Positions 1-64,000 of a stretch of DNA of 64,000 bases are shown here, piece after piece. The DNA is taken from the IMG/VR virus record IMGVR_UViG_3300029288_000115, positions 32,163 through 96,162 of that record. The stretch is one strand, 5' to 3'. The translations under genes were made by a program, and so were the position numbers. Positions within the stretch are counted from its first letter, which is position 1; each line of letters begins with the position of its first letter. A model generated the notes under the pieces. It did no database searches. It saw only the letters and a program-made list of their open reading frames with translations, and was not told the origin of the DNA. This stretch comes from a virus. Lineage: Duplodnaviria > Caudoviricetes.

Positions 1-748
1 CTTCAGGTACACCATTAGTCGCCTTCTCATAATTATACTGATAGTCAATAGTCGGGGCAATTGGTGTCGCAGATTCAAAAGTTACGTCAACCACACCAGT
101 TGTGTAGACAATTGTGCCATTAGCACCCGTAGATGAATCAGTTACCATATGTCCAGCACCATCATCGGTAAAGGTTTCTACTCCGTCAGTAACAACAGCT
201 GTTCCCGCGATAACTGGAAAATATGTTAAGGTTCGAGTATAGTGAGTCGAACCAGCAACTCCCATCGCTTCACCATATACCAATTCTGTTGCGAATCTAC
301 GAGAGGCCTGACTACCAGCATGACCCGTCTTAGCACCAATTAAAACAGCGTTCTCGGCCAAAGAGCCTTTAGTCTGACCATATACCAGGTCAAGATAAAA
401 GACAGACCCAACACGTCTATCAAGAGCCTGAACCACAGCGATATTATTCATAACCAAACTCGGCAATATTGCCGCAATAACTGGCAACTGAACGCCAAGA
501 AAAGTTATATTATCCGCATAGGTCGTTTCAAAGATCTTACTCTTTTGCCTCATTCCACCCTCGAGTAGGGCATTCTCCAAACACTGTGCTATGTTTCTTT
601 TTTCATTCACAGATACTTCCCTATTCTCATTTTCCTTCACATAGGTTTCAACTGCACCAAGGTAAGGACTCCAATCTTGCATCAGAAGATCTCTACGCTC
701 ATTAATAGCCATCAAACGCTTCTCAACTACTTGGTTAAGTTTACTCAT
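1..748 (-). CDS. Major capsid protein, T4 gp23-like (3' end beyond window)
   Basis: Not in the ORF track. Manual translation from ATG at 748: MSKLNQVVEKRL...AQCLENALLE...KIFETT...VVQALDRRVGSVFYLDLVY, matching the gp23 N-terminal pattern. Directly downstream of the protease gene. Confidence 0.85.
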   Translation of the reverse strand, partial: MSKLNQVVEKRLMAINERRDLLMQDWSPYLGAVETYVKENENREVSVNEKRNIAQCLENALLEGGMRQKSKIFETTYADNITFLGVQLPVIAAILPSLVMNNIAVVQALDRRVGSVFYLDLVYGQTKGSLAENAVLIGAKTGHAGSQASRRFATELVYGEAMGVAGSTHYTRTLTYFPVIAGTAVVTDGVETFTDDGAGHMVTDSSTGANGTIVYTTGVVDVTFESATPIAPTIDYQYNYEKATNGVPE

Positions 749-775
749 TAAATATTCACCCCCTTCCTTTGCAGA

Positions 776-3544
776 TTATTTGCGACGTCCCATAAGGTGG
801 TAGATTAAATTAAGAATCCTCTCCTCTTCCTTACTAGGGGCGTCTCTATCCGTTCCGACTTTTACCTCGGATAAGCTGTCAAAGTGTAACGAACTTTCTC
901 TTAAAGCGTCTCGGAACCTTTCAATCAATTCTCCAGCCTCCTCTTCAGAAGAGCTTTGTTCGAGTAGTGCTCGAACTCTTTCTGATAGATTCAGTCCAGA
1001 GAATTCTAGTTTACATTCTATAAACTTTTTAATTAGTTCTTTCTTATGTTGTTCTTCTGCTTTATCTAAATTAGTTTTTAATAGTATTATATCATTATCT
1101 TTAGCCACCAAGGATTCAGAAAGCTTCTTTATTTCTTCTTTACTGGAAGCCTCAATTTCGTCTAATTGGGTCTTTGACTGATCTAAAAGGTCTTGGTACT
1201 CTTTCAACTTTACTGTCATTTCTGCCTCAAATTCATCGCCTTCTTTATTTAATATGTCATTCTTCTCATTCAAAGTTACCATATCATTAGCATAATTTCT
1301 CAAAGTCTCATTATATAACTCTTCCAATTTGACTAAAGATTCGCTAGCAATAGCCTCATTAATCTTTAAACTGGTTATTAGCTTTCTTGTCGCAGAAAAC
1401 GATTTATTCTCTTCAGCAAATCTTTTCTTACTCTCACCTAATAAACCACGTTTACCCATCTCGTCCTCCAACCACATAAGATATATTACATCCCTTCCAC
1501 CAAAAGCTTTATCATCGCCAACTATTTTATCATAAGTATTATATAACTCCTCTAAGTCCTCATTTGAAAGCCCAATAATGTCTTTTCTAGATAACTGCTC
1601 ATTTAAAATCTTAAGGCCTTTATCTTTAGTAAATCTTATTAAATTAGAATAAATAGTCTCTTCATCTTTTCCTATTTGATCGGCTATAAATTTTTCTGCC
1701 TCATCTAAAGGAACTTGTAATTGTGCAATAAGCCTCTTGCTGGCCAAAGACCGCTTTGATTCATCTAATAGGTCATCAACAGTAAGTGCAGCTAAAGCTC
1801 GTAACTGCTCACTTAAAATATGTCCTTTAATAAGCTCTTTAGTGCCCACACGCTTACTACTTTCGAAGTTTATTCCACCAGCAGACTTTGGTCCAAGTCC
1901 TAACTTATATTGTAAATAATTGTCAAGACGACCTAAAAGTTCATATTGCCCAAATCTCTTTTTACCTAAAAACTTTAACACGGCCTTCTCAAATTTCTCA
2001 AAATTCTCTCCCCCATCCAACCAATCCCAATAATCCCGACCAGAAAGCTTTATTCCAGTCTTTTTACTCAAAGAAGAAGCCATTTTCTCAAAATATAACT
2101 TCTCTTCATCTGATAGGCTACTATAATTTTTATCTTCCTTGGGGTTTGGTTTGCCTTTCTTAGACTCTTTGATTACGCCAAGGCTCTCAGAGGGTTTCTT
2201 TGACTCTCCTAATAGGCTTCTAGCCTTATCATCAATGACTACTTTCATATCCTCTGTAGGCTCTATCCTCTCACCCGAGGCATTTTCTACGCCCTCAATT
2301 TGAATATCATCAATAAATGTTCTGGTTTCACCAGGCTCTCCTTCCGGTCCTTCACCATAACGAGTGTCAATATGATATGTCACGTAAACCTCAGCCTTAT
2401 AGGGCGTCAATAAAGTCTCTCCAGGACTTTCTATATCTGGCTCTTCCATCTCAAAATCAATAGTCATATACTTATCATAATGGTCTACTCTTTCCTTCAA
2501 AGTTTCTTTCTTCTTTGTCTTCTTATTAACATCTTTCAAATCATCCGCACCCGTTTCCTTAGCAGATCGAAGTTTATACTTTCCAGATCTATTATCCTCT
2601 AAAGCCTTATGCTCATATTGAGGATTCGTCTTTTTAAAGTCACTAAACACTTGCTCATAATTTTCTGAACCAAAGGATTTTTTGTTATTATAACACCATT
2701 GCAAAAAAGCCTCAATCTCATCTATTTCATCTATATAGAGTTCTTCTTGAATCATCGGCAAAAGTTCTTCAGGATTTAATGTTCCAAGACTTCCTGCTGC
2801 CTGTTTGATAAGCAAATAATTTCTATCACCTAATAGCTTCATTTCTTTTATGACTTTATTCTCCTCTTTTTCCTTCTTAATGTTTTCCAAGACAACCTTT
2901 GCATCATTACATTTTAAGGATTCTAATATACATATGGCATACTTCGAATCAATTTTATTTGATTCCAAACCATTCTTAACTATGCCAACAATATCTCTTT
3001 CAACTCTAGCAGGATACACACCAACAGTACTTGGATCAGCAGTAAAATCAGTCGTTATATACTTATAAGATTCTGGAATGACCTTAAAGTGCTTTCCTAA
3101 TACTTCATCCTCAGCTTCTTCTAATTCACCTTCGGCACGCGTAGAAACTCCAGCCTGACAACCCGCCAATAATAAAGTATTTACTATTCTTCCATAAGGA
3201 GTATCCAAAATATCATACTCCTGCATAACCTTCTTTCCATCTTCAGTTATCCACATCTTTGTAATTGTATGAGACACCTTCTCAAGATTACTTTGTACGT
3301 CATCCTTAGGGTGCTCTGCATGACCAAATAGAGTTCTACTTACCATCTTCTCTTGGAGCTCAGTATTTTCCAAAACCTTATCCCAAACCGCACGTTCATA
3401 AACCCTTTTATTTGCATTCAACATTCCAATATTACAAATGGGGTAACTTACACGACATAACACTCCTGTAGGAAGCTTTGAAGCGTCGCTTTCTACAAGC
3501 ATAAACTTTCCATCGATTCGTTCATTTAAGTTCTTTAAAGACAT
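776..3544 (-). CDS. Prohead protease (T4 gp21-like) fused to long scaffold/coiled-coil region
   Basis: N-terminal NANKRVY, GHAEHP, ILDTPYG, GVSTRAEG, DFTADPS motifs; Glu/Lys-rich coiled-coil C-terminus; precedes capsid gene. Confidence 0.85.
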   Translation of the reverse strand: MSLKNLNERIDGKFMLVESDASKLPTGVLCRVSYPICNIGMLNANKRVYERAVWDKVLENTELQEKMVSRTLFGHAEHPKDDVQSNLEKVSHTITKMWITEDGKKVMQEYDILDTPYGRIVNTLLLAGCQAGVSTRAEGELEEAEDEVLGKHFKVIPESYKYITTDFTADPSTVGVYPARVERDIVGIVKNGLESNKIDSKYAICILESLKCNDAKVVLENIKKEKEENKVIKEMKLLGDRNYLLIKQAAGSLGTLNPEELLPMIQEELYIDEIDEIEAFLQWCYNNKKSFGSENYEQVFSDFKKTNPQYEHKALEDNRSGKYKLRSAKETGADDLKDVNKKTKKKETLKERVDHYDKYMTIDFEMEEPDIESPGETLLTPYKAEVYVTYHIDTRYGEGPEGEPGETRTFIDDIQIEGVENASGERIEPTEDMKVVIDDKARSLLGESKKPSESLGVIKESKKGKPNPKEDKNYSSLSDEEKLYFEKMASSLSKKTGIKLSGRDYWDWLDGGENFEKFEKAVLKFLGKKRFGQYELLGRLDNYLQYKLGLGPKSAGGINFESSKRVGTKELIKGHILSEQLRALAALTVDDLLDESKRSLASKRLIAQLQVPLDEAEKFIADQIGKDEETIYSNLIRFTKDKGLKILNEQLSRKDIIGLSNEDLEELYNTYDKIVGDDKAFGGRDVIYLMWLEDEMGKRGLLGESKKRFAEENKSFSATRKLITSLKINEAIASESLVKLEELYNETLRNYANDMVTLNEKNDILNKEGDEFEAEMTVKLKEYQDLLDQSKTQLDEIEASSKEEIKKLSESLVAKDNDIILLKTNLDKAEEQHKKELIKKFIECKLEFSGLNLSERVRALLEQSSSEEEAGELIERFRDALRESSLHFDSLSEVKVGTDRDAPSKEEERILNLIYHLMGRRK

Positions 3545-3589
3545 TTTTTCTCCTCCTAAAATCTTTCGTCGAGGTGTTTAAAATCTTAA

Positions 3590-4075
3590 CTAAAACTCTG
3601 CACTAGCATAAATTTTTCCACCAACTTCACAATACTTTCTAACGTCTGCTTTTGAAAGTCTTGTTTTATTATTACGGCATTTAAAATCTTTACCTGTTTT
3701 TTTTGGGCCACCTTCCAAAGAAATCAATTGATTATAACGACAATCAAAATGTCTACCGACTTCTATTGGACCACCAATTAAAGATGTTAATTTATTAACC
3801 TGACAATAAAAACTTCCACCAACTTTTCTTGGGCAACCAGCTAAAGACGTTAGTTGATTATAACTACAATCAAAATACCCACCAACATCTCTAAAGTTAA
3901 ATGGAATCTTTTTAAGTTCTAACTCACATAAATCAATAGCCCCACCAACATCATAACTACCATCTGGATTCTTGTGAATGTCTGTTCTTTTTAAGAAGTC
4001 AGATACCCAATTCTTAATCAGACCCTCACTTACTACTACTTTATTTACCTTATCAAAAAGAGGTTTAAATGACAT
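3590..4075 (-). CDS. Short LRR-like repeat protein
   Basis: About 22-aa repeats of the form VGGxFxCxxNxLTSLxGxPxx. Confidence 0.7.
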   Translation of the reverse strand: MSFKPLFDKVNKVVVSEGLIKNWVSDFLKRTDIHKNPDGSYDVGGAIDLCELELKKIPFNFRDVGGYFDCSYNQLTSLAGCPRKVGGSFYCQVNKLTSLIGGPIEVGRHFDCRYNQLISLEGGPKKTGKDFKCRNNKTRLSKADVRKYCEVGGKIYASAEF

Positions 4076-4126
4076 TTTTCCTCCTAAATATAATACTCTT
4101 TAACTAAGAATCTAAAAGCTTCTTCA

Positions 4127-5233
4127 TTAATATACCGTATTCCTTTCGCCACTAATTGGTTTCATACCACACACCAACGTATACGCCTTAATCCCAGAAG
4201 CGTTCATATCATATAATCCACGATGTACAGTAGCAGAACCTAATAAATTATGAATAGCATCAAATCCCTGATTGATTATATCCATAGAAATACGTCCCAT
4301 TAAACCCTCATCAGCCACAATAACACAAGCGGCCTCTGTTGCTGTTTCATAATTCGCAATATCCGCTAGTAGGGTTTTCTTTAAATTATCCTGCAAGGCC
4401 TGACTCAATACCAAATTATCTATATTCATAATCCTGTTGACTCCCATTAAAGCCAATCCCGATGTGCTTAAAACCGTCTTATAATCCTCTTTATCAAAAG
4501 ACGTATAATTTGATTCCTGCAAGGATAAATAATTAAAGGTCTGAAACAAAGACGTTATCGTGTCATTAATTGTTATCCAAAACTTTGCAGGTGGAATACC
4601 CCTATATAATCTCTCAATCTTGCTATTGTCAATTAAAAGTACCGGACCAACCTTTGACTCTTTTGCCAATTCAAAGATTAAACCTTGAATAATATCATTG
4701 TTCTTCTTAATCACATAACTCTTTAACTCACCTGACGTTGGTAAGGCCGCAACCACTATAACATCTTTAGCCGGATCTTTATGACCAAGAGCATCCAAAT
4801 ACTTCTTTGCTATTTCAATTAGTGTTAAAAGTCCTCCAGAGCCAGTTCCACCACCAAATCCAATAGATAATATAATTTTATCAACGGTGCCAAAGACCTC
4901 TCTCATCTTATCAAAGATAGCTTGAGCAGCATCTTTGGTCGCTCGTTCTCCTTTAGCCATATCCTTACCAGAGCCTTCTAAACCACCAATAAATAATTTC
5001 TGGACGTCTGGTATGCCTAAAGGTTTTAAATCTGCCATTGCCGTATTTAAAGCTAGCGTTTTCTTATAACCTAAATCATAAAAACTCTTTGCCAGTCTAC
5101 CACCACATTGCCCAGAACCAACCACCCCAAAATCCAATGAACCAACATAATCGTTCTTGGCACCAATCTTTGATTCAATCTCTCCAGTTGGTACTTCAAA
5201 TGCTTCTAATGGAATCTCCGGAATATTCACCAT
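4127..5233 (-). CDS. Tubulin/FtsZ-family GTPase (PhuZ/TubZ-like)
   Basis: GSGQCGGRLA, NTAxxDL, GSGKD, signature GGGTGSG, IDN, and T7-loop-like SFDKEDY. Confidence 0.9.
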   Translation of the reverse strand: MVNIPEIPLEAFEVPTGEIESKIGAKNDYVGSLDFGVVGSGQCGGRLAKSFYDLGYKKTLALNTAMADLKPLGIPDVQKLFIGGLEGSGKDMAKGERATKDAAQAIFDKMREVFGTVDKIILSIGFGGGTGSGGLLTLIEIAKKYLDALGHKDPAKDVIVVAALPTSGELKSYVIKKNNDIIQGLIFELAKESKVGPVLLIDNSKIERLYRGIPPAKFWITINDTITSLFQTFNYLSLQESNYTSFDKEDYKTVLSTSGLALMGVNRIMNIDNLVLSQALQDNLKKTLLADIANYETATEAACVIVADEGLMGRISMDIINQGFDAIHNLLGSATVHRGLYDMNASGIKAYTLVCGMKPISGERNTVY

Positions 5234-5251
5234 AATAGCCCCCTATTGTTT

Positions 5252-6970
5252 TTATGTGGGTTTCTTATTTTCCTCTAAACTTAAATTATGTTTCTTTGCT
5301 AACTCTATAACTAAAGTAGGATTTTTCTCCAATAAATCTTTTATCTTATCTGTCGTTGAGGCCTTAGGGTTTGGAACTTTTCCTTCGACTTTAACGTCAT
5401 CTCGTTTGTATAAAAAAGCTAAAGGCATAACATCAAAATTTCCTTCGTCTGGAGAATTAATGTCATAGAAATCTAAAACGTTCTCTTGAGTTGCTGAATC
5501 CAAGTTATTAAACATAATCTCAAACGTCTCTTCATGTTGTTCTTTTATAGTGGTCTCCTGGGTAGGTTTTATTTTTTTTTCTTGAGCCTCTATCCAAGCC
5601 TTCTGACCATCTATTAGAACTTTTGGGGCATCTAACTCAATAAGTCGAGCAAGAATATCCTTTGATTTTTTTAATTGAGCAGCTTTTTCTTCAGGGGACT
5701 TGCTATCCAAGACCTTTTCTTTCTTGGCCTCTATCGGCTCTTCTTCTGGTTTCTTTTCTTCCTTTGGCTCTTCCTCTTTAGGGGGTAATTCTTCCTCCTC
5801 ATCCTTCTTCTCCAAAGCCGGTAGGACGTAATTGTTTACTATTTCATATGCAACAGCCTCCACAGGCACATTCTCAAGAGCTCGTAATATGAAGGTTAAT
5901 AAATCATTAACATCCAACTCATTCTCTTTAGCCGCATATAATGTCTCTCCTTCTGCGTTTGTAATCTGTAAATCCTCAATATTGTTTCCATTTCCAAGTA
6001 TTCTAACTAAATAATAAAACTCATCCTCTTTGTTTCCAAAATACTCCTTTTCAGGGGTGATTTCCTCCGGTTCCACTTTGGGGGCATCTTCTTCGGGGGG
6101 TTCATCTATAGGATCATCTTTAGGTTCATCCTCAATTTGAACAGGCTCTTCCTCTTGCTCTTTTAGCTTTTTATTATCCTTAATCTCTTCAGGGTCTTCC
6201 CCAGGTTTCTTATCAGCCTTATCAGTAGTCTTTGTTTTTCCTGCCACGACCTTTGGTTCTTCTCCTTGCTGAGGTGGCACCACACCCTTAGAATCATCTT
6301 TACTTTCTTTTGGCTGAATCTTACTGGGCTCATCTCCCTTCTTTTGAGACTTCGTTACTGGAGCATTACCGGGTAGGTTTCCTTTTTGCTTTGGTTCCGT
6401 TCCGATTGGAGTATCCTTCGAACCAGATCCAGGCACATCAAGATTTGCTAAATCCTTTTCCTTCTCTGCGTCTCTTTGAGATTTCGTAGCAGGAGTTTTC
6501 TTTGTTACATCTTCACCTGTCTGCGGTGGTATGTCTTCTTGCTTAATCACCTCACCAGTCTTACCTATGGCAGTCTTATTTGTAGGGTCATCCCCCTTTT
6601 GCGGTGGAATCTTAGGCGTAGCCGGAGTATCATCAGAGGTCTTCCCCATCTTTGCCTTCTTCGTAGGATCGTCGCCAATTTGAACCTTTGATACTTCTTC
6701 TGTAATCTCATCAGCATGAAGCTGTCTTAGCTGCTTACTCTTTAATTGCTCATTCAAAGTCTTTACAGATAAAACAAACCTTTCATTTGTAAGATTAACT
6801 ACGAAGGCTCTATCATTCTTTATCCTCTCAATCGTAAAAATCAGGATCTTTCCATCTATATCCCTTTTATAAGTTCCACCAGGACGAACCATTTCCCGTA
6901 AGTCCCTCTCAGTAAATTCTTCTAAAAGTCCACCCTCTTTATTTAAGAAATCTCTTATCATCTTAGACAT
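5252..6970 (-). CDS. Acidic low-complexity protein with internal repeats, probable prohead core/internal protein
   Basis: Very E/K/P/D-rich with repeated PPQxG[DE][DE]P motifs; lies in the head module. Function inferred. Confidence 0.45.
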   Translation of the reverse strand: MSKMIRDFLNKEGGLLEEFTERDLREMVRPGGTYKRDIDGKILIFTIERIKNDRAFVVNLTNERFVLSVKTLNEQLKSKQLRQLHADEITEEVSKVQIGDDPTKKAKMGKTSDDTPATPKIPPQKGDDPTNKTAIGKTGEVIKQEDIPPQTGEDVTKKTPATKSQRDAEKEKDLANLDVPGSGSKDTPIGTEPKQKGNLPGNAPVTKSQKKGDEPSKIQPKESKDDSKGVVPPQQGEEPKVVAGKTKTTDKADKKPGEDPEEIKDNKKLKEQEEEPVQIEDEPKDDPIDEPPEEDAPKVEPEEITPEKEYFGNKEDEFYYLVRILGNGNNIEDLQITNAEGETLYAAKENELDVNDLLTFILRALENVPVEAVAYEIVNNYVLPALEKKDEEEELPPKEEEPKEEKKPEEEPIEAKKEKVLDSKSPEEKAAQLKKSKDILARLIELDAPKVLIDGQKAWIEAQEKKIKPTQETTIKEQHEETFEIMFNNLDSATQENVLDFYDINSPDEGNFDVMPLAFLYKRDDVKVEGKVPNPKASTTDKIKDLLEKNPTLVIELAKKHNLSLEENKKPT

Positions 6971-6988
6971 GATTTTCCTCCTGTTAAA

Positions 6989-7408
6989 TTATTCATCCAA
7001 ACTGTATATTAATCGACCAAGTTTCTCATAAATCAAACCCAATAAGATTGCGTATTCTTTATTACCATTCTCACATTCAATAACAATATGAGTTCCTAAA
7101 CTAAATATACCCTTTAAGATTTCATATTTACTGCCAACCGTATCATTAACTATCTTCTGTAGCGTTTTATAAACAGATTTTGCCTCTAGCTTTTCAGTTA
7201 ACGTCTGCAATAAATCCATATCAGACGGAAGTTTCTTTAATTCAATCCAAGCAGAGTCGTTATCTCCAGCCTCAAAGTACCTCTGAGCCGCATCAACGAA
7301 GTCTCGGTATCGATTATTATGACTAAAAAATCTATGGGCGTCATCCAATCGTTTGAGTAACTCCGCATCAATGACTTCACTTGTATTACAAATCTTATTT
7401 GAATTCAT
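6989..7408 (-). CDS. Hypothetical protein
   Basis: ORF in co-oriented gene run. Confidence 0.6.
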   Translation of the reverse strand: MNSNKICNTSEVIDAELLKRLDDAHRFFSHNNRYRDFVDAAQRYFEAGDNDSAWIELKKLPSDMDLLQTLTEKLEAKSVYKTLQKIVNDTVGSKYEILKGIFSLGTHIVIECENGNKEYAILLGLIYEKLGRLIYSLDE

Positions 7409-7534
7409 AAGCTTATCTCTTTCATCTAGTAATCTTATGCTTTTTCTTTCTTTTACTTAAGTTTCTACCGGAACCCTTTCGAGGGGTAAGAAATCTTTCC
7501 TTTCCGCATGAGCCGCAAGGCTTTAATTCCTGCA

Positions 7535-7909
7535 TCAATCTCCTCCAGGTCTTCCCCATGCTAAAGGGTCTCCAGATCGAAAACCGTTAGGAAAACCAAT
7601 CAAAACCTTTCCAGTCGGTTGAATTTCTACGTTCATAAATTCCGCCAATTTCTGCAATTGGGGTAATAATAATTTGGCAATTTGTTCTTCCATATCCTCT
7701 CGATTATACTCTACATTAATTCCACCATAAACTTCATTAGGCACAACCTCATTTGTCTCGTTGTCTTTATAACTCTTAATCCAAATACTTCCTAAAACTT
7801 TAATTTTAAGATCCAAAGAAAAAGGTATCTTCTTCTTCATACCAATACAATATATTTGATTCTCTTTCATAGCCTTAAAACACCTTTCAATTATTTGCCC
7901 AATTTTCAT
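7535..7909 (-). CDS. Hypothetical protein
   Basis: ORF with GGAGG RBS. Confidence 0.6.
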   Translation of the reverse strand: MKIGQIIERCFKAMKENQIYCIGMKKKIPFSLDLKIKVLGSIWIKSYKDNETNEVVPNEVYGGINVEYNREDMEEQIAKLLLPQLQKLAEFMNVEIQPTGKVLIGFPNGFRSGDPLAWGRPGGD

Positions 7910-7926
7910 TTAAGATTCCTCCATAC

Positions 7927-8229
7927 TTACTCAGATATCAGCATTATTCCATCTTCAGTTACAAGATATTTCTGCTCACCAATCTTAAGCGTCTTATCAA
8001 CCAACTGACTTAAAAGATTACCATTTTGGCTACCATCTTCCTCTTTATATTCTATCCAAGCGTCTTTGCCGGTATTTAATTGCTCAAGTATATCACCCTC
8101 AACCACATACTTAACTTCGGTATCCAGATTCGTAACCTCAAAAACCTCTAACGCAGACTCTTTAACCTCTAAATTGATATGCTCTGTAATACCATCAACC
8201 TTGTTTCTAAAAGTTTTTCCACGTTCCAT
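7927..8229 (-). CDS. Hypothetical acidic protein
   Basis: ORF with GGAGG RBS. Confidence 0.6.
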   Translation of the reverse strand: MERGKTFRNKVDGITEHINLEVKESALEVFEVTNLDTEVKYVVEGDILEQLNTGKDAWIEYKEEDGSQNGNLLSQLVDKTLKIGEQKYLVTEDGIMLISE

Positions 8230-8433
8230 AATTCTCCTCCATAAATGTTTAACTTAAAGCTTTCACAACCCTTTGATGTGCCTTAGTCTTGGGTAAAGTT
8301 TTTATAACTCGACATAAACCCCTCTTTGTTACCCGAGTCTTTCCACGAATAACGTCCAATACCAAATCGGGATAATAAGGGAATAAAACACTAAGAGCCT
8401 TTCCAACAGGCTTGCTAAATTTTTTCATTTATC

Positions 8434-8604
8434 TTACCTTGATATTCCAACATTACCAATACGACCCCTAATCCCACCTAAACCTCTTCCAGAGCCTCGA
8501 CGAGGTGCTCCTACTCTTGGGGCAATACCCGTAGGACAAATACCCATACCCCTACCCGTTCTGGGGCCGCTCCCTCTTGGTCCTGTTCCATCTAATCTTG
8601 GCAT
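8434..8604 (-). CDS. Small Gly/Arg-rich protein, DUF5320-like (56 aa)
   Basis: Not in the track. MPRLDGTGPRGSGPRTGRGMGIC... after AAGGAGG RBS; matches the MPxxDGTGPxGxGPxTGRGxGxC pattern. Confidence 0.75.
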   Translation of the reverse strand: MPRLDGTGPRGSGPRTGRGMGICPTGIAPRVGAPRRGSGRGLGGIRGRIGNVGISR

Positions 8605-8667
8605 TTTAATCCTCCTTATTCCAAAGACAGGCTAAGTTTTTTCATTGATCAAAATTCTTTCATTATA

Positions 8668-8946
8668 TTAAGAGACTTTCCATACTTCAGCTGCCAGATA
8701 AACTGCAGAAGGCTCTCCAGAAAATTCAACCGCCACACATAAATCGTTAAACGACATAAGACCCTCTCTAACAGCCTCAGCGCAAGCCCCCGATACATCA
8801 TAGTCTTCTAGTTCTTTATAAGTACCAATAGCTACAACCGTTGCATCCACATCCTTAGGAATTAAGGTTCCCTCTACCTTATCTCCAATCTTCAACGTCT
8901 CTGAAATGTTTGAAACTAGTTTCTCATGTAGATCTTTAAAGTCCAT
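8668..8946 (-). CDS. Hypothetical protein, possible internal head protein
   Basis: GAGGAG RBS; N-terminus resembles that of 3590..4075. Confidence 0.55.
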   Translation of the reverse strand: MDFKDLHEKLVSNISETLKIGDKVEGTLIPKDVDATVVAIGTYKELEDYDVSGACAEAVREGLMSFNDLCVAVEFSGEPSAVYLAAEVWKVS

Positions 8947-8961
8947 TATAACTCCTCTTAT

Positions 8962-9378
8962 TTATAAGACTTCGTGCATCTTTCTATCTGTTATCAATAT
9001 GCCATCCCAATGATCTAGCTCATGTTGAATTACAACAGCAGCCTGATCTTTATAAGACTTAACTCCGTTAGAATTCTTTAGCTTAATAAATGGGGCCCTC
9101 TTCGTCTTTACCGTCACATTAGGTAATGATAGACACTCCTCAGTAACATATGTGCATCCATAGGACTCTAAAATCTCTGAATCAATTAAATTTAAACTAA
9201 AATCCTTGGCTCTTATAATCGCAAGTCTTAATGGAAATCCAATCTGGATAGCCGATAGGCCTATACCATTTGGGTAATTTCTTAATTCTTCTTCCAATAA
9301 TCGAACAATCTTAATAACCTCGGCTTTCAAAGGCCGTACCGACCGCATCCTTAAAGTATTAATATCTGTTACTACCAT
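8962..9378 (-). CDS. def: Peptide deformylase
   Basis: GIGLSAIQ, EECLS (EGCLS variant) and QHELDHWDG motifs. Confidence 0.92.
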   Translation of the reverse strand: MVVTDINTLRMRSVRPLKAEVIKIVRLLEEELRNYPNGIGLSAIQIGFPLRLAIIRAKDFSLNLIDSEILESYGCTYVTEECLSLPNVTVKTKRAPFIKLKNSNGVKSYKDQAAVVIQHELDHWDGILITDRKMHEVL

Positions 9379-9393
9379 CCTTCTCCTAATACC

Positions 9394-9508
9394 TTGGGGG
9401 AACGTTAAGACTAGCGCACCGAAGTGCTCGCCTTTCGTATCTATATATTTAGGAACAATTCCCCATCAGGAGAATAGTGTTCTTCTTCATGTAAAATCGT
9501 TCCCCCAA
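9394..9508 (-). ncRNA. Putative structured intergenic RNA
   Basis: Perfect 11-bp terminal inverted repeat (TTGGGGGAACG/CGTTCCCCCAA) enclosing GGAA-UUG-UUCC and GCAC-UUCG-GUGC hairpins on the minus strand. Confidence 0.5.
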
Positions 9509-9522
9509 ACCCGTCATTTGTT

Positions 9523-9840
9523 TCATAGCTCTAAATAAAATTTGGCTTTTCTAAGTTTCTTTGTCAAAGAATTAATTGCTGCTCTTTCCTGTTCTGAAGC
9601 GTCCGTTTCCGCCACCTCAAGGGCTTGAACCTCTAAACGATATTTCAAATCCGCCAACTGCCCAGCTTTAGTACCTATATCAGGATTATCCATTATAAAA
9701 TTCTCGTCTTCCAAAACAGAGATTAAACCATTTATTGCCCAATTCCACCACTTCAACTCCGCTTTCGCAAGAGCAATTGGGGGATCTTTTGAGATTTTCA
9801 AGTCTGGTAGTGTTGTCCATTCAATCAATAGCTTCTTCAT
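9523..9840 (-). CDS. Hypothetical protein
   Basis: ORF in co-oriented run. Confidence 0.55.
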   Translation of the reverse strand: MKKLLIEWTTLPDLKISKDPPIALAKAELKWWNWAINGLISVLEDENFIMDNPDIGTKAGQLADLKYRLEVQALEVAETDASEQERAAINSLTKKLRKAKFYLEL

Positions 9841-9862
9841 TATACTTTCACCATGTAAGTTC

Positions 9863-10144
9863 CTATAGCCTAAATCGCCTTAACATATCACCTATGAAGC
9901 CAATATCCACTTTGGCAAGAACCCTCTCTCTGGCTTCAGAAACCGTAGCTTCCTGTTCATCTAGCCCTTTCTCTTTATTCTCTAAGACACGCTGTAAGAG
10001 ATCTCCACCAGGTATCAGAGAGTTAATATCCTTAGACTCTTTGATTACGCTTGAACTCTCTGGGGTATTCTGTATGTCCTTACCACCAATATGTAGAGTT
10101 TTCTTGATTATGGCTTCTCTAACCCCATCTGGTACTCTATCCAT
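9863..10144 (-). CDS. Hypothetical protein downstream of portal
   Basis: Starts 1 nt after the portal stop. Confidence 0.55.
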   Translation of the reverse strand: MDRVPDGVREAIIKKTLHIGGKDIQNTPESSSVIKESKDINSLIPGGDLLQRVLENKEKGLDEQEATVSEARERVLAKVDIGFIGDMLRRFRL

Positions 10145-10145
10145 T

Positions 10146-12881
10146 TTATTTCTTTCCTCGGTCGTTTTTGGCTACGGTTGCAACCATCTGCCGAGTTTTC
10201 TTATCAAATGCGATTTTAGTATTTTTGTATCGACTTTCCCATAAATTATTTAGGGCCCTTTGCCTGTTTTTCTTACCTTCTTTTATTGAGGACTTTATCC
10301 TGTCTATGGGCAAAAGAGCCTTTAAATCTGTATTCATAAGGGCGCGATGGGCCTCCGCAATTATATGCTTCTTCTCCAAAGGTATCTGCTTATCCACGGC
10401 TTTTAACATCTGATTAAGGTCAAAATCCTCTAACTTTAAAATCTTATCATTAAAATATTTTAATAGTTTTAAACGATCCACATTTGGTCCTATAGTGTCA
10501 ACCACCAAATCTACTAAATCCTTAACAACGGTAACCTCCTTTTCTAAAGTTAATGATAACTCTTCTTCTTCTGCAGAAGATGTTTCTGACATATTAACTT
10601 GAAAAGTTTTTGGATCTGGGTCTAAACCCATATACGCTAAATGAATCTGACATAGACGTGTCTGCGTGTCGATTAAAGCCCTTTGTACCCGACGAGCCTC
10701 TCTAGCAAATCTAATATCATAGCGCTCTATTGCGGATCGGCCAATACCTTGTGGCATCTCTTCAACATATCCCCCTAATAACTGTAAAGGGGTCTTTAAG
10801 GCACAAGCTAACTGGTTTCTCTGCTCTGTTAAATCAGCTATAAATCTAATATCGGTTTCGCCACCAAGTTTTTCTATGGCTATATTATTAACATCTCCAA
10901 ATACCGGTAATATAATATCTTCATTTACCCCCAAAGGCGAGTTATGCACAAATACTCCAGCTTTTAATGGAAAATTATGATTACGTTCTGTAGTAATGTC
11001 ATAAGTGTCTTCTTTAAAATTTAGCCTCTCCACCCTTACTACTTTGTGATTTAAAGCTCCTACAAACCTTCCAAGCTCATCTCTTATCCTACTTGGTACA
11101 TTCCTCAGAGAATAACGTCTTCCTGTAAGAGCTCTTATTTGATTCTCTCTATACTTAGGTTGCGCCCACAAACCTTTTAGATTCTCACTCTGCATAGTAG
11201 CAAAAGCTTCCTTATCTGTATACAGCCTTTTATTCTTCTGTTTTGAACCAAGCTTACATCCCATCTTGCCTTTTACTTTAGTTCTAAACTCTAAAGTTGC
11301 CCAGCGATCTTTTGCCCTCTTGGAAATACTTTGTCCCTTTTCGGCTCTTTCCTCTTCTGAATAGCCTAACCATCTCTCTTTCCCTAACTTAGAATGATAT
11401 CTCCAATGCTCATTATTTCCCATAAGCTTAAGATTACTAGGGTCATTATTTTCTTTATCAAAATCTATGTGATGTATAGTATCCCCTTTCTTTAGCTTGC
11501 CGTAAACATACTTTCCTACTAGTCTATGCTCATGGCAAAATAGATTACTACAGGGATTATACACCAATCTATACCCCACCAGACCCTTAATGGCTACCTT
11601 CGAATAATAAGGCATTAAAGACTCTCCTCCTACTAGATTCTCTGCCTTCTTAAACTCTCCATTACGAAGCATAAAAGGGTGGTCTGGGGTGCAATCGATA
11701 TACTTACCATTGTCAAGATGCACCCGAACAAGCTGAGCATTAAGCCTTGTTTTCTGAACTTGAATTATCTTATCTGGTTCTAACTGCAAGGTCTTTGAGT
11801 TTACAGAAAGTATATATAGACCTTTATACGTCTCAGGGCTCTCTGCCATTTCCTTTATGCAAGGCTCTTCTCCATTTAACAAAATTAACTGCATATTCCC
11901 TCTCAAACAGTATTTTTCATCATAATAGGGTGAGTCAGCGTCTAAGGAAATAGCTCTAGCCCTCTGTAGTAAAGTCTTATATTCATCTATCATGTCAATA
12001 ACGGCCTCACTATTCGTATTATCCACCTGTACCTTATACAAATACCTTAAAATACCTTTGGATAATCTGGCGAGCATAATTGAGTCTTCCGTTAATCGAA
12101 GGCGTTTATAAATTGGCATAGCATTGGTAAGTACAGAGGTTCCATAGCGAGAAGTAACTCTGCGAGTATCCGGTGCCATAATGTTTACAGTGGTATACTC
12201 GATATAGGTGGGGTCATCGGCTTGAGGCCTTTTCTTCTTAGCTCCTAATATCCTACAATGCACGTAGTCCCAAGGGGGAAGTAGTTTTCTGCTTCTTCCC
12301 AGGGTTGCTCCTAAAGGTGTCTCAAAAAATCCTATAAGACGACCATTATAATCCAATCGACTAATGTTCAAGGGATGATTATCATCATCAACCGCTACCA
12401 CCCCCGTTCCAGGCATTCCATCAATCTTTATGAATAAATCACCATACGCCGCCGTTGTCCAAGCCCAATCAAAAATTCTTTCTTCTATCCCAATTCGGTC
12501 CAATAGCTTTGTTAACTCATTCTGTACTTTTCTATTCTGAGATGTAACCCAAACCGTTGCACCGTGAAGCTTAGAATAGGTTGTTGCCACCCCGGCAAAT
12601 AAATCTACAGCTGCTCCCATCAATGGATGTAAAATAGCTCTATCCACCTCTTTATAGAAACCACCCCGATCCATGCTCACTTGGGTGTTCTTATAGATCA
12701 TTCGAGTTAAATCTTGTGGGGCTATACCAAGTCTTTTAAATGTAGCTAAGTCATCAGGGGACAACTTGGATAACATCTGAACATCTTCGGCGGGGACTTC
12801 AGTGGGAGCTCTTCCTAATCCAATCTTTAATAGTAAATTCTTAACGTTCGTTGCTATACTCAAAGGCGTCCTTTCATTCAA
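10146..12881 (-). CDS. Portal protein (T4 gp20-like), intein-containing
   Basis: YGDLF, YVHCR, YGTSVL..PIYKRLRLTEDSIMLARL, EDIILP, DIRFAR motifs typical of gp20-like portals; about 588 aa after intein removal. Confidence 0.85.
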   Translation of the reverse strand: MNERTPLSIATNVKNLLLKIGLGRAPTEVPAEDVQMLSKLSPDDLATFKRLGIAPQDLTRMIYKNTQVSMDRGGFYKEVDRAILHPLMGAAVDLFAGVATTYSKLHGATVWVTSQNRKVQNELTKLLDRIGIEERIFDWAWTTAAYGDLFIKIDGMPGTGVVAVDDDNHPLNISRLDYNGRLIGFFETPLGATLGRSRKLLPPWDYVHCRILGAKKKRPQADDPTYIEYTTVNIMAPDTRRVTSRYGTSVLTNAMPIYKRLRLTEDSIMLARLSKGILRYLYKVQVDNTNSEAVIDMIDEYKTLLQRARAISLDADSPYYDEKYCLRGNMQLILLNGEEPCIKEMAESPETYKGLYILSVNSKTLQLEPDKIIQVQKTRLNAQLVRVHLDNGKYIDCTPDHPFMLRNGEFKKAENLVGGESLMPYYSKVAIKGLVGYRLVYNPCSNLFCHEHRLVGKYVYGKLKKGDTIHHIDFDKENNDPSNLKLMGNNEHWRYHSKLGKERWLGYSEEERAEKGQSISKRAKDRWATLEFRTKVKGKMGCKLGSKQKNKRLYTDKEAFATMQSENLKGLWAQPKYRENQIRALTGRRYSLRNVPSRIRDELGRFVGALNHKVVRVERLNFKEDTYDITTERNHNFPLKAGVFVHNSPLGVNEDIILPVFGDVNNIAIEKLGGETDIRFIADLTEQRNQLACALKTPLQLLGGYVEEMPQGIGRSAIERYDIRFAREARRVQRALIDTQTRLCQIHLAYMGLDPDPKTFQVNMSETSSAEEEELSLTLEKEVTVVKDLVDLVVDTIGPNVDRLKLLKYFNDKILKLEDFDLNQMLKAVDKQIPLEKKHIIAEAHRALMNTDLKALLPIDRIKSSIKEGKKNRQRALNNLWESRYKNTKIAFDKKTRQMVATVAKNDRGKK
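10941..11909 (-). mobile_element. Intein (323 aa) with HNH homing endonuclease in portal
   Basis: Y|CLRGN start, block B CTPDHPF, TYDIT...HNF, VFVHN|S end; internal EHRLV...IHHIDFDKENNDPSNL HNH motif. Confidence 0.92.
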
Positions 12882-12966
12882 GATACTATAAACGTCGTAC
12901 CATTAACTCTAGAACGTTACATTTACTATTAAATAAATATTTCTAATAGAAAAGTGTTATTTTATT

Positions 12967-13122
12967 TTAGTCTTTCCTGTTTCCCTTTCCCGTCTTCAGG
13001 GGCTTTGGTAAATCTTCTATCTCTATAAAACCCAACCGCTTATATAAATCTTTAGCTAATCTAAGAGACTTATAAATTGGAAGGGCTTTGAGGAGTACAG
13101 ATGTTCCATAAGGTTGCTTCAT
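12967..13122 (-). CDS. 51-aa ORF containing a portal-like segment
   Basis: Not in the track. MKQPYGTSVLLKALPIYKSLRLAKD...; 15 of 21 residues identical to portal YGTSVLTNAMPIYKRLRLTED; ATGA overlap with upstream ORF stop. Confidence 0.6.
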   Translation of the reverse strand: MKQPYGTSVLLKALPIYKSLRLAKDLYKRLGFIEIEDLPKPLKTGKGNRKD

Positions 13123-13560
13123 AGAGTTGCCTTCTTTGTAAGTTCTTCAACATCACAAAAATCTGGAACATATATTGAACCAATAATACATTGCTTGGGG
13201 CACTTCACAATTATTTCTATCCCACAATCTATCTCAAATCCCTTTCTTCAAATTCCTCAAAACATGGCTTACATTTAAAAACTCTTTTCTTTGTCACTTT
13301 TCCCTCTCTTTCATTGGGTTGCCCTTAATTTTCTCAAATCACAATGTTCATATCGGGGAAAACACCAAAAATTAACCCATTTCTCCTTATTGCCTATCAT
13401 TTTTATCGTTCCTCCATTACTATATCTAATCCACCAAGCCCTATATCCACCTCGTAATAAAAAATACCAATTCTCTCATTATTTGCAGCACTTCGCCCCT
13501 TTTGAGATATAACATAAACCCCCAAAATTATAATTAATAAAAGTAATATTATCAAAACTT

Positions 13561-13938
13561 TCACTTTCCCCTCCCTTCGTTCACGTGGTCGGCGATATTC
13601 TTAATTAACCTATCTAAACGATATTCAGTATCTTCTTTTCCAAAAGCAACGACCAGAGTATCTATTAACCATAATTCGGGATATATTACACCCTCTATTT
13701 CTTCTTTCTCTACCTTCACTGCCTCTCTCCCCGCCTCATTCCTTCCGCTCTCTAATCCCTTGTTATACCATTCCATTTTTGCATCTTCTATTATCTCGTT
13801 TATGGCGGTCTCGGCTTCAGCAACCTCTTTACTTAATTGAGTAGACTGAAATATCCCTATGGGTTTTGGTTCCCAGCACATAGAAGCAAATCCACACAAC
13901 TGCCCTAAAATCTCCCTGACCTTAGTTTCCTTTTCCAT
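13561..13938 (-). CDS. Hypothetical protein, paralog of 61717..62007
   Basis: Shared KVREIL and EAExAINxIIEDAKMEWYNKGLExGRNEA blocks. Confidence 0.65.
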   Translation of the reverse strand: MEKETKVREILGQLCGFASMCWEPKPIGIFQSTQLSKEVAEAETAINEIIEDAKMEWYNKGLESGRNEAGREAVKVEKEEIEGVIYPELWLIDTLVVAFGKEDTEYRLDRLIKNIADHVNEGRGK

Positions 13939-14076
13939 CGGCGGTCTCCTTCCGTTTAGTCCATTTCCTACGAATATAAACTAAATTATTCCCTTGTATT
14001 CCTAAAAACTGCCAACCCCTTTGTTTTGGTTTTGGAATGGGGAAACGTAAAATTTTAACAGGAAATCTATCTTTCA

Positions 14077-14104
14077 TCTTTTTCCCCATCGCTATATCTC
14101 CTCT
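14077..14104. repeat. 28-nt gene-junction repeat, copy at 61965..61992
   Basis: tctttttccccatcgctatatctcctct identical at both sites; encodes ...EEI-stop, RBS, MGKK. Confidence 0.9.
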
Positions 14105-14442
14105 CTCTTTCTACTCTGGGCGGAGAGAATGGCTTGGGCGAGAAATTCTACTTCTCTCATCCCAATAAAATACAAAGCAGGACTTTTATTAAACTCTCCC
14201 CTTGTTTTTGCATTTTGAATAGCAATTATTAAAGATAATTTAATCTCCTCTTCCGTCAACCTCTCCGCTTCCTCAATTCGTTTTAGCTTGGCGAGGGCGT
14301 GGCTTATATTTATATCAAACATTTCCTTTTCGTTCTGATTTCTAAAATTTGCTAAACACAAATTCTTCAACACATCCCTACGTGTCATCTCTTCACCTCC
14401 ACCAGTTTGTAGAGAAAATGTATCCTTTATATGGCAAGACAC
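14092..14442 (-). CDS. Hypothetical protein (likely start at MTRRD)
   Basis: GGAGGTG RBS precedes the internal ATG. Confidence 0.55.
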   Translation of the reverse strand: MSCHIKDTFSLQTGGGEEMTRRDVLKNLCLANFRNQNEKEMFDINISHALAKLKRIEEAERLTEEEIKLSLIIAIQNAKTRGEFNKSPALYFIGMREVEFLAQAILSAQSRKREEI

Positions 14443-14596
14443 TCATATTGCGAAAACTAACCCCAGGTGATGGAATAAACCTTTTTATTTTTATTCCAAC
14501 ACCGGGTTTTCTTTTTCTTAAGAAGGGGCTATTAACTAAGACTCGTGATTCCGTGACGTTGTTTTTTGAGTAGCCACCCTTAGTAGTCATAGCCCC

Positions 14597-15310
14597 TCAT
14601 CTAGGCTCTCCTTCTGGTAATAATTTTAATAAACACTTAGGATGCCAACTTTGATACCCCATTGCCATATCTATACAATACCATTTTCCGGCTTTGGCTC
14701 GACAGAAATCAATCGACCAATACCCATCAAATTTCGTTGCTATTTTACAAGCATAATCATTTAAAAGTTTCTTTTCTTCTTCTATCTCCTTATTAATTTC
14801 GTCTAATTTTTTATGATATTTTTCTTCTTCTATACTTTCACTTGTCCAATATGGATGATGACAAATAAGTTTATTCTTATAAATAAAATATCTCCTCTCT
14901 GGATTGATAGGTAAGTCACCCCCAAAGAATCTAAAGGCTGTGTCCATCTCAATATATTCCCGAACGGCATAAGAAGTTACAGGAACGCCACCAAAAACAT
15001 CAAGACATTCACATTCATTAGCTATCCTTTGGATATGTTCTTCCAAAACATCCAAACTTGGCACAAAACAGGTGTCCTTCCAATCGTGTTTTATACTACT
15101 ATGACTTCCCCTTAAAAAAATTGGAAAAACAAAATCTTGAGCTGCCTGAACAATCTCCTTAATATACTTCTTGGGAATATATAAAAATTCCCCTGATTTA
15201 TGCCATTTTCTTTTAACCGGAACAATAACTGTTTTCGGCGTTGGAATAAGACCTTGAATTTTAGGATACCAATATTCAATGGCATTTTTATCAATTCCCT
15301 TTTTCATCAT
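14597..15310 (-). CDS. ATP-grasp domain protein
   Basis: FLRGxxxSxKH, VRE, ERRYFI, WSIDF, WYCIDM motifs. Confidence 0.7.
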   Translation of the reverse strand: MMKKGIDKNAIEYWYPKIQGLIPTPKTVIVPVKRKWHKSGEFLYIPKKYIKEIVQAAQDFVFPIFLRGSHSSIKHDWKDTCFVPSLDVLEEHIQRIANECECLDVFGGVPVTSYAVREYIEMDTAFRFFGGDLPINPERRYFIYKNKLICHHPYWTSESIEEEKYHKKLDEINKEIEEEKKLLNDYACKIATKFDGYWSIDFCRAKAGKWYCIDMAMGYQSWHPKCLLKLLPEGEPR

Positions 15311-15699
15311 TCCCCCTTCCCCAGCAGGTGGGTTCTAAAATCATTCATAGCTTGCTCAATATAATAATCGGTCTTATCCATAGTTCCCATAACGCCATTG
15401 TGATATAGAGCGATTAAAATTTCCCTTAACCCCTCAATCCTTCCGGCGAGGGCAGACACAGCATAATCTACCCCCTCATTAAACCCCACAGTTTTATGAT
15501 AATCACTTTCAGATATATGTTTGGTTTTGTTATGGCAAATAATCTTTCTTTTAGGAAGCTCTCTTTTACTGATTACCCCCTCAAGAGCAATGACGGTCTC
15601 AATAATTTTCATAATCTTTCCTTGCTGGTCTTGAGGAATAAATCCATACAATTGATAATGCTTAACTATTTCCTTTAGGTTATCTTCTCTGGTTATCAT
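15307..15699 (-). CDS. Hypothetical protein, paralog of 62946..63398
   Basis: Shared MITRED, ETVxALEGV, AGRIEGL and RTxLLGKGE blocks. Confidence 0.65.
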   Translation of the reverse strand: MITREDNLKEIVKHYQLYGFIPQDQQGKIMKIIETVIALEGVISKRELPKRKIICHNKTKHISESDYHKTVGFNEGVDYAVSALAGRIEGLREILIALYHNGVMGTMDKTDYYIEQAMNDFRTHLLGKGE

Positions 15700-15711
15700 T
15701 TCGGCTCCTTT
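15682..15711. repeat. 30-nt RBS/start junction repeat, copies at 16175..16204 and 63381..63410
   Basis: atcttctctggttatcatttcggctccttt is identical in three places. Confidence 0.9.
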
Positions 15712-15717
15712 GGTAGA

Positions 15718-15876
15718 CTAACTCCAATCAATAAGACAAACATCTGGTAACTTTGAAACCGCAATCCCTTCGGTTTTCTCTTGCAAAATACTAAATAGCG
15801 TATCCTCATCAACTATTCTTATCGTTGGTTCGCCATCACCTTGCTTGTTTTTATAATCCTCAATTAAATATCTCAT
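15718..15876 (-). CDS. Hypothetical 52-aa protein (MRYLIED...)
   Basis: Not in the track; RBS shared with 63395..63862. Confidence 0.55.
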   Translation of the reverse strand: MRYLIEDYKNKQGDGEPTIRIVDEDTLFSILQEKTEGIAVSKLPDVCLIDWS

Positions 15877-16014
15877 CTCAAATCACCCCTTCCTTATTTA
15901 ATCTTAATTCAAGTCCTCATCACTGAGTAAATCAAAATCTCCAGTATAAAAATCTTTGTCGCATTTATCACAATGAAATGTTACTTGCTCAAAACAAGAT
16001 ATATCAACCTCTGG
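15871..16014. repeat. 144-nt direct repeat, second copy 63857..64000 (runs off window)
   Basis: 143 of 144 nt identical by visual alignment. Confidence 0.92.
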
Positions 16015-16101
16015 ATTTTCTCCACCTGTAAAATCGCCGAGATAAAATCCCATCAGTTCATTGCATTCAGGACAGCTGGCAGTCAACTTAATTTTAAACA
16101 T
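15904..16101 (-). CDS. Small zinc-ribbon protein
   Basis: CPEC...CDKC; AAGGAGGT RBS; duplicated at the window end. Confidence 0.65.
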   Translation of the reverse strand: MFKIKLTASCPECNELMGFYLGDFTGGENPEVDISCFEQVTFHCDKCDKDFYTGDFDLLSDEDLN

Positions 16102-16449
16102 TTTTACCTCCTTCTATCTGGTCTTGAGGAATAAACTTGTATAAACGATAATGCTTAACTATTTCCTTTAGGTTATCTTCTCTGGTTATCATTTCGGCTC
16201 CTTTCACATTACCAGCCATTTCTCAAACCCCCACTTTGGGCGGGGGATGTCGCCGCTCTATATTTTCTCATTTTGTAACCTCTATTTCCTTAATAGCTCC
16301 CCAATTTAGTACAGCCATCCTCTCAGAGTCTTTCCAGATCGTAAGCACATTAAAGCTAACACCATAACTAGTAGCTCCTCTGTACTCCTTTATAGTACCA
16401 TCTAGGAAACTCACCATAACCGAAAAAAATAAAATTAAAAAGTATTTTC

Positions 16450-16791
16450 TCATTTTTTCTCCAATCTTTTAAGAAGTTCTGCAGCTAAGTCTTCTCTAAA
16501 GCCCTCTTTACTGCTAGACTTTGAGCTCTGCTCTGTATCAAATATTATTCTTTTTAATTCATCTTTATCTGGTACGGATATTAAAGTCTTCGAATTATCT
16601 TTATCTCCATAAAATTCTTTAAGTACTGCGCTAATAATCCATCCAATAACTCCAGCCCAAGATATGCAAAATCCCATCCCATAGGTCATTAAAATTTCAC
16701 TAAGAAGGCTGTTCTCGTCTAAATCAACCAAAGCCATAGTAAATCCCAAAGATATAAAACCACCAACTAAGTATAAAAATAAATAAGACAT
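16450..16791 (-). CDS. Predicted membrane protein
   Basis: Two hydrophobic N-terminal segments. Confidence 0.55.
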   Translation of the reverse strand: MSYLFLYLVGGFISLGFTMALVDLDENSLLSEILMTYGMGFCISWAGVIGWIISAVLKEFYGDKDNSKTLISVPDKDELKRIIFDTEQSSKSSSKEGFREDLAAELLKRLEKK

Positions 16792-17728
16792 TAAATCTCC
16801 TCCTTATAAACTGGCCAATAATCTCTTAAACTTCCATCACATCTTTCGCTATGAACCTTTCCATCCCACCCAAAAACAAGTCTTGTCCCATTACAAGGAT
16901 AATTATATCCTACACTCTCTAATTGTACTTCAGATATTCGATGGCCACAAATTTTACATTTATAATAATCTATATTTAAAATTGTCTTCTTCTCTTTACC
17001 CATATTTCTTTCCCTTAAAATTAATTTTCTTTCCGCACTTTGGGCAATACTCAAATCGGATATGCAAACGATTATACTCATCGTTAGTTAGTTCTCCTAC
17101 CCCATGCTTTATTACTCGAAAGGTGCCCATAAAAGGATTATATAATTCAGAAATACCAACCCAATGCCTGCACTTCTTTGTCTTCACTTAACTCTTCCTG
17201 TTCTCTTCTTAGAAGCCCTAGCACACCAAGCCTTAAACATATGCCTCTTCACATCTGAATCAACCCAATTATATTTACTTCGTAACCAAGCATAAAAGTC
17301 TTTCGTTTCCTTCCCAATATTCATAGTCATCTATCTCCTTTATACTATTTAACGTCTTTCCTCTCTTATCTATCATTCAACTTCATTTCATATTTGATTT
17401 TTCATTCCCACTCTCCCTTTCCTTTTTCAATATCTCATAAATAGCCCGTGTTTGTCTCTCAAACTTGTCCACATGAGCATCAAATGCTATAGCACAACGT
17501 TGCAAAAGATAGTTTGATATGCCAATGGGCTTTGGCACACATCCCACAAAATATAAACAAATTATTAAAGCCTGGATTTTAAGAGGCAAATTAGTTATAT
17601 ATCGAACTATTTTTAAATACCGAACAGTACCGACAATAATATCTTTTGTTATATTACCTAAATTAAACACAATAAAGACCTATATCTTTTCCATAAACCA
17701 AACGCCTTTAAAGGTATTTCAAAAGTCT

Positions 17729-18307
17729 TCATTTCAATTCCTTCCTAATAAACTTTGAAAGCTTACTCAATGCCAATTTTAATCGCCAACGAATCTTCAT
17801 CTTCGTTAATCCTAAACTGTTCTGAATCTCGTTATACGAATATCCTCCTAAAAATCTGAGTTGTACTACCCCTTTCTCTTCCTCAGTTAAACCAGAAAGT
17901 TTCAAGATATCTTCTAAATCAATATTTGATACGTGCTGATCTAAATCCCAACGCGATGTTTTACCCTCCGTCTGAGGCAGTAATTCCTCTTTATATTTAT
18001 ACCTATAAATGCGTCTAACCTCAGCTTTTATATAAGCCTGTATTCTAGCAGGAATAGTCTCTGGATCGTCTGATGCCCTTACAGTCTTAAAGGCTTTAGA
18101 CGTAGCAATTATTGCAATATGATACAAATCTTGCATTTCTTCATATTGTAAAACACTATATTTAAACTTTAACTTATGCGCAACATAAATTAAATACATA
18201 TCAAACTTGGCTAACAAGGATAAAAATAGCTCGTTGTCTTTTGTTTTATTATACTCTAAAATCATCTTTAAAGCGTCACGCAAGGAAAAATTAAAAAGAT
18301 GTCTCAA
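17729..18307 (-). CDS. Sigma70-family RNA polymerase sigma factor
   Basis: Region-2-like EMQDLYHIA; region-4 HTH LTEEEKGVVQLRF..GYSYNEI...LG...ALSKL. Confidence 0.7.
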   Translation of the reverse strand: MRHLFNFSLRDALKMILEYNKTKDNELFLSLLAKFDMYLIYVAHKLKFKYSVLQYEEMQDLYHIAIIATSKAFKTVRASDDPETIPARIQAYIKAEVRRIYRYKYKEELLPQTEGKTSRWDLDQHVSNIDLEDILKLSGLTEEEKGVVQLRFLGGYSYNEIQNSLGLTKMKIRWRLKLALSKLSKFIRKELK

Positions 18308-18325
18308 GGACTCTCCAAATTTGAT

Positions 18326-20317
18326 CTACTGCAATTTATTAAACAGTTTCTTTAAAATGTCTATCTTATTCCCATGTTTTACACCAATAATTTCTTTACC
18401 ACCGGCATCCTTAAATACTAACGGATTTACTTTAGATGAAAGACTATCAGAAGCCGTTAACTTTTTTATAGCACGAATCATGCTTTCAGTATCCATAAAG
18501 GCATTACTGTTCTTCAAGCAACTTTCAATAGATCCAGCTACTGCATCAGCCACATCTTTACTGCCAGCTAAAACAATTTCCTTAATATCACCACTATCTA
18601 ATATTTCAATATCCACAACCTCTTCAGGATGATCCACAAAGTTTTTTACTGGATCATACTCTAAATTTTTTATTTCAAAAAATAACATATTATGAACGTG
18701 ACAAATCCATCTCTTATCATATATAATATCCTTAAAATCATTATAGGCATCAGGACTTTTATCAACACTTAAAGACTCAGCCTTTACTCCAGCCTTAATT
18801 AAAACTTGAAACATATTCTCAGACATCAAGCGTAAATCACAAGTAAAGAAAATATTATAACCAAGCCCTTTTAAATCCAATACCAATTTATTTATCTGAT
18901 TAAGAGGAATACGATCTCCCTCCTTAGCTACTAAACGCATAATAAAATCAGTCTCTATTACAGGTAAACGCTGAATGGCAAAAGTTCCATCTTCTTTCTC
19001 TACATTAACATCTTCCCAACCCTTAATTCCAGACATAGCTAAACCTAAAGCATCCCCCGTAACTGCTATATCACAATGTAAAAATCTGGGTACGCTTTTA
19101 GGCATCCGAAACTTCTTAACATCCAAATACATTAATAAAAATCCAGGGTCTCTTAATCCAATCGAAATAGTTGGAATCGATACGGGGTCTTCTTTCGTCT
19201 CATCAAAACATTCCTTAATAAATCTTTCAGATGCTATAAGCTTTCTTTTCCTTACACCCGCAACTGTCACCCCAGCTAAGTCCCGTAATGCTCCAACAAG
19301 ATCCCTCTCAAATTCATCTCTAAACTCTGCAGGCACAGAAATAATTTTAAATCCAGACTTCTGTGCTTCTACAATACTCTCAGAATTTAAAATTTTTGGC
19401 ATAGTAAAACCATCCCCAACCGCAACCGAAAACGTGACTCCAGAATAATATCTTTTTGGCTTTGCCTCCCATAAAGGTATATCGTATACTAACACCTTCC
19501 CAGAGGATTGCATCTTCGTAATAAATGTATCCATAAAAGATAGCTCATCTTGCTTAGAAGCCGCCAAAAACATTCTACCTAAACTATAACCATTTATAAC
19601 AAATCTTGATTCGAATCTTCTAACTGTAGCTTCGTAAGCTTTTAAAACTCTAGCCTTCTGTTTAATAGAATCGGTAGGAGAATCTAACTCATCTAATAAC
19701 GCAGCAATAACATCCTCTCCAATAACACCAAAACCACGAGCGTAAGGAGAAGCCAACACATAATCAAAAAGAGGCATCCATAATTGCTGGTCAGTTTTGC
19801 CTTTCAAATATGCGCCACGGGAATTTAAAAACCAGGGGGATTTTGTTATCAACGACTGTAGTTTGCTAAATCCTCGAGAGTCTCCTAAAGTCTTCGTTAA
19901 ATTAAAGAAACAAACCGTCATCTTACCAGAATCTGCCAAACCAAAATAAGACCAAGGATTTTTTAAGCAACTTATATGGTACTTAATATATGCAATTCCT
20001 ATATCAGCAACAGTTGTTTTTCCCGTACCTATAGCTCCAGTCAAAACAACTAAAAATTTATTATCATTTTCAAAAATCTCTTTTAAAGCATGTTTCCAAA
20101 CATCATATATAGCCTTACCATTCTCAGTAGCCTTTCCTAAAAAATAATCATCCTTAATAAAAGTTAAAACATCTACAGGTTTTTCTCTATAATCTAAAGA
20201 AATCAATTCATCAAGATATGATTTAACAACATTCAAATCACGATACTTCCCCTTCTTCGGCTCCTTCTGCATCTGCAAGCTCCTTCTGAATCGCCTTAGT
20301 AAGTTGCTCTCTCTCAA
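18326..20317 (-). CDS. terL: Terminase large subunit
   Basis: Walker A LTGAIGTGKTT, Walker B LLDE, nuclease HCDIA and KDVADAVAG motifs. Confidence 0.88.
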   Translation of the reverse strand: MRESNLLRRFRRSLQMQKEPKKGKYRDLNVVKSYLDELISLDYREKPVDVLTFIKDDYFLGKATENGKAIYDVWKHALKEIFENDNKFLVVLTGAIGTGKTTVADIGIAYIKYHISCLKNPWSYFGLADSGKMTVCFFNLTKTLGDSRGFSKLQSLITKSPWFLNSRGAYLKGKTDQQLWMPLFDYVLASPYARGFGVIGEDVIAALLDELDSPTDSIKQKARVLKAYEATVRRFESRFVINGYSLGRMFLAASKQDELSFMDTFITKMQSSGKVLVYDIPLWEAKPKRYYSGVTFSVAVGDGFTMPKILNSESIVEAQKSGFKIISVPAEFRDEFERDLVGALRDLAGVTVAGVRKRKLIASERFIKECFDETKEDPVSIPTISIGLRDPGFLLMYLDVKKFRMPKSVPRFLHCDIAVTGDALGLAMSGIKGWEDVNVEKEDGTFAIQRLPVIETDFIMRLVAKEGDRIPLNQINKLVLDLKGLGYNIFFTCDLRLMSENMFQVLIKAGVKAESLSVDKSPDAYNDFKDIIYDKRWICHVHNMLFFEIKNLEYDPVKNFVDHPEEVVDIEILDSGDIKEIVLAGSKDVADAVAGSIESCLKNSNAFMDTESMIRAIKKLTASDSLSSKVNPLVFKDAGGKEIIGVKHGNKIDILKKLFNKLQ

Positions 20318-20881
20318 TTGGGTCCAATAGCTGAGCCTGGCTCATTTTGGATTTACTACCGATAACAAGAAAATTCTGTTTCAGCACCGGAGCAGGTTGT
20401 GGAGCTTCTTTTTTTGTATACCCCATTTTCTCTGCAAAATTAATTAATGCTGTATCTTCCTCTCGTAATTCCCCAATAATATTCTGCTTTAGCTCATATA
20501 TTTCAGCTTTATCCAAGACATTTGTCGTTGCCTCCTTACCACACTTAATACAAATATAACAAATCTTTCTTCGTTTTTGTTTAGCTTCCACAGTTGAGTT
20601 ACAACATAAGATAATCTTACCTGCTCTCTCTGGTCTAAAGTGCTTAACATATGCATCAAATGTCTTACTCTAGACTCGTAGCCCATAAGAATACACTGCA
20701 TCAAATCATTTGCCATTAAAAAGTCTACATCTCTACGCTCTCTTCCTTTAATCTTTTCAGCCACCCGTCTCACATAGCCAGCGTCTACTCCCAACTCTTC
20801 TACCACAGCAAGAATGTTTCCACGGTGTTTAAGATAAGAAATCTTTATTCTTTCATGTAACTTAAACTTTTCTATATTCAC
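20238..20881 (-). CDS. Probable terminase small subunit-like/HTH-Zn protein split by a frameshift (20489..20881 plus 20238..20591)
   Basis: N-terminal HTH-like segment; a -1 shift near 20610 gives S-L-CC...CIKC, a complete zinc site; directly upstream of terL. Confidence 0.45.
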
Positions 20882-21273
20882 GTAGCTCTCCTACCAAATC
20901 TTTTCAAAATTCTTCCCGTCTTCAAAAACTTCATCAACAAAGGCAATAAAGATTTTCTAGCCTTCCCCTCATCCTTCTCACCTTGATAGTAAAGCTCAAA
21001 CCCTAAACGTATAGGACAATCTCTCCAATAACATTTACAATAATTCTTTTTCTGTTTCTTCATTATGGCTCCCCTCTACTTTTCCTCGTCTGCTCAAGAT
21101 AATCAATAATTAAATTAACTGCTTTAACAAGATCAATAATATCAAGTTCTGCCTTCTTCAAGGTATAATTAGCAATAGGCGCATTCTCCTCCGAAAACCG
21201 TGAAGGCAACTTGGGGTTGGCCTGTCGCCTCCGTAGTGGCTGCACAAATATATCTACAATTTTCTTACGCAAC

Positions 21274-21654
21274 TTAGTCGTTGATAGCATCTTCAATCAC
21301 CTGAAACCCTATAACTTCATCATCAGTTGCCGAATGCGCTAAAACTACGTGCTTCTGATACAGTAACTCAATCTTTTGATTAGCACGACAGGTTTCCAAT
21401 AGTCTTTCTTTTAACTCAGCGCTAGTATTTAAAATAGCATATTGTTCTGGTTCGCTTTGCATAGACGAATATGTTCCAGTTTCAACTCTAAACCACACAG
21501 TATCCCAACCAAAGACAACCGAGGTGTCCTCCACGGTTGTTACATAGCCAACAGTACTACCCTGTCCGTGTGTCCAACAACCCGACAACAAAGGTAATAT
21601 TAATAAAATAAGTAAAAACTTCTTCATATTAATCCTCCTTCCAAATCTTTCCAT
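21274..21654 (-). CDS. Predicted lipoprotein
   Basis: MKKFLLILLILPLLSGC lipobox. Confidence 0.7.
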   Translation of the reverse strand: MERFGRRINMKKFLLILLILPLLSGCWTHGQGSTVGYVTTVEDTSVVFGWDTVWFRVETGTYSSMQSEPEQYAILNTSAELKERLLETCRANQKIELLYQKHVVLAHSATDDEVIGFQVIEDAIND

Positions 21655-22207
21655 TCCATAGTTTATTATAATTCTTATGCATTACAAACATAAGCCAAAG
21701 TTTTTCCATTGATAATGGCCCTAAACTTTCAATCATTATTCCAACCAATTTTTCCTCAATTCCATCCCAATAATTATACTCAGAACACCAATCAGAGAAA
21801 TCTTGAACTAACTGACTTAGAAAGGAATAACTTATCATTTCTTGCAATTGATCTTGACGAGGGAGCCAAAAAATTTCACTATATATTAAATCACCACAAT
21901 TAAGCTTATAATTTATTATGCCATCATTATCTGTAATTCCAATATAATCTTCACCAGACTGACAATTCATAGTCTCCCGCCAACTGTACCCCCGCTTCTT
22001 AAATTCATCTTCAAACTGCTTATAAAAAGAACTATTTAAACAATGATGATACTTTCCAACATAAAAGTCCCCAGCCTCCGAAGCTTTCCAGCTATCTTCA
22101 CCCTTGAAAATAATCCATGTATCCTGAATTTCTTTAGCCGCCTTACATAATAAAATATAGTTTTTAGAAATATCCATATCTCTAATCCAAAAGATTAACC
22201 AACCCAA
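21629..22207 (-). CDS. Hypothetical phage protein
   Basis: Contains WLPRQDQLQEM, a motif recurrent in phage hypotheticals. Confidence 0.55.
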   Translation of the reverse strand: MGWLIFWIRDMDISKNYILLCKAAKEIQDTWIIFKGEDSWKASEAGDFYVGKYHHCLNSSFYKQFEDEFKKRGYSWRETMNCQSGEDYIGITDNDGIINYKLNCGDLIYSEIFWLPRQDQLQEMISYSFLSQLVQDFSDWCSEYNYWDGIEEKLVGIMIESLGPLSMEKLWLMFVMHKNYNKLWNGKIWKED

Positions 22208-22412
22208 AAACTAAAATACCTGAAGCTATAATTCCTATTCCAATTAACCAACAAAACTTAGAAAGAACTAATAATACAAAGTCGTGTACAAGAATTCCAT
22301 CTGATGCGGACATTGATTTAATAAACCAAATAATTAAAATAATATTAGAAGCCACCCCAATCCAAACCATTAAAAAGCCAATAATCTTCTTAAATATCTT
22401 TCCCCTTATCAT
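22182..22412 (-). CDS. Small two-TM membrane protein
   Basis: Two hydrophobic segments. Confidence 0.55.
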   Translation of the reverse strand: MIRGKIFKKIIGFLMVWIGVASNIILIIWFIKSMSASDGILVHDFVLLVLSKFCWLIGIGIIASGILVFGLVNLLD

Positions 22413-22424
22413 AATTGTATCCCC

Positions 22425-23003
22425 CTACTTATCTATTGCTAATCCTAAAAGCTTTCTACGATAATACTCTGCAATTAATAAAGCGTCGCTTCTACCTTCT
22501 ATCATAACCGTCTTTCCTTCACGATTTGTTCTAGATAACTCTACTCCAGGAAATAATCTTAAAGCGGTCTGGTATGCCAAAAGCTTACTCTCCCCAACCT
22601 TTCCTTTAAAAAACTCTCTTTGCCACGTTCGGGGTGCAACTACATCATAAGGACATTCCAACATTTCAACCATTCCAATAATCAACATATATCCAGCTCC
22701 TAAAGACCAAGAAGCAATAGACGAACCCCCTAAAATTTTAGGCATTGGAAATGTCTCTTCAATGACAATAGTAATCTTCTTAGCCTCGGTCACAAAAGAG
22801 CCTGTACCTGTTTGCATTGTAACTGGACTAGACAACTTAGAAATTAAATCCTTTAAAATTTTGACTAAATGCTTAAAATCATACTTTATTTTTCCAAAAG
22901 CTGTTATTATTGGCATATTTATTAAATCTACAACCGAACCCTCCTTATCAATAGTGGCCATTGCGCCCCTTAATCCTGTATCAACTCCAATTATATAAGA
23001 CAT
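22425..23003 (-). CDS. RuvC-like Holliday junction resolvase
   Basis: IIGVDTG, VIEE, VAPRTW, RSDALLIA motifs. Confidence 0.85.
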   Translation of the reverse strand: MSYIIGVDTGLRGAMATIDKEGSVVDLINMPIITAFGKIKYDFKHLVKILKDLISKLSSPVTMQTGTGSFVTEAKKITIVIEETFPMPKILGGSSIASWSLGAGYMLIIGMVEMLECPYDVVAPRTWQREFFKGKVGESKLLAYQTALRLFPGVELSRTNREGKTVMIEGRSDALLIAEYYRRKLLGLAIDK

Positions 23004-23498
23004 TTACTCCTCCAAAATTCCTTTTACATCCTTCTCTCCCATATATGCTACATCATAATATAAACCAAAAGTGTTTCTTAAAGAAACCTTCCAAGGTACG
23101 TCTTTATCATAACAAACCCTATCTCCAACCTTCAATTCCATAGAAATAAATCGACGTTTACTTTGATCATAATACCCACGACCGGCGGCCAAAATCGTTC
23201 CAAACCCAAAAGTTTCTTCTCTAAAGGCTTCTGGAATAAATATTCCACCAGAGGATTTTTCTGGAACCGGATCAGGCCAAATAAAAACACGATCTAATGT
23301 GGGTTTATATGGAAAATACATACCTCCACATAAGTCACAATAAAAAGGAATTTTAAACGTTGATACCAAAAGACTCTCCTTATTATCTATAGGACGATAC
23401 ACAATATCAGGACTAATGGTTTCAGCATTCTCTACACTCTTATTAACCGGCTTCTTGCATCTTGGGCATAAATCCACAATAGGATTTTCCATAATCAT
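23004..23498 (-). CDS. groES: GroES-like co-chaperonin with N-terminal CxxC..CxxC extension
   Basis: KPTLDRV, KSSGGIFIP, GTILAAGRG, LKVGDRV, EKDVKGIL motifs. Confidence 0.85.
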   Translation of the reverse strand: MIMENPIVDLCPRCKKPVNKSVENAETISPDIVYRPIDNKESLLVSTFKIPFYCDLCGGMYFPYKPTLDRVFIWPDPVPEKSSGGIFIPEAFREETFGFGTILAAGRGYYDQSKRRFISMELKVGDRVCYDKDVPWKVSLRNTFGLYYDVAYMGEKDVKGILEE

Positions 23499-24121
23499 TT
23501 CTCCATATTCTTATCTTCTAAACTCTCACGACAAAAGGTTGCAATAAATACGTCATTAGGAAATCGACCTTTTAATACCTGTACTATTTCATTAAAGGCT
23601 ACCGAAACTAACTCTAAGGCTTTTTCCCTTCCGTGTCCCTTTCCTTTGGGAAATAGTCGATTTAAGTGACTACCCAATATCTGCATTAAAGAACTCTTAA
23701 GCTCAGTCCCAACACCCAAAGGTATAGGACTTGCCAAAAATAAATATTCAACTTCAAATATCGGTTGATTTTCAACATCTACTCTAGCCCTTCCAAAAAA
23801 AGATAATTTAAAAAGATCATCAAAGTTTTCTCCTTCACAATCCTTGAGTATCTCCTTAACATTCTTATCAACCACCCTAAGAGTCACAGTTAAATCATCA
23901 TTAACTTTAGCAAAACCGATCAGGGCCTTGGGAAGTCCAGACTCTCCTAAAGTCGCTTGATCATATACTGGAAGTAATTTTCCTTTCAACTGATCCATAA
24001 CATTCTTTACCCTTAAAATATGATTCGTGCTTTTCAAAACCTTTGGATCCAAAAAAGGATATTTTGACTTAACCTCCAATCCTTTAGCCTGTTCAAAGAG
24101 TTCCTTTGTCACTTCCATCAT
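23495..24121 (-). CDS. Hypothetical protein
   Basis: Translationally coupled ORF. Confidence 0.55.
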   Translation of the reverse strand: MMEVTKELFEQAKGLEVKSKYPFLDPKVLKSTNHILRVKNVMDQLKGKLLPVYDQATLGESGLPKALIGFAKVNDDLTVTLRVVDKNVKEILKDCEGENFDDLFKLSFFGRARVDVENQPIFEVEYLFLASPIPLGVGTELKSSLMQILGSHLNRLFPKGKGHGREKALELVSVAFNEIVQVLKGRFPNDVFIATFCRESLEDKNMEK

Positions 24122-24487
24122 CTACCTCCTTTTCTTTTTTATATCTTCAAAATCTCGATTAATAAACTGAGTAACCACCTTCTTTATTTGCTTTTTAATA
24201 AACTTTAATTCCGTGAGATTTCGAGCAAAGTAAGAACAAGTTGTTTGCTTATCACTATATAAATAACAACTCCAACTTAAACCATACAAATTACCATTAA
24301 TATAACTATAAGGTAAACCTAAAGACTCCAAATCTGCGTCACAATACTTTTCACAAGGTTCTTCCGCCCGTAAAGTTATTGCATGCAAAACAGCATTATC
24401 AGAGGCCGTAAATACTTCAATCTCATAAACAACACCTTTAAAAATTGTTGATATTACAAACTTCTTTTTCTGTATTGGATTTTTCAT
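24122..24487 (-). CDS. Hypothetical protein
   Basis: Coupled ORF. Confidence 0.5.
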   Translation of the reverse strand: MKNPIQKKKFVISTIFKGVVYEIEVFTASDNAVLHAITLRAEEPCEKYCDADLESLGLPYSYINGNLYGLSWSCYLYSDKQTTCSYFARNLTELKFIKKQIKKVVTQFINRDFEDIKKKRR

Positions 24488-27461
24488 TAACCTCTCCAGT
24501 ATCTAAATAACTAATTCCGTTTTCCTTTCTAACCTTCCAAATACTATTACAATAGCTTTCCAAATCCTTAAAATGAGAAATCACCAAAACCGCTTTAGTC
24601 ATTCCCTCTTCATATAAAACGTTTCCAATCGACTCTTCACCGGCCTTATCTAAAAATGCAAATAACTCATCAAAAATTACCATACCTAAAAGTCCATTAG
24701 CAATATCATTTCTCTTTGCAATCCATGTATTCAAAGACAGACATACAGCAAAATCAACCCGCCGCTTCTCGCCACCAGACAGACTCTCATACCCAACCAC
24801 ATCACTTCCTATATAAATATCCATGCCTATTTTATTCCTTTCATCCCCGGACTTCAATTGCATAGTTGGACGTATAACAATATTCATTAAACCATTAGAT
24901 ACTGAAGCTAAGTATGGATTTACTATCTGATTAAACTCATTACAAAATCCATCCAATAATAAAGCACGAATACCTTTAGACGAAAAAGCAAACTTCCAAA
25001 AGTCCAACATTTTAATCTCTTCATTAATCTTAGTCGTCTTCTTTGGGAGTTCACCCAACTCCAAATTCTTTTGCTCTAACTCTTCGTCTATTGCGTCCTT
25101 TCTTTTCCTATACTCGTTTAATTGTTCTAAAGTATTATCTAGACTCAACTTATGATAGCGTAAGGATACCTGATAAGCTGAAATTCTTTCTAACAATTGA
25201 GTCTTTTTTATTGAGACTTCTTGGAGTTTTTCCTTTTCTTTTTCTTTTTCTTCGCAAAGAGCAACTTGGTGTTGTTTTACTTCCAAAACTTTTCTATTAA
25301 GTTCCTCCTCCATCGTCCTTATATCTTGCAGAGTCTTACCATTTTTCTCAGATGCTAAATGCGTTGATTCTAATAATAAAATTACCTTTTTAATCTTTTC
25401 CTCTATCCTCCCAATCTGTTCATAATAGTCTTCAACAAAACTACTCACGTTAGATTTTTCAATCTTTGCGCCACATTTATCACATATAGCACCAATTTCC
25501 AGCTTTTCCGCGGAGCTTATTAGAGCCCTAACCCTATCAATTTCTTGCTCAGCATACTTAATATCGAACTCATATCCAGTAGCATCTTTAATTATCTTAT
25601 TTTTTTCTGTTTGGCAATCTTCAAGCCTCTTTCGGTACTTCTTCAAACTCTGAGTTAAAGACTCCTCAGCATCTTTCATGCTCTTCAAATCGGCATCAAT
25701 CTCACTAAAATCTTGGGCTGTGGTAGAAGGTAATAAAAGTATTTGTTCATTATAATTCTTTAAACCAATCTCTAACTCGTATATGGTATCCTTAATTCTT
25801 TTAATCTGCTCATTACAAATATTAAGATTCTGCTCCTGGTCTTTTACCCTGCATAACACCCCTTGAATATCCATTAATAAAAGCTTTTCCACCTGTTGCA
25901 GCTCATCTAAATTAATATTCAAACCTTTTATTCGGTCAAAAATGCTTTCATATAACTCATCATAAATTTCAAATCCCAAAAGACGCGTTATCATTGCGGT
26001 GCGATCAGCGTCACCCATAGCTGTAAGCATCTTCAATGCTTCCTGACTAAAATAACAAGATGATAAAAACACATCTCTATCAAAGCCAAGGATTTGTTGT
26101 TCCAAGGCCGTCTGCTTATCCACCTCTCTCATACCTTCAAATAAATCTACAGGGTTCTCATCTTCAGATAAATTATACCTAATAACCTCCAAGCCCGTAA
26201 CCCTTGAACGTGTAATCTTATAAGCACACGAAGATTCTGTATCATTAACTAACGTTATAGATACCTGACAATCTTTTTCTCCGCGTCTAATTACGTCCTT
26301 ACCTGTGAGACCAGTCGTTGTGGAACCAAATAAACACCAATAAATAGCCTCCCCAAATAGAGAAGACTTACCTGAACCATTAGAATTAAACTCTCCAAGG
26401 CTATTTCCCTCAATTAAAACAAAACCGTTTGTTAACTCATAAGAGGCCTCGCCAACAGATTTAAAATTTTTAACGTGTACAAACTTTAACTTTCCTTTAA
26501 ATATTGTTTGAAAAGATATAACCTTCTCTGTTATCAAATCTTTAATAGATTCCAAATATGTTTGATCGACACCCTTCAAACTCATCCATTGCAATAATAT
26601 CTCACTAAAACTTTGAGCCTTAATCCTTTCCTCAAAGAACTCAGGTACTATACTACTAATCACATTATCCATCTCCACTCTTTTATTCACACCTAAAATA
26701 CGATAATAATTCTTTGTATCGACCTTTATGGCCAACCAGTCAATATCGTCTTTACCCTCCTCATTAATCGTTTTAAACTCCGGATAATCCAATTTTATAA
26801 ATTGAGGAATACCGCCATCATAAATATAAACTCCTCTATCACCCTCATCACCAAAAGTTAAATGCATCGGCGACCCTACCACTATACAATTTGGTGCTAG
26901 TTCTTGTCGCTGATGGATATGCCCAAACCACACCGACTTATTCTTCTCAATTAATCTACGCCAATATACGCCTTCAGAAAACTCATGTTGCCCAACTCTA
27001 GCACCAATAGGAGTCTTATGCAAAACTAAGATATCAAAGCCAACAAGCTCTTCATAATTTACTGGCTCGTTATAGCTAATTAATCTTACTTTATCATTAA
27101 AAATATTAGAGTCTTTTTTAAATATCCAACCAGCGTCCTGAAACCATTTCGGATTCACTCTGTCAATTAAATCATGGTTTCCAGAACAAATATTATATTG
27201 AACATTAATACTATGTAATCTCCAAAAAAACTGATAGGCTATATTTAAACATTCCACAGGCACAGTACCAACAGGATGAAATAAATCTGCCAAAAATAAA
27301 ACTCTAGTCACTTGATGATCTTTACAAAGCTGAATAATCTGGTCTAAAACGGACAACTGTTCTTTAAGCCGACGAGACATCCCGGTTGCCGTATCTAAAC
27401 CAAAAGACTTCCACGTGTTTAAATGTAAATCAGAAAATAATAAATATTTATCTTTTAACAT
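24438..27461 (-). CDS. Fused SbcD(Mre11/gp47)-SbcC(Rad50/gp46) recombination nuclease
   Basis: SDLH, GNHD, GHIH phosphoesterase motifs; NGSGKSS Walker A, CDKCG zinc hook, LSGGEK signature, IFDE Walker B, ISH. Confidence 0.92.
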   Translation of the reverse strand: MLKDKYLLFSDLHLNTWKSFGLDTATGMSRRLKEQLSVLDQIIQLCKDHQVTRVLFLADLFHPVGTVPVECLNIAYQFFWRLHSINVQYNICSGNHDLIDRVNPKWFQDAGWIFKKDSNIFNDKVRLISYNEPVNYEELVGFDILVLHKTPIGARVGQHEFSEGVYWRRLIEKNKSVWFGHIHQRQELAPNCIVVGSPMHLTFGDEGDRGVYIYDGGIPQFIKLDYPEFKTINEEGKDDIDWLAIKVDTKNYYRILGVNKRVEMDNVISSIVPEFFEERIKAQSFSEILLQWMSLKGVDQTYLESIKDLITEKVISFQTIFKGKLKFVHVKNFKSVGEASYELTNGFVLIEGNSLGEFNSNGSGKSSLFGEAIYWCLFGSTTTGLTGKDVIRRGEKDCQVSITLVNDTESSCAYKITRSRVTGLEVIRYNLSEDENPVDLFEGMREVDKQTALEQQILGFDRDVFLSSCYFSQEALKMLTAMGDADRTAMITRLLGFEIYDELYESIFDRIKGLNINLDELQQVEKLLLMDIQGVLCRVKDQEQNLNICNEQIKRIKDTIYELEIGLKNYNEQILLLPSTTAQDFSEIDADLKSMKDAEESLTQSLKKYRKRLEDCQTEKNKIIKDATGYEFDIKYAEQEIDRVRALISSAEKLEIGAICDKCGAKIEKSNVSSFVEDYYEQIGRIEEKIKKVILLLESTHLASEKNGKTLQDIRTMEEELNRKVLEVKQHQVALCEEKEKEKEKLQEVSIKKTQLLERISAYQVSLRYHKLSLDNTLEQLNEYRKRKDAIDEELEQKNLELGELPKKTTKINEEIKMLDFWKFAFSSKGIRALLLDGFCNEFNQIVNPYLASVSNGLMNIVIRPTMQLKSGDERNKIGMDIYIGSDVVGYESLSGGEKRRVDFAVCLSLNTWIAKRNDIANGLLGMVIFDELFAFLDKAGEESIGNVLYEEGMTKAVLVISHFKDLESYCNSIWKVRKENGISYLDTGEVNEKSNTEKEVCNINNF

Positions 27462-27970
27462 CCAGACCTCTTATTCTCTACCTCAGACTTCTCATATAAA
27501 AAATAATCTAAATTCAAACCACTATTTGTCCCAGAAGAATAGATCTCCAAAATCTTTACAACAGGCTCTGGATAGGCTAAATTCAAAATAAAAGCCTTAA
27601 CCTCATAAATATTCTCTGACTCAGAAAGAATATTAATAATCCGTAGCTTTTTCTTTACATACTTCAAAGCCCTTTTTCCATGAACTAAAACATCAAAAGA
27701 GTCAACAGGCTTGCCTTCTAAATCAGAAACAATTTCAGAAGTGTTCTCAGTAATATAAGCCAAAGCTAAATAAATAGAATCATTAAATTCTTCAAAAAGC
27801 CTTTTTATTGTTCCATCCTTAAATCCTTCCCAAGTCCCAGGAACGCTTACAACATATCTATTTCCAAAATGAGCAATCCAATCCCTCTCAAATAACTCTT
27901 GAACCCAACCTGGGATAGTAGGCTTTTCTTGGGCTTTTACTACAATCTCTACTCTTAGTTCTCCATCCAT
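27455..27970 (-). CDS. Hypothetical protein
   Basis: Coupled ORF downstream of pncB. Confidence 0.55.
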   Translation of the reverse strand: MDGELRVEIVVKAQEKPTIPGWVQELFERDWIAHFGNRYVVSVPGTWEGFKDGTIKRLFEEFNDSIYLALAYITENTSEIVSDLEGKPVDSFDVLVHGKRALKYVKKKLRIINILSESENIYEVKAFILNLAYPEPVVKILEIYSSGTNSGLNLDYFLYEKSEVENKRSGC

Positions 27971-27971
27971 A

Positions 27972-29111
27972 TCAATCCTTTCTCACCAAAGTTTTTCTAC
28001 CAAAATATCCACCCTCCAAATGCATCTGCATTGGCTTATAACCACGACCCACCTTTGCACAAGGCCTCCAACCCTCCTCAGCCTTTATTGAAACTATATC
28101 TGCAGTAAAATCAAAATTTCCATTAAACATTGAAGAACCAACCCCATAAGCATCAACAGGTGCTCCAGCCTTTTCGAACTCTGTAATTTTCTCTGGAGAA
28201 AAACCCCCACTAACAATAATTTTTATATTATTAAACCCAGCCTCATCTAAAGCCCTTCTAACCTTTTTAACCAGCTGAACATTTACTCCACAAGGATTTT
28301 TTACGTCCGTACCCAGCTCTATAGATTTATCAACCATATTACCAGAAGTGTCTAATCGAACACCCCGTAACTTATACCTATTATTACCATTCGTCTCTTT
28401 ATACTTTTCCCACATGGCCCAAGCAACCTTCAAGGATGTCTTAACACAATCATTATCAAAATCAACTAAGGCCACCCTATCTATAGTGGGGTCAATATAC
28501 TCTGCAAATTTTAGGGTTGCTTTAACAGTATCACCACCATAAGCCGCAATTAATCCGTGAGGGATCGTACCAACCCCTTTCTCACCAAAAGTCGACGCTT
28601 GGGCATCAGTTGATACACCCCCACCTGTTCCCATTACGACCTTTCTTGCAACGTTGTAAGCGTAACCGTCTGCTACCTGATTCTCATAGCGATCGAACCG
28701 AGCGGGAAAAAATAATATAGGTTTCATCTCGCTCATATTATCCACGAGTGTTGCCATAAAACAACGATAAACATTTGTTGCTACCCTTGTCCCTCGAGCC
28801 AAGATGCCCAAATACTTGGTTTCTAAATGTGCAAAGGTCGAATAATCTCCTTCAATCAGCATTACAGTCTCAAAGGCCTCAACAATAGTTCCCTCTAAAA
28901 GGCTCTCTACTCTTAATGGGGGTTGTACATCAGATAGGAGATTGATTACCTCATTAATTCCACACAGGCACGCCTTATCATTTCGTTGAAAAATCTGCAT
29001 TCTAACAATAGGACAGGATAAATCCTTTTCCAAGATTTCTTTTGTCCTATTGAAATACTGATCAGAATACCAATCCGGTCTTAAATTAAGCGCTAGATCC
29101 TTACCCACCAT
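27972..29111 (-). CDS. pncB: Nicotinate phosphoribosyltransferase (PncB/type II PRTase)
   Basis: SDxYF, LETKYLG, GTIPHGLI, LVDFDND, GVRLDTS, IIVSGGF, DAYGVGS motifs. Confidence 0.85.
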   Translation of the reverse strand: MVGKDLALNLRPDWYSDQYFNRTKEILEKDLSCPIVRMQIFQRNDKACLCGINEVINLLSDVQPPLRVESLLEGTIVEAFETVMLIEGDYSTFAHLETKYLGILARGTRVATNVYRCFMATLVDNMSEMKPILFFPARFDRYENQVADGYAYNVARKVVMGTGGGVSTDAQASTFGEKGVGTIPHGLIAAYGGDTVKATLKFAEYIDPTIDRVALVDFDNDCVKTSLKVAWAMWEKYKETNGNNRYKLRGVRLDTSGNMVDKSIELGTDVKNPCGVNVQLVKKVRRALDEAGFNNIKIIVSGGFSPEKITEFEKAGAPVDAYGVGSSMFNGNFDFTADIVSIKAEEGWRPCAKVGRGYKPMQMHLEGGYFGRKTLVRKD

Positions 29112-29125
29112 AGATTACTCCGTCC

Positions 29126-29776
29126 TTACTCAATTATGAAATTAGATACAAAATGTGCTCCAGCATTCTTCATCTCAACTATTGCTGCTTTAGCCGCTTT
29201 AGCCTCAACCCCGCGAATCATAGACTCAATTACCGAAACTTTATAACCATATTTAAGAAAGCCTAAAACCGCAGCCTTCACACAATACTCCGTCGCAACT
29301 CCAAATATATAAACGTCTGAAACATTAAATTGCTCATTTGCAAGTTTTAAAGCATCTATCAACAGAGGATTTGTAAAAACATCAAACGTTTGCTTTTCAA
29401 AAAATACTGGAAGCCAATCCGTTGTTAGCCCCAAAGGTCCCACAAGCTCCACGGGATTAGTACTGATAGACCTAAAGACAGAAATATTTTGATATATCTC
29501 ATCAATAAGACTTACTCCCATCGTTCCGCGTATACAATGTGGTGGAAACCTTTTAAACTCTGGGTCATTATGCATATGATAATCCATTGAACCCCAAAGA
29601 GGTATTCCGTTCTCTCTAGCGTGCCGCACCAACATAGCAATACCGGTCTTTATCTTCCTTGCTCCAGGGACATAAAGGGAACCACTTGGATTCATAAAGT
29701 CATTTTGTACATCTACAGCAAAAAACATTTTCATACTAATTCCCCACTTTCCTTCTATATAAATTACCAGCGGCAT
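29126..29776 (-). CDS. pncA: Nicotinamidase/isochorismatase-family hydrolase (likely start near MKMFF)
   Basis: VDVQNDF, GSLYV, DYH, FPPHC, EK, GVATEYCV motifs. Confidence 0.88.
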   Translation of the reverse strand: MPLVIYIEGKWGISMKMFFAVDVQNDFMNPSGSLYVPGARKIKTGIAMLVRHARENGIPLWGSMDYHMHNDPEFKRFPPHCIRGTMGVSLIDEIYQNISVFRSISTNPVELVGPLGLTTDWLPVFFEKQTFDVFTNPLLIDALKLANEQFNVSDVYIFGVATEYCVKAAVLGFLKYGYKVSVIESMIRGVEAKAAKAAIVEMKNAGAHFVSNFIIE

Positions 29777-30140
29777 AAGCCTTCTCTGTTTCCCAAACTT
29801 TTACTTCCAAACCAGTCCAATCAACATTCTGCACAGCAAACTCCATAGATAATTGATTTAAAAATTCTTCTACCAAATTTTCGGCGGTGGGTATCCCCTC
29901 AAAAACGTTATTGAGATTATGATGATCATATTTTCTAAGAATAGATTTTATTACTTCAAAATTAACAATCATACCGGTCTCATTGTTCACTTCTCCTTCA
30001 ATATCAACTTCAATTTTAAAATTATGCCCATGCACATCCTCATAACATTTCCCAAAGGTGTTTTTATTCCACCTCCCATCTTTCTCTGGATTGTATAGCC
30101 TATGTGCAATAGCTATAGTATCTTCTAAATGTATTTTCAT
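29736..30140 (-). CDS. queD: 6-carboxytetrahydropterin synthase
   Basis: AHRL, CxxVHGHNF, DH, PTAEN, VWET. Confidence 0.92.
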   Translation of the reverse strand: MKIHLEDTIAIAHRLYNPEKDGRWNKNTFGKCYEDVHGHNFKIEVDIEGEVNNETGMIVNFEVIKSILRKYDHHNLNNVFEGIPTAENLVEEFLNQLSMEFAVQNVDWTGLEVKVWETEKAYAAGNLYRRKVGN

Positions 30141-30727
30141 TCTCTACCTCCTGCTAATAACTTAGGATTCACATAAGATTTAAACTTCTTATCACACGTA
30201 GGAATTAATTCAATATCACTGTCTACTTCGTTTCCCCAAGCATCCCAACCTTCTATTTTTTGTCTTGCAAATAATTCTATTCTTGGTTCTAACCGCGTCA
30301 TCTCTATAATTGTTCTAGCATAGTCAGGCTTTTGAGAATGTACTCTAGCCACATCCTTAAAATAATTAGGAATTTGTAAACCAAAAGCCTTAACCTCTCC
30401 TTTCACACCTAACCATAACTCTTCAATCACACCTCTAAACCAAAACCCCATTCCTAATCTACCCATCTTTCTCCAATATATTTTTGTTTTATACGTATAA
30501 CCCCAAGCCTTCATAACCTCCATAGCCTCTTCTTGCATTGGGCATGTTACCCATAGAAATAACACAGAATTATTACTCATAATATTCTGAATTGGTAAAG
30601 ACATAATCTGCTCAAGAGTCATTGTAGAATAACCTAACTCATATTTATGATTATAAGACCATGGGGGATCAGCATAAACCACTTTATATTTCTTATATTT
30701 ATCGACACCATTCTCAGTAACCATCAA
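30137..30727 (-). CDS. MT-A70 family adenine methyltransferase
   Basis: ADPPW, LFLW, AWG, HSQKP, IELFAR, GWDAWGNE. Confidence 0.92.
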   Translation of the reverse strand: MMVTENGVDKYKKYKVVYADPPWSYNHKYELGYSTMTLEQIMSLPIQNIMSNNSVLFLWVTCPMQEEAMEVMKAWGYTYKTKIYWRKMGRLGMGFWFRGVIEELWLGVKGEVKAFGLQIPNYFKDVARVHSQKPDYARTIIEMTRLEPRIELFARQKIEGWDAWGNEVDSDIELIPTCDKKFKSYVNPKLLAGGRE

Positions 30728-30856
30728 TATCTTCTACCTCATACTCATTACCACAACGCAAACATTTATAATACGATTCACACTCAAAAATATCTACTAA
30801 CTCTAATTCTCCAGTACAATCTGGGCAATATTTCATTCTACCTCCAAGTTTAAAAC

Positions 30857-31087
30857 CAACCTCGGCGGGATTCGAACCCGCTACGATTTTTTAAGGATGT
30901 CTCGTAACATCTGCTGTCTAGGTCCACTCGAGATTTGCCAATTAAATCTAGTACATTCCTGACCCCAAAGCTGTAAGTCTTATAGCTGTAGATCGCGGCA
31001 TTTCGTTTTGACATACGAAAGAGAAATGTATGCGCTCCATATTTAACATCCCAAATTTTCCACGGTGTTCCCAGCCACCACAAGGTT
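30857..31087 (-). ncRNA. tRNA-like RNA with about 180-nt structured insert in place of the anticodon/variable arms
   Basis: Acceptor AACCUUG/CGAGGUU, U8-G9, D-arm GUG-GCUGGGAA-CAC, T-arm GCGGG-UUCGAAU-CCCGC; no encoded CCA. Confidence 0.7.
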
Positions 31088-31122
31088 AGCAATAACAATA
31101 GAGTTTAGTTTATTTTTATTTG

Positions 31123-31530
31123 CTAATTGCCAATGGGTATCGCTAATCCAGCATAAACGCCATACATCCAAGCATCATTACTATCATCAAAATCTCTTGC
31201 ACCAAAAACCCCACCGCTAGTATATTTCAATAACTGCCAATCAATTCCAAAATATTCCGCAACTTTCTTGGCATCTACAGATAGTCCCAACAAGGGTAAA
31301 GTCTCAGTACTATCACCAATCACGCCAGCCTCTAAACTTAAAACCTTATAAGATACTATTGGTATAGTACCCCCAGCGTAAGTTTTCTCACTGTTAAAGT
31401 CATAAAATATGGCAGCTTTAAGTTCAGTAAAGCCAGTTTCAAGTCGTATCTCTTCACAAAAACCCTTTCCAGAAAAGATACATAAGCCAATCACCATAAC
31501 CAATATCGGTAAATAGACTTTTAACTTCAT
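31123..31530 (-). CDS. Secreted protein, possible small outer-membrane beta-barrel
   Basis: Signal peptide followed by amphipathic Gly/aromatic beta strands. Confidence 0.5.
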   Translation of the reverse strand: MKLKVYLPILVMVIGLCIFSGKGFCEEIRLETGFTELKAAIFYDFNSEKTYAGGTIPIVSYKVLSLEAGVIGDSTETLPLLGLSVDAKKVAEYFGIDWQLLKYTSGGVFGARDFDDSNDAWMYGVYAGLAIPIGN

Positions 31531-31931
31531 AACTAATCACCTCCTTCTTGGTATATTTTTAACTTTCCAATTATATTTTCGTAACAAAGCTAAACCGTCA
31601 TTATTAACACTATAACCTTTCTCTAAAAGTTGAATTACAAGACTTAATTGCTTTCTACCTAAGATAATTAACTGAATTGCGTTTGAATATAAATTCTTCT
31701 TTGCTATATTTAACATCCATAAAATCGTAGTCTTCATATTAATTATCAAATTTCTCTAGGGGTCTCGGCATACCCCTATGTTGTATTTTTACCACCAAAC
31801 GTTATGGTATACAATTTGCCCTTCCTCTATCATATCTTTCACGAGATTTGATATGAACCGGCCCTCTTTAATTATCTAAAAATAGTACAAACTAAAGTCC
31901 CATCCGTTGATTTCCCTCTACCAAGCTTTAT

Positions 31932-32414
31932 CTACTTCTTCTTGACACTATGTACTACCGCAATGTGCCCATTGGGTAAAGATACTAAATAATGCAAATG
32001 CCTAAGCGCCTCTAAGCTATGAATGTCCTGTCCTTTTACCACACCAATTACTCCCTTGTAAAATCCCTCTTCCGTTATAATAACTTCATCATTGTATCTT
32101 ATACTCTCTCTTGGAATAACAACAGACGACTTATCGTTTTTTCGTTCTAAGTCTGTTTTTATAGCGAGATCCCTGTAATTTCGCCCTGTTACTATAAGGT
32201 CAACCACGGTATTCGAAAATAATAAAGCTCGTATAGTATTCCAATCAAAATCAAACCCTTGTCCTTTATTATCTAACACGTTTACAATAAGCATATCCTG
32301 TGTTTTATTCACCACAACACATAAATGCCATAAGAAAGGTTTTCCAATTCCTTCGAGATAAATTTCTACTTCATCCCCAATTCTCATAACCTCAAGATAC
32401 TCTTTAAGTTTCAT
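31932..32414 (-). CDS. Hypothetical protein (possible KOW/SH3-like C-terminus)
   Basis: DEVIITEEGFYKGVIGVV motif. Confidence 0.5.
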   Translation of the reverse strand: MKLKEYLEVMRIGDEVEIYLEGIGKPFLWHLCVVVNKTQDMLIVNVLDNKGQGFDFDWNTIRALLFSNTVVDLIVTGRNYRDLAIKTDLERKNDKSSVVIPRESIRYNDEVIITEEGFYKGVIGVVKGQDIHSLEALRHLHYLVSLPNGHIAVVHSVKKK

Positions 32415-32625
32415 TTCTTTGCTCCCTTTGTATCTCCCTTTTCAAACGCCTTTAAGATTGCATTAAAATTTTTACGAAGTTTCTTATCATCCATAATGCC
32501 CTGATATTCAAAGTGATGGGGCAATCTAATTTTCTTATGTGTTATATTCTCAACCACTTTAGCCAAACCATATAAGAGTTCATTCATAAACTTTGATGGT
32601 ATCATGTCATAAGTCCCCTCTCTAA

Positions 32626-33042
32626 CTACTTAAACTCAAAATGTCCTGGGTCAAAAGGTACTTTCCAACTACCCCCCCAAATATTTCCACGCCTAATCCA
32701 CTCTTCTCCAAGGGCTTTATATGGGGCTTCATGGTATTCTAAAATTCTTTTTCCAGATACGTAATATAAATCAAAAGCCTTCCCAAGAGGGTGCTTTGCC
32801 TGTTTGCCCCTTACCGTAGTCCGCTTAGATCCTTCTTCAAATAATCCATCTTGCTTAGCGTTACTTCTTATAAAATCGCCAAGAACCAATTGCCACTTAG
32901 AATACTTTATTCGACTCCAAATAATCAACGACATAGCATCAAGTTGCCGCTCAATACCACTCAAAGTTAAAATTTTCTCTAATTCTTTTGGTAATATATA
33001 TTTAAAAATCTTATCAATAAAAATTGCAAAAATTTTATCCAC
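32626..33042 (-). CDS. M15-family peptidase, probable endolysin
   Basis: R...Q, KHPLGKAFD, WGGSW, DPGHFE. Confidence 0.85.
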   Translation of the reverse strand: MDKIFAIFIDKIFKYILPKELEKILTLSGIERQLDAMSLIIWSRIKYSKWQLVLGDFIRSNAKQDGLFEEGSKRTTVRGKQAKHPLGKAFDLYYVSGKRILEYHEAPYKALGEEWIRRGNIWGGSWKVPFDPGHFEFK

Positions 33043-34186
33043 TTATCTCTATCCTCTCTATCTTATCTGAATCTGGATTAAAACTCATCAATATTTGTGA
33101 CAAATCCAGTATCTTTCCAATCCTCATCGCAAAATCTTTCGCATTAGCACAAGTTATAACCTGATTCTTATATGTAAAGTAATATCCATTAGCCATATGA
33201 TCTAAACAAGTTATAACTAAAAACTTTCTTCTTATATGTCTAATATGATAGTCTTTCTTCATAGCATATTCTAATAATGAAACATCAAGCAAGGCTCGTC
33301 TAAATTCTCCCTGTCGTGTATTATCTTTGTTCGTCTCTTCTGGGTCAAAAACAATATTGAGAGGCAAACATCGATTAGACATAAACCCATTACCATGCCG
33401 AGTCTGATAGGCCCTAGTTACTAAAAATAAATCCATATCCCCAGAACCTAATAATTCAATAGCATTTTTACAACCAGTATCGGACCGGGTCACATTAGGA
33501 AAAAATCCAAAATGTTGATCTAATAATAAACCCTGCGACCCTTCAAATATATAACTATCAAACTTAGGTAAACCTAATACCAACCTCACCCAATCCGCAT
33601 TTTTTAATAGATCACAACAAGCCAAAAATTCTTTTCGTGTTTCCAGAGTAATAAAACAAGCGCTATCATAGTAATCATTAATAGCCTTCAACTTAACTGA
33701 AAAAATTTCTGGATAAAATAAATCCAAAACAGTTAAAGAATAAAAACCCTCTTCCCGTTCAATTGTCGTTCCAAAACCAACACCACAACTTCCATGTTCA
33801 AACTTCGATTCATTCCTACAATTCTGTAATTTATCGGCGGGGGTGGTTATTGGGCAACGCTCATCTAAATATAACGTGGGCTCAATACCTTTCTCTTTTA
33901 GTATTCGAAATTCCTTAATCAAACCAACAGGATCAACAGTACAATACTTCGACCAATACGTAGGTCTTCCTCTTAAAGTTCCTGACCCAAAATTGGCGAA
34001 AATATGCCTTAGATCTTTTATAACAACAGTATGTCCACACTGATGTCCACCACTAAATCGAACAACTAAAGGATTCAGATTTCTGGCGATAGGAACTGTA
34101 TGAGCTAAATAATCTACTACCATTCCCTTACCTTCATCACCAAATCCAAGACCGATCACCATCGTATTAGAATGATATTGTGTCAC
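33035..34186 (-). CDS. Adenylosuccinate synthetase-like protein (divergent PurA family)
   Basis: GLGFGDEGKG, RFSGGHQCGHT, GSCGVG, FEGSQGLLLD, TRHGNG. Confidence 0.85.
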   Translation of the reverse strand: MTQYHSNTMVIGLGFGDEGKGMVVDYLAHTVPIARNLNPLVVRFSGGHQCGHTVVIKDLRHIFANFGSGTLRGRPTYWSKYCTVDPVGLIKEFRILKEKGIEPTLYLDERCPITTPADKLQNCRNESKFEHGSCGVGFGTTIEREEGFYSLTVLDLFYPEIFSVKLKAINDYYDSACFITLETRKEFLACCDLLKNADWVRLVLGLPKFDSYIFEGSQGLLLDQHFGFFPNVTRSDTGCKNAIELLGSGDMDLFLVTRAYQTRHGNGFMSNRCLPLNIVFDPEETNKDNTRQGEFRRALLDVSLLEYAMKKDYHIRHIRRKFLVITCLDHMANGYYFTYKNQVITCANAKDFAMRIGKILDLSQILMSFNPDSDKIERIEISG

Positions 34187-34191
34187 AGCTT

Positions 34192-34458
34192 TTATACCTC
34201 TAAGAAATAACGCTTTGTTTTAGTTTTCTTATCAATTCCATATTCTACTAATATTTTCCAAGATGTAGATAAATGACTTATTATGGCTTTAGTGTATCTT
34301 TTACGAGCATTATTATGTAAAGTCACGTTACTCGTTCCTCGCACCCCATTAGTAGGTATATCATATTTAAACTGTACCGTCTTTAATACCTTATTTAAGT
34401 CTTCTTCGCTCGTTATGCCAATAATCATTTTTTTCTTCTTATGCAAAGAGTTTTCCAT
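34192..34458 (-). CDS. Hypothetical basic protein
   Basis: ORF with AAGGAG RBS. Confidence 0.45.
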   Translation of the reverse strand: MENSLHKKKKMIIGITSEEDLNKVLKTVQFKYDIPTNGVRGTSNVTLHNNARKRYTKAIISHLSTSWKILVEYGIDKKTKTKRYFLEV

Positions 34459-34564
34459 ATCATCATTCTCCTTATATTATTGTAGAAGCTTCACTCTGGT
34501 TTCCTTCCATAATCAAGAAACCAAACTGTACATCGAATATTAGAGCGCGTCAGAGCAGCTTTAT

Positions 34565-35398
34565 TTACAAAATAACTTCGGCTTCCGTCGGATTTTCAGG
34601 AGACAACCTGCTCTTAATTGTCTCAGTTATAATTCTCGACACATCATCATAATGCTGAGCAACTAATAAATTATCACCAAGCAACTGTCTCCAAGTATCA
34701 AAAACCACCGCTCTAGCTCCAGAACCGGTTTGCTGAATATTTATATGAAATACATTAAAAGTCTTCCGAGCAAGATCCAATAGTATACTGGCATTAACGG
34801 TTTCATGTAGCCCCACTCCCATAATCTTTTCAAGATTAGAGTTCGGAAGTTCTTTTAATGGAGGTTCATCTCCAATAGTAAACAAAAACCCCTTCTGATT
34901 CCTTTTCTCAAAGCAATCAAGAGCCGTATGCTTTGCTGCAAAATACCAAGCAAGTAGATAACTTTCGCCATAATTTCCACCACCCCCACCCTCTAAATAA
35001 ACCTCAGTTAACCACTTATCCAACAACTCATCACTAGATTCAAACTGTGCAACCTGCAAAGGTGCTCTATCACATTCATGATCCCCTATACCCATAAACA
35101 AAATCTGTGGGTCTTTAATTCCAATCTTCATTATTCCTTCCATAATATTAGGTAATCCATCCTTAACTAAATGATGAGGTACTGAGCCCATCGAACCTGT
35201 AACATCCAAAGCAATAATTATCGCCAAACTGTTTGGGTGCTCTTTTGAATCTCTTGACTCTCTAATTTTTATGCCAAAAGGATTCATGCCATTATTAATA
35301 CTTCTTTGAGCAAAAACCTCCGAAGTAGCTTTTGCATCATAGCCTAAGGTTTCTCGACGTGCCGAATGGCTCGTAACCGAATATATCCCATATCCCAT
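34565..35398 (-). CDS. vWA-domain protein
   Basis: MIDAS motif LDVTGSM, GIGD, EGGGGGN..ESY, TIGDE. Confidence 0.85.
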   Translation of the reverse strand: MGYGIYSVTSHSARRETLGYDAKATSEVFAQRSINNGMNPFGIKIRESRDSKEHPNSLAIIIALDVTGSMGSVPHHLVKDGLPNIMEGIMKIGIKDPQILFMGIGDHECDRAPLQVAQFESSDELLDKWLTEVYLEGGGGGNYGESYLLAWYFAAKHTALDCFEKRNQKGFLFTIGDEPPLKELPNSNLEKIMGVGLHETVNASILLDLARKTFNVFHINIQQTGSGARAVVFDTWRQLLGDNLLVAQHYDDVSRIITETIKSRLSPENPTEAEVIL

Positions 35399-35778
35399 TA
35401 TTTACCCCCAAAAAGATAAGCGTATCTTTTCTTAGCAATTTCAAGTTTGATTTCACTGTTTCGTATCTGAATGCCTAATTCAAGGTCTTTATCTGTATAT
35501 TGTCTAGAATCAAACTTATCAGCAACAATTAAACTTAGAGCATTATCAGGAGATAAATCTAACATATTTTCTTGCTGTCTCAACATTCTTTTAATACTAA
35601 TTTCTAAATCTTCAATGGTTCTTTTATAGGTTATCTCAGCCTCCTCTCCAATTGCTTGCGCCCTATCCTCTCTAATTTGCTTATTGTTTCTCTTTAAAGA
35701 AGACAAAAAAGCACCAGTAATAGACTGTTCTTGTTCTGCTTCATGATCCGGACTTTCTTTCTTTTTTTCTTCCGCCAT
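35398..35778 (-). CDS. Coiled-coil protein coupled to the vWA gene
   Basis: TAATG overlap with vWA start; heptad-like sequence. Confidence 0.6.
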   Translation of the reverse strand: MAEEKKKESPDHEAEQEQSITGAFLSSLKRNNKQIREDRAQAIGEEAEITYKRTIEDLEISIKRMLRQQENMLDLSPDNALSLIVADKFDSRQYTDKDLELGIQIRNSEIKLEIAKKRYAYLFGGK

Positions 35779-35822
35779 AACTGCCTCCTTTTTGTAATTG
35801 GTTTAAATGTTCTCATTAAAAG

Positions 35823-35988
35823 AGGGCTCTGAGGGATTCGAACCCTGTTCGACCTATGGCTTTTTATTTTGTTATTCCTATCCCATTATTTATGGTCTTG
35901 GATAGTCAATTACTGTTAAGAAAATAGGAGTTTATCCCTATTTTGAAACAGATATTAGCGCCAGCGTTCCCAGCTGCCACAGAGCCCC
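35823..35988 (-). ncRNA. Second tRNA-like RNA with about 115-nt structured insert
   Basis: Acceptor GGGCUCUG/CAGAGCCC (8 bp), UG, D-loop GCUGGGAAC, T-arm AGGG-UUCGAAU-CCCU (4 bp); no CCA. Confidence 0.7.
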
Positions 35989-36075
35989 TTCATTTCAACT
36001 TATTATAAGCCCGTCTCAAGCCGCAGTTATATAACCATCCCAATATCCCTACCAAAGATTTCTTTTTCATAGTTA

Positions 36076-37071
36076 CTAATCAGTTATAACAATCTCCTCT
36101 GGTTCTGCTGTACCCGAATGCTTTGGTGCAAAGCATATGGGACAACGAGAATCTTTATCATATTGAATAATACTATCACCAACTTCCAATAATCGATAAC
36201 GACCCGAACCCAAAGTTTTATTTGCTTCCAGAGTTAAATCAGCCACTACATCAAACCAATCAAGCTCTTTTAAATCTATTCTTTCTGCCCAAGATTTCCA
36301 AAACTTTTTCAAAAGACTTTCCGAATACTTCGAACCAAGAGCCATAGCAATCTCTCTGACTGCATTTACTCTTTTTCCAACTTTACCTTGAAGCCAAGTT
36401 ATCATTCCCAAACCAGACTCTAACAATTTTTGATCTCGTAAAAAATCAAAATTGTCACTATCCCAAAGTCTTAATGGTTGAATCAAACCATTTGTACATT
36501 TTAAACGATTAATTCCCACAGCAAATTTTACTTTATCTCCTAAAGAAATAAATAATCCAGGATCAATAAAGTCCCCAACTTTAACCTCCTTCCTTAAAGA
36601 TTCCACCAAAAGTTGAAGCTCCAAATGCCAATTATCACTACCAATAACCACAGACTTAAATAATGAACTTGCTTCAGAAAGCCTTGCTTCCTTAACAACT
36701 CTTTCCAACGATACTGGGGCCTTCTCAGGGTCCAAATAAATTCTACTCCTTAACGTTAGCCATTCCCCAGAAGTACTTTCGTCCTTAATTGCATCAAAAG
36801 TCATGACAGAACCTTCTTTATGAGCATAGTACTTTCTAAGCGCGCATTGTAAATCTTTTACCTCATTCGTTTCCAAAAGCATCCGACCATAGTCGCCTAA
36901 AGGGCCTATCATCTTTCTGGTGTCAAATATAAAATTAATATCATCTACCTCTCTAGAACTTTTAAAATCTTCAGAAATATGTAAATCCTCAATAAGATCT
37001 ACCATCTCAATTACATGAGATCGAACATTTTTCTCTAAACTTTTTCCTTCCAGTCTTAACCACTTAACCAT
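36076..37071 (-). CDS. DUF932-like protein
   Basis: GINRLKCTNGLI motif. Confidence 0.5.
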   Translation of the reverse strand: MVKWLRLEGKSLEKNVRSHVIEMVDLIEDLHISEDFKSSREVDDINFIFDTRKMIGPLGDYGRMLLETNEVKDLQCALRKYYAHKEGSVMTFDAIKDESTSGEWLTLRSRIYLDPEKAPVSLERVVKEARLSEASSLFKSVVIGSDNWHLELQLLVESLRKEVKVGDFIDPGLFISLGDKVKFAVGINRLKCTNGLIQPLRLWDSDNFDFLRDQKLLESGLGMITWLQGKVGKRVNAVREIAMALGSKYSESLLKKFWKSWAERIDLKELDWFDVVADLTLEANKTLGSGRYRLLEVGDSIIQYDKDSRCPICFAPKHSGTAEPEEIVITD

Positions 37072-37088
37072 CTTTTCCTCCCTTCAGT

Positions 37089-37556
37089 TTATTTTTCCCA
37101 CGGAAATTGCACCCAACAATTTTGTGGAACGACTAAAAATGAACCTCTCTCCAATATATAGTTATCCAAGATACCAGATAAACCTCCAACTTTAATAATA
37201 GGAGCCCAGATATTAATTCGACTAGTGCCTCCTGCCTGCAATATTCTAATTACTGTTTCCATAGTACTTCTGGTATCGATAATATCATCAACCACTAAAA
37301 TCTCCTTACCCTTAAAATCAACAAAACTTAGATCCATTGGATCAACTTTCAAAGCCTTCTTCTTCTTCTGCTCGGCATAACTATTAACCCTACACCAACA
37401 TATAGGTAACTTTAAAATATTTGCAACAACTAAAGCCGAAAGAGCTCCTCCATTTAAAACTCCTACAACTTGGCTCCAATTACCAGAATGAAGACCTTGT
37501 GCCATTCTTTCTATATCTTTACAAAATTCCCATCCTAATACTAACCTCTCCTTCAT
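37089..37556 (-). CDS. Type I purine phosphoribosyltransferase (xanthine-guanine PRT-like)
   Basis: GVLNGG, ILVVDDIIDTRST PRPP loop, C-terminal WVQFPWE. Confidence 0.85.
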   Translation of the reverse strand: MKERLVLGWEFCKDIERMAQGLHSGNWSQVVGVLNGGALSALVVANILKLPICWCRVNSYAEQKKKKALKVDPMDLSFVDFKGKEILVVDDIIDTRSTMETVIRILQAGGTSRINIWAPIIKVGGLSGILDNYILERGSFLVVPQNCWVQFPWEK

Positions 37557-38194
37557 ACCTTTCTCTCCTTATCACCAAAAATTTCCATATGCAACCTTGG
37601 TGAATATCTTACCTTTGACTTTAAACAATATTCCCAAACTTTCTGCCTTATAGATAGGTCTCGCTGGAAGTCTCCTGTCGTTAAGGGCATTACCATAGTA
37701 GCATAAGATAACAAGTCTACACCTACATTCTCCAAGTCACTTACCACTTTTATATCCATTCTAGGGTCTTTGCCCAAATGTGCTAAATATTGTGCCACTC
37801 CCACCTCTTTTGGCGAAAAACAAATATATCTAAACATTGTAAATAAATACTGAATTGGGATTTTTCCAGAGGCCACCAAGTCGCCATTTGACTCTAAATG
37901 CCACATCTGCTTATAGTGCCTTTTTCTTTGCCATAACTCTACCAGAAATTTAAACTGCAATAAAGGTTCTCCTCCAGTAAATAAAACATATTGACCAGCA
38001 TAATCTTCAATATCTTCTAAAAGAGCATCTAAAAAAATCTCCTCATAATCTTTATGATAAGCCGTATCACAAAAGTCACAATTCCTTGTACAACCAGATA
38101 ATCTAACAATCAATACAGGACAACCAGCCCAAGGCCCCTCACCTTGCAAAGCCTGATATACCTCTACAATCTTTATCTTCGTATCCATTTTCAT
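37553..38194 (-). CDS. queE: 7-carboxy-7-deazaguanine synthase (radical SAM)
   Basis: LQGEG, RLSGCTRNCDFCDT, FTGGEPLLQ, ESNG, SPK, PRLH. Confidence 0.92.
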   Translation of the reverse strand: MKMDTKIKIVEVYQALQGEGPWAGCPVLIVRLSGCTRNCDFCDTAYHKDYEEIFLDALLEDIEDYAGQYVLFTGGEPLLQFKFLVELWQRKRHYKQMWHLESNGDLVASGKIPIQYLFTMFRYICFSPKEVGVAQYLAHLGKDPRMDIKVVSDLENVGVDLLSYATMVMPLTTGDFQRDLSIRQKVWEYCLKSKVRYSPRLHMEIFGDKERKV

Positions 38195-38526
38195 AATCCT
38201 TCCTTATCTATAGAAGCATCCAAGGACTCTAAAAAGAGATGTTTACAACGTTCCTTCATCTCAACTCTATCTAAAGGTTGCTCAAAATAACGTATCAAAA
38301 TCGTGCAAGATATCACAGCCCATCGCACAACATCCTCAAGCATCTTCACCAAAGCTTTAGAAACATCAAATCTATGCTGATAGCAAACTAAATAGGCGTG
38401 GGCCTTGATTACAACCTCAGATAAAACTATATACAAATTATCTATCGTAACTGAAGCCTTAATTACGAATTTATCTGAAGCTCCAAAATTAGGCTTACTT
38501 GGCAATTTAAAATTCATAGCATGCAT
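38191..38526 (-). CDS. Hypothetical protein
   Basis: Coupled ORF. Confidence 0.5.
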   Translation of the reverse strand: MHAMNFKLPSKPNFGASDKFVIKASVTIDNLYIVLSEVVIKAHAYLVCYQHRFDVSKALVKMLEDVVRWAVISCTILIRYFEQPLDRVEMKERCKHLFLESLDASIDKEGL

Positions 38527-38550
38527 CTCTCACCTAAAACCCCTATAAAG

Positions 38551-39606
38551 CTATTCAGAAAGGCCTTCGGGGTCTTCCGCTAATAAAGTGTCTCCATCCA
38601 CCTCAAAAGGGTGTATTTTTCCCTCATCAATTAACTTTAAAATCTCCTCATATCTACTTTTAACTTCTTCTTTCTTCATCTTATCAGGAAATCCTGCAAC
38701 CTGATAGTGCCCCCCAGATCCTCCACGTATAAAGCCCTCTATCTTCAAGGTATCAAAGAGATAACTATAAAGATTAATACCACTCTTAAATAATATAACT
38801 AACAATGTAGTCTTAAATGGTTCAATTATTCTATTCTTAGTCACAGAAATTTTACTGCGTACCCCAACAATCTTTTTGTTAGGGTCATAAAACTTAGCCC
38901 GTAACTCAATTAGCAATCGAACATAGGAATGAAACTTTAAGCCGCCCCCACCCGAAGATAGCTTCATGGGGAATCTTTCCCCAATAACATCATACGAATG
39001 ATTATTAATTACATATAGACAATTAGCCTTCTTCACATACTTCTGAATCAATCTCATAGCTTTCCTAATCTGCTTAGCTTTCGACAAATCAACCTTATCC
39101 ATTCCCGCCTCAAGCTCATGACGCGTTGATAAAGCCCCAATACTATCTAAGGCTATAATCATAGGCACTTGAGAACCAGAAGCTATCTTCTCTTCCAGAA
39201 TTTTTTGAACCCTTTCAAAATGCTGCTCAACAGAATCAGAGGGCTCATCAGGTACCCAAATCCTCTTCAAATCCACCCCAACCGACTCCGCAAATCTTGG
39301 TAATAAAGAAAATTCCGGGTCATCATACCATACTAAACCCTTTAATCGCTGGATCTCTGCAAATAAATGATACAGAAGTAAAGACTTCCCAGCTATCGGA
39401 TCACCATAAATTTCAATTATTTTCCCTAAAGGTAATCCCCCAAAGAACTTCCCAGAGATTATGTAATTCAGCGTATAGCAATGCGTACTAATAAACTCCA
39501 AAGGGCTTATATCGACACTTGCAAGTAATCCTTGCTCTTTTAAACTTTGTTCAAAAGTTTTTGCCACCATTTTTAAACCTCCTACTCCTTTAATCCAGCA
39601 AAACAA
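38551..39606 (-). CDS. uvsX: RecA/UvsX recombinase
   Basis: GLPLGKIIEIYGDPIAGKS, ALDSIGAL, SGGGGLKF, KNRI..PFK. Confidence 0.9.
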   Translation of the reverse strand: MFCWIKGVGGLKMVAKTFEQSLKEQGLLASVDISPLEFISTHCYTLNYIISGKFFGGLPLGKIIEIYGDPIAGKSLLLYHLFAEIQRLKGLVWYDDPEFSLLPRFAESVGVDLKRIWVPDEPSDSVEQHFERVQKILEEKIASGSQVPMIIALDSIGALSTRHELEAGMDKVDLSKAKQIRKAMRLIQKYVKKANCLYVINNHSYDVIGERFPMKLSSGGGGLKFHSYVRLLIELRAKFYDPNKKIVGVRSKISVTKNRIIEPFKTTLLVILFKSGINLYSYLFDTLKIEGFIRGGSGGHYQVAGFPDKMKKEEVKSRYEEILKLIDEGKIHPFEVDGDTLLAEDPEGLSE

Positions 39607-40508
39607 ATTCTCTTACACTGAATCCTCACAAGACAAGACTTACACTTTGCCAACTTAAAAGAAAAATCTTCACCATAGCATTCTGCACAATCTTCTGGAA
39701 TCTTCTCAACATCATCGCTCTTAGTTACCTCTTTAGCAGGAGCTACTTCTTTTTTCTTTTCCTCTTCCCCAATCTTTGGGGCAATAGCTCCTGTTGCTGG
39801 TTTTCTTTCCGTAGAGACTGGGCGTGACGTCCCCTTCTCAAAAGTCCCTTGCTCTTTTTCTGGAAAGATATCACGAGGATCACCTTTAACTTTATAAATC
39901 TCAACTAATTTCTCAAGCTCTTCCTCAGTAAACATGTGAGGCAACCCAGTCGTAGCCAAACAGTCTATAGTGTCTTCCCAACCTTTAGGTAATAAAGTCG
40001 TAATATCTTTAACCTGTGGGATTCCACGTACACTATACTGAACCCACCCGGTATTAGTTTTTTCTTTAGGTATCCGCTCAATAATAACATTTCTTCCAGC
40101 TGTTATAGCATAAATATCACCCCAATTTTTATCCAAAATAATACGTCGTAGCTGAGTCCGAATCTCTTTTCCAGATGTCATTACCTTGACCTTACCATCA
40201 GCTAAATCCAAAACATTATAACCATAATTAGCTTTTGGCTTATTTTGAAGCCTCTCACATATAGGGCACCTTCCTTCGTTTTTTCGACATCTGATCTTCT
40301 TAAAACCCGTAACATCAAATAAATATTCATGTACCGGAAATTCAACAGCAAAATCCTCAACGGCATCTGGGTCTCTAAGATATAAGGTATTCATAGGAAG
40401 CAACCGGACTTCGTTCGGGCCGTTTTCTATATTAAAAAATCTACTCTCTTCCGGCTCAAATGCCGACTTCTCTTCCTCTTCCTTTAACTTATCCAAATTC
40501 ATTTCCAT
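39582..40508 (-). CDS. ssDNA-binding protein (gp32-like)
   Basis: VRLLP, H..., CPICE, GRNVIIER, QYSV pattern; located between UvsY and UvsX. Confidence 0.75.
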   Translation of the reverse strand: MEMNLDKLKEEEEKSAFEPEESRFFNIENGPNEVRLLPMNTLYLRDPDAVEDFAVEFPVHEYLFDVTGFKKIRCRKNEGRCPICERLQNKPKANYGYNVLDLADGKVKVMTSGKEIRTQLRRIILDKNWGDIYAITAGRNVIIERIPKEKTNTGWVQYSVRGIPQVKDITTLLPKGWEDTIDCLATTGLPHMFTEEELEKLVEIYKVKGDPRDIFPEKEQGTFEKGTSRPVSTERKPATGAIAPKIGEEEKKKEVAPAKEVTKSDDVEKIPEDCAECYGEDFSFKLAKCKSCLVRIQCKRICFAGLKE

Positions 40509-40528
40509 CTCTCCTTTCTTTTCTCGTT

Positions 40529-40996
40529 TTATCTACCATCCAACCGCATTTCTTCTTTTTTCGTTGAATTTAGCTGAACCAACATATCTTTACGATGCTC
40601 CATTCCACGACAAAGAGCTTTTAACTTTCTAACTTCTTCCCTTAAAGGATAAAGTTTGTCCCTCAAATCCAAATACTCCACCTGCACTCTTACCCAAGCG
40701 TAGATTTTATTTTCTGTAATCTTTTCCTTAGAAGTCTTAGCACGTTCTTCCAAGACTTCCATCTGCTTTCCATAAAGCTCTATCTCTTTATCCTTAAATT
40801 CATCCTCAGTCTTTTCTAACAGAGTCTCTCTCGCAGCTAAAATTGTCCCCAAATAGGCATAATACGCTGAATGCATTTTAAGATCCTCATCTAAATTATC
40901 AGTATCTATGCTTTCATATTTATCACCATCAATAATCGTTTCTTTGCCTTGAACAACCGTTTTGATATTACCTACCACTACTAATCTCTCTTTCAT
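40529..40996 (-). CDS. UvsY-like recombination mediator
   Basis: Helical, with KITE and HRKDML motifs; synteny with SSB and RecA. Confidence 0.65.
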   Translation of the reverse strand: MKERLVVVGNIKTVVQGKETIIDGDKYESIDTDNLDEDLKMHSAYYAYLGTILAARETLLEKTEDEFKDKEIELYGKQMEVLEERAKTSKEKITENKIYAWVRVQVEYLDLRDKLYPLREEVRKLKALCRGMEHRKDMLVQLNSTKKEEMRLDGR

Positions 40997-41103
40997 TACT
41001 CCTCCTCTTTTATTTTAATTAATCCTCATAAGCGCCTCTAATTCTTTCATTTTCTTTTCTCTTTCTCAATAATATTAACGATACTTAACCAATAAACTGC
41101 AAA

Positions 41104-43503
41104 TTATTCCCAATGGTCTGAGACTTTTAAGTCTAAAAGTAATGGTGGAATCTCCTTTCCCGCCAAAGTACTAACAATATCCTCAACCTCTAAACGCGCT
41201 TCTTCTATAACCTCCTGTAAGATCTTAACGTCTCTATTTGCACACTCTAAACCAAACATATCATGCACAGTAGCCACAAAAAAGGCGTCTAAATTCCGCT
41301 CTTCTTTTTTCTCATAAATTAAATTCATTAATAATAAATTAACATCATTTGCGGCTCCCTGCACGGGAGCATTATAAGCTTGTCTCTCAGCGTGACTTCT
41401 TACCTTTAAATCAATATCTCTAAACTCGGCTGATAAGTTTCTTCTGCGTCCAAAAAAAGACTCAGCATATCCAAATTTCTTAGCCGAGGCTAAAACTCTT
41501 TGGTGCCCTTCCCTTATCCCATAAGCCTCAAAAATTCTATTCCGAAATAATTGTGCTTCCTCACGCGTCATAATCACACCATATTCCTTTTCGGCAAACT
41601 CCTGTAAAGAATCTGCAAACATGCCATAAATTAAGCCAAAATTACAAGCTTTAGCAAGTTGTCTCTCATCCTTAGTTATCTCCTCCAAAGCCTTTCCTAA
41701 AATCTCTTTAGCTGTCCAAGCATGAATATCTTTACCCTCTTTAAAAGCCATAAGCATTTTCGGTAAATCAAAAATAATCGCGGCCAAGCGAAGTTCTATC
41801 TGACTCCAATCGGCATATACTAAACTATATTCATCATCAACGCCATAAATACCTCTCAATTTGGTGTCTCTTGGGGTACTTTGTATGTTTGGATTACTAC
41901 AAGCTAATCTCCCTGTTAGCGTTCGAGTAAATGAATAATCAGCCCGTATTCTTCCATCAGCTCCAAGCTTACTCAATACCCCAAGGACATACGTCGTATA
42001 ATTCTTAAATAAAGTTTTATATTCTAATAAGCTATTAAGTAAAAAATGCGCTTTTTTCTCCTTAGCTGCATCAGAGCATAAAATCTTGTGTTTCTGTAGG
42101 GTCTCTAAATCCTCGGCTCTAATCTGCATTCGTCCTGTAGGCGTCTTTTTATCTGTATTTATGCCTAAAGATTCAAATATCTTTCCAATCTGCATAGGGC
42201 TTGACCAACGAGTCTCTCCAAATATTTCATTAAGGCTTTGCTCAATATCCTTCATACTTCTCTCTAGCTCTCCTTTTATAGCCTCTGCTCTTGTTTGGTC
42301 TACTTTAAACCCCCTATTCAGCATCTCAATTACGGGGTATTCAGCATTACCTAAAAATATCTCATAAGATTTTCTTAACCGTTCTGGAAGAATATCCCAA
42401 ACCTTCTTAAATAACTTCATCTCGTATTGAACATCTTCAGCACAATAAGAATAAATCTCTTCTTTAGAGGCCTTTATCATATCGTAGGCTATTCCCTGAT
42501 ATCGTATATTCAAAAGTTCTTTAATCATCTTCTTAGCCTTTAGTCCTGTGTCTCTTCGGTGCTCATCCAGTAAATAACATAAAACTTGAGTATCTCTAAT
42601 ATCCGCCCGAAACTTATAGCCCTTAGCCCATAAAAATCCAATATCAAACATAGCGTTATGAAACACTCCAATTTTGACCGCATCTAAAGCGGCCTGTAAG
42701 CCCTCCTTTCCCCCCACCCCTATTAAAGGATATATAAAGTTTTCTCCACCCACATTAAAACCGCAACAAATCAAGATGCCCAACTTTGGATCTAAATCCG
42801 TAGTTTCTATATCCACCGCAGCAAAGCCTTTATACTCTTTTAGCCGATCAATTAATAACTGATGCTTCTCTGCTGAATCAATTAAGGTATAACCAACCTT
42901 TTTTATTCTACCCTTTAGAATATCTATGCCCCATTTTAAATCCTCTTTCCAAATTTTTTCCTTTTCTGGGTCGTTTACTCTCATAATATACGAGGGATGA
43001 TAAACAGGTAATATTTTTTGATTCTGAGCTATAAAAACGTGCCCCCCAAAATCGTGTATCTTTACATCCATGGGTAAGATACTGTCTACAGCAATTCCAC
43101 CCATTAAAATTATAAGCTCATATTTCTTACTGTTTAAAATTGTCTGCAATTTGGGGGAACAGCGTCTTATCTCAGTTGGTGTAGGTGTTCGATTATTACC
43201 AGCAGCATCCGTTGGACGACAACTTACCACATTCGCGACATCACAAGGCTCATCCAAACCAACCTCACTTAAAGCCTGTCTAGCCAAACTCCCAGATCGT
43301 CCAATTAAAGGCCTACGCTTCTCTACCTCTGTTCGACCTGGGGCTTCAGCTACCACCAATACCCTACTACCAGCGTGAATTTCAGAGGGGACATACACAT
43401 CCTGTTTCTTAAAGGCGCATTTTAAACAAGGGTCAATATTCTCCATACTCCCAGCTATGGTTTTCTTTATAGGTTTTTTTCTTTGAAACATAACCGTACC
43501 CAT
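41104..43503 (-). CDS. polA: Family A DNA polymerase with N-terminal family-4 UDG domain and 3'-5' exonuclease
   Basis: VAEAPG, GRSG, CRP, YHPS (UDG); DIET, HNAMFD, YCAED (exo); TGRL, DWSQIELR, RQLAKACNFGLIYG, TVHD (pol). Confidence 0.95.
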   Translation of the reverse strand: MGTVMFQRKKPIKKTIAGSMENIDPCLKCAFKKQDVYVPSEIHAGSRVLVVAEAPGRTEVEKRRPLIGRSGSLARQALSEVGLDEPCDVANVVSCRPTDAAGNNRTPTPTEIRRCSPKLQTILNSKKYELIILMGGIAVDSILPMDVKIHDFGGHVFIAQNQKILPVYHPSYIMRVNDPEKEKIWKEDLKWGIDILKGRIKKVGYTLIDSAEKHQLLIDRLKEYKGFAAVDIETTDLDPKLGILICCGFNVGGENFIYPLIGVGGKEGLQAALDAVKIGVFHNAMFDIGFLWAKGYKFRADIRDTQVLCYLLDEHRRDTGLKAKKMIKELLNIRYQGIAYDMIKASKEEIYSYCAEDVQYEMKLFKKVWDILPERLRKSYEIFLGNAEYPVIEMLNRGFKVDQTRAEAIKGELERSMKDIEQSLNEIFGETRWSSPMQIGKIFESLGINTDKKTPTGRMQIRAEDLETLQKHKILCSDAAKEKKAHFLLNSLLEYKTLFKNYTTYVLGVLSKLGADGRIRADYSFTRTLTGRLACSNPNIQSTPRDTKLRGIYGVDDEYSLVYADWSQIELRLAAIIFDLPKMLMAFKEGKDIHAWTAKEILGKALEEITKDERQLAKACNFGLIYGMFADSLQEFAEKEYGVIMTREEAQLFRNRIFEAYGIREGHQRVLASAKKFGYAESFFGRRRNLSAEFRDIDLKVRSHAERQAYNAPVQGAANDVNLLLMNLIYEKKEERNLDAFFVATVHDMFGLECANRDVKILQEVIEEARLEVEDIVSTLAGKEIPPLLLDLKVSDHWE

Positions 43504-43504
43504 C

Positions 43505-44605
43505 TTATTTTTCTATGGCCTTTCCATGTTCAATAACTCTATGACGAAATTGATTCCATAGCATATCAATGCCACCCGTTTGCCAAATTCGATAATATTT
43601 CTTAATACCAGAAGATACCAAAATTTTCTCATACTTCGAAAAATTATTCTCTAAAAGGTCATCTCTTACAGCCCAAATCTTTTGCATAAAATTCTGTAAT
43701 CCTGTAAGCTCAAGGCGCTTTCCTATTGTTTCATCAGTATTTCTGGGAATATCTACAATATCTACACCATCATAGGATCGCAGTTTAACCCTACCACTGC
43801 GTATATCCTTAAAGTCTATTACTCCATTGGGACCATGTACCTGTCCAATCCGAATTAATGAATAACTAGAACTGTCCACAGAAATAATTAAATCTGGTCT
43901 AGTGTGCTGAATCAACCATACAAGAGGAATAAAGATACTAAAACCAGTCATGGCAAATAAATGAAGAATATCTCCAGGCTTTAAAAGATTATTCTCAACC
44001 AAAAATAAGTATTGCAAAGTTGCGCCTAATACCACACCCGTAAACTTTGCGCCAATTGCCCAACCAACTCCAGGAAAGCCTTTCACACCATCTACCCAAT
44101 ATCTTAAATTTTCCGGTGAGGTTCCATGTAAAATATTTATAAATCTATTGGAAAGATTTCTATCCAAGCTAAATTGAAAGTCCATATTCGTCTGTGTTAC
44201 AGCCAAAAGCTCCTCAAGCATTTTGTTATTTACAATACTTTTCTCCGGGGGGATGTCGCCCCCAAGAACCAAATCTCCTACCTCAATCTGCCAACGATAA
44301 TAACGTTCACGAGATCTGTAAAATCTTTTTCGGTCCATCTCGTTCCATCCATAATACTGAAAGCCACCAGAATCCACCAATATCTGTAAAGGGAAATTCC
44401 GACGAAGTAATTCATTATGGTAATTCTTTTCCCATAATCCCGCCGATAGTAACATTCGCATTTGCCCATCATACTTATCTTTTAAAATCTCACAAAGCTC
44501 AGGATAAAAATAATATACCCCATTCTTCTTATCCTGAATATATGTTCGTTTCTCTATAGGGGCTACTGCGGGGAATACCCAGATTTGCATATTAAATGTC
44601 TCCAA
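43505..44605 (-). CDS. dpdA: TGT-fold DNA transglycosylase (DpdA-like)
   Basis: VDSGGFQ, DIPP, ILHG, GWAIG, LHLF, SVDSSS motifs; folE/queDEC in the same genome; adjacent to the polymerase. Confidence 0.75.
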   Translation of the reverse strand: METFNMQIWVFPAVAPIEKRTYIQDKKNGVYYFYPELCEILKDKYDGQMRMLLSAGLWEKNYHNELLRRNFPLQILVDSGGFQYYGWNEMDRKRFYRSRERYYRWQIEVGDLVLGGDIPPEKSIVNNKMLEELLAVTQTNMDFQFSLDRNLSNRFINILHGTSPENLRYWVDGVKGFPGVGWAIGAKFTGVVLGATLQYLFLVENNLLKPGDILHLFAMTGFSIFIPLVWLIQHTRPDLIISVDSSSYSLIRIGQVHGPNGVIDFKDIRSGRVKLRSYDGVDIVDIPRNTDETIGKRLELTGLQNFMQKIWAVRDDLLENNFSKYEKILVSSGIKKYYRIWQTGGIDMLWNQFRHRVIEHGKAIEK

Positions 44606-45109
44606 ATCGTTTTCTTTTAAATAATACCGTGCTCTTAAATTTTATCTTCTGAGCGTCACTCCTAAGCTTACTTTCATAATAATCGTTTAATTCATTAGGT
44701 TTCTTCCTATTAAAAATTAAACAATACTCATGTGTCGTTAGCATTCTACGCTTAACAATAGCCTGTGGGTATAAAGGCTGGCGTTTTGCCGGAAGGTCTG
44801 GGCAATCTTTGCTCTAGTTCTACCAGCAAAGGGATCTAATATGATATCACCTTCAAAAGTTAAATACTCTATTAAATTCTTAGCATTCTCCGAATTAAAC
44901 TTTGATAAGGAGCTTCGTCCAATCTTCATCCAATTCTTTTCCATATCCATTTTAAAAGAGTCTTTGGCTATATCATCCTTAATACCCACATCAAAATCCG
45001 TACCTCTCTGATAGGGCCAAATAGATTTTGGCTCAAAACCGTAGCCGGCTCTTAAAAATAACAACTCTGAAGCCTTTTTCATTTGTAGACTATATTTTGA
45101 TTGAACCAA
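44592..45109 (-). pseudogene. N4/N6 DNA methyltransferase with internal deletion and frameshift
   Basis: N-part has SKFN and ILDPFAG (motif I). A second frame gives PAKRQPLY...HEYCLIF (typical C-terminus). No catalytic PPY motif between them. Confidence 0.7.
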
Positions 45110-45112
45110 AGT

Positions 45113-45841
45113 TTACTCGCTTTCAGGTTTTTCCTTCTTCTCTGTATGCGTTTCTATATTGGCTCCTATATACCAAATTGAATCTTCTTGGGCAATCTTT
45201 AAAAACTTTAAGCCATTTGGATTTTCCCCAAAGGATAAACCAAATTCTATTTCATCAAAATCCAAAACATTTAATACCGCTACCAGCTCATCCGCCAAGA
45301 AGGTTACCTCTAAATTGTCCTTTAACCCTAAACCTTCCTGAATGGAAACCTTTCCATAAAACATTTCTTCCTTGCCAACCACAACCTTTAAGTCTCCATT
45401 AGAGGATTTGAAGACAACCTGCTTAGCCATAATTGTCCGAATTAAATCAGCTATACGTCTAGTAGCCTCTACCTTAACCTTAAAACTTAATCCAACCAAG
45501 CCATTATATTTCTCTATCAGCTCCATATTTGGTACTTCAAGAATATCAGCATCGGCAAGCTTATATCCAAATTCGCTGTCTCCATCCACAATCTTCAATA
45601 CCCTTCGAGTTATTGTTGCCGTAATCTTTTTCTGGTTCGTCTTTGCTACCATGTTTAATAGAAGATTCACATCTATTAAACCTAAATCCTGCTCCGGACT
45701 TATAGTCTTACCAAAAAAAGTAACACTACCACTCTCTGATGCCGCAGATATATCACCTGTCGTTGAAATTAAGGCTTCATTTGAACCAACCGATTTTGCT
45801 AATGCCAAACTTCTTAATAACTGCCCTCTACTTATTTCCAT
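45113..45841 (-). CDS. Probable sliding clamp (gp45/PCNA-like)
   Basis: About 240 aa with a two-domain alpha/beta pattern; clamp loader present in the window. Confidence 0.55.
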   Translation of the reverse strand: MEISRGQLLRSLALAKSVGSNEALISTTGDISAASESGSVTFFGKTISPEQDLGLIDVNLLLNMVAKTNQKKITATITRRVLKIVDGDSEFGYKLADADILEVPNMELIEKYNGLVGLSFKVKVEATRRIADLIRTIMAKQVVFKSSNGDLKVVVGKEEMFYGKVSIQEGLGLKDNLEVTFLADELVAVLNVLDFDEIEFGLSFGENPNGLKFLKIAQEDSIWYIGANIETHTEKKEKPESE

Positions 45842-46422
45842 ATGTCCCTCCCATTGTCTCCTTCAACCAGGTCAAAAAATTCTTGACGGGTCTCTGGATG
45901 TTCTTTAAATGCTCCAACTAAACAAGATGTTACGGCAAAACCTTTTTGTTTCACACCCCTAATCATCATACATAAATGATATGCTTTTATTACAACAGCC
46001 ACGCCCTTTGGCTGAAGCCTTTCATATAGCCCTTGTGCTATGCCTTGTGTTAATTGTTCCTGTATCGTTGGACGCCTACTCATCCAGTCTACCCAGCGAT
46101 TTATCTTACTTAACCCTAAAAGTTGCTTGTCTGGTATATAAGCAATATAAGCCTTTCCTAAAAATGGTAAATAATGATGTGAACATAAGGAGTAGCAATC
46201 TATATCCTTAACCAAAATCATCTCATCATAACCAGTTGACGGGAAGGTCTTTAAGACAGGTTCAGGTTCAAATAGCCCTCGACATAAGGCGTCTGTATAC
46301 GATAAGGCAATTCTTTGGGGTGTGTCCATATTATTTGGGTCTGTTAGATCTTGCCCTAAGGTATTTAAAAGCACTATTGCGCTACTTCTAATTTTCTTTT
46401 GAGCCAAAGCTTTCTCTATCAT
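45832..46422 (-). CDS. folE: GTP cyclohydrolase I
   Basis: DTPQR, SLCSHHYLPF, GLSK, IQEQLT, HLCMMIRGV. Confidence 0.95.
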   Translation of the reverse strand: MIEKALAQKKIRSSAIVLLNTLGQDLTDPNNMDTPQRIALSYTDALCRGLFEPEPVLKTFPSTGYDEMILVKDIDCYSLCSHHYLPFLGKAYIAYIPDKQLLGLSKINRWVDWMSRRPTIQEQLTQGIAQGLYERLQPKGVAVVIKAYHLCMMIRGVKQKGFAVTSCLVGAFKEHPETRQEFFDLVEGDNGRDIWK

Positions 46423-46606
46423 TCTTTATAGAATCCTTTCCACATTTGGGTTTCTTTAGTCGTTTTCTTCCTGTTAGTTTGGCACTTATGCGTCTTCGGT
46501 CTTCTTCACTTTTGTTTTGATGCTTAAAAATATATCTACAACCAGGGTTCACTATCTGCCCACAGCCGCAATCGCAAAATTTGTTCCCCCCAGTTTTTTT
46601 CTCCAT
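46388..46606 (-). CDS. Small CxCGCG/NUMOD3-like protein, possible homing-endonuclease remnant
   Basis: CDCGCG and SEEDRRRISAKLTG motifs without a nuclease domain. Confidence 0.5.
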   Translation of the reverse strand: MEKKTGGNKFCDCGCGQIVNPGCRYIFKHQNKSEEDRRRISAKLTGRKRLKKPKCGKDSIKNDRESFGSKEN

Positions 46607-46693
46607 GGTGTCTATCTCTGATTAATCTCTAAAGAAATTCTTAAGAGATTATATACCTTATAACATCAAAAGTTTCTTAAACCTCAAAACTAC

Positions 46694-48148
46694 TTATATC
46701 TTTACTTCTTCTACCTCAAAACCTTCAGCAATACAAATTTCTTTTCTCTGCTCTGTGTGGCGTTGTAATAAAGGAATATCTAAACAATTATCATCAAAAT
46801 CATAAACCACTAATGAAGATAAGTCTTTTTTCTTTCTAAGTCCTCGACCAATCCTCTGTAACATCTTTCTTTTTGATTTTCCAGCACCAGCTAAAAATAC
46901 ATGCTTAATTCCTACAATATTTATGCCCTCTCCTAAAATGGGGCTACTAATCAAGCAAGAAATTCTTCCCTCTCTAAAGGCCTCAAATAACTCAAGACGA
47001 TCTTCTGATTCACCAAATACGTAGCGAACAGCCCCTGTATCTTTTAATCCATCATAAATAAAAGTACCATGCTCTAATCTGTCCACAATAATCAAAATTC
47101 CGGATTCTCCCGTAGCTAATAGCGCTTTAACCAATAGGATAAGAGCTAAATTTCTTTCCGTATTTCTTACTATTCCATTCTCATAAACATATGTCCAATA
47201 TCTTGTTTCGGGGTTTCTTCCTCGCCTTACAAATACTTGCCTTGCTGACTCTTTTAATCCTTCAATGTGCCAATTTCCAACTAAAAATTTTACTTTTGCC
47301 AAAGCTGAAACGTCTAATACTCTTAAATCTTCATTCGTTATTTCATATAACATATCACCAAACGTGCCCTTTAAACTTAATCCCAAACAGGACTCTTCCG
47401 GGGGGCAAGTTCCACTTAATCCCACTCTAACAAATGCGTTTGTCATAGTATCCAAAACTTTTGCATAAGAACCCTCCGCTCCAACGTGATGACACTCATC
47501 AACAATAACCACATTAATATTCTTCAGGTACTCTTTAATTCGCGTCTGTCGAGTAACTCGTGAATATAGAGTACCAATCATCCCAACGCAAATATTAGCC
47601 TCTAAATTGCTTTCCTTCCCAGCGGCTATTGTTCCAACCTCCAAAGTACCAATGTCTCTAAAATATTCGACAGCCTGTCTAAACAATTCCAATCTATGCA
47701 CCAAAAAAAGACACTTATAATCTTGAAATCCTTTTAATATTGCCAAAGCTATTAAAGTTTTTCCAGCGTTCGTAGCCATACTCAATAAACCCCTCTGCCA
47801 CCTAAATACCTCCAAAAGAGCCTTTTCTTGGAAAGGTCTCAATGGCAACAGGGTGTCTCTCCAAAGATCTCCAGGGCTTAATGGTTGTATATGGTTTAAA
47901 ACTTTAAATGTTATAGCTGGAGATTTAGAAATTAACCAATCTAATAAGCCAACTCTAACCAATAACCATCCACCCTTTCTATCTTCACTATATAAATGTC
48001 TTTTTCCATCCCAATTACCGGTTTTATATCTATAACTATAGATAGCAGAATCATCCACAAGCGTTAATAATATCCGAATTTGCTCAAGCTCTTCTTCTAA
48101 ACCCCCCAACTCTGCCCAAACCGCATTCTTAATCTGAACGACTATCAT
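46694..48148 (-). CDS. uvsW: SF2 helicase (UvsW-like)
   Basis: WDGK, LRPFQ, ATNAGKT, DECHH, GLSGT, QRIGRGLR. Confidence 0.88.
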   Translation of the reverse strand: MIVVQIKNAVWAELGGLEEELEQIRILLTLVDDSAIYSYRYKTGNWDGKRHLYSEDRKGGWLLVRVGLLDWLISKSPAITFKVLNHIQPLSPGDLWRDTLLPLRPFQEKALLEVFRWQRGLLSMATNAGKTLIALAILKGFQDYKCLFLVHRLELFRQAVEYFRDIGTLEVGTIAAGKESNLEANICVGMIGTLYSRVTRQTRIKEYLKNINVVIVDECHHVGAEGSYAKVLDTMTNAFVRVGLSGTCPPEESCLGLSLKGTFGDMLYEITNEDLRVLDVSALAKVKFLVGNWHIEGLKESARQVFVRRGRNPETRYWTYVYENGIVRNTERNLALILLVKALLATGESGILIIVDRLEHGTFIYDGLKDTGAVRYVFGESEDRLELFEAFREGRISCLISSPILGEGINIVGIKHVFLAGAGKSKRKMLQRIGRGLRKKKDLSSLVVYDFDDNCLDIPLLQRHTEQRKEICIAEGFEVEEVKI

Positions 48149-48999
48149 TATTTACCCATCCTCATCTTAATCTCATCTGCAAAAGTCCAAATCTTTGCGT
48201 GGTCTACCTTCTCCCGTAGCTTACGAGGATTCAAATCAGCTATATCCACATTATTCTCAATCTCTAAGGGGCTATACGAAAGTTTATAAACTTTTCTGCC
48301 CTTAAAGCCTGTTAAAATATCAAGAGCGTCCCTAGAAGCGTCTGCATCCAAAGCCACCACGATCTTCTTATCCCCTAAAAACTTGGTAATAAACTCTCTC
48401 GTCTTTGCATAAAGCCTTTTCCCTAATAAAATAACCACATCAAATTGAGCTTGAACAACCCTTATTGCATCAAAAACACCTTCCACCAATAAGACTATTG
48501 AACTCTCAGAAGATACGTACCAAACCAAGTCCTTCTTCGGTATTGACGGCAATAAATACTTTCTAGTACTAATATTTTGCCCTACCCAATATATTTCCTT
48601 TCCACAACTTGTTAACAAAAAGTATATAAAAGGATATCTAACCTTAATATTCCAATTCTTCCAATCTGCCTTAGAAAGTCCCCGACTCTGTAGATATTCC
48701 AAAATTCTTTCATCTTTACAAAATCTCACATCAATTAAACCCTCAACTGGGAGCATAACCTCTTTCTTACTTAAACCATACTCTCCTTTATAAGTTGATC
48801 TATAGATATCATAAAGCTCTCTCCAACCCTCTTTGTAACGTAACTTTTCTATGTCTCCACCAAAATTACAACACCAGGCGTGCACAATCCCAGGCTTATC
48901 TGGGCTTAAGGAAATTTGTAAATTCCATCGCTTATTTCCACAAGCGACACACTCTTCTAGTATTAACTCATTGCCCTTAATTCTATAATTTGTTTTCAT
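48148..48999 (-). CDS. DNA primase (Zn finger + TOPRIM)
   Basis: CVAC..HAWCC, YLQSRG, VEGVFDA, ALDAD. Confidence 0.85.
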   Translation of the reverse strand: MKTNYRIKGNELILEECVACGNKRWNLQISLSPDKPGIVHAWCCNFGGDIEKLRYKEGWRELYDIYRSTYKGEYGLSKKEVMLPVEGLIDVRFCKDERILEYLQSRGLSKADWKNWNIKVRYPFIYFLLTSCGKEIYWVGQNISTRKYLLPSIPKKDLVWYVSSESSIVLLVEGVFDAIRVVQAQFDVVILLGKRLYAKTREFITKFLGDKKIVVALDADASRDALDILTGFKGRKVYKLSYSPLEIENNVDIADLNPRKLREKVDHAKIWTFADEIKMRMGK

Positions 49000-50192
49000 T
49001 CGATTAAGATTCTTTGTAAATCACACTTAACAGGAATTATTGTTCCTCGTAGATTTTTTCCCCTACCTTCTCTATTCTTCAAAATAACCACACGAGCCTT
49101 TCCTTCCTTCAACTCTTTATCAGACATACATAAAGATAAAATAAGATCAGCATTTTCAATCTTCTTAAAGCTTTCACTAACATGCTCTTCAGTCACTACT
49201 GACGCGGATATCGAACCACGATTTGCCTGTGTAGCAGTTACCACAGCCAAATTGTATTGCTCAGCCAATAAGCGTAATTCATCTGTAAGCGTTCCTAAAG
49301 CTCGCCTAAAGTCTCCAAAAACCTTCATCTTATCTAAATAATCAACAATAAGTAATTCCGGTCTCGTCTTTTCACTTTGTAAATCCAAAATAGCCTCCAG
49401 ATCCATTGAAGATAAAGAACTTGGTCGTCGATATAGTATCTTTATATCAGACTGAATATATCGAAAAATTCTCTCTATTTCCTTTTCAGACTTCTCTCGA
49501 TAGGCTCTAATTTCCTCTCGAGTAAGCTTTGAAGCCCTTCTAATAACTCTTTCAGCTATTCTTTTCTCATTTAACTCTAGGCTGACATATAAGACATTTA
49601 CACCTAAAATTGCAGCCCCAAAGGCACAATTAACCAAAAAGGTCGTTTTCCCTGTGCCAGGGGGGGCTATTAAAATTGTTATCTCACCACGGCCAATTCC
49701 GCCTAAAACCTTATCCACAGAATCTATACCCGTTGGCACTACAGAATCTTTTTGAATCTCAACAACCTGATTTATGACTTCTTTCGTCATATCCCCAACA
49801 TTGAATATCTTCAAATTTGGCGTCTCTAATCTAATGCGTAATCGCCTTAACTCCTCGTAAACCTTATCATAATCAACCTTATCGCTCTCAATGTCCTCAG
49901 ATATTCTTATAACATAGGACTTTAAGGTTTCATTTCTAATTATTCTTTTTAATTCTTTCTTTACATAATCAGCCTCCAAATACACATCGTTAGGAATTAA
50001 ATCTCCAAACTTATGCTGTAACTCAATAATACTCGGCACATCTCTCATTTCCTGATAATAATCTTTAACATACTTTATTACTTCCCGCTGCCTTTCCATC
50101 ACCTCTATCATATCAAATAAGTCCAAAAAATATCTAAATAGTTCTTTACTTGTCAAGGCATAAACAATCAAACCAAAGTTATTTTCCATCAA
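48996..50192 (-). CDS. DnaB-like replicative helicase
   Basis: APPGTGKT, SLEL, IVDYLD, TATQANR, KNR. Confidence 0.92.
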   Translation of the reverse strand: MMENNFGLIVYALTSKELFRYFLDLFDMIEVMERQREVIKYVKDYYQEMRDVPSIIELQHKFGDLIPNDVYLEADYVKKELKRIIRNETLKSYVIRISEDIESDKVDYDKVYEELRRLRIRLETPNLKIFNVGDMTKEVINQVVEIQKDSVVPTGIDSVDKVLGGIGRGEITILIAPPGTGKTTFLVNCAFGAAILGVNVLYVSLELNEKRIAERVIRRASKLTREEIRAYREKSEKEIERIFRYIQSDIKILYRRPSSLSSMDLEAILDLQSEKTRPELLIVDYLDKMKVFGDFRRALGTLTDELRLLAEQYNLAVVTATQANRGSISASVVTEEHVSESFKKIENADLILSLCMSDKELKEGKARVVILKNREGRGKNLRGTIIPVKCDLQRILIE

Positions 50193-50724
50193 TGCGCCAA
50201 TCCTTTCCCTTGATCTTTATGATATCAAAACAACTTAAAAGTCTACTTACATAATAATCCTGTAGCTCCCACCGCTCTATAAGTTGCTCTAAATTATCAG
50301 CGTTGGTACTTAATATACCAGATTTCTGCTCAGAATATGTCTCCTCTATTACTCGCTGAAGCGTATTATGCCACAGCTTAGTATCATCCGGCTTTATATC
50401 ATCTATCAAAAATAAATGTGGTAAATCCCTAACCATAATATCTGCATCGGCTTTTTGATTTATCAAAAGCCTTTGTTGCCGAATCAACTCAAACCACTCA
50501 ATATATAGAACTTCACTACCTAAAAGTCGTCCTTCATCTAATAACTTCTTAAAAATTCCAATCATTAAATGGGTTTTACCTACTCCAGGGTCACCAATAA
50601 AAATCATGCCCTTTGGGCTAGACTCATCAAGATAGCTCAAAATTCGAAGCTTAAGAGGTTTAAGCTGTTGCCAGTCAAAATCCTCTAACGTTTTATCTCT
50701 ATGAGAATCAGGAACCAAAATCAT
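50179..50724 (-). CDS. DnaC/IstB-like helicase loader ATPase
   Basis: GDPGVGKTHL, LIDDI, STN, SRL, GKDWR. Confidence 0.85.
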   Translation of the reverse strand: MILVPDSHRDKTLEDFDWQQLKPLKLRILSYLDESSPKGMIFIGDPGVGKTHLMIGIFKKLLDEGRLLGSEVLYIEWFELIRQQRLLINQKADADIMVRDLPHLFLIDDIKPDDTKLWHNTLQRVIEETYSEQKSGILSTNADNLEQLIERWELQDYYVSRLLSCFDIIKIKGKDWRIDGK

Positions 50725-51028
50725 GTTTTCTCTCCTCTAAAAGGGCATAAAGCAAAAACAAATAATTTATCATGTCAATAATTCGCCCATTAATGGGCTC
50801 ACTATCTTTATACTCTTCCTTTATATAACTAGATAGAGCATCAAAGTGTTTTAGAAAATAAATAAACCACACAATTATTGGAGAAACTCCTGAAAGAATC
50901 TCTCCACGCTTAAAATTTCCAAGCTTATCTTCTCCTCCCGAATAAGCCATACCCTTCGTATTAAGAATCTTATAGCACTGCGGTAAAAGCTCTTTTGTCA
51001 ATAATTCATTAAATCTTTCAGGTGTCAT
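50708..51028 (-). CDS. Nucleotide-modification-associated all-alpha (MazG-like/Nmad1) protein
   Basis: KxxxY...NF...KH...EPI...D.INY pattern. Confidence 0.6.
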   Translation of the reverse strand: MTPERFNELLTKELLPQCYKILNTKGMAYSGGEDKLGNFKRGEILSGVSPIIVWFIYFLKHFDALSSYIKEEYKDSEPINGRIIDMINYLFLLYALLEERKHDFGS

Positions 51029-51594
51029 TCTCCGACCTCCATAATTTTAGTCTTATACTTTAAATTTGAGGCACTAACTATACTACTTCCATACTTATTC
51101 CATTTCCATACCACTCTCACTGAAAAATTAACTTTAGCATCCTGAACATGACTTACTGCAGTACGAATTAAATCCCTTAATGAAATTTTCTTAATTAACT
51201 TATAAAGAGCTAAAACAAAGGCGTCTTTTAAATGCCTACTTCGATAATAAACAGGGACAAGCTTAAAAGCCTTATCCCGTTCAAACATTCTTTTAAGCTT
51301 CTCTCCGCTCACTCGTCGTAGATCTTGCCACTCATTAATTACTTCTATGACATCCTTAAACTGTACGATCTGAAAAGCCAATATGTATTCAACATCTAAG
51401 TTAGCAAAAACATTATCAATATGTTTTCCCATAAGCCAAGTTCTTGGCCATCTTTTATCATTACAAGGAAGCGCTTCAGAAATAAGAATATCCTCTAAAA
51501 CACTTTTAGAGACGTCCAACTCTAATGATAAAGACTCTAAGATTCTATCTAAACTTTGAACGAGTTTCTCTTCAAAATAATCACCTAACCGCAT
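51025..51594 (-). CDS. Hypothetical protein
   Basis: Coupled ORF. Confidence 0.5.
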   Translation of the reverse strand: MRLGDYFEEKLVQSLDRILESLSLELDVSKSVLEDILISEALPCNDKRWPRTWLMGKHIDNVFANLDVEYILAFQIVQFKDVIEVINEWQDLRRVSGEKLKRMFERDKAFKLVPVYYRSRHLKDAFVLALYKLIKKISLRDLIRTAVSHVQDAKVNFSVRVVWKWNKYGSSIVSASNLKYKTKIMEVGE

Positions 51595-52184
51595 TTAACC
51601 AACAACTCCACAGCACTTTCTAAGGTTTTAATTCCATATCGAAAATCTGTTATTCTCATTCCTTCTTGCAACATATATTCCCTAAGATCCGTCTTTCTAA
51701 TTTCTGTGTGGCGTCGCTGTAGATCACTATTTCTTCGTTGTCGTAAGACAAATAAATTATCACTCTCTTGTAAGACCACATCCAGAATTCGTAAAGAATA
51801 TATATTATTTCTAACTAAAGATCGCAAGTCTTCCGCAAAGCTATTGCTATATGAAGTAAAAGACTTACTAATCACAAAGTTATCACCTAAAACCTCTAAA
51901 GAGATAAACCGACCTATACCTTCTCTACGAATCAAATCAATGCATTTAACCTTTAAACATACAACAAGGACTTTGACAAAAGCCAAGTCCTCTAAGTGTC
52001 GATATAACTTCCAAATTGTATAGTATACTAATAACAACTCACCATATAAATCATCACGAGATATTCTAAATCCGGACTTTCTACTCCATTTTGAACTGGC
52101 TGCCCTTAAATACCGATCATACTTTTCTAATTCCCCCCAAATATTCTCTACCCTAACACTCTGATCACTCATAACCACCTCCAC
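51585..52184 (-). CDS. Hypothetical protein, weakly sigma-region-2-like
   Basis: SRDDLYGELLL...IDLIRRE resemblance only. Confidence 0.35.
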   Translation of the reverse strand: MEVVMSDQSVRVENIWGELEKYDRYLRAASSKWSRKSGFRISRDDLYGELLLVYYTIWKLYRHLEDLAFVKVLVVCLKVKCIDLIRREGIGRFISLEVLGDNFVISKSFTSYSNSFAEDLRSLVRNNIYSLRILDVVLQESDNLFVLRQRRNSDLQRRHTEIRKTDLREYMLQEGMRITDFRYGIKTLESAVELLVKCG

Positions 52185-52436
52185 ATTTAAACACCCACTA
52201 CTCTTTTTACCTTTAAAATATCTGAACTTTTCAATATCCCTTTATACATTTTTGCCACTCTACTTCCGCACTTAAATACGCGCTTTATCGCATAAATATC
52301 ACCCCCTTCTGACTTCTTAATAAAACTTAAAATCTCTTTTACGTCATTAGAAAAACAACCAGCCTCTTGAACCTCCTTACTTATATTATAATCCATTCTA
52401 CTAAGCATTTCAAGTAAAATACTATTCATTATTTCC

Positions 52437-53324
52437 CTAAATTAAATAAGTTTTTAATTCAATTAAGCATGCCATTAAATTGATATCTTTTCTATATACA
52501 AAACCATTCTGAAAGGCATAATGGGCTACTATCTTTACCATCTCTTCCCAATTCATACTTTTAAAGGCATAATCATAAAGGTAAGAATAAATACTAGTCA
52601 TATCAATATAAGAAACAATTAACTGTTTTAAATCCAACCAAGACCCGCTCTTCACGAGATCAAAAATTTTCTCTATATCCTCCACTTTTCTAACCTCATT
52701 AAAACTCAACTCTCCAGTAATACTATTCTTTTGTAATTCATTTATCAACATTCTCATATCATCATTACACTCTTCTATATACTTTAAAATGTCTTCCTCG
52801 TTATACCTTATGTTCTCCTTAACCAAAATTTCTATTACCAGCTTTAACTGCTCTTTCACCGGAAGACGCTCAAAACTTACACATTGACAACGGCTTTGTA
52901 TTGGCCTAATAATTTTTTTCTCGATATTTGCAGTTAAAATAAAACGACTTTTCTCAGCAAAAGTCTCCATCATATTCCTTAAACATTGCTGACCATCTGC
53001 AGAAATACCATCAGCCTCATCAAGCATAACTATCTTTAACTGATCTCCAGCATCCAAAGAAACAAAACGCTTAATTTTAGTTCTAACAGTATCTATACCA
53101 CGCTCATCCGAAGCATTTAATTCCATACTACTAGCATTAAGCTCATCTATAAGAATTCTTGCCAAAGTGGTTTTTCCACAACCGGCATCCCCAATCAATA
53201 ATAAATGAGGAATACTTTTATGGTTCACAAAGTTCTCAACTAATAACCTCAAATCTCTGGATAAAACCATATCTTCTATTCTCTGAGGCCGATATTTTTC
53301 ACACCAAATTAAATTCTTCATCAT
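52437..53324 (-). CDS. Clamp loader subunit (RFC small/gp44-like)
   Basis: WCEKYRP, GDAGCGKTT, LNASDERGID, LDEAD, IQSRC. Confidence 0.95.
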   Translation of the reverse strand: MMKNLIWCEKYRPQRIEDMVLSRDLRLLVENFVNHKSIPHLLLIGDAGCGKTTLARILIDELNASSMELNASDERGIDTVRTKIKRFVSLDAGDQLKIVMLDEADGISADGQQCLRNMMETFAEKSRFILTANIEKKIIRPIQSRCQCVSFERLPVKEQLKLVIEILVKENIRYNEEDILKYIEECNDDMRMLINELQKNSITGELSFNEVRKVEDIEKIFDLVKSGSWLDLKQLIVSYIDMTSIYSYLYDYAFKSMNWEEMVKIVAHYAFQNGFVYRKDINLMACLIELKTYLI

Positions 53325-54106
53325 TAAATTCCTGTTAACAGCTTTCTACTCTCTTCTATATAATAATCTAATTTAATCACCTTCTGTAACGCACGAAAAG
53401 TCTCACTAATTCTCCCCCAAGAATAATGACTATAACTCTTTTCTTTCCAAGCGTTCCACATCTCTACAGAAGTTCTTCTTGCATATAAGTTCTCCCAAGG
53501 CTTTGATTCATAGAGCTCAAAAATATCATTATTTATCATAGCTATCCATCGCTTAAAGCAAGTTCCGCAGATTCCACAATTATGAAGTTTACCATGATAA
53601 CAAGAGCTAGTTAGCTTTAATTTTTCTTCTCCAATTCCATGAGCTAAAGCCCATTGCACTACTTTAGTCTTTGTAAAATGACCAAAGGGGGTTTCAATAA
53701 TAGTCTTCGACTGCTGTATTTCAAAAATATAAGATAAAAGATTCGTTGCCTCTCTAAAAAATTTGTGGCTCTTATCATGCTCACGAGCAAAAGCGTGTTG
53801 TTCTCCACTAAGAGCACCCAACCATACTCTATCAGCAAATGAAGCTCCTATTACTGCAAAAAGTAAGTTCCTTCCTGGGATAATCCAATTATCTGTAGTA
53901 ATCTCTGTTTGGAGCCACCCATCAACCTTTACCTCTTTATATTTAACATCTAAGGTGGCCAAAGCTTCTCTTTCTTTTTCGACATAAGGTTGTCCAAAAG
54001 AAATAAAAACCGGATAGGGCTCTAAACCTAAACTCTTAGCATACTTAATACTAACAAAACTATCTAAACCGCCACTTACCATTATACAAACTTTATTTAA
54101 TCCCAT
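53324..54106 (-). CDS. queC: 7-cyano-7-deazaguanine synthase
   Basis: SGGLDS, IPGRNLLF, SCY..HNCGICGTCFKR. Confidence 0.92.
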   Translation of the reverse strand: MGLNKVCIMVSGGLDSFVSIKYAKSLGLEPYPVFISFGQPYVEKEREALATLDVKYKEVKVDGWLQTEITTDNWIIPGRNLLFAVIGASFADRVWLGALSGEQHAFAREHDKSHKFFREATNLLSYIFEIQQSKTIIETPFGHFTKTKVVQWALAHGIGEEKLKLTSSCYHGKLHNCGICGTCFKRWIAMINNDIFELYESKPWENLYARRTSVEMWNAWKEKSYSHYSWGRISETFRALQKVIKLDYYIEESRKLLTGI

Positions 54107-54119
54107 ATTAAATCCCCCC

Positions 54120-54803
54120 CTATTTACTCTTTACCACCTTTAAAGCTTTTTCTATAAAACTCACCTGTGGGAGTTTGCCCGTCTTTTGCCCCACATACCA
54201 AATCTCTCTTCTTCTAGGCTTTCTCTTAGGTTTCAACTCAACCGTCTTAAGATCCAAAGTTTTAAAACCAAAGCGCCTCCATAAACTCTCTAAAAATTTT
54301 TCATTAAATCCACTATAATGAGTAGTTGAATCTCTTAAATCCCAAGACCATTCATCATCAATATGTGGAACAGCAACAAAAACCTTTCCACCCACTCTTA
54401 ATATTGAATTTACCTGTTCAATTAATCGCATAGGGGAATCTGCGTGCTCAAGTGTGTGATTTATAAAAACATTGTCCAAAAACGCTTTCTTAACCATAGT
54501 TTGCGATAATCGATAAAAATCCATCCTAAGCAAAATAACATTAAAGATTCCATCAACGGGATGAAGATCTACACCCACCGAACTAAAACCCTTTTGATTA
54601 AATAAATGTACAGCAAAACCATAAGCACAACCTACATCCAAAACTGTACCCTTTAAAAAATACTTACTGGCAAATTCAACGCTTTGCTTCACATATCGTT
54701 CAGTCCAATAATCTCTTCCCTTTCGATAATCGTGTCGTTCCAAAATAGGAAGCCCAAAGGCCTTACTTACTATGCAACCCTTATTGATTCTTCGTCTACT
54801 CAT
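54120..54803 (-). CDS. Class I SAM-dependent methyltransferase
   Basis: VLDVGCAYG, HTLEH, LRVGGKVFVAVP. Confidence 0.85.
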   Translation of the reverse strand: MSRRRINKGCIVSKAFGLPILERHDYRKGRDYWTERYVKQSVEFASKYFLKGTVLDVGCAYGFAVHLFNQKGFSSVGVDLHPVDGIFNVILLRMDFYRLSQTMVKKAFLDNVFINHTLEHADSPMRLIEQVNSILRVGGKVFVAVPHIDDEWSWDLRDSTTHYSGFNEKFLESLWRRFGFKTLDLKTVELKPKRKPRRREIWYVGQKTGKLPQVSFIEKALKVVKSK

Positions 54804-54836
54804 TTTTTCCTTTCAATTAGCTAACTTATTTTTAAC

Positions 54837-55121
54837 CTATCTTGTTGCTATCCAACACAGCTTTTTACCACCAAACCTATTATCTAATGGGGTGTCTCCC
54901 CAGTCATATAGGTCATTAAGAACACTATCAAAGTCTTCCACTGTCTCGACACACTCAAAATCACAAGCTATGTCTTCAAGGGTTTCTTTTTCGGCTTCAA
55001 AGCATTTTAATTTTCGTATTCGCTTGGCGACTTCTTTCCCCGCTTCAGCTATAGCAATTTTGTCCGCCCGATATTTTTTCCAAATATCAATTAATTCTAA
55101 TCTATTCAGCCATCTACTCAT
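54837..55121 (-). CDS. Hypothetical phage protein
   Basis: FDSVLNDLYDWGD motif; GGAGGT RBS. Confidence 0.55.
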   Translation of the reverse strand: MSRWLNRLELIDIWKKYRADKIAIAEAGKEVAKRIRKLKCFEAEKETLEDIACDFECVETVEDFDSVLNDLYDWGDTPLDNRFGGKKLCWIATR

Positions 55122-55164
55122 TTTCGACCTCCTATTCTTCTACCCCATGTCCACCCTTCTTTGG

Positions 55165-55956
55165 CTATTGCTTCATCAAATTCAAAAATGGGACAGCCCC
55201 ATCAGGTATCATTTGCACAGGAAGTTTGCCATCCCATTTCTCAATGGCTCTCAACTGAACATAGTAAATACCCCCTTGCTTTGCGATACTCTCTACCTGT
55301 ATCCTTATTTTTTCTGCTTCTGCTCTCGCCGTTGCAAGAATTTGTTCTGCCTCGAACTTCTTTGTTTCCAAAACATTCTTGGCCGTAAGGGCATTCTGTT
55401 CAGCTGTTACTTTGGCCTCTATAGCCTTATCAAATTCTGTAGAGAATTTGAAATTAACTATTGATACTTCATCAACAATGATATAATCTCTTCTCAATCT
55501 TTCTAAAAGTAATCTCTTTACCTCATCTCTTACAATCTCTCTTTTAGTTATGACCTCCTCAGCAGTAAACTTAGCAGTAGCCGCCTTAACAGCCTCTTGT
55601 ATAGCAGGGTCAATAATCCTCTTCTTAAAATCTTTGCCTATACTTTGATAAAGCGTATTTACCTCATCAGGCATTATATGATAATTAAGAGCAATAGTCG
55701 TAGTGACTGTCTGCAAATCTTTAGAAGCAGCATCAGTTTGAACTTCATCCTTTTGTATTTGCACATCCATCTTTACGACGTTTTGAATAAAAGGCGTACG
55801 AAAATTCAATCCTTCTCCCATAATCTTTTCCGATACTGCCCCCAGATTAAGAATAACACCTCTACGACCAGCACTAATTATTACCATCGGATTTGCTAAC
55901 AGCAATACTAACAATACAAGAAAACCAGCAATAATCCTAAACATTCCTTTAGTCAT
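55165..55956 (-). CDS. SPFH/band-7/prohibitin membrane protein
   Basis: N-terminal TM, GEGLNF..P, SKDLQ, AIEAK, KWDGKLP. Confidence 0.93.
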   Translation of the reverse strand: MTKGMFRIIAGFLVLLVLLLANPMVIISAGRRGVILNLGAVSEKIMGEGLNFRTPFIQNVVKMDVQIQKDEVQTDAASKDLQTVTTTIALNYHIMPDEVNTLYQSIGKDFKKRIIDPAIQEAVKAATAKFTAEEVITKREIVRDEVKRLLLERLRRDYIIVDEVSIVNFKFSTEFDKAIEAKVTAEQNALTAKNVLETKKFEAEQILATARAEAEKIRIQVESIAKQGGIYYVQLRAIEKWDGKLPVQMIPDGAVPFLNLMKQ

Positions 55957-56081
55957 CTTTTTCCTCCTTTTTTGTCTTGCAATTCTTCATTGATAGCAAT
56001 AATATGCACTCCATCACAAATGCAATACCCAAACACTGAACTGCACTCAACACCCTTTCTCACCTCCTTACTCTCTTTTTG

Positions 56082-56173
56082 TTGGGACTGACTCCAGAGA
56101 GTTATTGTGTCTTATCCGCAGCGGTATCTTACTCCGAGTATCTGCGTCCTCGTTATTCCAGAGCCAGCCCCAA
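56082..56173 (-). ncRNA. Putative structured intergenic RNA
   Basis: 17-bp closing stem with four G:U pairs that form only on the minus strand; inner CGCAG/CUGCG helix. Confidence 0.55.
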
Positions 56174-56200
56174 TACCAATCAAGCTCAACCTTATTTCCT

Positions 56201-56512
56201 CTACACCCTAACCTGTAAAACTCCTGAAAGATAATCCTCTAAACCAAAAATTTTATACCCAACACCATATCTTCCAGGTTTATATCCTAACCTCTTCAAT
56301 AATATAATATACCATTCCAATCGAGTATTAAACTTATCAGCTAAATCCTCTACACCAGATATAACACAACCCATAGCAAAAGTAGCAAAAAATCGAACTA
56401 AAGTCTTTATCTCATCAATCTGTGGTACATACCCTTCCACAAAGCTATCAAAAATAGGTTCAAAAAACTTGTCCTTCTTCATATAATCTAAATCATCAAA
56501 AATACTCATCAC
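56201..56512 (-). CDS. Hypothetical protein
   Basis: GGAGG RBS. Confidence 0.5.
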   Translation of the reverse strand: MMSIFDDLDYMKKDKFFEPIFDSFVEGYVPQIDEIKTLVRFFATFAMGCVISGVEDLADKFNTRLEWYIILLKRLGYKPGRYGVGYKIFGLEDYLSGVLQVRV

Positions 56513-56531
56513 TATCCTCCCTTCTACTCGT

Positions 56532-57749
56532 CTACTTATCCATTCTTAGCCTAATAAATACTGGAAATCTTAAAGAACCATCAGAGGTCTTCTCTTGACC
56601 TTTAACCTCAATTACCCGTCCAATCATTTTATCTTTTATCTTCCAAAACTCTTCTCTCTCCTCGTCCGAATAACCCCCACCAATATTAACGTCTTTTTCT
56701 CCTAATTTACAAATAAAAGCCCCTAACTTATTCTTATGTCTACCAGTTCCTTCCTTATAAGCCACAATCTTTGCATCATAGGTTTCTTCAAATTTCATCT
56801 TTAGCCAATCTCTGGAGCGATCAAACTGGTAAACGCCTCTTAATCTCTTTGCCACTGCACCCTCGTAGCCCAAATCTAAAAATTTCTTAGCAAAGTTCCA
56901 AGCATCTTCAACAGAACCAACATTATAATAAGGAGTCTTAATACTATAAACTAAATTATTTGGCAATAAAGAAATCTTTACTAACCGCTCCTCCTGCATA
57001 ACTATTCCTTGTTTTTGGTCCCACTCCTCTAAAGTTAACCAATCAAAAGCGTTAAATCTAACACTTCTAAGTGCTCTATTCGACTTTGAAGCCTTTACTA
57101 CTGACGCCGTTTCATTCCAGGTCTTTCCACAAATTTCCCCATCCAATACCCCATTCTCTATATGTTTCTCAAGCTCTCTAACTATACAATCTATATTAAA
57201 TAAGCTTTTTCCATTTCGAGATAAAGCCCCTAAACATTTGTGGTTTCTAAAAATTAGAACGCATCTTAATCCGTCATATTTAGGCTGTACTATCCAACCA
57301 TCTCTTAAATCCTCATTACCCAAGGATTCAGCCAACTGCACTCCAAATCTAGGCACAAGACCTGGAAATACCTTATCAATAGAACTACTTGATATTCCAA
57401 TACGTAGAGTCTTTTCCCACATAGCCTTTAACCATTTATTAACTAATGCATTATCTGTCGATATGGTTTCGCATATAGTTTGCCGTGCAGCACTACCAGT
57501 TAACTCTCTTAATGATAATGTATTAACTAGGGCCTTCAAATGATTTACGTCTAAAATACTAAAGGAATTTCCAAGAGCGCTACAGGTTGAGATACCAAAA
57601 GTAATATTATTATCAAATAGAGCCTTAAAGTAAAACTTTGCAAAGTCATTACTCTGCAAGGTCCTTAACAACTCCAATTTTTGATTTCTACCTGAAACTC
57701 GACTAATTAACTCCAGGGTTTCAAAACACTTTAACATTCCACTATCCAT
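56532..57749 (-). CDS. lig: ATP-dependent DNA ligase
   Basis: KYDGLR, LDGE, FD, EGAVAK, WLKMK, SLRFP. Confidence 0.95.
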   Translation of the reverse strand: MDSGMLKCFETLELISRVSGRNQKLELLRTLQSNDFAKFYFKALFDNNITFGISTCSALGNSFSILDVNHLKALVNTLSLRELTGSAARQTICETISTDNALVNKWLKAMWEKTLRIGISSSSIDKVFPGLVPRFGVQLAESLGNEDLRDGWIVQPKYDGLRCVLIFRNHKCLGALSRNGKSLFNIDCIVRELEKHIENGVLDGEICGKTWNETASVVKASKSNRALRSVRFNAFDWLTLEEWDQKQGIVMQEERLVKISLLPNNLVYSIKTPYYNVGSVEDAWNFAKKFLDLGYEGAVAKRLRGVYQFDRSRDWLKMKFEETYDAKIVAYKEGTGRHKNKLGAFICKLGEKDVNIGGGYSDEEREEFWKIKDKMIGRVIEVKGQEKTSDGSLRFPVFIRLRMDK

Positions 57750-58153
57750 TAAACCTTTCCTTCCTTATATTTACTGATAGCAGCAGAAACGTACTCAGAG
57801 GTAAAGCAAATTCTCTGTCCTTCAGGATTCTGTGCAATAATAGGATACTTTGGTCGACGTATCAAAAGACCAATGATTTTACACACACCATGGCGACTCA
57901 TAAAGAGTTTCCCTAAATCTGAGGCTTCCAAGCCATAAGTAGAGGCATATTTTAAAAAGTCTTCTCTCTCTTTCGTCCTAACTTCCCCAGACTTATCTAC
58001 CAAAGAAACACTTAATTGAAACGTAGCCGACGTTTCGCTAAAAGAAATGTTTCCCATGGAGAACTTAACAGACTGCTCCGATTCCAGATTTTTTAAAGCC
58101 CCCATAATTCCATCTCTTATTTCCTTTAGTATCTCTTTTGTTAACCTTGTCAT
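57749..58153 (-). CDS. Hypothetical phage protein
   Basis: Coupled ORF. Confidence 0.55.
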   Translation of the reverse strand: MTRLTKEILKEIRDGIMGALKNLESEQSVKFSMGNISFSETSATFQLSVSLVDKSGEVRTKEREDFLKYASTYGLEASDLGKLFMSRHGVCKIIGLLIRRPKYPIIAQNPEGQRICFTSEYVSAAISKYKEGKV

Positions 58154-58187
58154 TTTATACCCCCTATAAGAATTATTTTTTGCCTAT

Positions 58188-58442
58188 TTAATCTCGTACG
58201 ACAATATTTTCCAAATCTTCTCTTTCGCAATTATCAGCAATTTCTTTACAAATATCATATAGAGATAATCGTGCCTTATGTTCTGCTTCGCTTAAACTAT
58301 CGTCAATATGCATTGCGCAGTCTCTTAAATCGCCTAATGTATTTTCGAATCTACAATATGCCATATTTCCCATTGTTCTTTCTCCTTTCACTAGTTCATT
58401 ATATAATAACCATATACACAACGTGTACCATTTCTCGAACAA
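58188..58442 (-). CDS. Hypothetical phage protein (likely start MGNMAYCRFENT)
   Basis: NMxYCRFENTxxDLxDC motif. Confidence 0.55.
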   Translation of the reverse strand: MFEKWYTLCIWLLYNELVKGERTMGNMAYCRFENTLGDLRDCAMHIDDSLSEAEHKARLSLYDICKEIADNCEREDLENIVVRD

Positions 58443-58903
58443 TTATAGGTGTCCTGAATGACTCCATCAATAACAGCAACCACATGCTTCGATACGCGAA
58501 CTACCAAACGTCCTGTCGGCAACTCTTCTTTTCTTAAATGAACTCTACACCCACTTCCAATAAACATAGTAGAAGTCCATTTCCAACCCAATGAAAGCAT
58601 ATATTTAGTAAGAGTTTTTCTTCCTATGCCCGTTCTTGCATTGGAACGATGCCTGTGTCTCCGAGTGATCCTTTCCATTTCTCCCAGTATATTAAGATTA
58701 TTATAAACCTCCTGATAAGGCTTTCCTGTAGCTATCGCTACAGCACGAACAACACAATCCCCCGTCTTACCTTTATATCCAGCTGCTTGTCGACCACCAT
58801 CATTATATGCAAAATCCACTCTATCCTCCTTTCTATTCCATCTCCGTATGGTCAATATCTTCTCCCTCATTATCATACCACTCTGTCCACTCTCCATTTT
58901 CAT
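58391..58903 (-). CDS. Conserved phage hypothetical, papain-like Cys/His pattern
   Basis: GDCVVRAVAIATG...KHVVAVIDG. Confidence 0.55.
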   Translation of the reverse strand: MKMESGQSGMIMREKILTIRRWNRKEDRVDFAYNDGGRQAAGYKGKTGDCVVRAVAIATGKPYQEVYNNLNILGEMERITRRHRHRSNARTGIGRKTLTKYMLSLGWKWTSTMFIGSGCRVHLRKEELPTGRLVVRVSKHVVAVIDGVIQDTYNCSRNGTRCVYGYYIMN

Positions 58904-59141
58904 AAACCTCTAAACCAGCGGCATTACTATAATCAGACTTTATGTGTTGCGAAAATTGAAATATATCATAAAGAGCCAAAACATCTAGAACTTTTCTAGC
59001 TTCTTTAATACTATCAACATCTACTTTAAAGGATTCTCCTGGCACTTGTGGTATATGCCAAACTCTTAGTTGACCTTCCTTAATGTTTTCCATTCTTCTC
59101 ATCTCCTTACTGAATCGTTTTGTTCTCACTATCCTCATCAA
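58833..59141 (-). CDS. P22 gp17-like superinfection-exclusion family protein
   Basis: LRVWHIPQVP...YD.FQ...IK.DY.NA.GLE pattern recalled from that family. Confidence 0.65.
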   Translation of the reverse strand: MMRIVRTKRFSKEMRRMENIKEGQLRVWHIPQVPGESFKVDVDSIKEARKVLDVLALYDIFQFSQHIKSDYSNAAGLEVYENGEWTEWYDNEGEDIDHTEME

Positions 59142-59406
59142 TTAGTTCAAAGTCTATCTCAAAAGACCGCCCTTGTGGTAAATCCATAATAAAAGCCTGT
59201 TTAAAAGACTGATAGCCATTAGGCTCTCCATATATCTTTAACATTATAGCAAGAGCTAACTGAGCGGGACCGGAGCCACCATAGCCCCAATTAAAGCCAT
59301 CAGGACTGTGGTTATGAAGGGTTTGGCTTGGGGCAGGATCTAAAAGTTCTCCATCAAGCCAAACCCTTCTACTAGGATATTCACCCTTTAATTTATGCTT
59401 ACTCAT
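59107..59406 (-). CDS. DUF6166-like protein (start reassigned to MSKHKL)
   Basis: NHSPDGFNWGYGGSGPAQLALA; AGGAGGTG RBS; promoter just upstream. Confidence 0.7.
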   Translation of the reverse strand: MSKHKLKGEYPSRRVWLDGELLDPAPSQTLHNHSPDGFNWGYGGSGPAQLALAIMLKIYGEPNGYQSFKQAFIMDLPQGRSFEIDFELIDEDSENKTIQ

Positions 59407-59444
59407 TATCTCACCTCCTACCAGCTTATTAAGGTTATACATAT

Positions 59445-59473
59445 ATTATAGCATACTTCTCTAAAAATGTCAA
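59445..59473 (-). promoter_or_regulatory. Consensus sigma70 early promoter
   Basis: TTGACA-17 nt-TATAAT with extended -10 TG, intergenic, followed by a strong RBS. Confidence 0.9.
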
Positions 59474-59527
59474 GAACTTTCTTCAACATTTTTCATCTCT
59501 TCATACTACCCTTATTAACTATTCTTC

Positions 59528-60532
59528 TTATTCGTAATCCTCAACGGCCATCATTAATGCTTTCATAATATCAGGATTAGGTTGTGCAATTTCTACGGGT
59601 AATAAGTCGTCTCTGGTAGAATGATGAACATATATACTTCCTAATCGTAAAGCCTCTCTTGCTCTCTCATATAATAAATCTGAATTGTATCTATCATCTG
59701 AATCCATACCATCATCATCACACCAAATATTATTAGCAGCTCTCTCTTTAACCTTTTTAAGATCCGCACCATGGATACTACAATATTCATTTCCTACCCA
59801 AATGGATTCATCATTACACTTATTAATAATCACCTTAATATGTGTGCCGTGAACCTCATTAATATGCTGTATCCAAGAAACAACCTCAGCGTGCCACGCA
59901 TTTGATTCCTCAGTCTCATTTCCAACTTCTAAAATCATATAATCTGCATACTCCTTGGTTTCCTGCATTAATCTCTCCAGATACTTATACATATAATCTT
60001 TCATTCTTTCTGGATCGTTGCTATATTGATACTCCCAAGAACCTTCTCTAGCCCAAATATTATTAACATTATTATCCCTATTAAAAGGATGGTACTCAAA
60101 CTCACTTCTAATTGCCCAATTATCATACACCGAAACTATTACATGAATCCCGTACTTCTTAGCCAATTTAAGTAGGTTAACTATTCTCTTAAAATGTAAA
60201 GGCTCCAGTTGATTCAAATCCCATATTCTCTGGTCATTAACTACGTCAACAACTTTCCAAGGCATAACTCGCCATTGATTGCCACTACCATCCAAGCATC
60301 GTGGCAAAAGGCAAAAAACTCTAGTTATATTAATCTTATTCTCAGAAAAGGATTTGAAACACTCTTTCGCATCCCAATTACCACTCTCAGCTAAATTAGC
60401 GGTGATTATTGAATAACCAACCTTTTCTGCCGTTAATGGCACATCTGGTGTAATTATATCATCCGGCTTGCAACCATACCAACCTAAAATTAAAAAACAC
60501 AAAACACTAAATACTACTAATCCTTTCTTCAT
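59528..60532 (-). CDS. Lipoprotein with clan GH-A (GH5-like) glycoside hydrolase fold
   Basis: Lipobox-like LGWYGC; INITRVF, AKKYGIHVIVS, ILEVGNE, SIH motifs. Confidence 0.65.
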   Translation of the reverse strand: MKKGLVVFSVLCFLILGWYGCKPDDIITPDVPLTAEKVGYSIITANLAESGNWDAKECFKSFSENKINITRVFCLLPRCLDGSGNQWRVMPWKVVDVVNDQRIWDLNQLEPLHFKRIVNLLKLAKKYGIHVIVSVYDNWAIRSEFEYHPFNRDNNVNNIWAREGSWEYQYSNDPERMKDYMYKYLERLMQETKEYADYMILEVGNETEESNAWHAEVVSWIQHINEVHGTHIKVIINKCNDESIWVGNEYCSIHGADLKKVKERAANNIWCDDDGMDSDDRYNSDLLYERAREALRLGSIYVHHSTRDDLLPVEIAQPNPDIMKALMMAVEDYE

Positions 60533-60556
60533 TTTAACCTCCTTACGTTTACTATT

Positions 60557-60844
60557 TTAATCTATGTCCACATAGGTTTCAAAAAGAACTTCACACATAA
60601 AATCCCAAAAAGCCTTTGTTATTCGCAATCCAGAGGCCCCTCCTTGAATAAAACCCTCTTCCCTCCATCTTTGTAATATTTCACGCTCTCCCACATTTAT
60701 ATGAATAGGCTCTATTTTCTGTGCATTTGTCATAACATATTGAACATAAGGAATCAACCTTAATTCAATCGTTGATATCTTTCTACCAATTCGCTCTAAA
60801 GCTATTTTTTGACACTTTTCAGTTAATTCCCCCCTTTTACTCAT
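60557..60844 (-). CDS. Hypothetical phage protein
   Basis: GGAGG RBS; ELRLIPY motif. Confidence 0.55.
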   Translation of the reverse strand: MSKRGELTEKCQKIALERIGRKISTIELRLIPYVQYVMTNAQKIEPIHINVGEREILQRWREEGFIQGGASGLRITKAFWDFMCEVLFETYVDID

Positions 60845-61506
60845 TTTCTTATCCTCCTCTCTTTAAATCTCTTCTATAGTTACACGAACTTTCTTGGGTC
60901 TATATACGTTGTTATTGGGCTTACATACATGACTTGTTGGTATTGAAGCTTTAAAGTCCAAATGAAAATAAAAAGCGTGTTCCCAAAGAGGGTTCGTCCA
61001 ACCAATTAAACTTTTCTTTTTGTTCTTAGTTCTTATCTTACTCACCTCCTTTATTATTTTAATATTAAAACCAATCTAAAAAAATTAAAAGTATAAGCAT
61101 TCCACAACTTAAAAATCCCATAGTCAACAACTGCTCACTCAAATATATTATTCCAAATATGAAATTAAAGAGGCAAAAGATGCTCATCAAACCAAATATG
61201 ATATTAATTAATCTTTGCATATCTTCTCCATTATCCAAATCTTATCGAATATAGTCTCAATAGATATAAGATCTCTTCCAAAAATAGGCCAACAACCATC
61301 ATATGGCAAAAGATCTTTCCAACCCTTTCTCCATAATTCTTGAGCTTTCTCGGTTAAATCTTCTCTAATTCGCCAGCCTTTTGGAATATTTCTGGTCAGA
61401 GTTAGCATTAGATAACCAACGGGTAATAACCTATCCTTAGAAAATCCCTTTATCGTTTCTAATCTTTTTAATTGCTTTAATTTCTTTATCACTATTAACC
61501 TTCACA

Positions 61507-61695
61507 CTATAAAACTTCAAACTCTTTTATAATCTTACAAAGCATTTTTTCTGATACGGTACTTTTTCCAGTCTCTAATCGGCTTATCATTACTTGTGAA
61601 AGTCCAATATGCTTGCCAAATTCTGCTTGAGATAAGCCGTAGCTTCGTCTCAATTCACGAAGCTTTTCACCAAAAGTAATCATACTGAATTTCAT
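61507..61695 (-). CDS. XRE-family HTH regulator
   Basis: LRELR...LSQAEFG..IGLSQ..ISRLETGK. Confidence 0.9.
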   Translation of the reverse strand: MKFSMITFGEKLRELRRSYGLSQAEFGKHIGLSQVMISRLETGKSTVSEKMLCKIIKEFEVL

Positions 61696-61716
61696 CTTTC
61701 TTTCTCCTCCCTTCGT

Positions 61717-62007
61717 TCAATAAGTCCGACGTTCTATTCCCGCTCTCTTCGCCTCATTCCTTCCGCCTTCTAATCCCTTGTTATACCATTCCATTTTTGC
61801 GTCCTCTATTATCACATTTATAGCAGCCTCGGCTTCGGTGATTTCCTTCTCGTATTCAGGGGTAAATTGTCCAGAAGAATCTACTTTTAAAATTCTATAA
61901 CAATGTGTTTCAAATCTTTCTAAAATCTCCCTGACCTTGCTGGAAATTAACTTTATTTCTATTCTCTTTTTCCCCATCGCTATATCTCCTCTGTGGTTAA
62001 ATCCCAC
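61717..62007 (-). CDS. Hypothetical protein, paralog of 13561..13938 (likely start MGKK)
   Basis: Shared DNA and protein blocks. Confidence 0.6.
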   Translation of the reverse strand: MGFNHRGDIAMGKKRIEIKLISSKVREILERFETHCYRILKVDSSGQFTPEYEKEITEAEAAINVIIEDAKMEWYNKGLEGGRNEAKRAGIERRTY

Positions 62008-62019
62008 CCCACCACAAAC

Positions 62020-62979
62020 CTATCCTTCCTCATTGGGAACCTCCTTCTTAAAACTATTGTCTAATAGTTTTTCTTTATACCATTCAGGAAAACCCGCAAC
62101 CGCTTTTCTTAAAAGCCCGTCTTTAAAACAACTCCAGAGAAAATTCTTGATTTCTTCTTTTTCTTCCTCCTCAATATCTTTTCTAATAGCAATAAGAAGT
62201 TTCCCTATATCTTTGGGGGCATTCTCAAGTTCACCATTATCTCTTAAATGCTGAATTGATTTTAACCAGCGGGCTTCGGTTCTGTAACTTTCGATAAACA
62301 ACTCCCACTTGCCTTTATCGGTATGTTCTTTCCCCCAATTAGTTTTATGCTTTTCTTTAAATTTTTCCGAAACAAATTTACCCGCCATAAGCGGAATCGG
62401 TTGCCCCCCTAATAAAAATGGACGGGAATAATTTTTTACTACAAACCCCTCAATTTTAGTTCCACCTAAAACACTTTCGGTTTCTAATAAACTTAACAAA
62501 CTTATCTTGTCTTCAACTCGCCCCTTAAACAATAGAGGCACAACCTCAACATCAACCATTTTTGCAAAGCTGGTTAAATTATAATATTCAGATATAAAAG
62601 TCCCACCTTCGCTTGAAACACCAAAAAGAATAAGGTTGTTTGTCGGAGTTCTTTTGTATGCCAAAACGTTATGTCTGGGCGACTTAAGATATTCACAATA
62701 AAAAACTGTATTATTAGGAATTTTTTCTTTAATAGACAAAACATAATCAACCGCCAGAGAAAACATTTTATCTGGTGCGTCAGCAATAATTTCTTTCCCC
62801 TTACTTCGCATATACAATTCCCCATTAACCTTTCCAAAAACAAACTGACTTCCATCTATCTTTTCTGTTATTTCTACATCCTCATTAAAAAGGTCTCTAA
62901 TATAGTCTGTCCCTACCGTAAAAATCTTTGGAAATGCGTGTATCATCACTCCCCCTTCCCCAGCAGGCGAGTGCGGCAC
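62020..62979 (-). CDS. RNA ligase (Rnl2-like nucleotidyltransferase), likely start MIHAF
   Basis: TEKIDGS, E, F, VVP, EGFVVK, K motifs. Confidence 0.75.
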   Translation of the reverse strand: MPHSPAGEGGVMIHAFPKIFTVGTDYIRDLFNEDVEITEKIDGSQFVFGKVNGELYMRSKGKEIIADAPDKMFSLAVDYVLSIKEKIPNNTVFYCEYLKSPRHNVLAYKRTPTNNLILFGVSSEGGTFISEYYNLTSFAKMVDVEVVPLLFKGRVEDKISLLSLLETESVLGGTKIEGFVVKNYSRPFLLGGQPIPLMAGKFVSEKFKEKHKTNWGKEHTDKGKWELFIESYRTEARWLKSIQHLRDNGELENAPKDIGKLLIAIRKDIEEEEKEEIKNFLWSCFKDGLLRKAVAGFPEWYKEKLLDNSFKKEVPNEEG

Positions 62980-63398
62980 TGGTCAATTATTTCTAAACAT
63001 TTATCGCAACGGTGGATGCGTGGATGGTCTCCTGCGTGAATAACTTTTTTGCCAAAAAGCTGACAAATATGATTCTTTGTTGTTGGATGACGCTCGGGTG
63101 TAAAAAGATATTTGCAATTTATAGGACAAAACTTCAGCCCCTCAATCCTTCCGGCGAAGTAGGCGATACAGCTCTCCCTCATTTTCCAAGCTCCGTCATC
63201 AACACACCCCTTACACCCAGTTTCACAAGTATGTTTATGAGATTCTATACTCGGCAGCACCCCCTCAAGAGCAACTACCGTCTCGGCAAGGGAAAGAAGT
63301 TTTACTATTGTTTTTTTCTCTGCTTCATCCACATAACCGGCACAATACAGCCGCTTCATTAATTCCTTAAGCAATGCTAAATCTTCTCTGGTTATCAT
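62946..63398 (-). CDS. Hypothetical Cys-rich protein, paralog of 15307..15699
   Basis: Shared conserved blocks flanking different internal segments. Confidence 0.6.
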   Translation of the reverse strand: MITREDLALLKELMKRLYCAGYVDEAEKKTIVKLLSLAETVVALEGVLPSIESHKHTCETGCKGCVDDGAWKMRESCIAYFAGRIEGLKFCPINCKYLFTPERHPTTKNHICQLFGKKVIHAGDHPRIHRCDKCLEIIDQCRTRLLGKGE

Positions 63399-63862
63399 TT
63401 CGGCTCCTTTAATTTAAAATTCCTTTTCATTATGATATTAACTCCTTCTTCTGTCCCCCAGATATACCAACCCGATTCTTTATATTCTTCTTCTTGAGGC
63501 GGATTAGAGATTATTGTGGGATTTTTCTTACCTCCCGTTAAAAACTCTTTTAATTTACCTTTAAACATAATTTTAGCCTCACCCACACAACCCACTGGAG
63601 AAGCTAATAAAACAATATTTCTTTCTAATAAAGCTACAGACATATCATCACAACCAACACCCTCACCAAAAAAGAATTCCACCGCATAATATCCTTCTTT
63701 TTTAAATTCTTCTAACTTGTCTTGAAGTGGCATATAAGAATGAGTATCAAAATACTCATTTACATAATCATAAAATGCTAATCTTTGCCTATTGTCATCC
63801 CAAGACATTTTTAGTTTTTCTCTTGCATATTCAATCGCCTGATTTATTGTATATTTTCTCAT
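63395..63862 (-). CDS. Hypothetical protein
   Basis: Lies between two repeated junction linkers. Confidence 0.55.
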   Translation of the reverse strand: MRKYTINQAIEYAREKLKMSWDDNRQRLAFYDYVNEYFDTHSYMPLQDKLEEFKKEGYYAVEFFFGEGVGCDDMSVALLERNIVLLASPVGCVGEAKIMFKGKLKEFLTGGKKNPTIISNPPQEEEYKESGWYIWGTEEGVNIIMKRNFKLKEPK

Positions 63863-64000
63863 CTCAAATCACCCCTTCCTTCTTTAATCTTAATTCAAGT
63901 CCTCATCACTGAGTAAATCAAAATCTCCAGTATAAAAATCTTTGTCGCATTTATCACAATGAAATGTTACTTGCTCAAAACAAGATATATCAACCTCTGG

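Follow-up and report, generated by a model that had tools for sequence, protein, structure and literature searches.

The closest described counterpart of the locus reported here is the portal protein of phage T4, gp20 (PDB 3JA7/6UZC; PF07230), in which residues 249–269 comprise the wing's final six residues and the first fifteen of stem helix alpha5, and residues 279–358 form the clip (domain limits from PMC4493910). The packaging ATPase gp17 is bound by a peptide of about 24 residues from the tip of the clip (gp20 288–311), which inhibits packaging (PMC4493910), an example of a short portal piece that is active alone and hence of the type of mechanism that a portal-mimic reading requires. Another point of comparison is provided by the homing-endonuclease-linked duplications of short gene fragments, and the associated exchange boundaries, that are described for phages (for example in PMC10448857).

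The present study concerns a window of 64,000 nt (the whole stretch of DNA that was analysed, bases 32163–96162 of a 96-kb IMG/VR virus record with a completeness estimate of 67%), in which a 51-aa orphan ORF (12967..13122, minus strand) had been predicted from the sequence to copy a conserved portal segment and to act as a portal mimic. The ORF exists and does lie upstream of the portal gene. Its core has in common with gp20 the Y-G-x-S motif and the ...L-x-L-x-E-D pattern, but the likeness extends over 21 residues only, the wing body, clip and crown being absent, and an R and an E that are conserved among portals of the clade are replaced. The core aligns to T4 residues 249–269 and ends about 10 residues short of the clip, so that it includes neither the clip (279–358) nor the gp17-binding peptide (288–311); the active T4 peptide, in contrast, comes from the clip tip. 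As in such cases, the genome carries two inteins and several short partial gene copies, and a homing site lies within the copied piece; the locus differs from them in having no nuclease gene or remnant beside the fragment, and in that the same segment recurs in three phages. On balance, the 51-aa frame is probably an incidental ORF around an ectopic portal copy of about 63–73 nt, that is, a non-functional recombination relic and not a maintained gene, possibly situated at a homing-driven hot spot.

A portal-derived core within a small ORF

The ORF lies in an open frame of 59 codons (12967..13146, minus strand), and its portal-derived core of 63 nt (13048..13110, minus strand; YGTS...LRLxxD) corresponds to its residues 5–25. 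The core aligns without gaps to the parent-type segment of the resident portal gene (residues 246–266; 12084..12146, minus strand), with 15 of 21 amino acids and 46 of 63 nucleotides identical, and six of the codon pairs differ only synonymously; the residue matches and all six of the codon pairs listed originally were confirmed. The equivalence to T4 residues was established by sequence, through a T4-like relative (6UZC/3JA7 numbering), and this mapping was used in place of an AlphaFold2 model of the portal N-extein, which had a pLDDT of 57.

A portal profile built from about 80 intein-free relatives gave 19 bits at the core when applied to 12882–14000, with no other match outside the portal, and the same profile, run in six frames over all 96 kb of the genome, returned the core at an iE of 1.5e-5. 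With a 31-column mini-profile applied to 1.2 Mb of related DNA, the core scored 23 bits (E 2e-6) and noise did not exceed 1.4 bits. On these scores, the match is not due to chance, and the comparisons support derivation of the core from a gp20-type portal, specifically from the best-conserved part of its N-terminal half. Only positions 231–255 of the 573 in the profile are represented, without the full wing–stem–clip–crown architecture, and a Pfam search with the mini-ORF gave no match, including to the portal family PF07230.

Nucleotide identity becomes random directly beyond about 63–73 nt, and the homology covers 21–25 residues. The 26-residue tail of the mini-ORF does not resemble the portal (of 5000 shuffles, 3174 scored at least as well as the real sequence), and the profile scan of the whole genome found no further portal pieces outside the portal gene in any frame; a longer, decayed portal pseudogene was rejected on these two grounds. 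Straight after the core, the tail opens with L-Y-K-R-L (13033–13047, minus strand), which echoes I-Y-K-R-L of the portal and keeps the R that is missing from the core. This was a post hoc observation, and the motif could represent another small remnant or have arisen as a slip duplication.

The resident portal gene and the upstream interval

Genes of the window are almost all on the minus strand, among them the gp20-type portal gene (10146..12881, 911 codons), assigned to PF07230 by Pfam matches and 120 relatives. From the context of the start region, translation likely begins at a TTG at 12863 (minus strand), preceded by the ribosome-binding site GAAAGGA. Residues 325–647 are an HNH-type intein (10941..11909, minus strand; PF14890 and PF13392; boundaries ...KY|C and HN|S), inserted 58 residues past the copied segment. 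The nearest relatives of the portal among 5.8 billion protein clusters are 58% identical, and many of them carry inteins.

An AT-rich spacer (12882..12966, minus strand) separates the mini-ORF from the portal gene. On its other side, the mini-ORF abuts what reads as a frameshifted, small, Cys-rich, Zn-ribbon-like pseudo-ORF (13119..13324, minus strand) with the motif CxxC ... CPxxC, which is read in two frames (13229..13324 and 13119..13247) with the frameshift near 13245. The second frame has 42 open codons and no ATG, GTG or TTG start, and its TGA overlaps the ATG of the mini-ORF. The ATGA overlap described in the original prediction is therefore present as a junction, but its partner is a startless frame that looks like the second half of a frameshifted ORF. 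Searches of the genome and of the related loci compared gave no homologue of the pseudo-ORF. A diverged internal repeat of about 100 nt (C-F-x-x-x-E-x-x-D-L-R-K) occurs at 13332–13364 and 13232–13264.

Homologues and coding signals of the mini-ORF

The mini-ORF matched only itself in a word-indexed search of 5.8 billion protein clusters for sequences of 28–90 aa, and only itself and three tandem-repeat artefacts in an exhaustive phmmer search of 1.84 billion representatives. A scan of IMG/VR found no standalone homologue, and a profile of the segment together with small ORFs added only one further ORF, that of locus L031 described below. Judged by these searches, the mini-ORF does not belong to a conserved family of small homologues, an outcome that the original prediction had itself set against the idea of a portal mimic. 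It had also called the ORF unannotated, although the 51-aa sequence is already in the protein collection, from JGI/IMG and Logan gene calls.

As to signals for translation, the mini-ORF has an ATG start, a weak GAAGG 7 nt upstream and the ATGA junction; 19 of the 49 long ORFs of the genome are without a recognisable SD core. Codon usage in the tail is intermediate, at the 12th percentile of true coding windows, and its score is matched or exceeded by 2.8% of open off-frame and 25% of open antisense windows. An open tail of 26 codons has a chance of about 0.15, estimated from about 7% stops per random codon at the local base composition. The 21 codons of the core are too few for dN/dS.

Divergence of the copy from portals

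Conservation of individual residues was assessed within the clade over 143 distinct portal segments, in which Y, G, E and D are constant (143/143) and S and R are each found in 140 of the 143. The copy retains Y, G, S and D, but has S in place of R and K in place of E, neither of which occurs at these positions in any of the 143 portals, and K at an N/D position (1/143). At three sites where the resident portal has an unusual residue, the copy shows that of the clade majority. Against the 46/63 nt (73%) shared with the resident portal, the best foreign portal shares 47/63 and the mean is 37.9. Mismatches between copy and resident gene are distributed 6:2:9 over the three codon positions (chi-square versus uniform, p ~0.11).

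The original prediction was right that this is not a recent duplication of the resident gene, as the 73% nucleotide identity indicates. Its further argument, that the six synonymous pairs mean that the match is held at the protein level, is not supported; any pair of portal alleles that have diverged should differ in this way, a copy from an ancestral allele equally so, and such differences are uninformative about selection upon the fragment. The 6:2:9 distribution and the replacement of R (140/143) by S and of E (143/143) by K likewise lend it no support. The copy, 73% identical to the resident gene and equally near several other portals, is a consensus-like piece of portal that is either old or of foreign origin. 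It later drifted where portals tolerate no change, and these changes at portal-conserved sites indicate that it has been freed from the constraints of its parent. A recombination scar from the portal of a related phage, offered originally as the alternative, is a better fit than a decoy, but no high-identity donor was found, the best match being the 47/63 nt noted above, which rules out a recent import from any sampled portal. A template/variable pair of a diversity-generating retroelement was also considered and rejected, as the 17 mismatches span all bases and no RT domain was present among the neighbouring ORFs scanned.

Recurrence in other phages of the clade

Six-frame scans of related portal loci, 57 from IMG/VR and 80 from metagenomes, revealed two further isolated copies covering profile positions of about 229–262. 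In L031, a mini-ORF of 59 aa (7929..8108) begins 3 nt past the portal stop and contains a copy of that phage's own portal (78/82 nt, with a 2-nt indel); given this identity, the copy is, by sequence comparison, a recent DNA duplication. In L039, a mini-ORF of 60 aa (3462..3644) lies 1.3 kb upstream of the portal and carries a diverged copy (10.3 bits, E 0.018) that is probably a third case. What is new here is that the same portal segment appears as an isolated mini-ORF in two other phages of the clade, one instance being recent and the other weak. No more fragments came from the 80 loci of metagenomes or from scanning IMG/VR for the motif, and the three cases compare with 101 non-redundant lineages of related portals.

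All three copies are in frame within ORFs of 51–60 codons and on the portal strand. Outside the copies, these ORFs show no relationship with one another or with any other fetched sequence; the copies therefore arose in independent events. In L031 there is little space between the ORF and its neighbour genes, and identical proteins occur on several contigs (three for the 59-aa form and three for a 52-aa form). The head of that mini-ORF outside the portal piece (L031 7929–7994) is basic and then hydrophobic, resembling a signal or membrane anchor. Could the agreement of the three be a matter of detection? The portal has about six non-overlapping windows of 25 residues that are equally information-rich, and the probability of all three copies falling in one window by detection bias alone is roughly 0.03; the recent L031 copy is exempt from this bias.

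Inteins and other short fragment copies

Inteins were tallied over the 101 portal lineages, 87 of which are near-complete in the fetched loci. Intein-sized insertions are present in 19 of the 87 and use at least nine sites (around profile positions 70, 80, 90, 140, 215–220, 240, 275–280, 300–305 and 315–325), and some portals of the clade, itself a hot spot for inteins, hold two or three of them. Isolated fragments accompany 2 of the 19 intein-bearing lineages versus 0 of the 68 intein-free ones (Fisher p ~0.046, with the window itself left out). In P0047, P0110 and L050 an intein sits exactly at YGT|S, within the copied motif (with an HN|S junction in P0047 and P0110), and the two other intein sites nearest to the copied piece, at profile positions of about 216–220 and 277, lie on either side of it. 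When all intein-bearing portals were compared by tblastn with the flanks of the three copies, only noise was returned and no remnant of an intein or endonuclease.

A second HNH intein is found in a 606-aa protein of unknown family (minus strand; L173 248–2068, equal to genome positions ~25147–26967, outside the window). It is 41% identical to the portal intein in amino acids overall and 76% in nucleotides over 291 nt, by which measure one intein family occupies two unrelated genes of a single phage. Other partial copies exist as well. A 41-aa ORF (16094–16219, minus strand) repeats the first 31 residues of a 130-aa ORF (15307–15699, minus strand) over 87 nt at 92% identity, and a 60-nt piece of a 572-aa ORF (5252..6970) is shared between 5327–5386 and genome positions 23052–23111, about 14 kb away and outside the window (78% nucleotide identity; 68% over 22 aa). 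In addition, 13700–16200 and 61740–64000 are collinear and form a paralogous block of mosaic character, in which patches show 87–100% nucleotide identity. One 144-nt patch of 99% identity reaches the end of the contig, meaning that the assembly stops inside the repeat. Several small ORFs of the block occur as diverged pairs (125/96 aa, 130/150 aa and a 65-aa Zn-ribbon type).

Discussion

An incidental ORF around a relic of ectopic duplication accounts for the sharp borders of the copy, its homology to just a part of a complete parent gene and the lack of extra parent sequence around it, as well as for a tail unlike portal, the absence of standalone homologues and the drift at portal-conserved residues. 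Its surroundings are in keeping with this, the upstream neighbour being a frameshifted frame without a start codon in what looks like decaying spacer, and the genome having active mobile-element traffic, other short gene-fragment copies, a mosaic block and a second HNH intein. As for a mechanism, homing endonucleases would cut the DNA in or near the much-invaded part of the portal gene, and repair of the double-strand breaks with short templated patches would copy a portal piece. Homing-break repair of this kind would also explain the independent copying in L031 and L039, where the flanks are unrelated and the portals bear inteins, and fits the occurrence of YGT|S inteins in the clade; the link is circumstantial because no intein or endonuclease remnant lies beside any of the three copies. 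Should the copies mark a mechanistic hot spot, they would be a visible footprint of homing endonucleases reshuffling essential phage genes. Against a mere relic, three independent copies with near-identical borders are unlikely for random duplication (a rough p of 0.01–0.03, given the six or so windows above), and selection for a function of the piece has therefore to be weighed seriously against a mechanistic hot spot. All three are in frame in ORFs of similar length, the L031 ORF leaves little room to its neighbours, and the window ORF has its ATG, weak GAAGG and ATGA junction and an intermediate tail codon usage. That the wing/stem junction (the equivalent of T4 249–269) has been repeatedly and independently copied in intein-portal phages because the copy acts, whether as a micro-protein or as an anti-homing patch, is a tentative proposal drawn from sequence comparison and on the unlikely side; if it were selected, it would represent a new small anti-competitor or anti-homing device. 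In its protein form, a functional micro-protein exapted from the wing/stem junction, a prediction we also think unlikely, would place a short strand and the initial turns of stem helix alpha5 between the subunits of the portal, or attach to a partner of the portal, and so interfere with assembly of the portal ring or with that partner. Putative roles are those of an assembly modulator, a dominant-negative factor against co-infecting relatives, or a decoy for portal sensors. Avs4 senses the portal. Avs2, which had been put forward in that role, senses the terminase and not the portal (bioRxiv 10.64898/2026.08.25.746987). The micro-protein reading draws on the presence of the same piece in three phages, in frame, in ORFs of 51–60 codons beside or near the portal, on the packing of the L031 ORF and the identical protein on several contigs, on tail codon usage that is nearer to coding than to open off-frame sequence, and on the precedent of the active 24-residue portal peptide, T4 gp20 288–311, that binds gp17 (PMC4493910). 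It has to contend with the lack of a conserved family, the unrelated flanks of the three ORFs, the loss of the portal-conserved R and E, and the rarity of the phenomenon (three cases versus 101 lineages); the 21-residue core does not constitute a folding unit, and both the clip and the gp17-binding region are missing from it.

If the copies matter as DNA, they could be ectopic homology patches over the intein homing site YGT|S that contribute to repairing or gene-converting the breaks made by endonucleases in the portal gene, one possible role being that of a template within the genome competing with the intein-bearing allele of a co-infecting phage. Such a patch would steer the repair of breaks at YGT|S and would in effect be anti-homing. 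The copied piece does span the point of insertion of the P0047, P0110 and L050 inteins and lies between the two nearest other sites (~216–220 and 277), copies are known only from phages with intein-bearing portals, and that of L031, 95% identical to its own portal, is sufficient for recombination, so that a homology-patch role is conceivable for it. We nevertheless consider this reading quite improbable overall: the window copy, 73% identical over 63 nt, has diverged too far to serve as a useful partner in recombination, the homology upstream of the insertion point amounts to 9–15 nt at most, and an extra copy of the target is also an extra cleavage site. Chance similarity, or a decayed tail of a GNAT acetyltransferase (...LYKRLGF... 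being GNAT-like), is very improbable. A protein-language-model feature search listed only short GNAT clusters, at 0.86–0.88 against a lead threshold of 0.9, whereas Pfam gave nothing in the mini-ORF at E values up to 10 and a six-frame search of the whole genome with PF00583 and PF13508 gave no match; for the first 25 residues this reading is contradicted by the portal profile E-values (1.5e-5 genome-wide, 2e-6 over 1.2 Mb). Two cautions of wider use can be taken from the preferred reading of the window copy as a recombination relic, namely that a striking echo of a structural gene at the protein level can be such a relic, and that selection on a fragment is not demonstrated by its synonymous differences from the resident gene. 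The recurrence itself is worth following, with three phages of one clade, all with intein portals, having the same piece of about 70–90 nt over the homing site.

Other features of the locus and genome

A perfect 13-nt inverted repeat has one arm in the spacer between the mini-ORF and the portal gene (12921–12933) and the other, 82 nt apart, in the 5' end of the portal gene (12826–12838). The arms flank the ribosome-binding site and start codon of the portal, and could pair into a stem that regulates portal translation. The locus has no Rfam match and no tRNA, and its folding z-score is -2.3. T4 late promoters are not enriched, and scans for sigma-70-like promoters and terminators gave results at chance level. 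The annotated phage collection contained no DNA match to the window, and neither tblastn with the ORF nor blastn with the portal region returned anything useful. A peptide deformylase is encoded in the window (8962..9378), indicating a bacterial host. Two close relatives of the portal, P0022 and P0044, are NCBI portal proteins from MAGs of Candidatus Thorarchaeota and Heimdallarchaeaceae, and come either from viruses of Asgard archaea or from phage contigs binned into those MAGs.

Follow-up and report, generated by a model that had tools for sequence, protein, structure and literature searches.

Two gene modules of a T4-like phage share short identical sequences at gene junctions and carry different genes between them

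A large uncultivated T4-like phage carries two copies of a gene module, and probably a third, which have in common only short stretches of exact identity, located where genes start or end and at a few protein motifs, with different genes between them. The copies lie in a window of 64,000 nucleotides (the whole stretch of DNA analyzed), in which all genes are on the minus strand and whose 3' edge coincides with the end of the contig, truncating a 144-nt repeat there. The contig belongs to a metagenome-assembled record with an estimated completeness of about 67%. Alignment of island 1 (13.5-16.2 kb) with island 2 (61.7-64 kb) recovered nine collinear blocks separated by unalignable DNA, and three classes of divergence stand side by side: 99-100% identical, 88% identical, and saturated or non-homologous. 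Plain duplication followed by divergence is insufficient to produce three such classes next to each other and was ruled out. The reading we favor, with moderate confidence, is that the islands are paralogous early-gene modules that have been repeatedly patched by short-homology exchange.

Junction sequences and the genes between them

Four of the junction blocks are anchored on a gene referred to here as the b-c gene and on the genes downstream of it, all on the minus strand. Linker b (15682..15711) comprises a ribosome site and the first six codons of the b-c gene; it is identical at 30/30 positions at 15682, 16175 and 63381 (copies 16175-16204 and 63381-63410) and is found again on another metagenome contig, L005, at 9898-9927. 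After gene X1 the first 15 nt of this linker are non-coding, and in genes X2 and X3 they form the last residues and stop codon. Linker c (15304..15328; partner 62943-62967) holds the final codons of the b-c gene with its stop and overlaps the next start, with 24 of 25 positions identical and the single difference synonymous. Linker d (14077..14104; partner 61965-61992; 28/28 identical) is a ribosome site with the first four codons of a gene, and is the coding end of a 116-aa gene in island 1 and non-coding spacer after an RNA ligase gene in island 2. A fifth junction, e (13564..13583; partner 61700-61719; 20 nt with one mismatch), encodes the end of a 125-aa gene in island 1, and in island 2 spans the stop codon of an 86-aa gene and the spacer with the ribosome site before an HTH gene (61507-61695). 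Each of linkers a (described below), b, d and e falls in coding sequence at one site and in non-coding sequence at another, which puts their conservation at the nucleotide (DNA or RNA) level. The junction blocks are ribosome-site-plus-start regions of about the footprint of an initiating ribosome, and they serve as sites of ribosome binding and start; a purine-rich ribosome site is the only motif common to all five.

An earlier note on this DNA had described the shared pieces as ordered gene-junction sequences (stop, ribosome site, start) with sharp drops in identity at gene boundaries. Both descriptions hold, with identity falling to the random level within 1-2 codons of the start codon, and its four repeats were all recovered in place, but the number of blocks is nine rather than four. 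Among the additional blocks are two exact matches inside the b-c gene, of 16 nt (15575..15590, partner 63259-63274) and 20 nt (15430..15449, partner 63138-63157), both on the minus strand at conserved motifs of the b-c family. A 19-nt block (13905-13923 and 61920-61938) and a 97-nt segment of 88% identity (13722-13818 and 61740-61836) fall in the 86-aa gene of island 2. Since exact blocks also occur inside a gene at conserved protein motifs, the patches of identity mark constrained sequence generally, beyond the junctions.

The slot between linkers a and b holds three mutually unrelated genes, namely X1 in island 1 (52 aa, 15718..15876, minus strand; no Pfam or PHROG match), X2 in island 2 (155 aa, 63395..63862, minus strand) and X3 in L005. 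The enzyme slot after linker c is occupied in island 1 by an R2K-clade ATP-grasp gene (237 aa, 14597..15310, minus strand; PF14243, R2K_3, E 7.6e-8) and in island 2 by an unrelated RNA ligase gene (308 aa, 62020..62946, minus strand; PF09414, E 2.5e-12; phrog_548, E 4e-22), in agreement with the earlier calls for these two genes. Further along the minus strand, island 1 has a 116-aa gene found only there (14092..14442, its last codons in linker d), a 55-aa gene (13922-14089) and the 125-aa gene (13561-13938), and island 2 has the 86-aa gene (61717..61977), which starts at linker d. The 125-aa and 86-aa proteins are homologues (53% identical), as are the two b-c proteins, so that the claim of unrelated cargo between linkers stands for the a-b slot and the enzyme slot and fails for the b-c genes and the last genes. 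Proteins of both islands, the ATP-grasp protein among them, are also found as exact copies in an independent ENA assembly.

The b-c gene encodes 130 aa in island 1 (15307..15699, minus strand; starting MITRED and ending LLGKGE) and 150 aa in island 2 (62946..63398, minus strand), where it includes a Cys/His-rich insert homologous to stand-alone proteins (P0015-P0018). With 29% amino acid identity (E 2e-12), the two are deeply diverged homologues in an orphan family of four members in public data. A protein from an unrelated Logan assembly (P0013) is, at the protein level only, a mosaic of both local b-c alleles with the same termini. A codon test, which separates nucleotide-level identity from protein-level conservation, found all 20 of 20 degenerate codons identical within the four exact blocks of the b-c gene (about 10^-8.6 under the codon usage of the genome); of the 26 residues shared outside the blocks, 10 used the same codon, compared with 0.45 by chance.

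The blocks are also exceptional in number and in kind. Only about 13 unrelated exact direct repeats of at least 16 nt exist in the 96-kb contig, and about 0.02 exact repeats are expected in the island-by-island space, compared with at least nine collinear ones observed. Among 6,555 pairs of initiation regions, linkers d, a and b were the top three outliers (29, 27 and 26 of 32 positions identical, background maximum 23), which rules out a generic ribosome-site consensus. No strong promoter overlaps any linker, and promoter-like matches in the islands are near the shuffle expectation. Linkers a (z = 0.02), b (+1.83) and c (-0.34) fold no better than shuffled sequence; linker b folds worse than 196 of 200 shuffles, as expected of an open initiation region, and linker d reaches z = -3.85 only through a weak 6-pair fold (-6 kcal/mol). 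Rfam gave no match in the whole window or L005, and no complementary copy of a linker was found elsewhere within 5 mismatches.

A recently copied unit and a third context

The longest shared stretch belongs to a 334-nt unit (unit R; copy 1 at 15871..16204, minus strand) made up of linker b, a 32-aa gene fragment corresponding to the N-terminus of the b-c gene, a 65-aa zinc-ribbon gene (15904-16101, minus strand) and linker a. The right part of copy 2 (63857..64000, minus strand) retains the last 36 codons of the zinc-ribbon gene and linker a before the contig end cuts it, and over this 144-nt repeat (15871-16014 and 63857-64000) 143 of 144 positions are identical, the sole mismatch lying at 63882/15896. 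Unit R, whole zinc-ribbon gene included, is a recent copy that contains the 144-nt repeat, and this runs counter to the proposal that the repeat is one of a set of dedicated recombination handles. Linker a itself (15873..15901, minus strand, where it supplies the ribosome site and start of X1; copies at 63859-63887 and L005 9604-9632) is non-coding spacer in both islands, and in L005 forms the C-terminal codons of an unrelated Zn_ribbon_Top1/DUF3268 gene (113 aa). In island 1, 87-nt direct repeats flank the segment of fragment, zinc-ribbon gene, linker a and X1 (around 15712-16117).

L005 provides the third context, in which linkers a and b bracket X3. The 148-nt tail of this contig matches unit R at 99.3%, as do the last 144 nt of the window from the opposite side, leaving 42 nt of the unit uncovered. 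The tetranucleotide usage of L005 correlates with that of the contig at r = 0.986, the same as for the contig's own 10-kb chunks, and the two have a 60-nt early promoter element in common. In all likelihood L005 continues island 2 on its upstream side, across the 42-nt gap with no end overlap. The contig extends 118 nt and L005 106 nt past the last distinguishing base, and no single assembler k-mer size fits both ends. The three contexts of different cargo between the same linkers belong to one lineage and probably to one genome.

Patching by short-homology exchange and its alternatives

Under the reading we favor, the islands would be two paralogues of a single early-gene module in a T4-like phage, in the order zinc-ribbon gene, variable small gene X, b-c family gene, ATP-dependent ligase-type enzyme and small genes. 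The copies would be ancient at most positions, which are saturated or non-homologous, and exchange guided by homology, between copies of the module or between alleles, may have patched them many times over, with endpoints in the stretches that are still similar, namely translation-initiation junctions and conserved protein motifs. The latest event may have been the copying of the 334-nt unit from linker b to linker a (99.3% identical), and the 87-nt direct repeats of island 1 look as if one crossover within linker b had produced them, either in an unequal exchange or when a small circle was inserted. The linkers as crossover points, and the mechanism, direction and timing of exchange, are what we infer from these sequences. 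A candidate enzyme is present, since the window encodes a RecA/UvsX-type recombinase (38773..39510, minus strand; PF00154, E 5.7e-36, 353-aa open frame). UvsY was not detected in a search run without a positive control, an integrase (PF00589) was absent from the contig, which represents about 67% of the genome (the control matched in 14/14 genomes), and no annealing recombinase was seen in the contig. A recombinant, circular or polymorphic junction was not seen. Gene conversion normally needs flanking homology, which the 16-30-nt blocks lack, and this counts against the reading. Length is a second difficulty: UvsX of T4 can join very short homologies at breaks, but classic T4 homologous exchange is stated to need about 50-150 nt (PMC8262927), and linkers of 25-30 nt fall short of this.

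The same shortness weighs on the full model of the earlier note, an active recombinase-free cassette system in which dedicated handles allow whole-gene swaps between expression sites by UvsX and UvsY with translational coupling kept; we consider this model improbable. Its UvsX-type enzyme is encoded and no integrase was found in the contig, breakpoints coincide exactly with start and stop codons, three sites hold three unrelated genes between linkers a and b, the reuse of both linkers in L005 being what a handle model predicts, and, if L005 joins island 2, an array results of a-X-b, fragment with zinc-ribbon gene, and a-X-b. Against it, exact blocks also lie inside a gene and are therefore unspecific to cassette borders, and the c-d and d-e slots show insertions and partial homology in place of clean gene swaps. 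Crossover between direct repeats 48 kb apart would also be expected to delete essential genes, a cost rather than a design.

Alternatively, a nucleotide-level function could keep the blocks identical, for example as shared operators through which RegA- or RegB-like control, by a translational repressor or an RNase, reaches early mRNAs, the modules being co-regulated and recombination incidental. The ribosome-footprint size of the junction blocks, their lack of structure, the outlier rank of the linkers among the genome's initiation regions and the conservation of the same bases whether coding or non-coding are all compatible with such a role. We nevertheless regard it as unlikely: a single regulator is hard to reconcile with five blocks sharing no motif beyond the purine-rich ribosome site, the internal blocks are not initiation regions, and the blocks match no known RNA family and have no complementary copy within the mismatch limit given above. 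Nor can function give three unrelated genes the same 29-nt leader, so recombination would be needed anyway. Less probable still is an assembly artefact, in which only one island would be real and island 2 would come from a variant strain's version of island 1 or from a wrong join at the repeat. Both the contig and L005 break off within this near-perfect repeat, in a metagenome assembly estimated to be two-thirds complete; yet on its left island 2 runs into unique sequence, with no repeat at the join, the two copies of unit R differ at two positions, most island sequence differs, unlike strain variants, and the recurrence of exact proteins from both islands comes from an independent assembly. 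With two entries to and two exits from the repeat, the path U-R-S-R-T would be the only linear one to use each flank once.

Relatives and known systems

The earlier note had proposed comparing the linkers with related viral contigs and tabulating the genes between them, and no relatives carrying the linkers were found. IMG/VR held no exact match to the four linkers, GenBank phages had none of the linkers, and both islands remained without a match there at distant blastn sensitivity. A protein-anchored IMG/VR search (b-c family, zinc-ribbon protein and 125/86-aa family) returned nothing, one of these negatives being weak because its patterns missed the conserved blocks; a portal-anchored search recovered a single distant contig, L004, where the region upstream of the portal has no island-like genes. 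The four-member b-c alignment had no match among prokaryote genome contigs, and a protein atlas gave only sub-threshold leads for the 150-aa protein. A contig from a metagenome scan, L006, proved unrelated (GC 46%, tetranucleotide r = 0.26).

The case is a within-genome example of known boundary-sequence gene shuffling and no new kind of system. Since most joints in mosaic phages lack sequence homology, clear junction-linker cases are of value as evidence that modular exchange is guided by homology. A published model of modular evolution in lambdoid phages explains mosaicism by short conserved boundary sequences (PMC3029335). As in that model, short conserved stretches lie here at gene junctions beside non-homologous or highly diverged genes, and the proposed route is homologous exchange by general recombination enzymes that preserves starts and translational coupling. 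The lambdoid examples are between temperate phages, whereas here the copies are within one lytic T4-like genome, additional exact blocks lie inside a gene, and recombining partners from other lineages are not known. UvsX-dependent minihomology recombination in T4 (PMC8262927) likewise involves a RecA/UvsX-type enzyme and very short identities and offers a route for 16-30-nt joints, but it was described for break repair, with deletions at 3-13-nt repeats under CRISPR pressure, and not for gene replacement. Integron cassettes likewise line up single genes without promoters, with a recurring site at the borders of each, and differ in that no integrase was found in our partial genome, attC-like imperfect palindromes are lacking and the sites vary between junctions.

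With partners in one genome and the same bases coding or non-coding by context, the locus is a good place to test whether the recombination machinery of T4-type phages can replace genes by way of 16-30-nt patches. A stronger proposal, that the linkers are working joints of active shuffling in a lytic T4-like phage, with promoter-less genes moving among at least three expression sites at 25-30-nt leaders, possibly via small circles resembling the mini-circles of PeSLs (promoter-early stem-loops), seems improbable to us; if true, the shuffling would diversify a set of ATP-dependent ligase-type and small zinc-binding proteins that may have a part in conflict with the host.

Likeness to the PeSLs of T4-type phages, the precedent for shuffling in that group (PMC2839356, PMC4122927), is looser than to the lambdoid boundary sequences. 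PeSLs, too, recur at gene junctions of T4-like phages where small orphan genes abound, and finish in a ribosome site and start codon. They are tied to the gain, loss and replacement of genes, for which homologous exchange and small circles have been proposed as the route, and PeSL circles have been detected (PMC2839356); the 87-nt direct repeats of island 1 would be compatible with PeSL-type circle formation. By definition a PeSL combines a sigma70-like early promoter (-35 and -10 boxes and an upstream AT-rich tract) with a stem-loop terminator or attenuator (PMC2839356), and PeSLs are about 100 bp long and form one family used everywhere. The linkers, by comparison, are 25-30 nt, lack a sigma70 promoter or hairpin, and each type of linker belongs to a single junction. 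A separate PeSL-like element was observed at 59440-59477 of the window, and two copies of it are present in L005.

Paired islands and their gene junctions

The 64 kb studied here form the right-hand part of a 96,162-nt linear IMG/VR contig (CheckV completeness estimate, 67%), which ends at window position 64000. The gene content is T4-like, with an intein-containing portal gene and a RecA/UvsX-type recombinase gene (38773-39510); the portal is ~28% identical to its best matches, and the phage is remote from every cultured phage. All genes of the two islands lie on the minus strand and are transcribed from high to low coordinates. In that order, island 1 (13.5-16.2 kb) begins with a unit of linker b, a 32-aa fragment, a 65-aa zinc-ribbon gene and linker a, followed by X1 (52 aa), a further linker b, a 130-aa gene and linker c; beyond c lie an R2K ATP-grasp gene (237 aa), a 116-aa gene, linker d, a 55-aa and a 125-aa gene, junction e, a 53-aa membrane protein gene and the portal. 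Island 2 (61.7-64 kb) runs from the contig end through a zinc-ribbon C-terminus and linker a to X2 (155 aa), linker b, a 150-aa gene and linker c, and then to an RNA ligase (308 aa), linker d, an 86-aa gene, junction e and an HTH gene.

The four repeats reported in an earlier note (linkers a-d) were all found in place, as was the sharp loss of identity at gene starts, where identity ends at most 1-2 codons from the start codon. Five further collinear blocks were identified on the minus strand. The 130/150-aa genes contain a 16-nt and a 20-nt block, and the 125/86-aa genes a 19-nt block and a 97-nt segment of 88% identity; the fifth is junction e, 20 nt long with a single mismatch between islands. 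Only ~13 unrelated exact direct repeats of at least 16 nt occur in the whole contig, and in the island-by-island space at least nine collinear repeats were observed against ~0.02 expected. When initiation regions (-20 to +12) were compared in 6,555 pairs, the three highest-ranking pairs were those of d, a and b, with 29, 27 and 26 of 32 positions identical. The background of these pairs has a maximum of 23 and a mode of ~13, which rules out a generic ribosome-site consensus of the phage as the source of the linkers.

The claim that the linkers enclose different genes proved partly correct. No similarity was detected between X1 and X2, between the ATP-grasp and the RNA ligase, or between the 55-aa protein and the N-terminus of the 86-aa protein, but the 130-aa and 150-aa proteins are homologous (29% identity, E 2e-12), as are the 125-aa and 86-aa proteins (53%). 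The R2K-clade ATP-grasp (14597-15310) and the RNA ligase (62020-62946) occupy one slot after homologous partner genes; one ATP-dependent ligase-type enzyme may have taken the place of another here by non-orthologous replacement. An independent ENA assembly contains exact proteins of both islands. In a variant of the 125-aa protein from the ENA assembly (P0007), two residues are swapped relative to the local copy; the change lies within the 97-nt segment that both islands have (13722-13818), and may reflect strain variation or exchange between paralogues.

Nature and age of the shared blocks

Every junction block covers a purine-rich ribosome site, a start codon and 1-6 codons. Within these blocks no promoter or terminator above background, no significant fold (linker b folds worse than its shuffles) and no match to an Rfam family was found, nor were complementary copies of the linkers detected elsewhere with up to 5 mismatches allowed. 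Linkers a, b, d and e each belong to coding sequence in one setting and lie outside it in another, so their conservation is at the nucleotide rather than the protein level. Searches of IMG/VR, GenBank phages and prokaryote genome contigs found no relative with the linkers.

In the 130/150-aa pair, 20 of 20 degenerate codons are identical within four exact blocks (probability ~10^-8.6 from this genome's codon usage, the blocks themselves having been defined by nucleotide identity). Outside the blocks the same codon is used at 10 of 26 shared residues, where the chance level is 0.45. The two genes are thus deeply diverged, and the blocks are either of much more recent origin or under DNA-level constraint. 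Three divergence classes stand side by side: deeply diverged or non-homologous sequence, the 88% segment, and the exact blocks together with a 99.3% identical repeat unit (unit R). Duplication followed by divergence could not place these classes next to one another and is ruled out; recombination is required.

Searched exhaustively with a profile, 1.84 billion representatives yielded only two homologues of the 130/150-aa proteins from outside this contig. One, P0013 (119 aa), comes from a Logan contig of 1.5 kb. It shares its first six and last nine residues with the 130-aa copy and has the longer version of the motif found in the 150-aa copy, with unrelated sequence between; the more distant P0014 keeps the two internal motifs and not the termini. 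The internal blocks are thus family-wide protein motifs, and the composition of P0013 indicates allele mosaicism at the protein level outside this contig. The 150-aa copy (gene 62946-63398) has also gained a domain, as four proteins (P0015-P0018) match only its Cys/His-rich insert (~residues 97-143). These are stand-alone proteins of 109-118 aa from other assemblies, and by sequence the insert looks like a small zinc-binding domain placed into the family scaffold.

Unit R and a third sequence context

With the zinc-ribbon protein as query, a scan of metagenomes recovered Ga0265297_10003941 (25,380 nt; its first 10 kb are here called L005), which breaks off 45 nt inside a zinc-ribbon gene. The final 148 nt of this contig match window 16204-16057 at 99.3%, and all sequence upstream differs. 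The repeated unit R therefore spans 334 nt (16204-15871), and the 144-nt repeat noted earlier is the cut end of this larger unit. The second copy of R is made up of the L005 tail and the window end, between which 42 nt are not covered. As R has two entries and two exits, U-R-S-R-T is the sole linear path using each flank once. Tetranucleotide usage of L005 correlates with that of the contig at r = 0.986 (0.93-0.99 for the contig's own 10-kb chunks, 0.89 for the distant relative L004), and an early promoter element of ~60 nt is common to L005 and window 59440-59477. We infer that L005 continues island 2 in the upstream direction.

L005 carries its own linker a, 29/29 identical to the island 2 copy, which there supplies the end of an unrelated gene (113 aa, Zn_ribbon_Top1/DUF3268), including its stop codon. 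Next comes X3 (94 aa), a third unrelated a-b gene, whose end is linker b. A 48-nt intergenic element in L005 (6067-6114) is 85% identical to genome 1143-1190 (window -31019 to -30972, minus strand) at the contig's far left end. Rfam at gathering threshold gave zero matches, tRNA included, over the whole window and L005.

Possible routes of exchange and related elements

The islands are probably paralogous modules patched by homology-guided exchange, whose end points would fall where the two copies have kept some similarity. In island 1, 87-nt direct repeats (92% identical) flank the fragment, the zinc-ribbon gene, linker a and X1. A single crossover in linker b, by unequal exchange or small-circle insertion, would leave such repeats; PeSL mini-circles offer a precedent for the latter (PMC2839356). 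The earlier proposal of UvsX/UvsY-driven exchange without a dedicated recombinase is consistent with the UvsX-type recombinase encoded on the contig and with the lack of any integrase, RecT, ERF or Rad52-type gene in this ~67% of the genome, but UvsY was not found in the contig by a search without a positive control. Classic exchange in T4 uses ~50-150 nt of identity; at breaks, UvsX-dependent joining needs 3-13 nt but is infrequent (PMC8262927). By these lengths unit R is a full substrate for recombination, and blocks of 16-30 nt would be used in rare events only. Crossover between the two R copies would delete ~48 kb including essential genes, a risk which suggests that the R copy is recent or maintained for some benefit.

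Of the known systems, the one that the islands most resemble is that described by the boundary- or linker-sequence model of phage mosaicism (PMC3029335). Within T4-type phages the precedent is the PeSL, but the linkers have neither the promoter nor the hairpin by which a PeSL is defined. Two integron features, an integrase and an attC-type structure, were looked for and not found here. The intein/endonuclease segment in the portal gene (10942-11883) is related, at 76% identity over 291 nt, to part of a 606-aa ORF ~17 kb away (genome 25412-26458; window -6750 to -5704), and the phage thus carries two related inteins. Upstream of the portal, a 51-aa ORF (12967-13122) copies a conserved portal segment and also matches the L004 portal (67% over 21 aa). 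A separate PeSL-like element is conserved over ~60 nt in three copies (window 59440-59477, minus strand; L005 3231-3268 and 7041-7078, plus strand), each with a different small gene behind it. It has a perfect sigma70 consensus promoter with a 17-nt spacer and TG before the -10 box, an AT-rich tract upstream and a hairpin over the -35 box.

Follow-up and report, generated by a model that had tools for sequence, protein, structure and literature searches.

Two solitary tRNA-shaped RNA genes with unrelated middles in place of the anticodon arm in an uncultured T4-like phage

Introduction

The closest known RNA to the pair described here is T4 rnaC (species 1 RNA), which the T4 record annotates as a 'small, stable RNA' of 139 nt within the T4 tRNA cluster. 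To our knowledge, no function has been found for RNA C since the 1970s. Its accumulation as a discrete stable RNA has been confirmed by Northern blot (PMC9697503). The tRNA scaffold of Ponchon and Dardel demonstrates that acceptor, T- and D-arms suffice to process and stabilise inserts as long as about 250 nt, since cellular tRNA enzymes process the chimera and the tRNA machinery protects it (PMC3753655). This scaffold has the design of the two RNAs reported here, W1 and W2, in that the acceptor, T- and D-arms are kept and an arbitrary structured insert replaces the anticodon stem-loop. However, it is man-made and its insert is closed by a retained anticodon stem, no such stem being evident in W1 and W2.

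The two ends of tmRNA likewise form an acceptor stem and T-arm with a large insert between them, and tmRNA is processed by RNase P. It also has a G3:U70 pair, a tag reading frame, pseudoknots and a need for SmpB, all four of which W1 and W2 lack, whereas the D-stem present in W1 and W2 is missing in tmRNA. The non-coding YrlA-type Y RNAs of bacteria and phages combine tRNA-like D- and T-arms with an acceptor-like stem, and some are cleaved by RNase P and have CCA added (PMC4201824). Unlike that of W1 and W2, their topology is permuted: both termini of the RNA sit within the Ro-binding helix, and what resembles an acceptor is a closed hairpin. A gene for Ro60 (TROVE) adjoins those for YrlA; the record that holds W1 and W2, 96 kb and 67% complete, does not show one, PF05731 (TROVE/Ro60) being absent. 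Topology, the absence of PF05731 from this record and the lack of an Rfam match speak against a YrlA or Y RNA identity. Lastly, the allo-tRNAs and other 8/4 tRNAs of bacteria, also found in phages, stack an 8-bp acceptor on a 4-bp T-stem to give 12 bp (PMC5389517). Only W2 has this geometry, and because it is without the anticodon arm that allo-tRNAs retain for decoding, it is not classed as one of them.

Results

The window, a stretch of 64,000 nucleotides (64 kb) from IMG/VR record IMGVR_UViG_3300029288_000115 of an uncultured, T4-like phage, carries W1 and W2 on its minus strand (Table 1). Their coordinates and motifs, as given in a first-pass annotation, are borne out by reading of the sequence, as are several of its structural claims. 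The two RNAs have in common the connector UG (U8 G9 in W1, UG(G) in W2), a D-arm around CUGGGAAC and the canonical T-arm GGGUUCGAAUCCC. Each is a tRNA shell with a 7/5 (W1) or 8/4 (W2) acceptor/T stack, a UUCRANY T-loop and a GG in the D-loop. The acceptor stems were said to differ in sequence yet to pair fully, and this is the case for all 7 bp in W1, one of them G.U, and all 8 bp in W2. The W1 stem is extendable into the flanks via U.G, C-G and G.U, and W2 has a possible ninth pair, G35988.U35823. The 8/4 geometry first assigned to W2 also holds, as a 7/5 alternative introduces a C.C mismatch and leaves position 8 as G, not U. An encoded CCA, a G3:U70 pair and an anticodon arm are absent from both RNAs, again as described, the third acceptor pair being C3-G70 in W1 and G3-C70 in W2.

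Table 1. Positions of W1, W2 and their parts within the window
Feature	Positions	Strand	Remarks
W1 tRNA-shaped RNA gene	30857..31087	(-)	231 nt (230 nt + discriminator G)
W1 acceptor 5' strand AACCUUG	31081..31087	(-)	full pairing with 30858-30864
W1 D-arm GUGG / CUGGGAACA / CCGU	31062..31078	(-)	sequence reading and ARAGORN
W1 middle, 180 nt	30882..31061	(-)	constrained fold
W1 T-arm GCGGG-UUCGAAU-CCCGC	30865..30881	(-)	sequence reading
W1 acceptor 3' strand CGAGGUU	30858..30864	(-)	then discriminator G30857 and GUUUUAA; no CCA
W2 tRNA-shaped RNA gene	35823..35988	(-)	164 nt + G(-1) + discriminator U
W2 acceptor 5' strand GGGCUCUG	35980..35987	(-)	8 bp, full pairing with 35824-35831
W2 D-arm CAGC / UGGGAAC / GCUG	35962..35976	(-)	sequence reading
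W2 middle, 115 nt	35847..35961	(-)	fold prediction
W2 T-arm AGGG-UUCGAAU-CCCU	35832..35846	(-)	4-bp stem; sequence reading
W2 acceptor 3' strand CAGAGCCC	35824..35831	(-)	then U and CUUUUAA; no CCA

Between the two RNAs, double compensatory changes separate four pairs of the acceptor stem, one of the T-stem and one of the D-stem, the latter with a single compensatory change in addition. The D-stem register of W1 is ambiguous, with GGUG / GCUGGGAA / CACC as the alternative. The canonical A14 is missing from the D-loop, so that the U8-A14 contact may not form, a point against processing of W1 and W2 as tRNAs.

The resemblance of the two shells is not readily attributed to chance. The 9-mer GCUGGGAAC of the W1 D-arm is also present in W2, and GGTTCGAATCC has exactly two copies in 64 kb, one in each RNA, against an expectation of 0.41 even with one mismatch permitted. 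A custom scanner that looks for a T-arm, a full acceptor and a D-arm with GG has two matches in the 96-kb genome, W1 and W2. In 200 first-order Markov simulations, a test that leaves out the 9-mer and 13-mer common to the two RNAs, the mean was 0.13 and at least two matches arose in 4 of 200. When the shells are fitted with a synthetic anticodon arm, ARAGORN recognises a tRNA at its default settings in 16/16 W1 and W2 constructs, although the test is lenient, with 66% of shuffled-D-region controls also passing.

The middles present a different picture. In a constrained fold, that of W1 forms a long but irregular helix and a GAUGU/ACAUC hairpin, with the A-rich linker CCUUAAAAAAU preceding the T-arm. 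The W2 middle is predicted to form an interrupted 14-bp hairpin, CUGUU..AAAAUAGGG / UCCUAUUUU..AACAG, followed by a second hairpin, CUAUCC/GGAUAG, and then an A-rich linker. The hairpins first quoted from these regions therefore exist, but the W1 middle is no stabler than its shuffles (z +0.5) and the W2 middle only mildly so (z -1.9, 8/200); for the whole RNAs, z is -1.1 for W1 and -3.84 for W2. Orthologues of W1 and W2 were absent from the IMG/VR, JGI metagenome and phage records searched, which places the middles beyond covariation testing, and with the W1 middle folding at chance level the idea that they are a functional payload gains little. The W2 middle matches 19/21 positions of the start region of a vWA-like neighbour gene. 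W1 is traversed by an open frame of 82 codons for which no homologues were found.

Neither RNA belongs to a described class. ARAGORN at default settings makes neither a tRNA nor a tmRNA call for W1 or W2, Rfam at gathering scores assigns zero families to them, and the W1 middle has zero Rfam matches at E<=10. Consistent with the initial reading, the two programs offer neither a tmRNA nor a group I intron as an explanation, and Rfam supplies no alternative family. The 96-kb record also contains no canonical tRNA.

T4 rnaC is the nearest comparison. Like W1 and W2 it has the T-arm core GGUUCGAAUCC and is without an anticodon arm or encoded CCA, and like W1 its T-arm stacks directly on a terminal stem of seven positions (7/5). 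Two hairpins lie between its 5' strand and its T-arm, a further likeness, so that the rnaC-type architecture of a terminal stem on a GGUUCGAAUCC T-arm, hairpins replacing the anticodon arm and a CCA-less end is found in both window RNAs. An A-rich stretch also lies upstream of the T-arm in each, CCUUUUAAAAAU in rnaC and the linker noted above in W1, although in rnaC the second hairpin separates it from the T-arm. Unlike W1 and W2, rnaC is without a GG-loop D-arm, two U.U mismatches interrupt its terminal stem and it sits among tRNA genes, whereas W1 and W2 are solitary. An alignment of rnaC from six phages contains ten covarying pairs, with both the terminal stem and the T-stem covarying, and in Enterobacter phage EnC15 the first hairpin is swapped for unrelated sequence. 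When a covariance model of six Tevenvirinae rnaC genes is applied to the window RNAs, W1 reaches no more than 13.8 bits (rough E 0.015), via an internal, non-equivalent 5' strand, and the 6.2 bits for W2 come from its T-arm alone.

The architecture recurs elsewhere. Phages with the same neighbouring gene module have many elements of 100-270 nt that are built alike and have unrelated middles; the scanner found 23 long elements in 0.92 Mb against 2 in a reversed-sequence control. Four such elements stand in tandem in L019, their middles unrelated. The cultured Vibrio phage Va1 has an unannotated 174-nt tRNA-shaped gene directly after tRNA-Cys, which is 97.7-100% conserved across six phages, its four differences all falling outside predicted stems.

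Discussion

Our results describe two phage RNA genes with the outline of a tRNA. Whether W1 and W2 are tRNA-processed, stable, free-standing non-coding RNA genes is in our judgement an even call, and it is the best of the explanations considered. The anatomy, its departure from chance, the lack of decoding features and the recurrence in other phages are observed; that the RNAs are expressed, processed and stable, and that their middles have an activity, is inferred. W1 and W2 would be transcribed together with the surrounding minus-strand genes. Host RNase P may then cut the 5' end after recognising the elbow of D-loop and T-loop together with the 12-bp acceptor/T stack, while the CCA-less 3' end would be matured by RNase Z or exonucleases, probably followed by CCA addition. 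The products would be discrete nuclease-resistant RNAs of about 230 nt (W1) and 165 nt (W2). By analogy with the engineered tRNA scaffold in E. coli and the acceptor/T domain of T4 rnaC, the shell may serve as a chassis for processing and stability. The middle may carry the specific activity, most likely protein binding or titration rather than decoding or base-pairing.

The first interpretation as a whole is partly supported. Its tRNA-derived shells without a decoding arm are upheld, as is their membership of a phage architecture that recurs with a constant shell and unrelated middles, now seen in L019, Va1 and the other long elements. Since W1 and W2 have no anticodon loop, they are unlikely to act as decoys for anticodon nucleases, as had been proposed.

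It is unlikely that the fold acts solely in cis, as an RNase P or RNase Z cleavage signal that parts the messages on either side or as a protective end within a polycistronic mRNA, with the excised RNA functionless. The genomic setting is compatible with such punctuation. Each RNA occupies a short gap between the genes of a co-directional array, W1 starting 35 nt past one ORF and ending 22 nt short of the next, and W2 starting 88 nt past one ORF and ending 45 nt short of the next, and each downstream ORF has a strong GGAGG ribosome-binding site. Neither has a convincing promoter or terminator of its own (none is outstanding, and there are 32 promoter-like sites where shuffles have 25.8), and mRNAs and operon transcripts are cleaved by RNase P (PMC11143913). 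However, a minimal acceptor/T minihelix would be enough for this purpose, which needs neither an extra 115-180 nt nor a kept D-arm. In addition, the equivalents in L019, Va1, T4 rnaC and EnC15 lie in tRNA arrays or adjoin tRNAs or each other rather than occupying operon junctions, and T4 rnaC accumulates as a stable species.

Functional tRNAs with an intron of a type not yet described, which self-splicing or proteins such as the phage RNA ligase and a nuclease would remove, are improbable. The RNA ligase that the first-pass annotation reported is real and of Rnl2 type, related phages have group I introns in their tRNAs, as in the tRNA-Leu(UAA) of L011 with its 291-nt intron, and one long element of L013 would yield a canonical CUUACAA loop once about 26 nt are removed. 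With introns allowed, ARAGORN at its default threshold reports W1 as a forced 'tRNA-Ala(agc) + 137-nt intron', and W2 appears only when the threshold is also lowered. Yet the W1 model requires a mismatched A-U-only stem and an unpaired 21-nt variable region, and the W2 model consumes the D-stem. Where the D- and T-arms dictate that an anticodon arm should sit, neither RNA has a 5-bp stem with a 7-nt U33/R37 loop, the implied 90-137 nt are shorter than known group I introns, and Rfam intron and ribozyme models (group I/II) have no match even at E<=10. With forced fits on one side and the missing loop stem on the other, the early suggestion of an unknown intron type finds little to sustain it.

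We find it quite improbable that W1 and W2 are decaying pseudogenes, that is, former phage tRNA genes with the middle disrupted by insertions and selection lost. The lack of orthologues in the collections searched, the thermodynamically unremarkable W1 middle and the homologue-less frame across W1, as drifting sequence might yield, would be in keeping with decay. The shells are flawless, however, with all acceptor pairs formed and a canonical T-loop, six compensated pairs separate W1 from W2, and the anticodon arm leaves no trace. Decay would not leave just three shell helices intact in two copies, and the same architecture is found in many phages. A minimal tmRNA-like molecule that enters stalled ribosomes is scarcely credible: the connectivity fits, with a large insert between D region and T-arm, L013 has a true tmRNA and the sole Rfam signal in W1 is a tmRNA (RF00023) match to its T-arm, but this is a local match of 17 nt whose 15.8 bits fall short of the gathering score of 47, the ARAGORN tmRNA search is empty even at a lowered threshold, G3:U70 is lacking and a true D-stem present, possible tag frames are without the typical hydrophobic tail end, tmRNAs are usually larger than 165-231 nt and an SmpB gene is absent from the record.

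A broader and more tentative possibility is that the upper body of the tRNA serves large phages as a generic natural chassis for RNA expression, equivalent to the laboratory tRNA scaffold, into which unrelated modules are swapped like cassettes. W1, W2, T4 RNA C, the Va1 element and the metagenomic examples would then form one functional class whose middles may bind or titrate host or phage proteins, for instance through mimicry of a translation start, as the W2 match to the start region of the vWA-like neighbour gene could suggest. Cultured systems, Vibrio phage Va1/pv27 on the one hand and T4 rnaC together with the EnC15 variant on the other, make the question testable. The window contributes a shell that is of non-leucine type and has a complete D-arm, in a phage record without an ordinary tRNA. 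Should the design prove widespread in large phages, it would represent a class of regulatory or decoy RNAs not recognised so far in phages, one that escapes standard tRNA finders and Rfam, and a natural precedent for tRNA-scaffold technology.

Architecture of W1 and W2

The window, which covers positions 32163-96162 of an IMG/VR virus record 96,162 bases long (estimated completeness 67%), encodes two tRNA-shaped elements, W1 and W2, in which an acceptor stem, D-arm and T-arm form a shell around a long middle that replaces the anticodon arm. The terminal stems are paired throughout, over 7 bp in W1 (AACCUUG/CGAGGUU) and 8 bp in W2 (GGGCUCUG/CAGAGCCC), the connector is UG in both, and CUGGGAAC forms the core of both D-arms, although the register of the D-stem is ambiguous in these shells and the canonical A14 is missing. 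Canonical T-arms adjoin the 3' acceptor strand, GCGGG-UUCGAAU-CCCGC with 7/5 geometry in W1 and AGGG-UUCGAAU-CCCU with 8/4 geometry in W2. Direct reading of the sequence finds no encoded CCA in either element; at the third acceptor position W1 has a C-G pair and W2 a G-C pair. The middles between D- and T-arm measure 180 nt (W1) and 115 nt (W2) and have no mutual similarity. Hairpins described there by the first-pass annotation are present, but the W1 middle is no more stable than shuffled sequence (z +0.5) and the W2 middle only mildly more so (z -1.9); whole-RNA folds give z-scores of -1.1 and -3.8, respectively.

Positions of the two elements, associated genes and long shell elements of comparison loci
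Feature	Position	Strand	Description or basis
W1	31087 to 30858, discriminator G at 30857	minus	direct reading
W2	35987 to 35824, possible extra pair G35988.U35823	minus	direct reading
Module gene 1	within 33035-35778	minus	126-aa protein
Module gene 2	within 33035-35778	minus	277-aa vWA/MIDAS-like protein (DVTGSMG; phrog_2971)
Module gene 3	within 33035-35778	minus	383-aa adenylosuccinate-synthetase homologue (PF00709; phrog_1211, PurZ family)
RNA ligase, Rnl2-type	62428-62880	minus	PF09414, 49 bits; within 320-aa open frame
Long shell elements	L003 12782-13006, L006, L008, L013, L015, L017, L020, L075, L084		scanner

GGTTCGAATCC occurs twice in 64 kb, once in each element. Our structural scanner, which requires a T-arm, a complete acceptor stem and a D-arm with GG, returned 2 matches in the genome against a mean of 0.13 over 200 Markov simulations, a comparison that leaves the 9-nt and 13-nt identities common to W1 and W2 out of account. 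When a synthetic anticodon arm was swapped in, ARAGORN accepted both shells as tRNA in 16/16 constructs, a lenient test that 66% of controls with a shuffled D-region also pass.

Two further properties of W1 were observed. An internal AGCUUUG (window 30966-30972, minus strand) can pair with the 3' acceptor strand through 7 pairs, three of them G.U, giving a 115-nt form without a D-arm. In addition, an 82-codon open frame (window 30850-31098, minus strand; p ~0.02 by W1 shuffling) spans all of W1 and stops just past the acceptor stem; it has a TTG start and no ribosome-binding site, its product belongs to no PHROG family, and tblastn found no homologue among the comparison loci.

Genomic neighbourhood and search for orthologues

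Between the two elements lies a three-gene module whose order is kept in ~100 viral and metagenomic loci. The vWA-like protein also lies beside an annotated adenylosuccinate synthase in the cultured Vibrio phage Va1 and in Rhizobium phage RHph_Y65, and has matches in Mycobacterium cluster C phages. The synthetase homologue is a candidate PurZ (2-aminoadenine pathway). The RNA ligase reported in the first-pass annotation is indeed encoded, as an Rnl2-type enzyme.

Both middles have short sense matches nearby. Positions 35872-35892 in W2 match 35384-35404, where the 126-aa gene stops and the vWA-like gene starts, as UAAAUAAUGGGAUA (14 exact, 19/21 overall), and positions 31039-31051 in W1 share an exact 13-mer with 31706-31718, in the 5' part of the ORF at 31537-31749. 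A match of this kind arises by chance within 650 nt with an empirical probability of ~0.02 for W2 and ~0.06 for W1; the matches could reflect translation-start mimicry or local duplication.

W1 and W2 have no orthologues in the collections searched. A blastn search of 50,697 phage records with the 5.5-kb region gave no match. In scans of IMG/VR, neither the W1 nor the W2 3' end had an exact match, and patterns combining the D-loop 9-mer and T-loop 11-mer at two spacings recovered only chance pairings of the 9-mer with ordinary tRNAs. A JGI metagenome scan with the vWA-like protein yielded 80 loci, none above 66% identity. No counterpart of W2 lies upstream of the 126-aa/vWA/PurA-like module in eight relatives, nor with the two relatives (37% and 32% identity) of the 331-aa gene upstream of W2. 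Consequently, the middles are not open to covariation analysis. Among the sequencing runs listed as containing the phage none is of RNA; two DNA runs, from landfill and groundwater metagenomes, contain it with zero differences inside W1 and W2, so these runs yield no covariation either. The W2 site may be an insertion hotspot. In two comparison loci (L120 4955-5500 and L121 4790-5300) a small basic ORF comes next after the relative of the 331-aa gene, with repeated motifs that by eye are reminiscent of homing-endonuclease DNA-binding modules.

Related architectures in T4 and other phages

T4 rnaC (species 1 RNA) is annotated in its record as a small stable RNA; it is expressed late, has been confirmed by Northern blot and is of unknown function (PMC9697503, PMC3014915). 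An alignment of rnaC from T4, T2, PaulHMueller and three Karamvirus phages has compensatory changes at ten pairs. Its consensus comprises a 7-position terminal stem (CGA..CG/CG..UCG) with one A-U to G-C compensation, a T-arm stacked directly on that stem in which one pair varies between G-C, U-A and A-U, and a 3-bp helix AGG/CCU closing a long hairpin that is followed by a second. In the homologue from Enterobacter phage EnC15 (L125 39-192), which lies between tRNA-Trp and tRNA-Gly, the first long hairpin is swapped for unrelated sequence but the shell and the second hairpin remain, which argues that rnaC, too, is a tRNA-derived shell whose middle can be replaced. The rnaC covariance model scores W1 at 13.8 bits and W2 at 6.2 bits; in W1 it picks the 115-nt form, matching the internal alternative 5' strand, a common CCUU-A-rich stretch and the T-arm. 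These low scores, and the lack in rnaC of the D-arm that W1 and W2 possess, place the two elements outside the rnaC sequence family; the likeness to rnaC in how they would work is one of design.

Elements of 100-270 nt in which complete tRNA shells enclose unrelated middles are numerous in phages with the adjacent conserved module, including one locus (L019) with four in tandem. In 0.92 Mb there were 23 long matches against 2 in the reversed-sequence control, a few of the 23 being artefacts that bridge two tRNAs. When 15 long elements were compared all against all for similarity of their middles, only the shells matched. Since several relatives' elements have a leucine-type D-arm, the shell common to W1 and W2 is of a different type. 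In Va1 an unannotated 174-nt tRNA-shaped element (MK387337.2:3613-3786) begins nine bases past tRNA-Cys and is 97.7-100% identical across six cultured Vibrio phages, with four differences, all at loops or unpaired positions. The annotation of phage pv27 places a 'hypothetical protein' over this element on the opposite strand. In related phages ARAGORN also reports unusual tRNA-type genes (L011 3487-3864 and 4146-4216; L013 13293-13365 and 19495-19869). One is a tRNA-Leu(UAA) interrupted by a 291-nt intron, another is called as a tRNA whose anticodon has four bases (aatt), a third is a suppressor-type tRNA with the anticodon CUA, and there is a tmRNA encoding the tag GNYAYSFAY.

Discussion

Starting from the anatomy, which is directly observed, we infer a pathway in which the W1 and W2 genes would be co-transcribed with their neighbours, excised by RNase P and a CCA-less 3' pathway, and accumulate as stable RNAs whose activity is carried by the middles. 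We give this model roughly even chances. In an engineered tRNA scaffold, the acceptor stem together with the D- and T-arm suffices for inserts of up to ~250 nt to be correctly processed and stable (PMC3753655), and Mycobacterium smegmatis YrlA, which has a 7-bp acceptor stem but is not a tRNA, serves as a substrate for RNase P and the CCA enzyme (PMC4201824). The record itself has no gene for a CCA-adding enzyme. Because the middles have no complementarity of at least 13 nt to the phage genome, we favour protein binding or a decoy role over antisense action.

That the elements are instead purely cis-acting, as punctuation or stabilisers, is unlikely. We consider it distinctly improbable that they are tRNAs with an unknown type of intron. 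With default settings and in tmRNA mode, ARAGORN finds no tRNA or tmRNA anywhere in the 96 kb, which leaves the record without an ordinary tRNA, and the search with introns allowed that the first-pass annotation had proposed gives only forced fits. For W1 the fit, a tRNA-Ala(agc) with a 137-nt intron, needs a stem that consists of A-U pairs and contains a mismatch, and it leaves a 21-nt variable region unpaired; for W2 a fit appears only at a lowered threshold and sacrifices the D-stem. No anticodon stem-loop can be drawn in either element at the positions set by the D- and T-arms, and W1 and W2 are not convincingly read as intron-bearing tRNAs. Decay into pseudogenes is a shade more doubtful again; W1 and W2 differ by six compensated pairs (acceptor stem four, T-stem one, D-stem one), the signature of selection on all three shell helices. 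A tmRNA-like molecule is hardly credible, as the tests on W1 support connectivity alone and the record has no SmpB gene, nor the TROVE/Ro60 gene sought for a YrlA reading.

W1 and W2 belong to no known Rfam family. No family reaches its gathering score in the whole window, and at E<=10 positions 30700-36200 give chance-level matches only, the sole relevant one being a 17-nt stretch of the tmRNA T-arm that scores 15.8 bits where the gathering score is 47. W1 and W2 represent a known but never-explained kind of RNA and a new variation on it. Genuine and unusual, they escape standard annotation and bear on the 50-year-old question of what T4 rnaC does.
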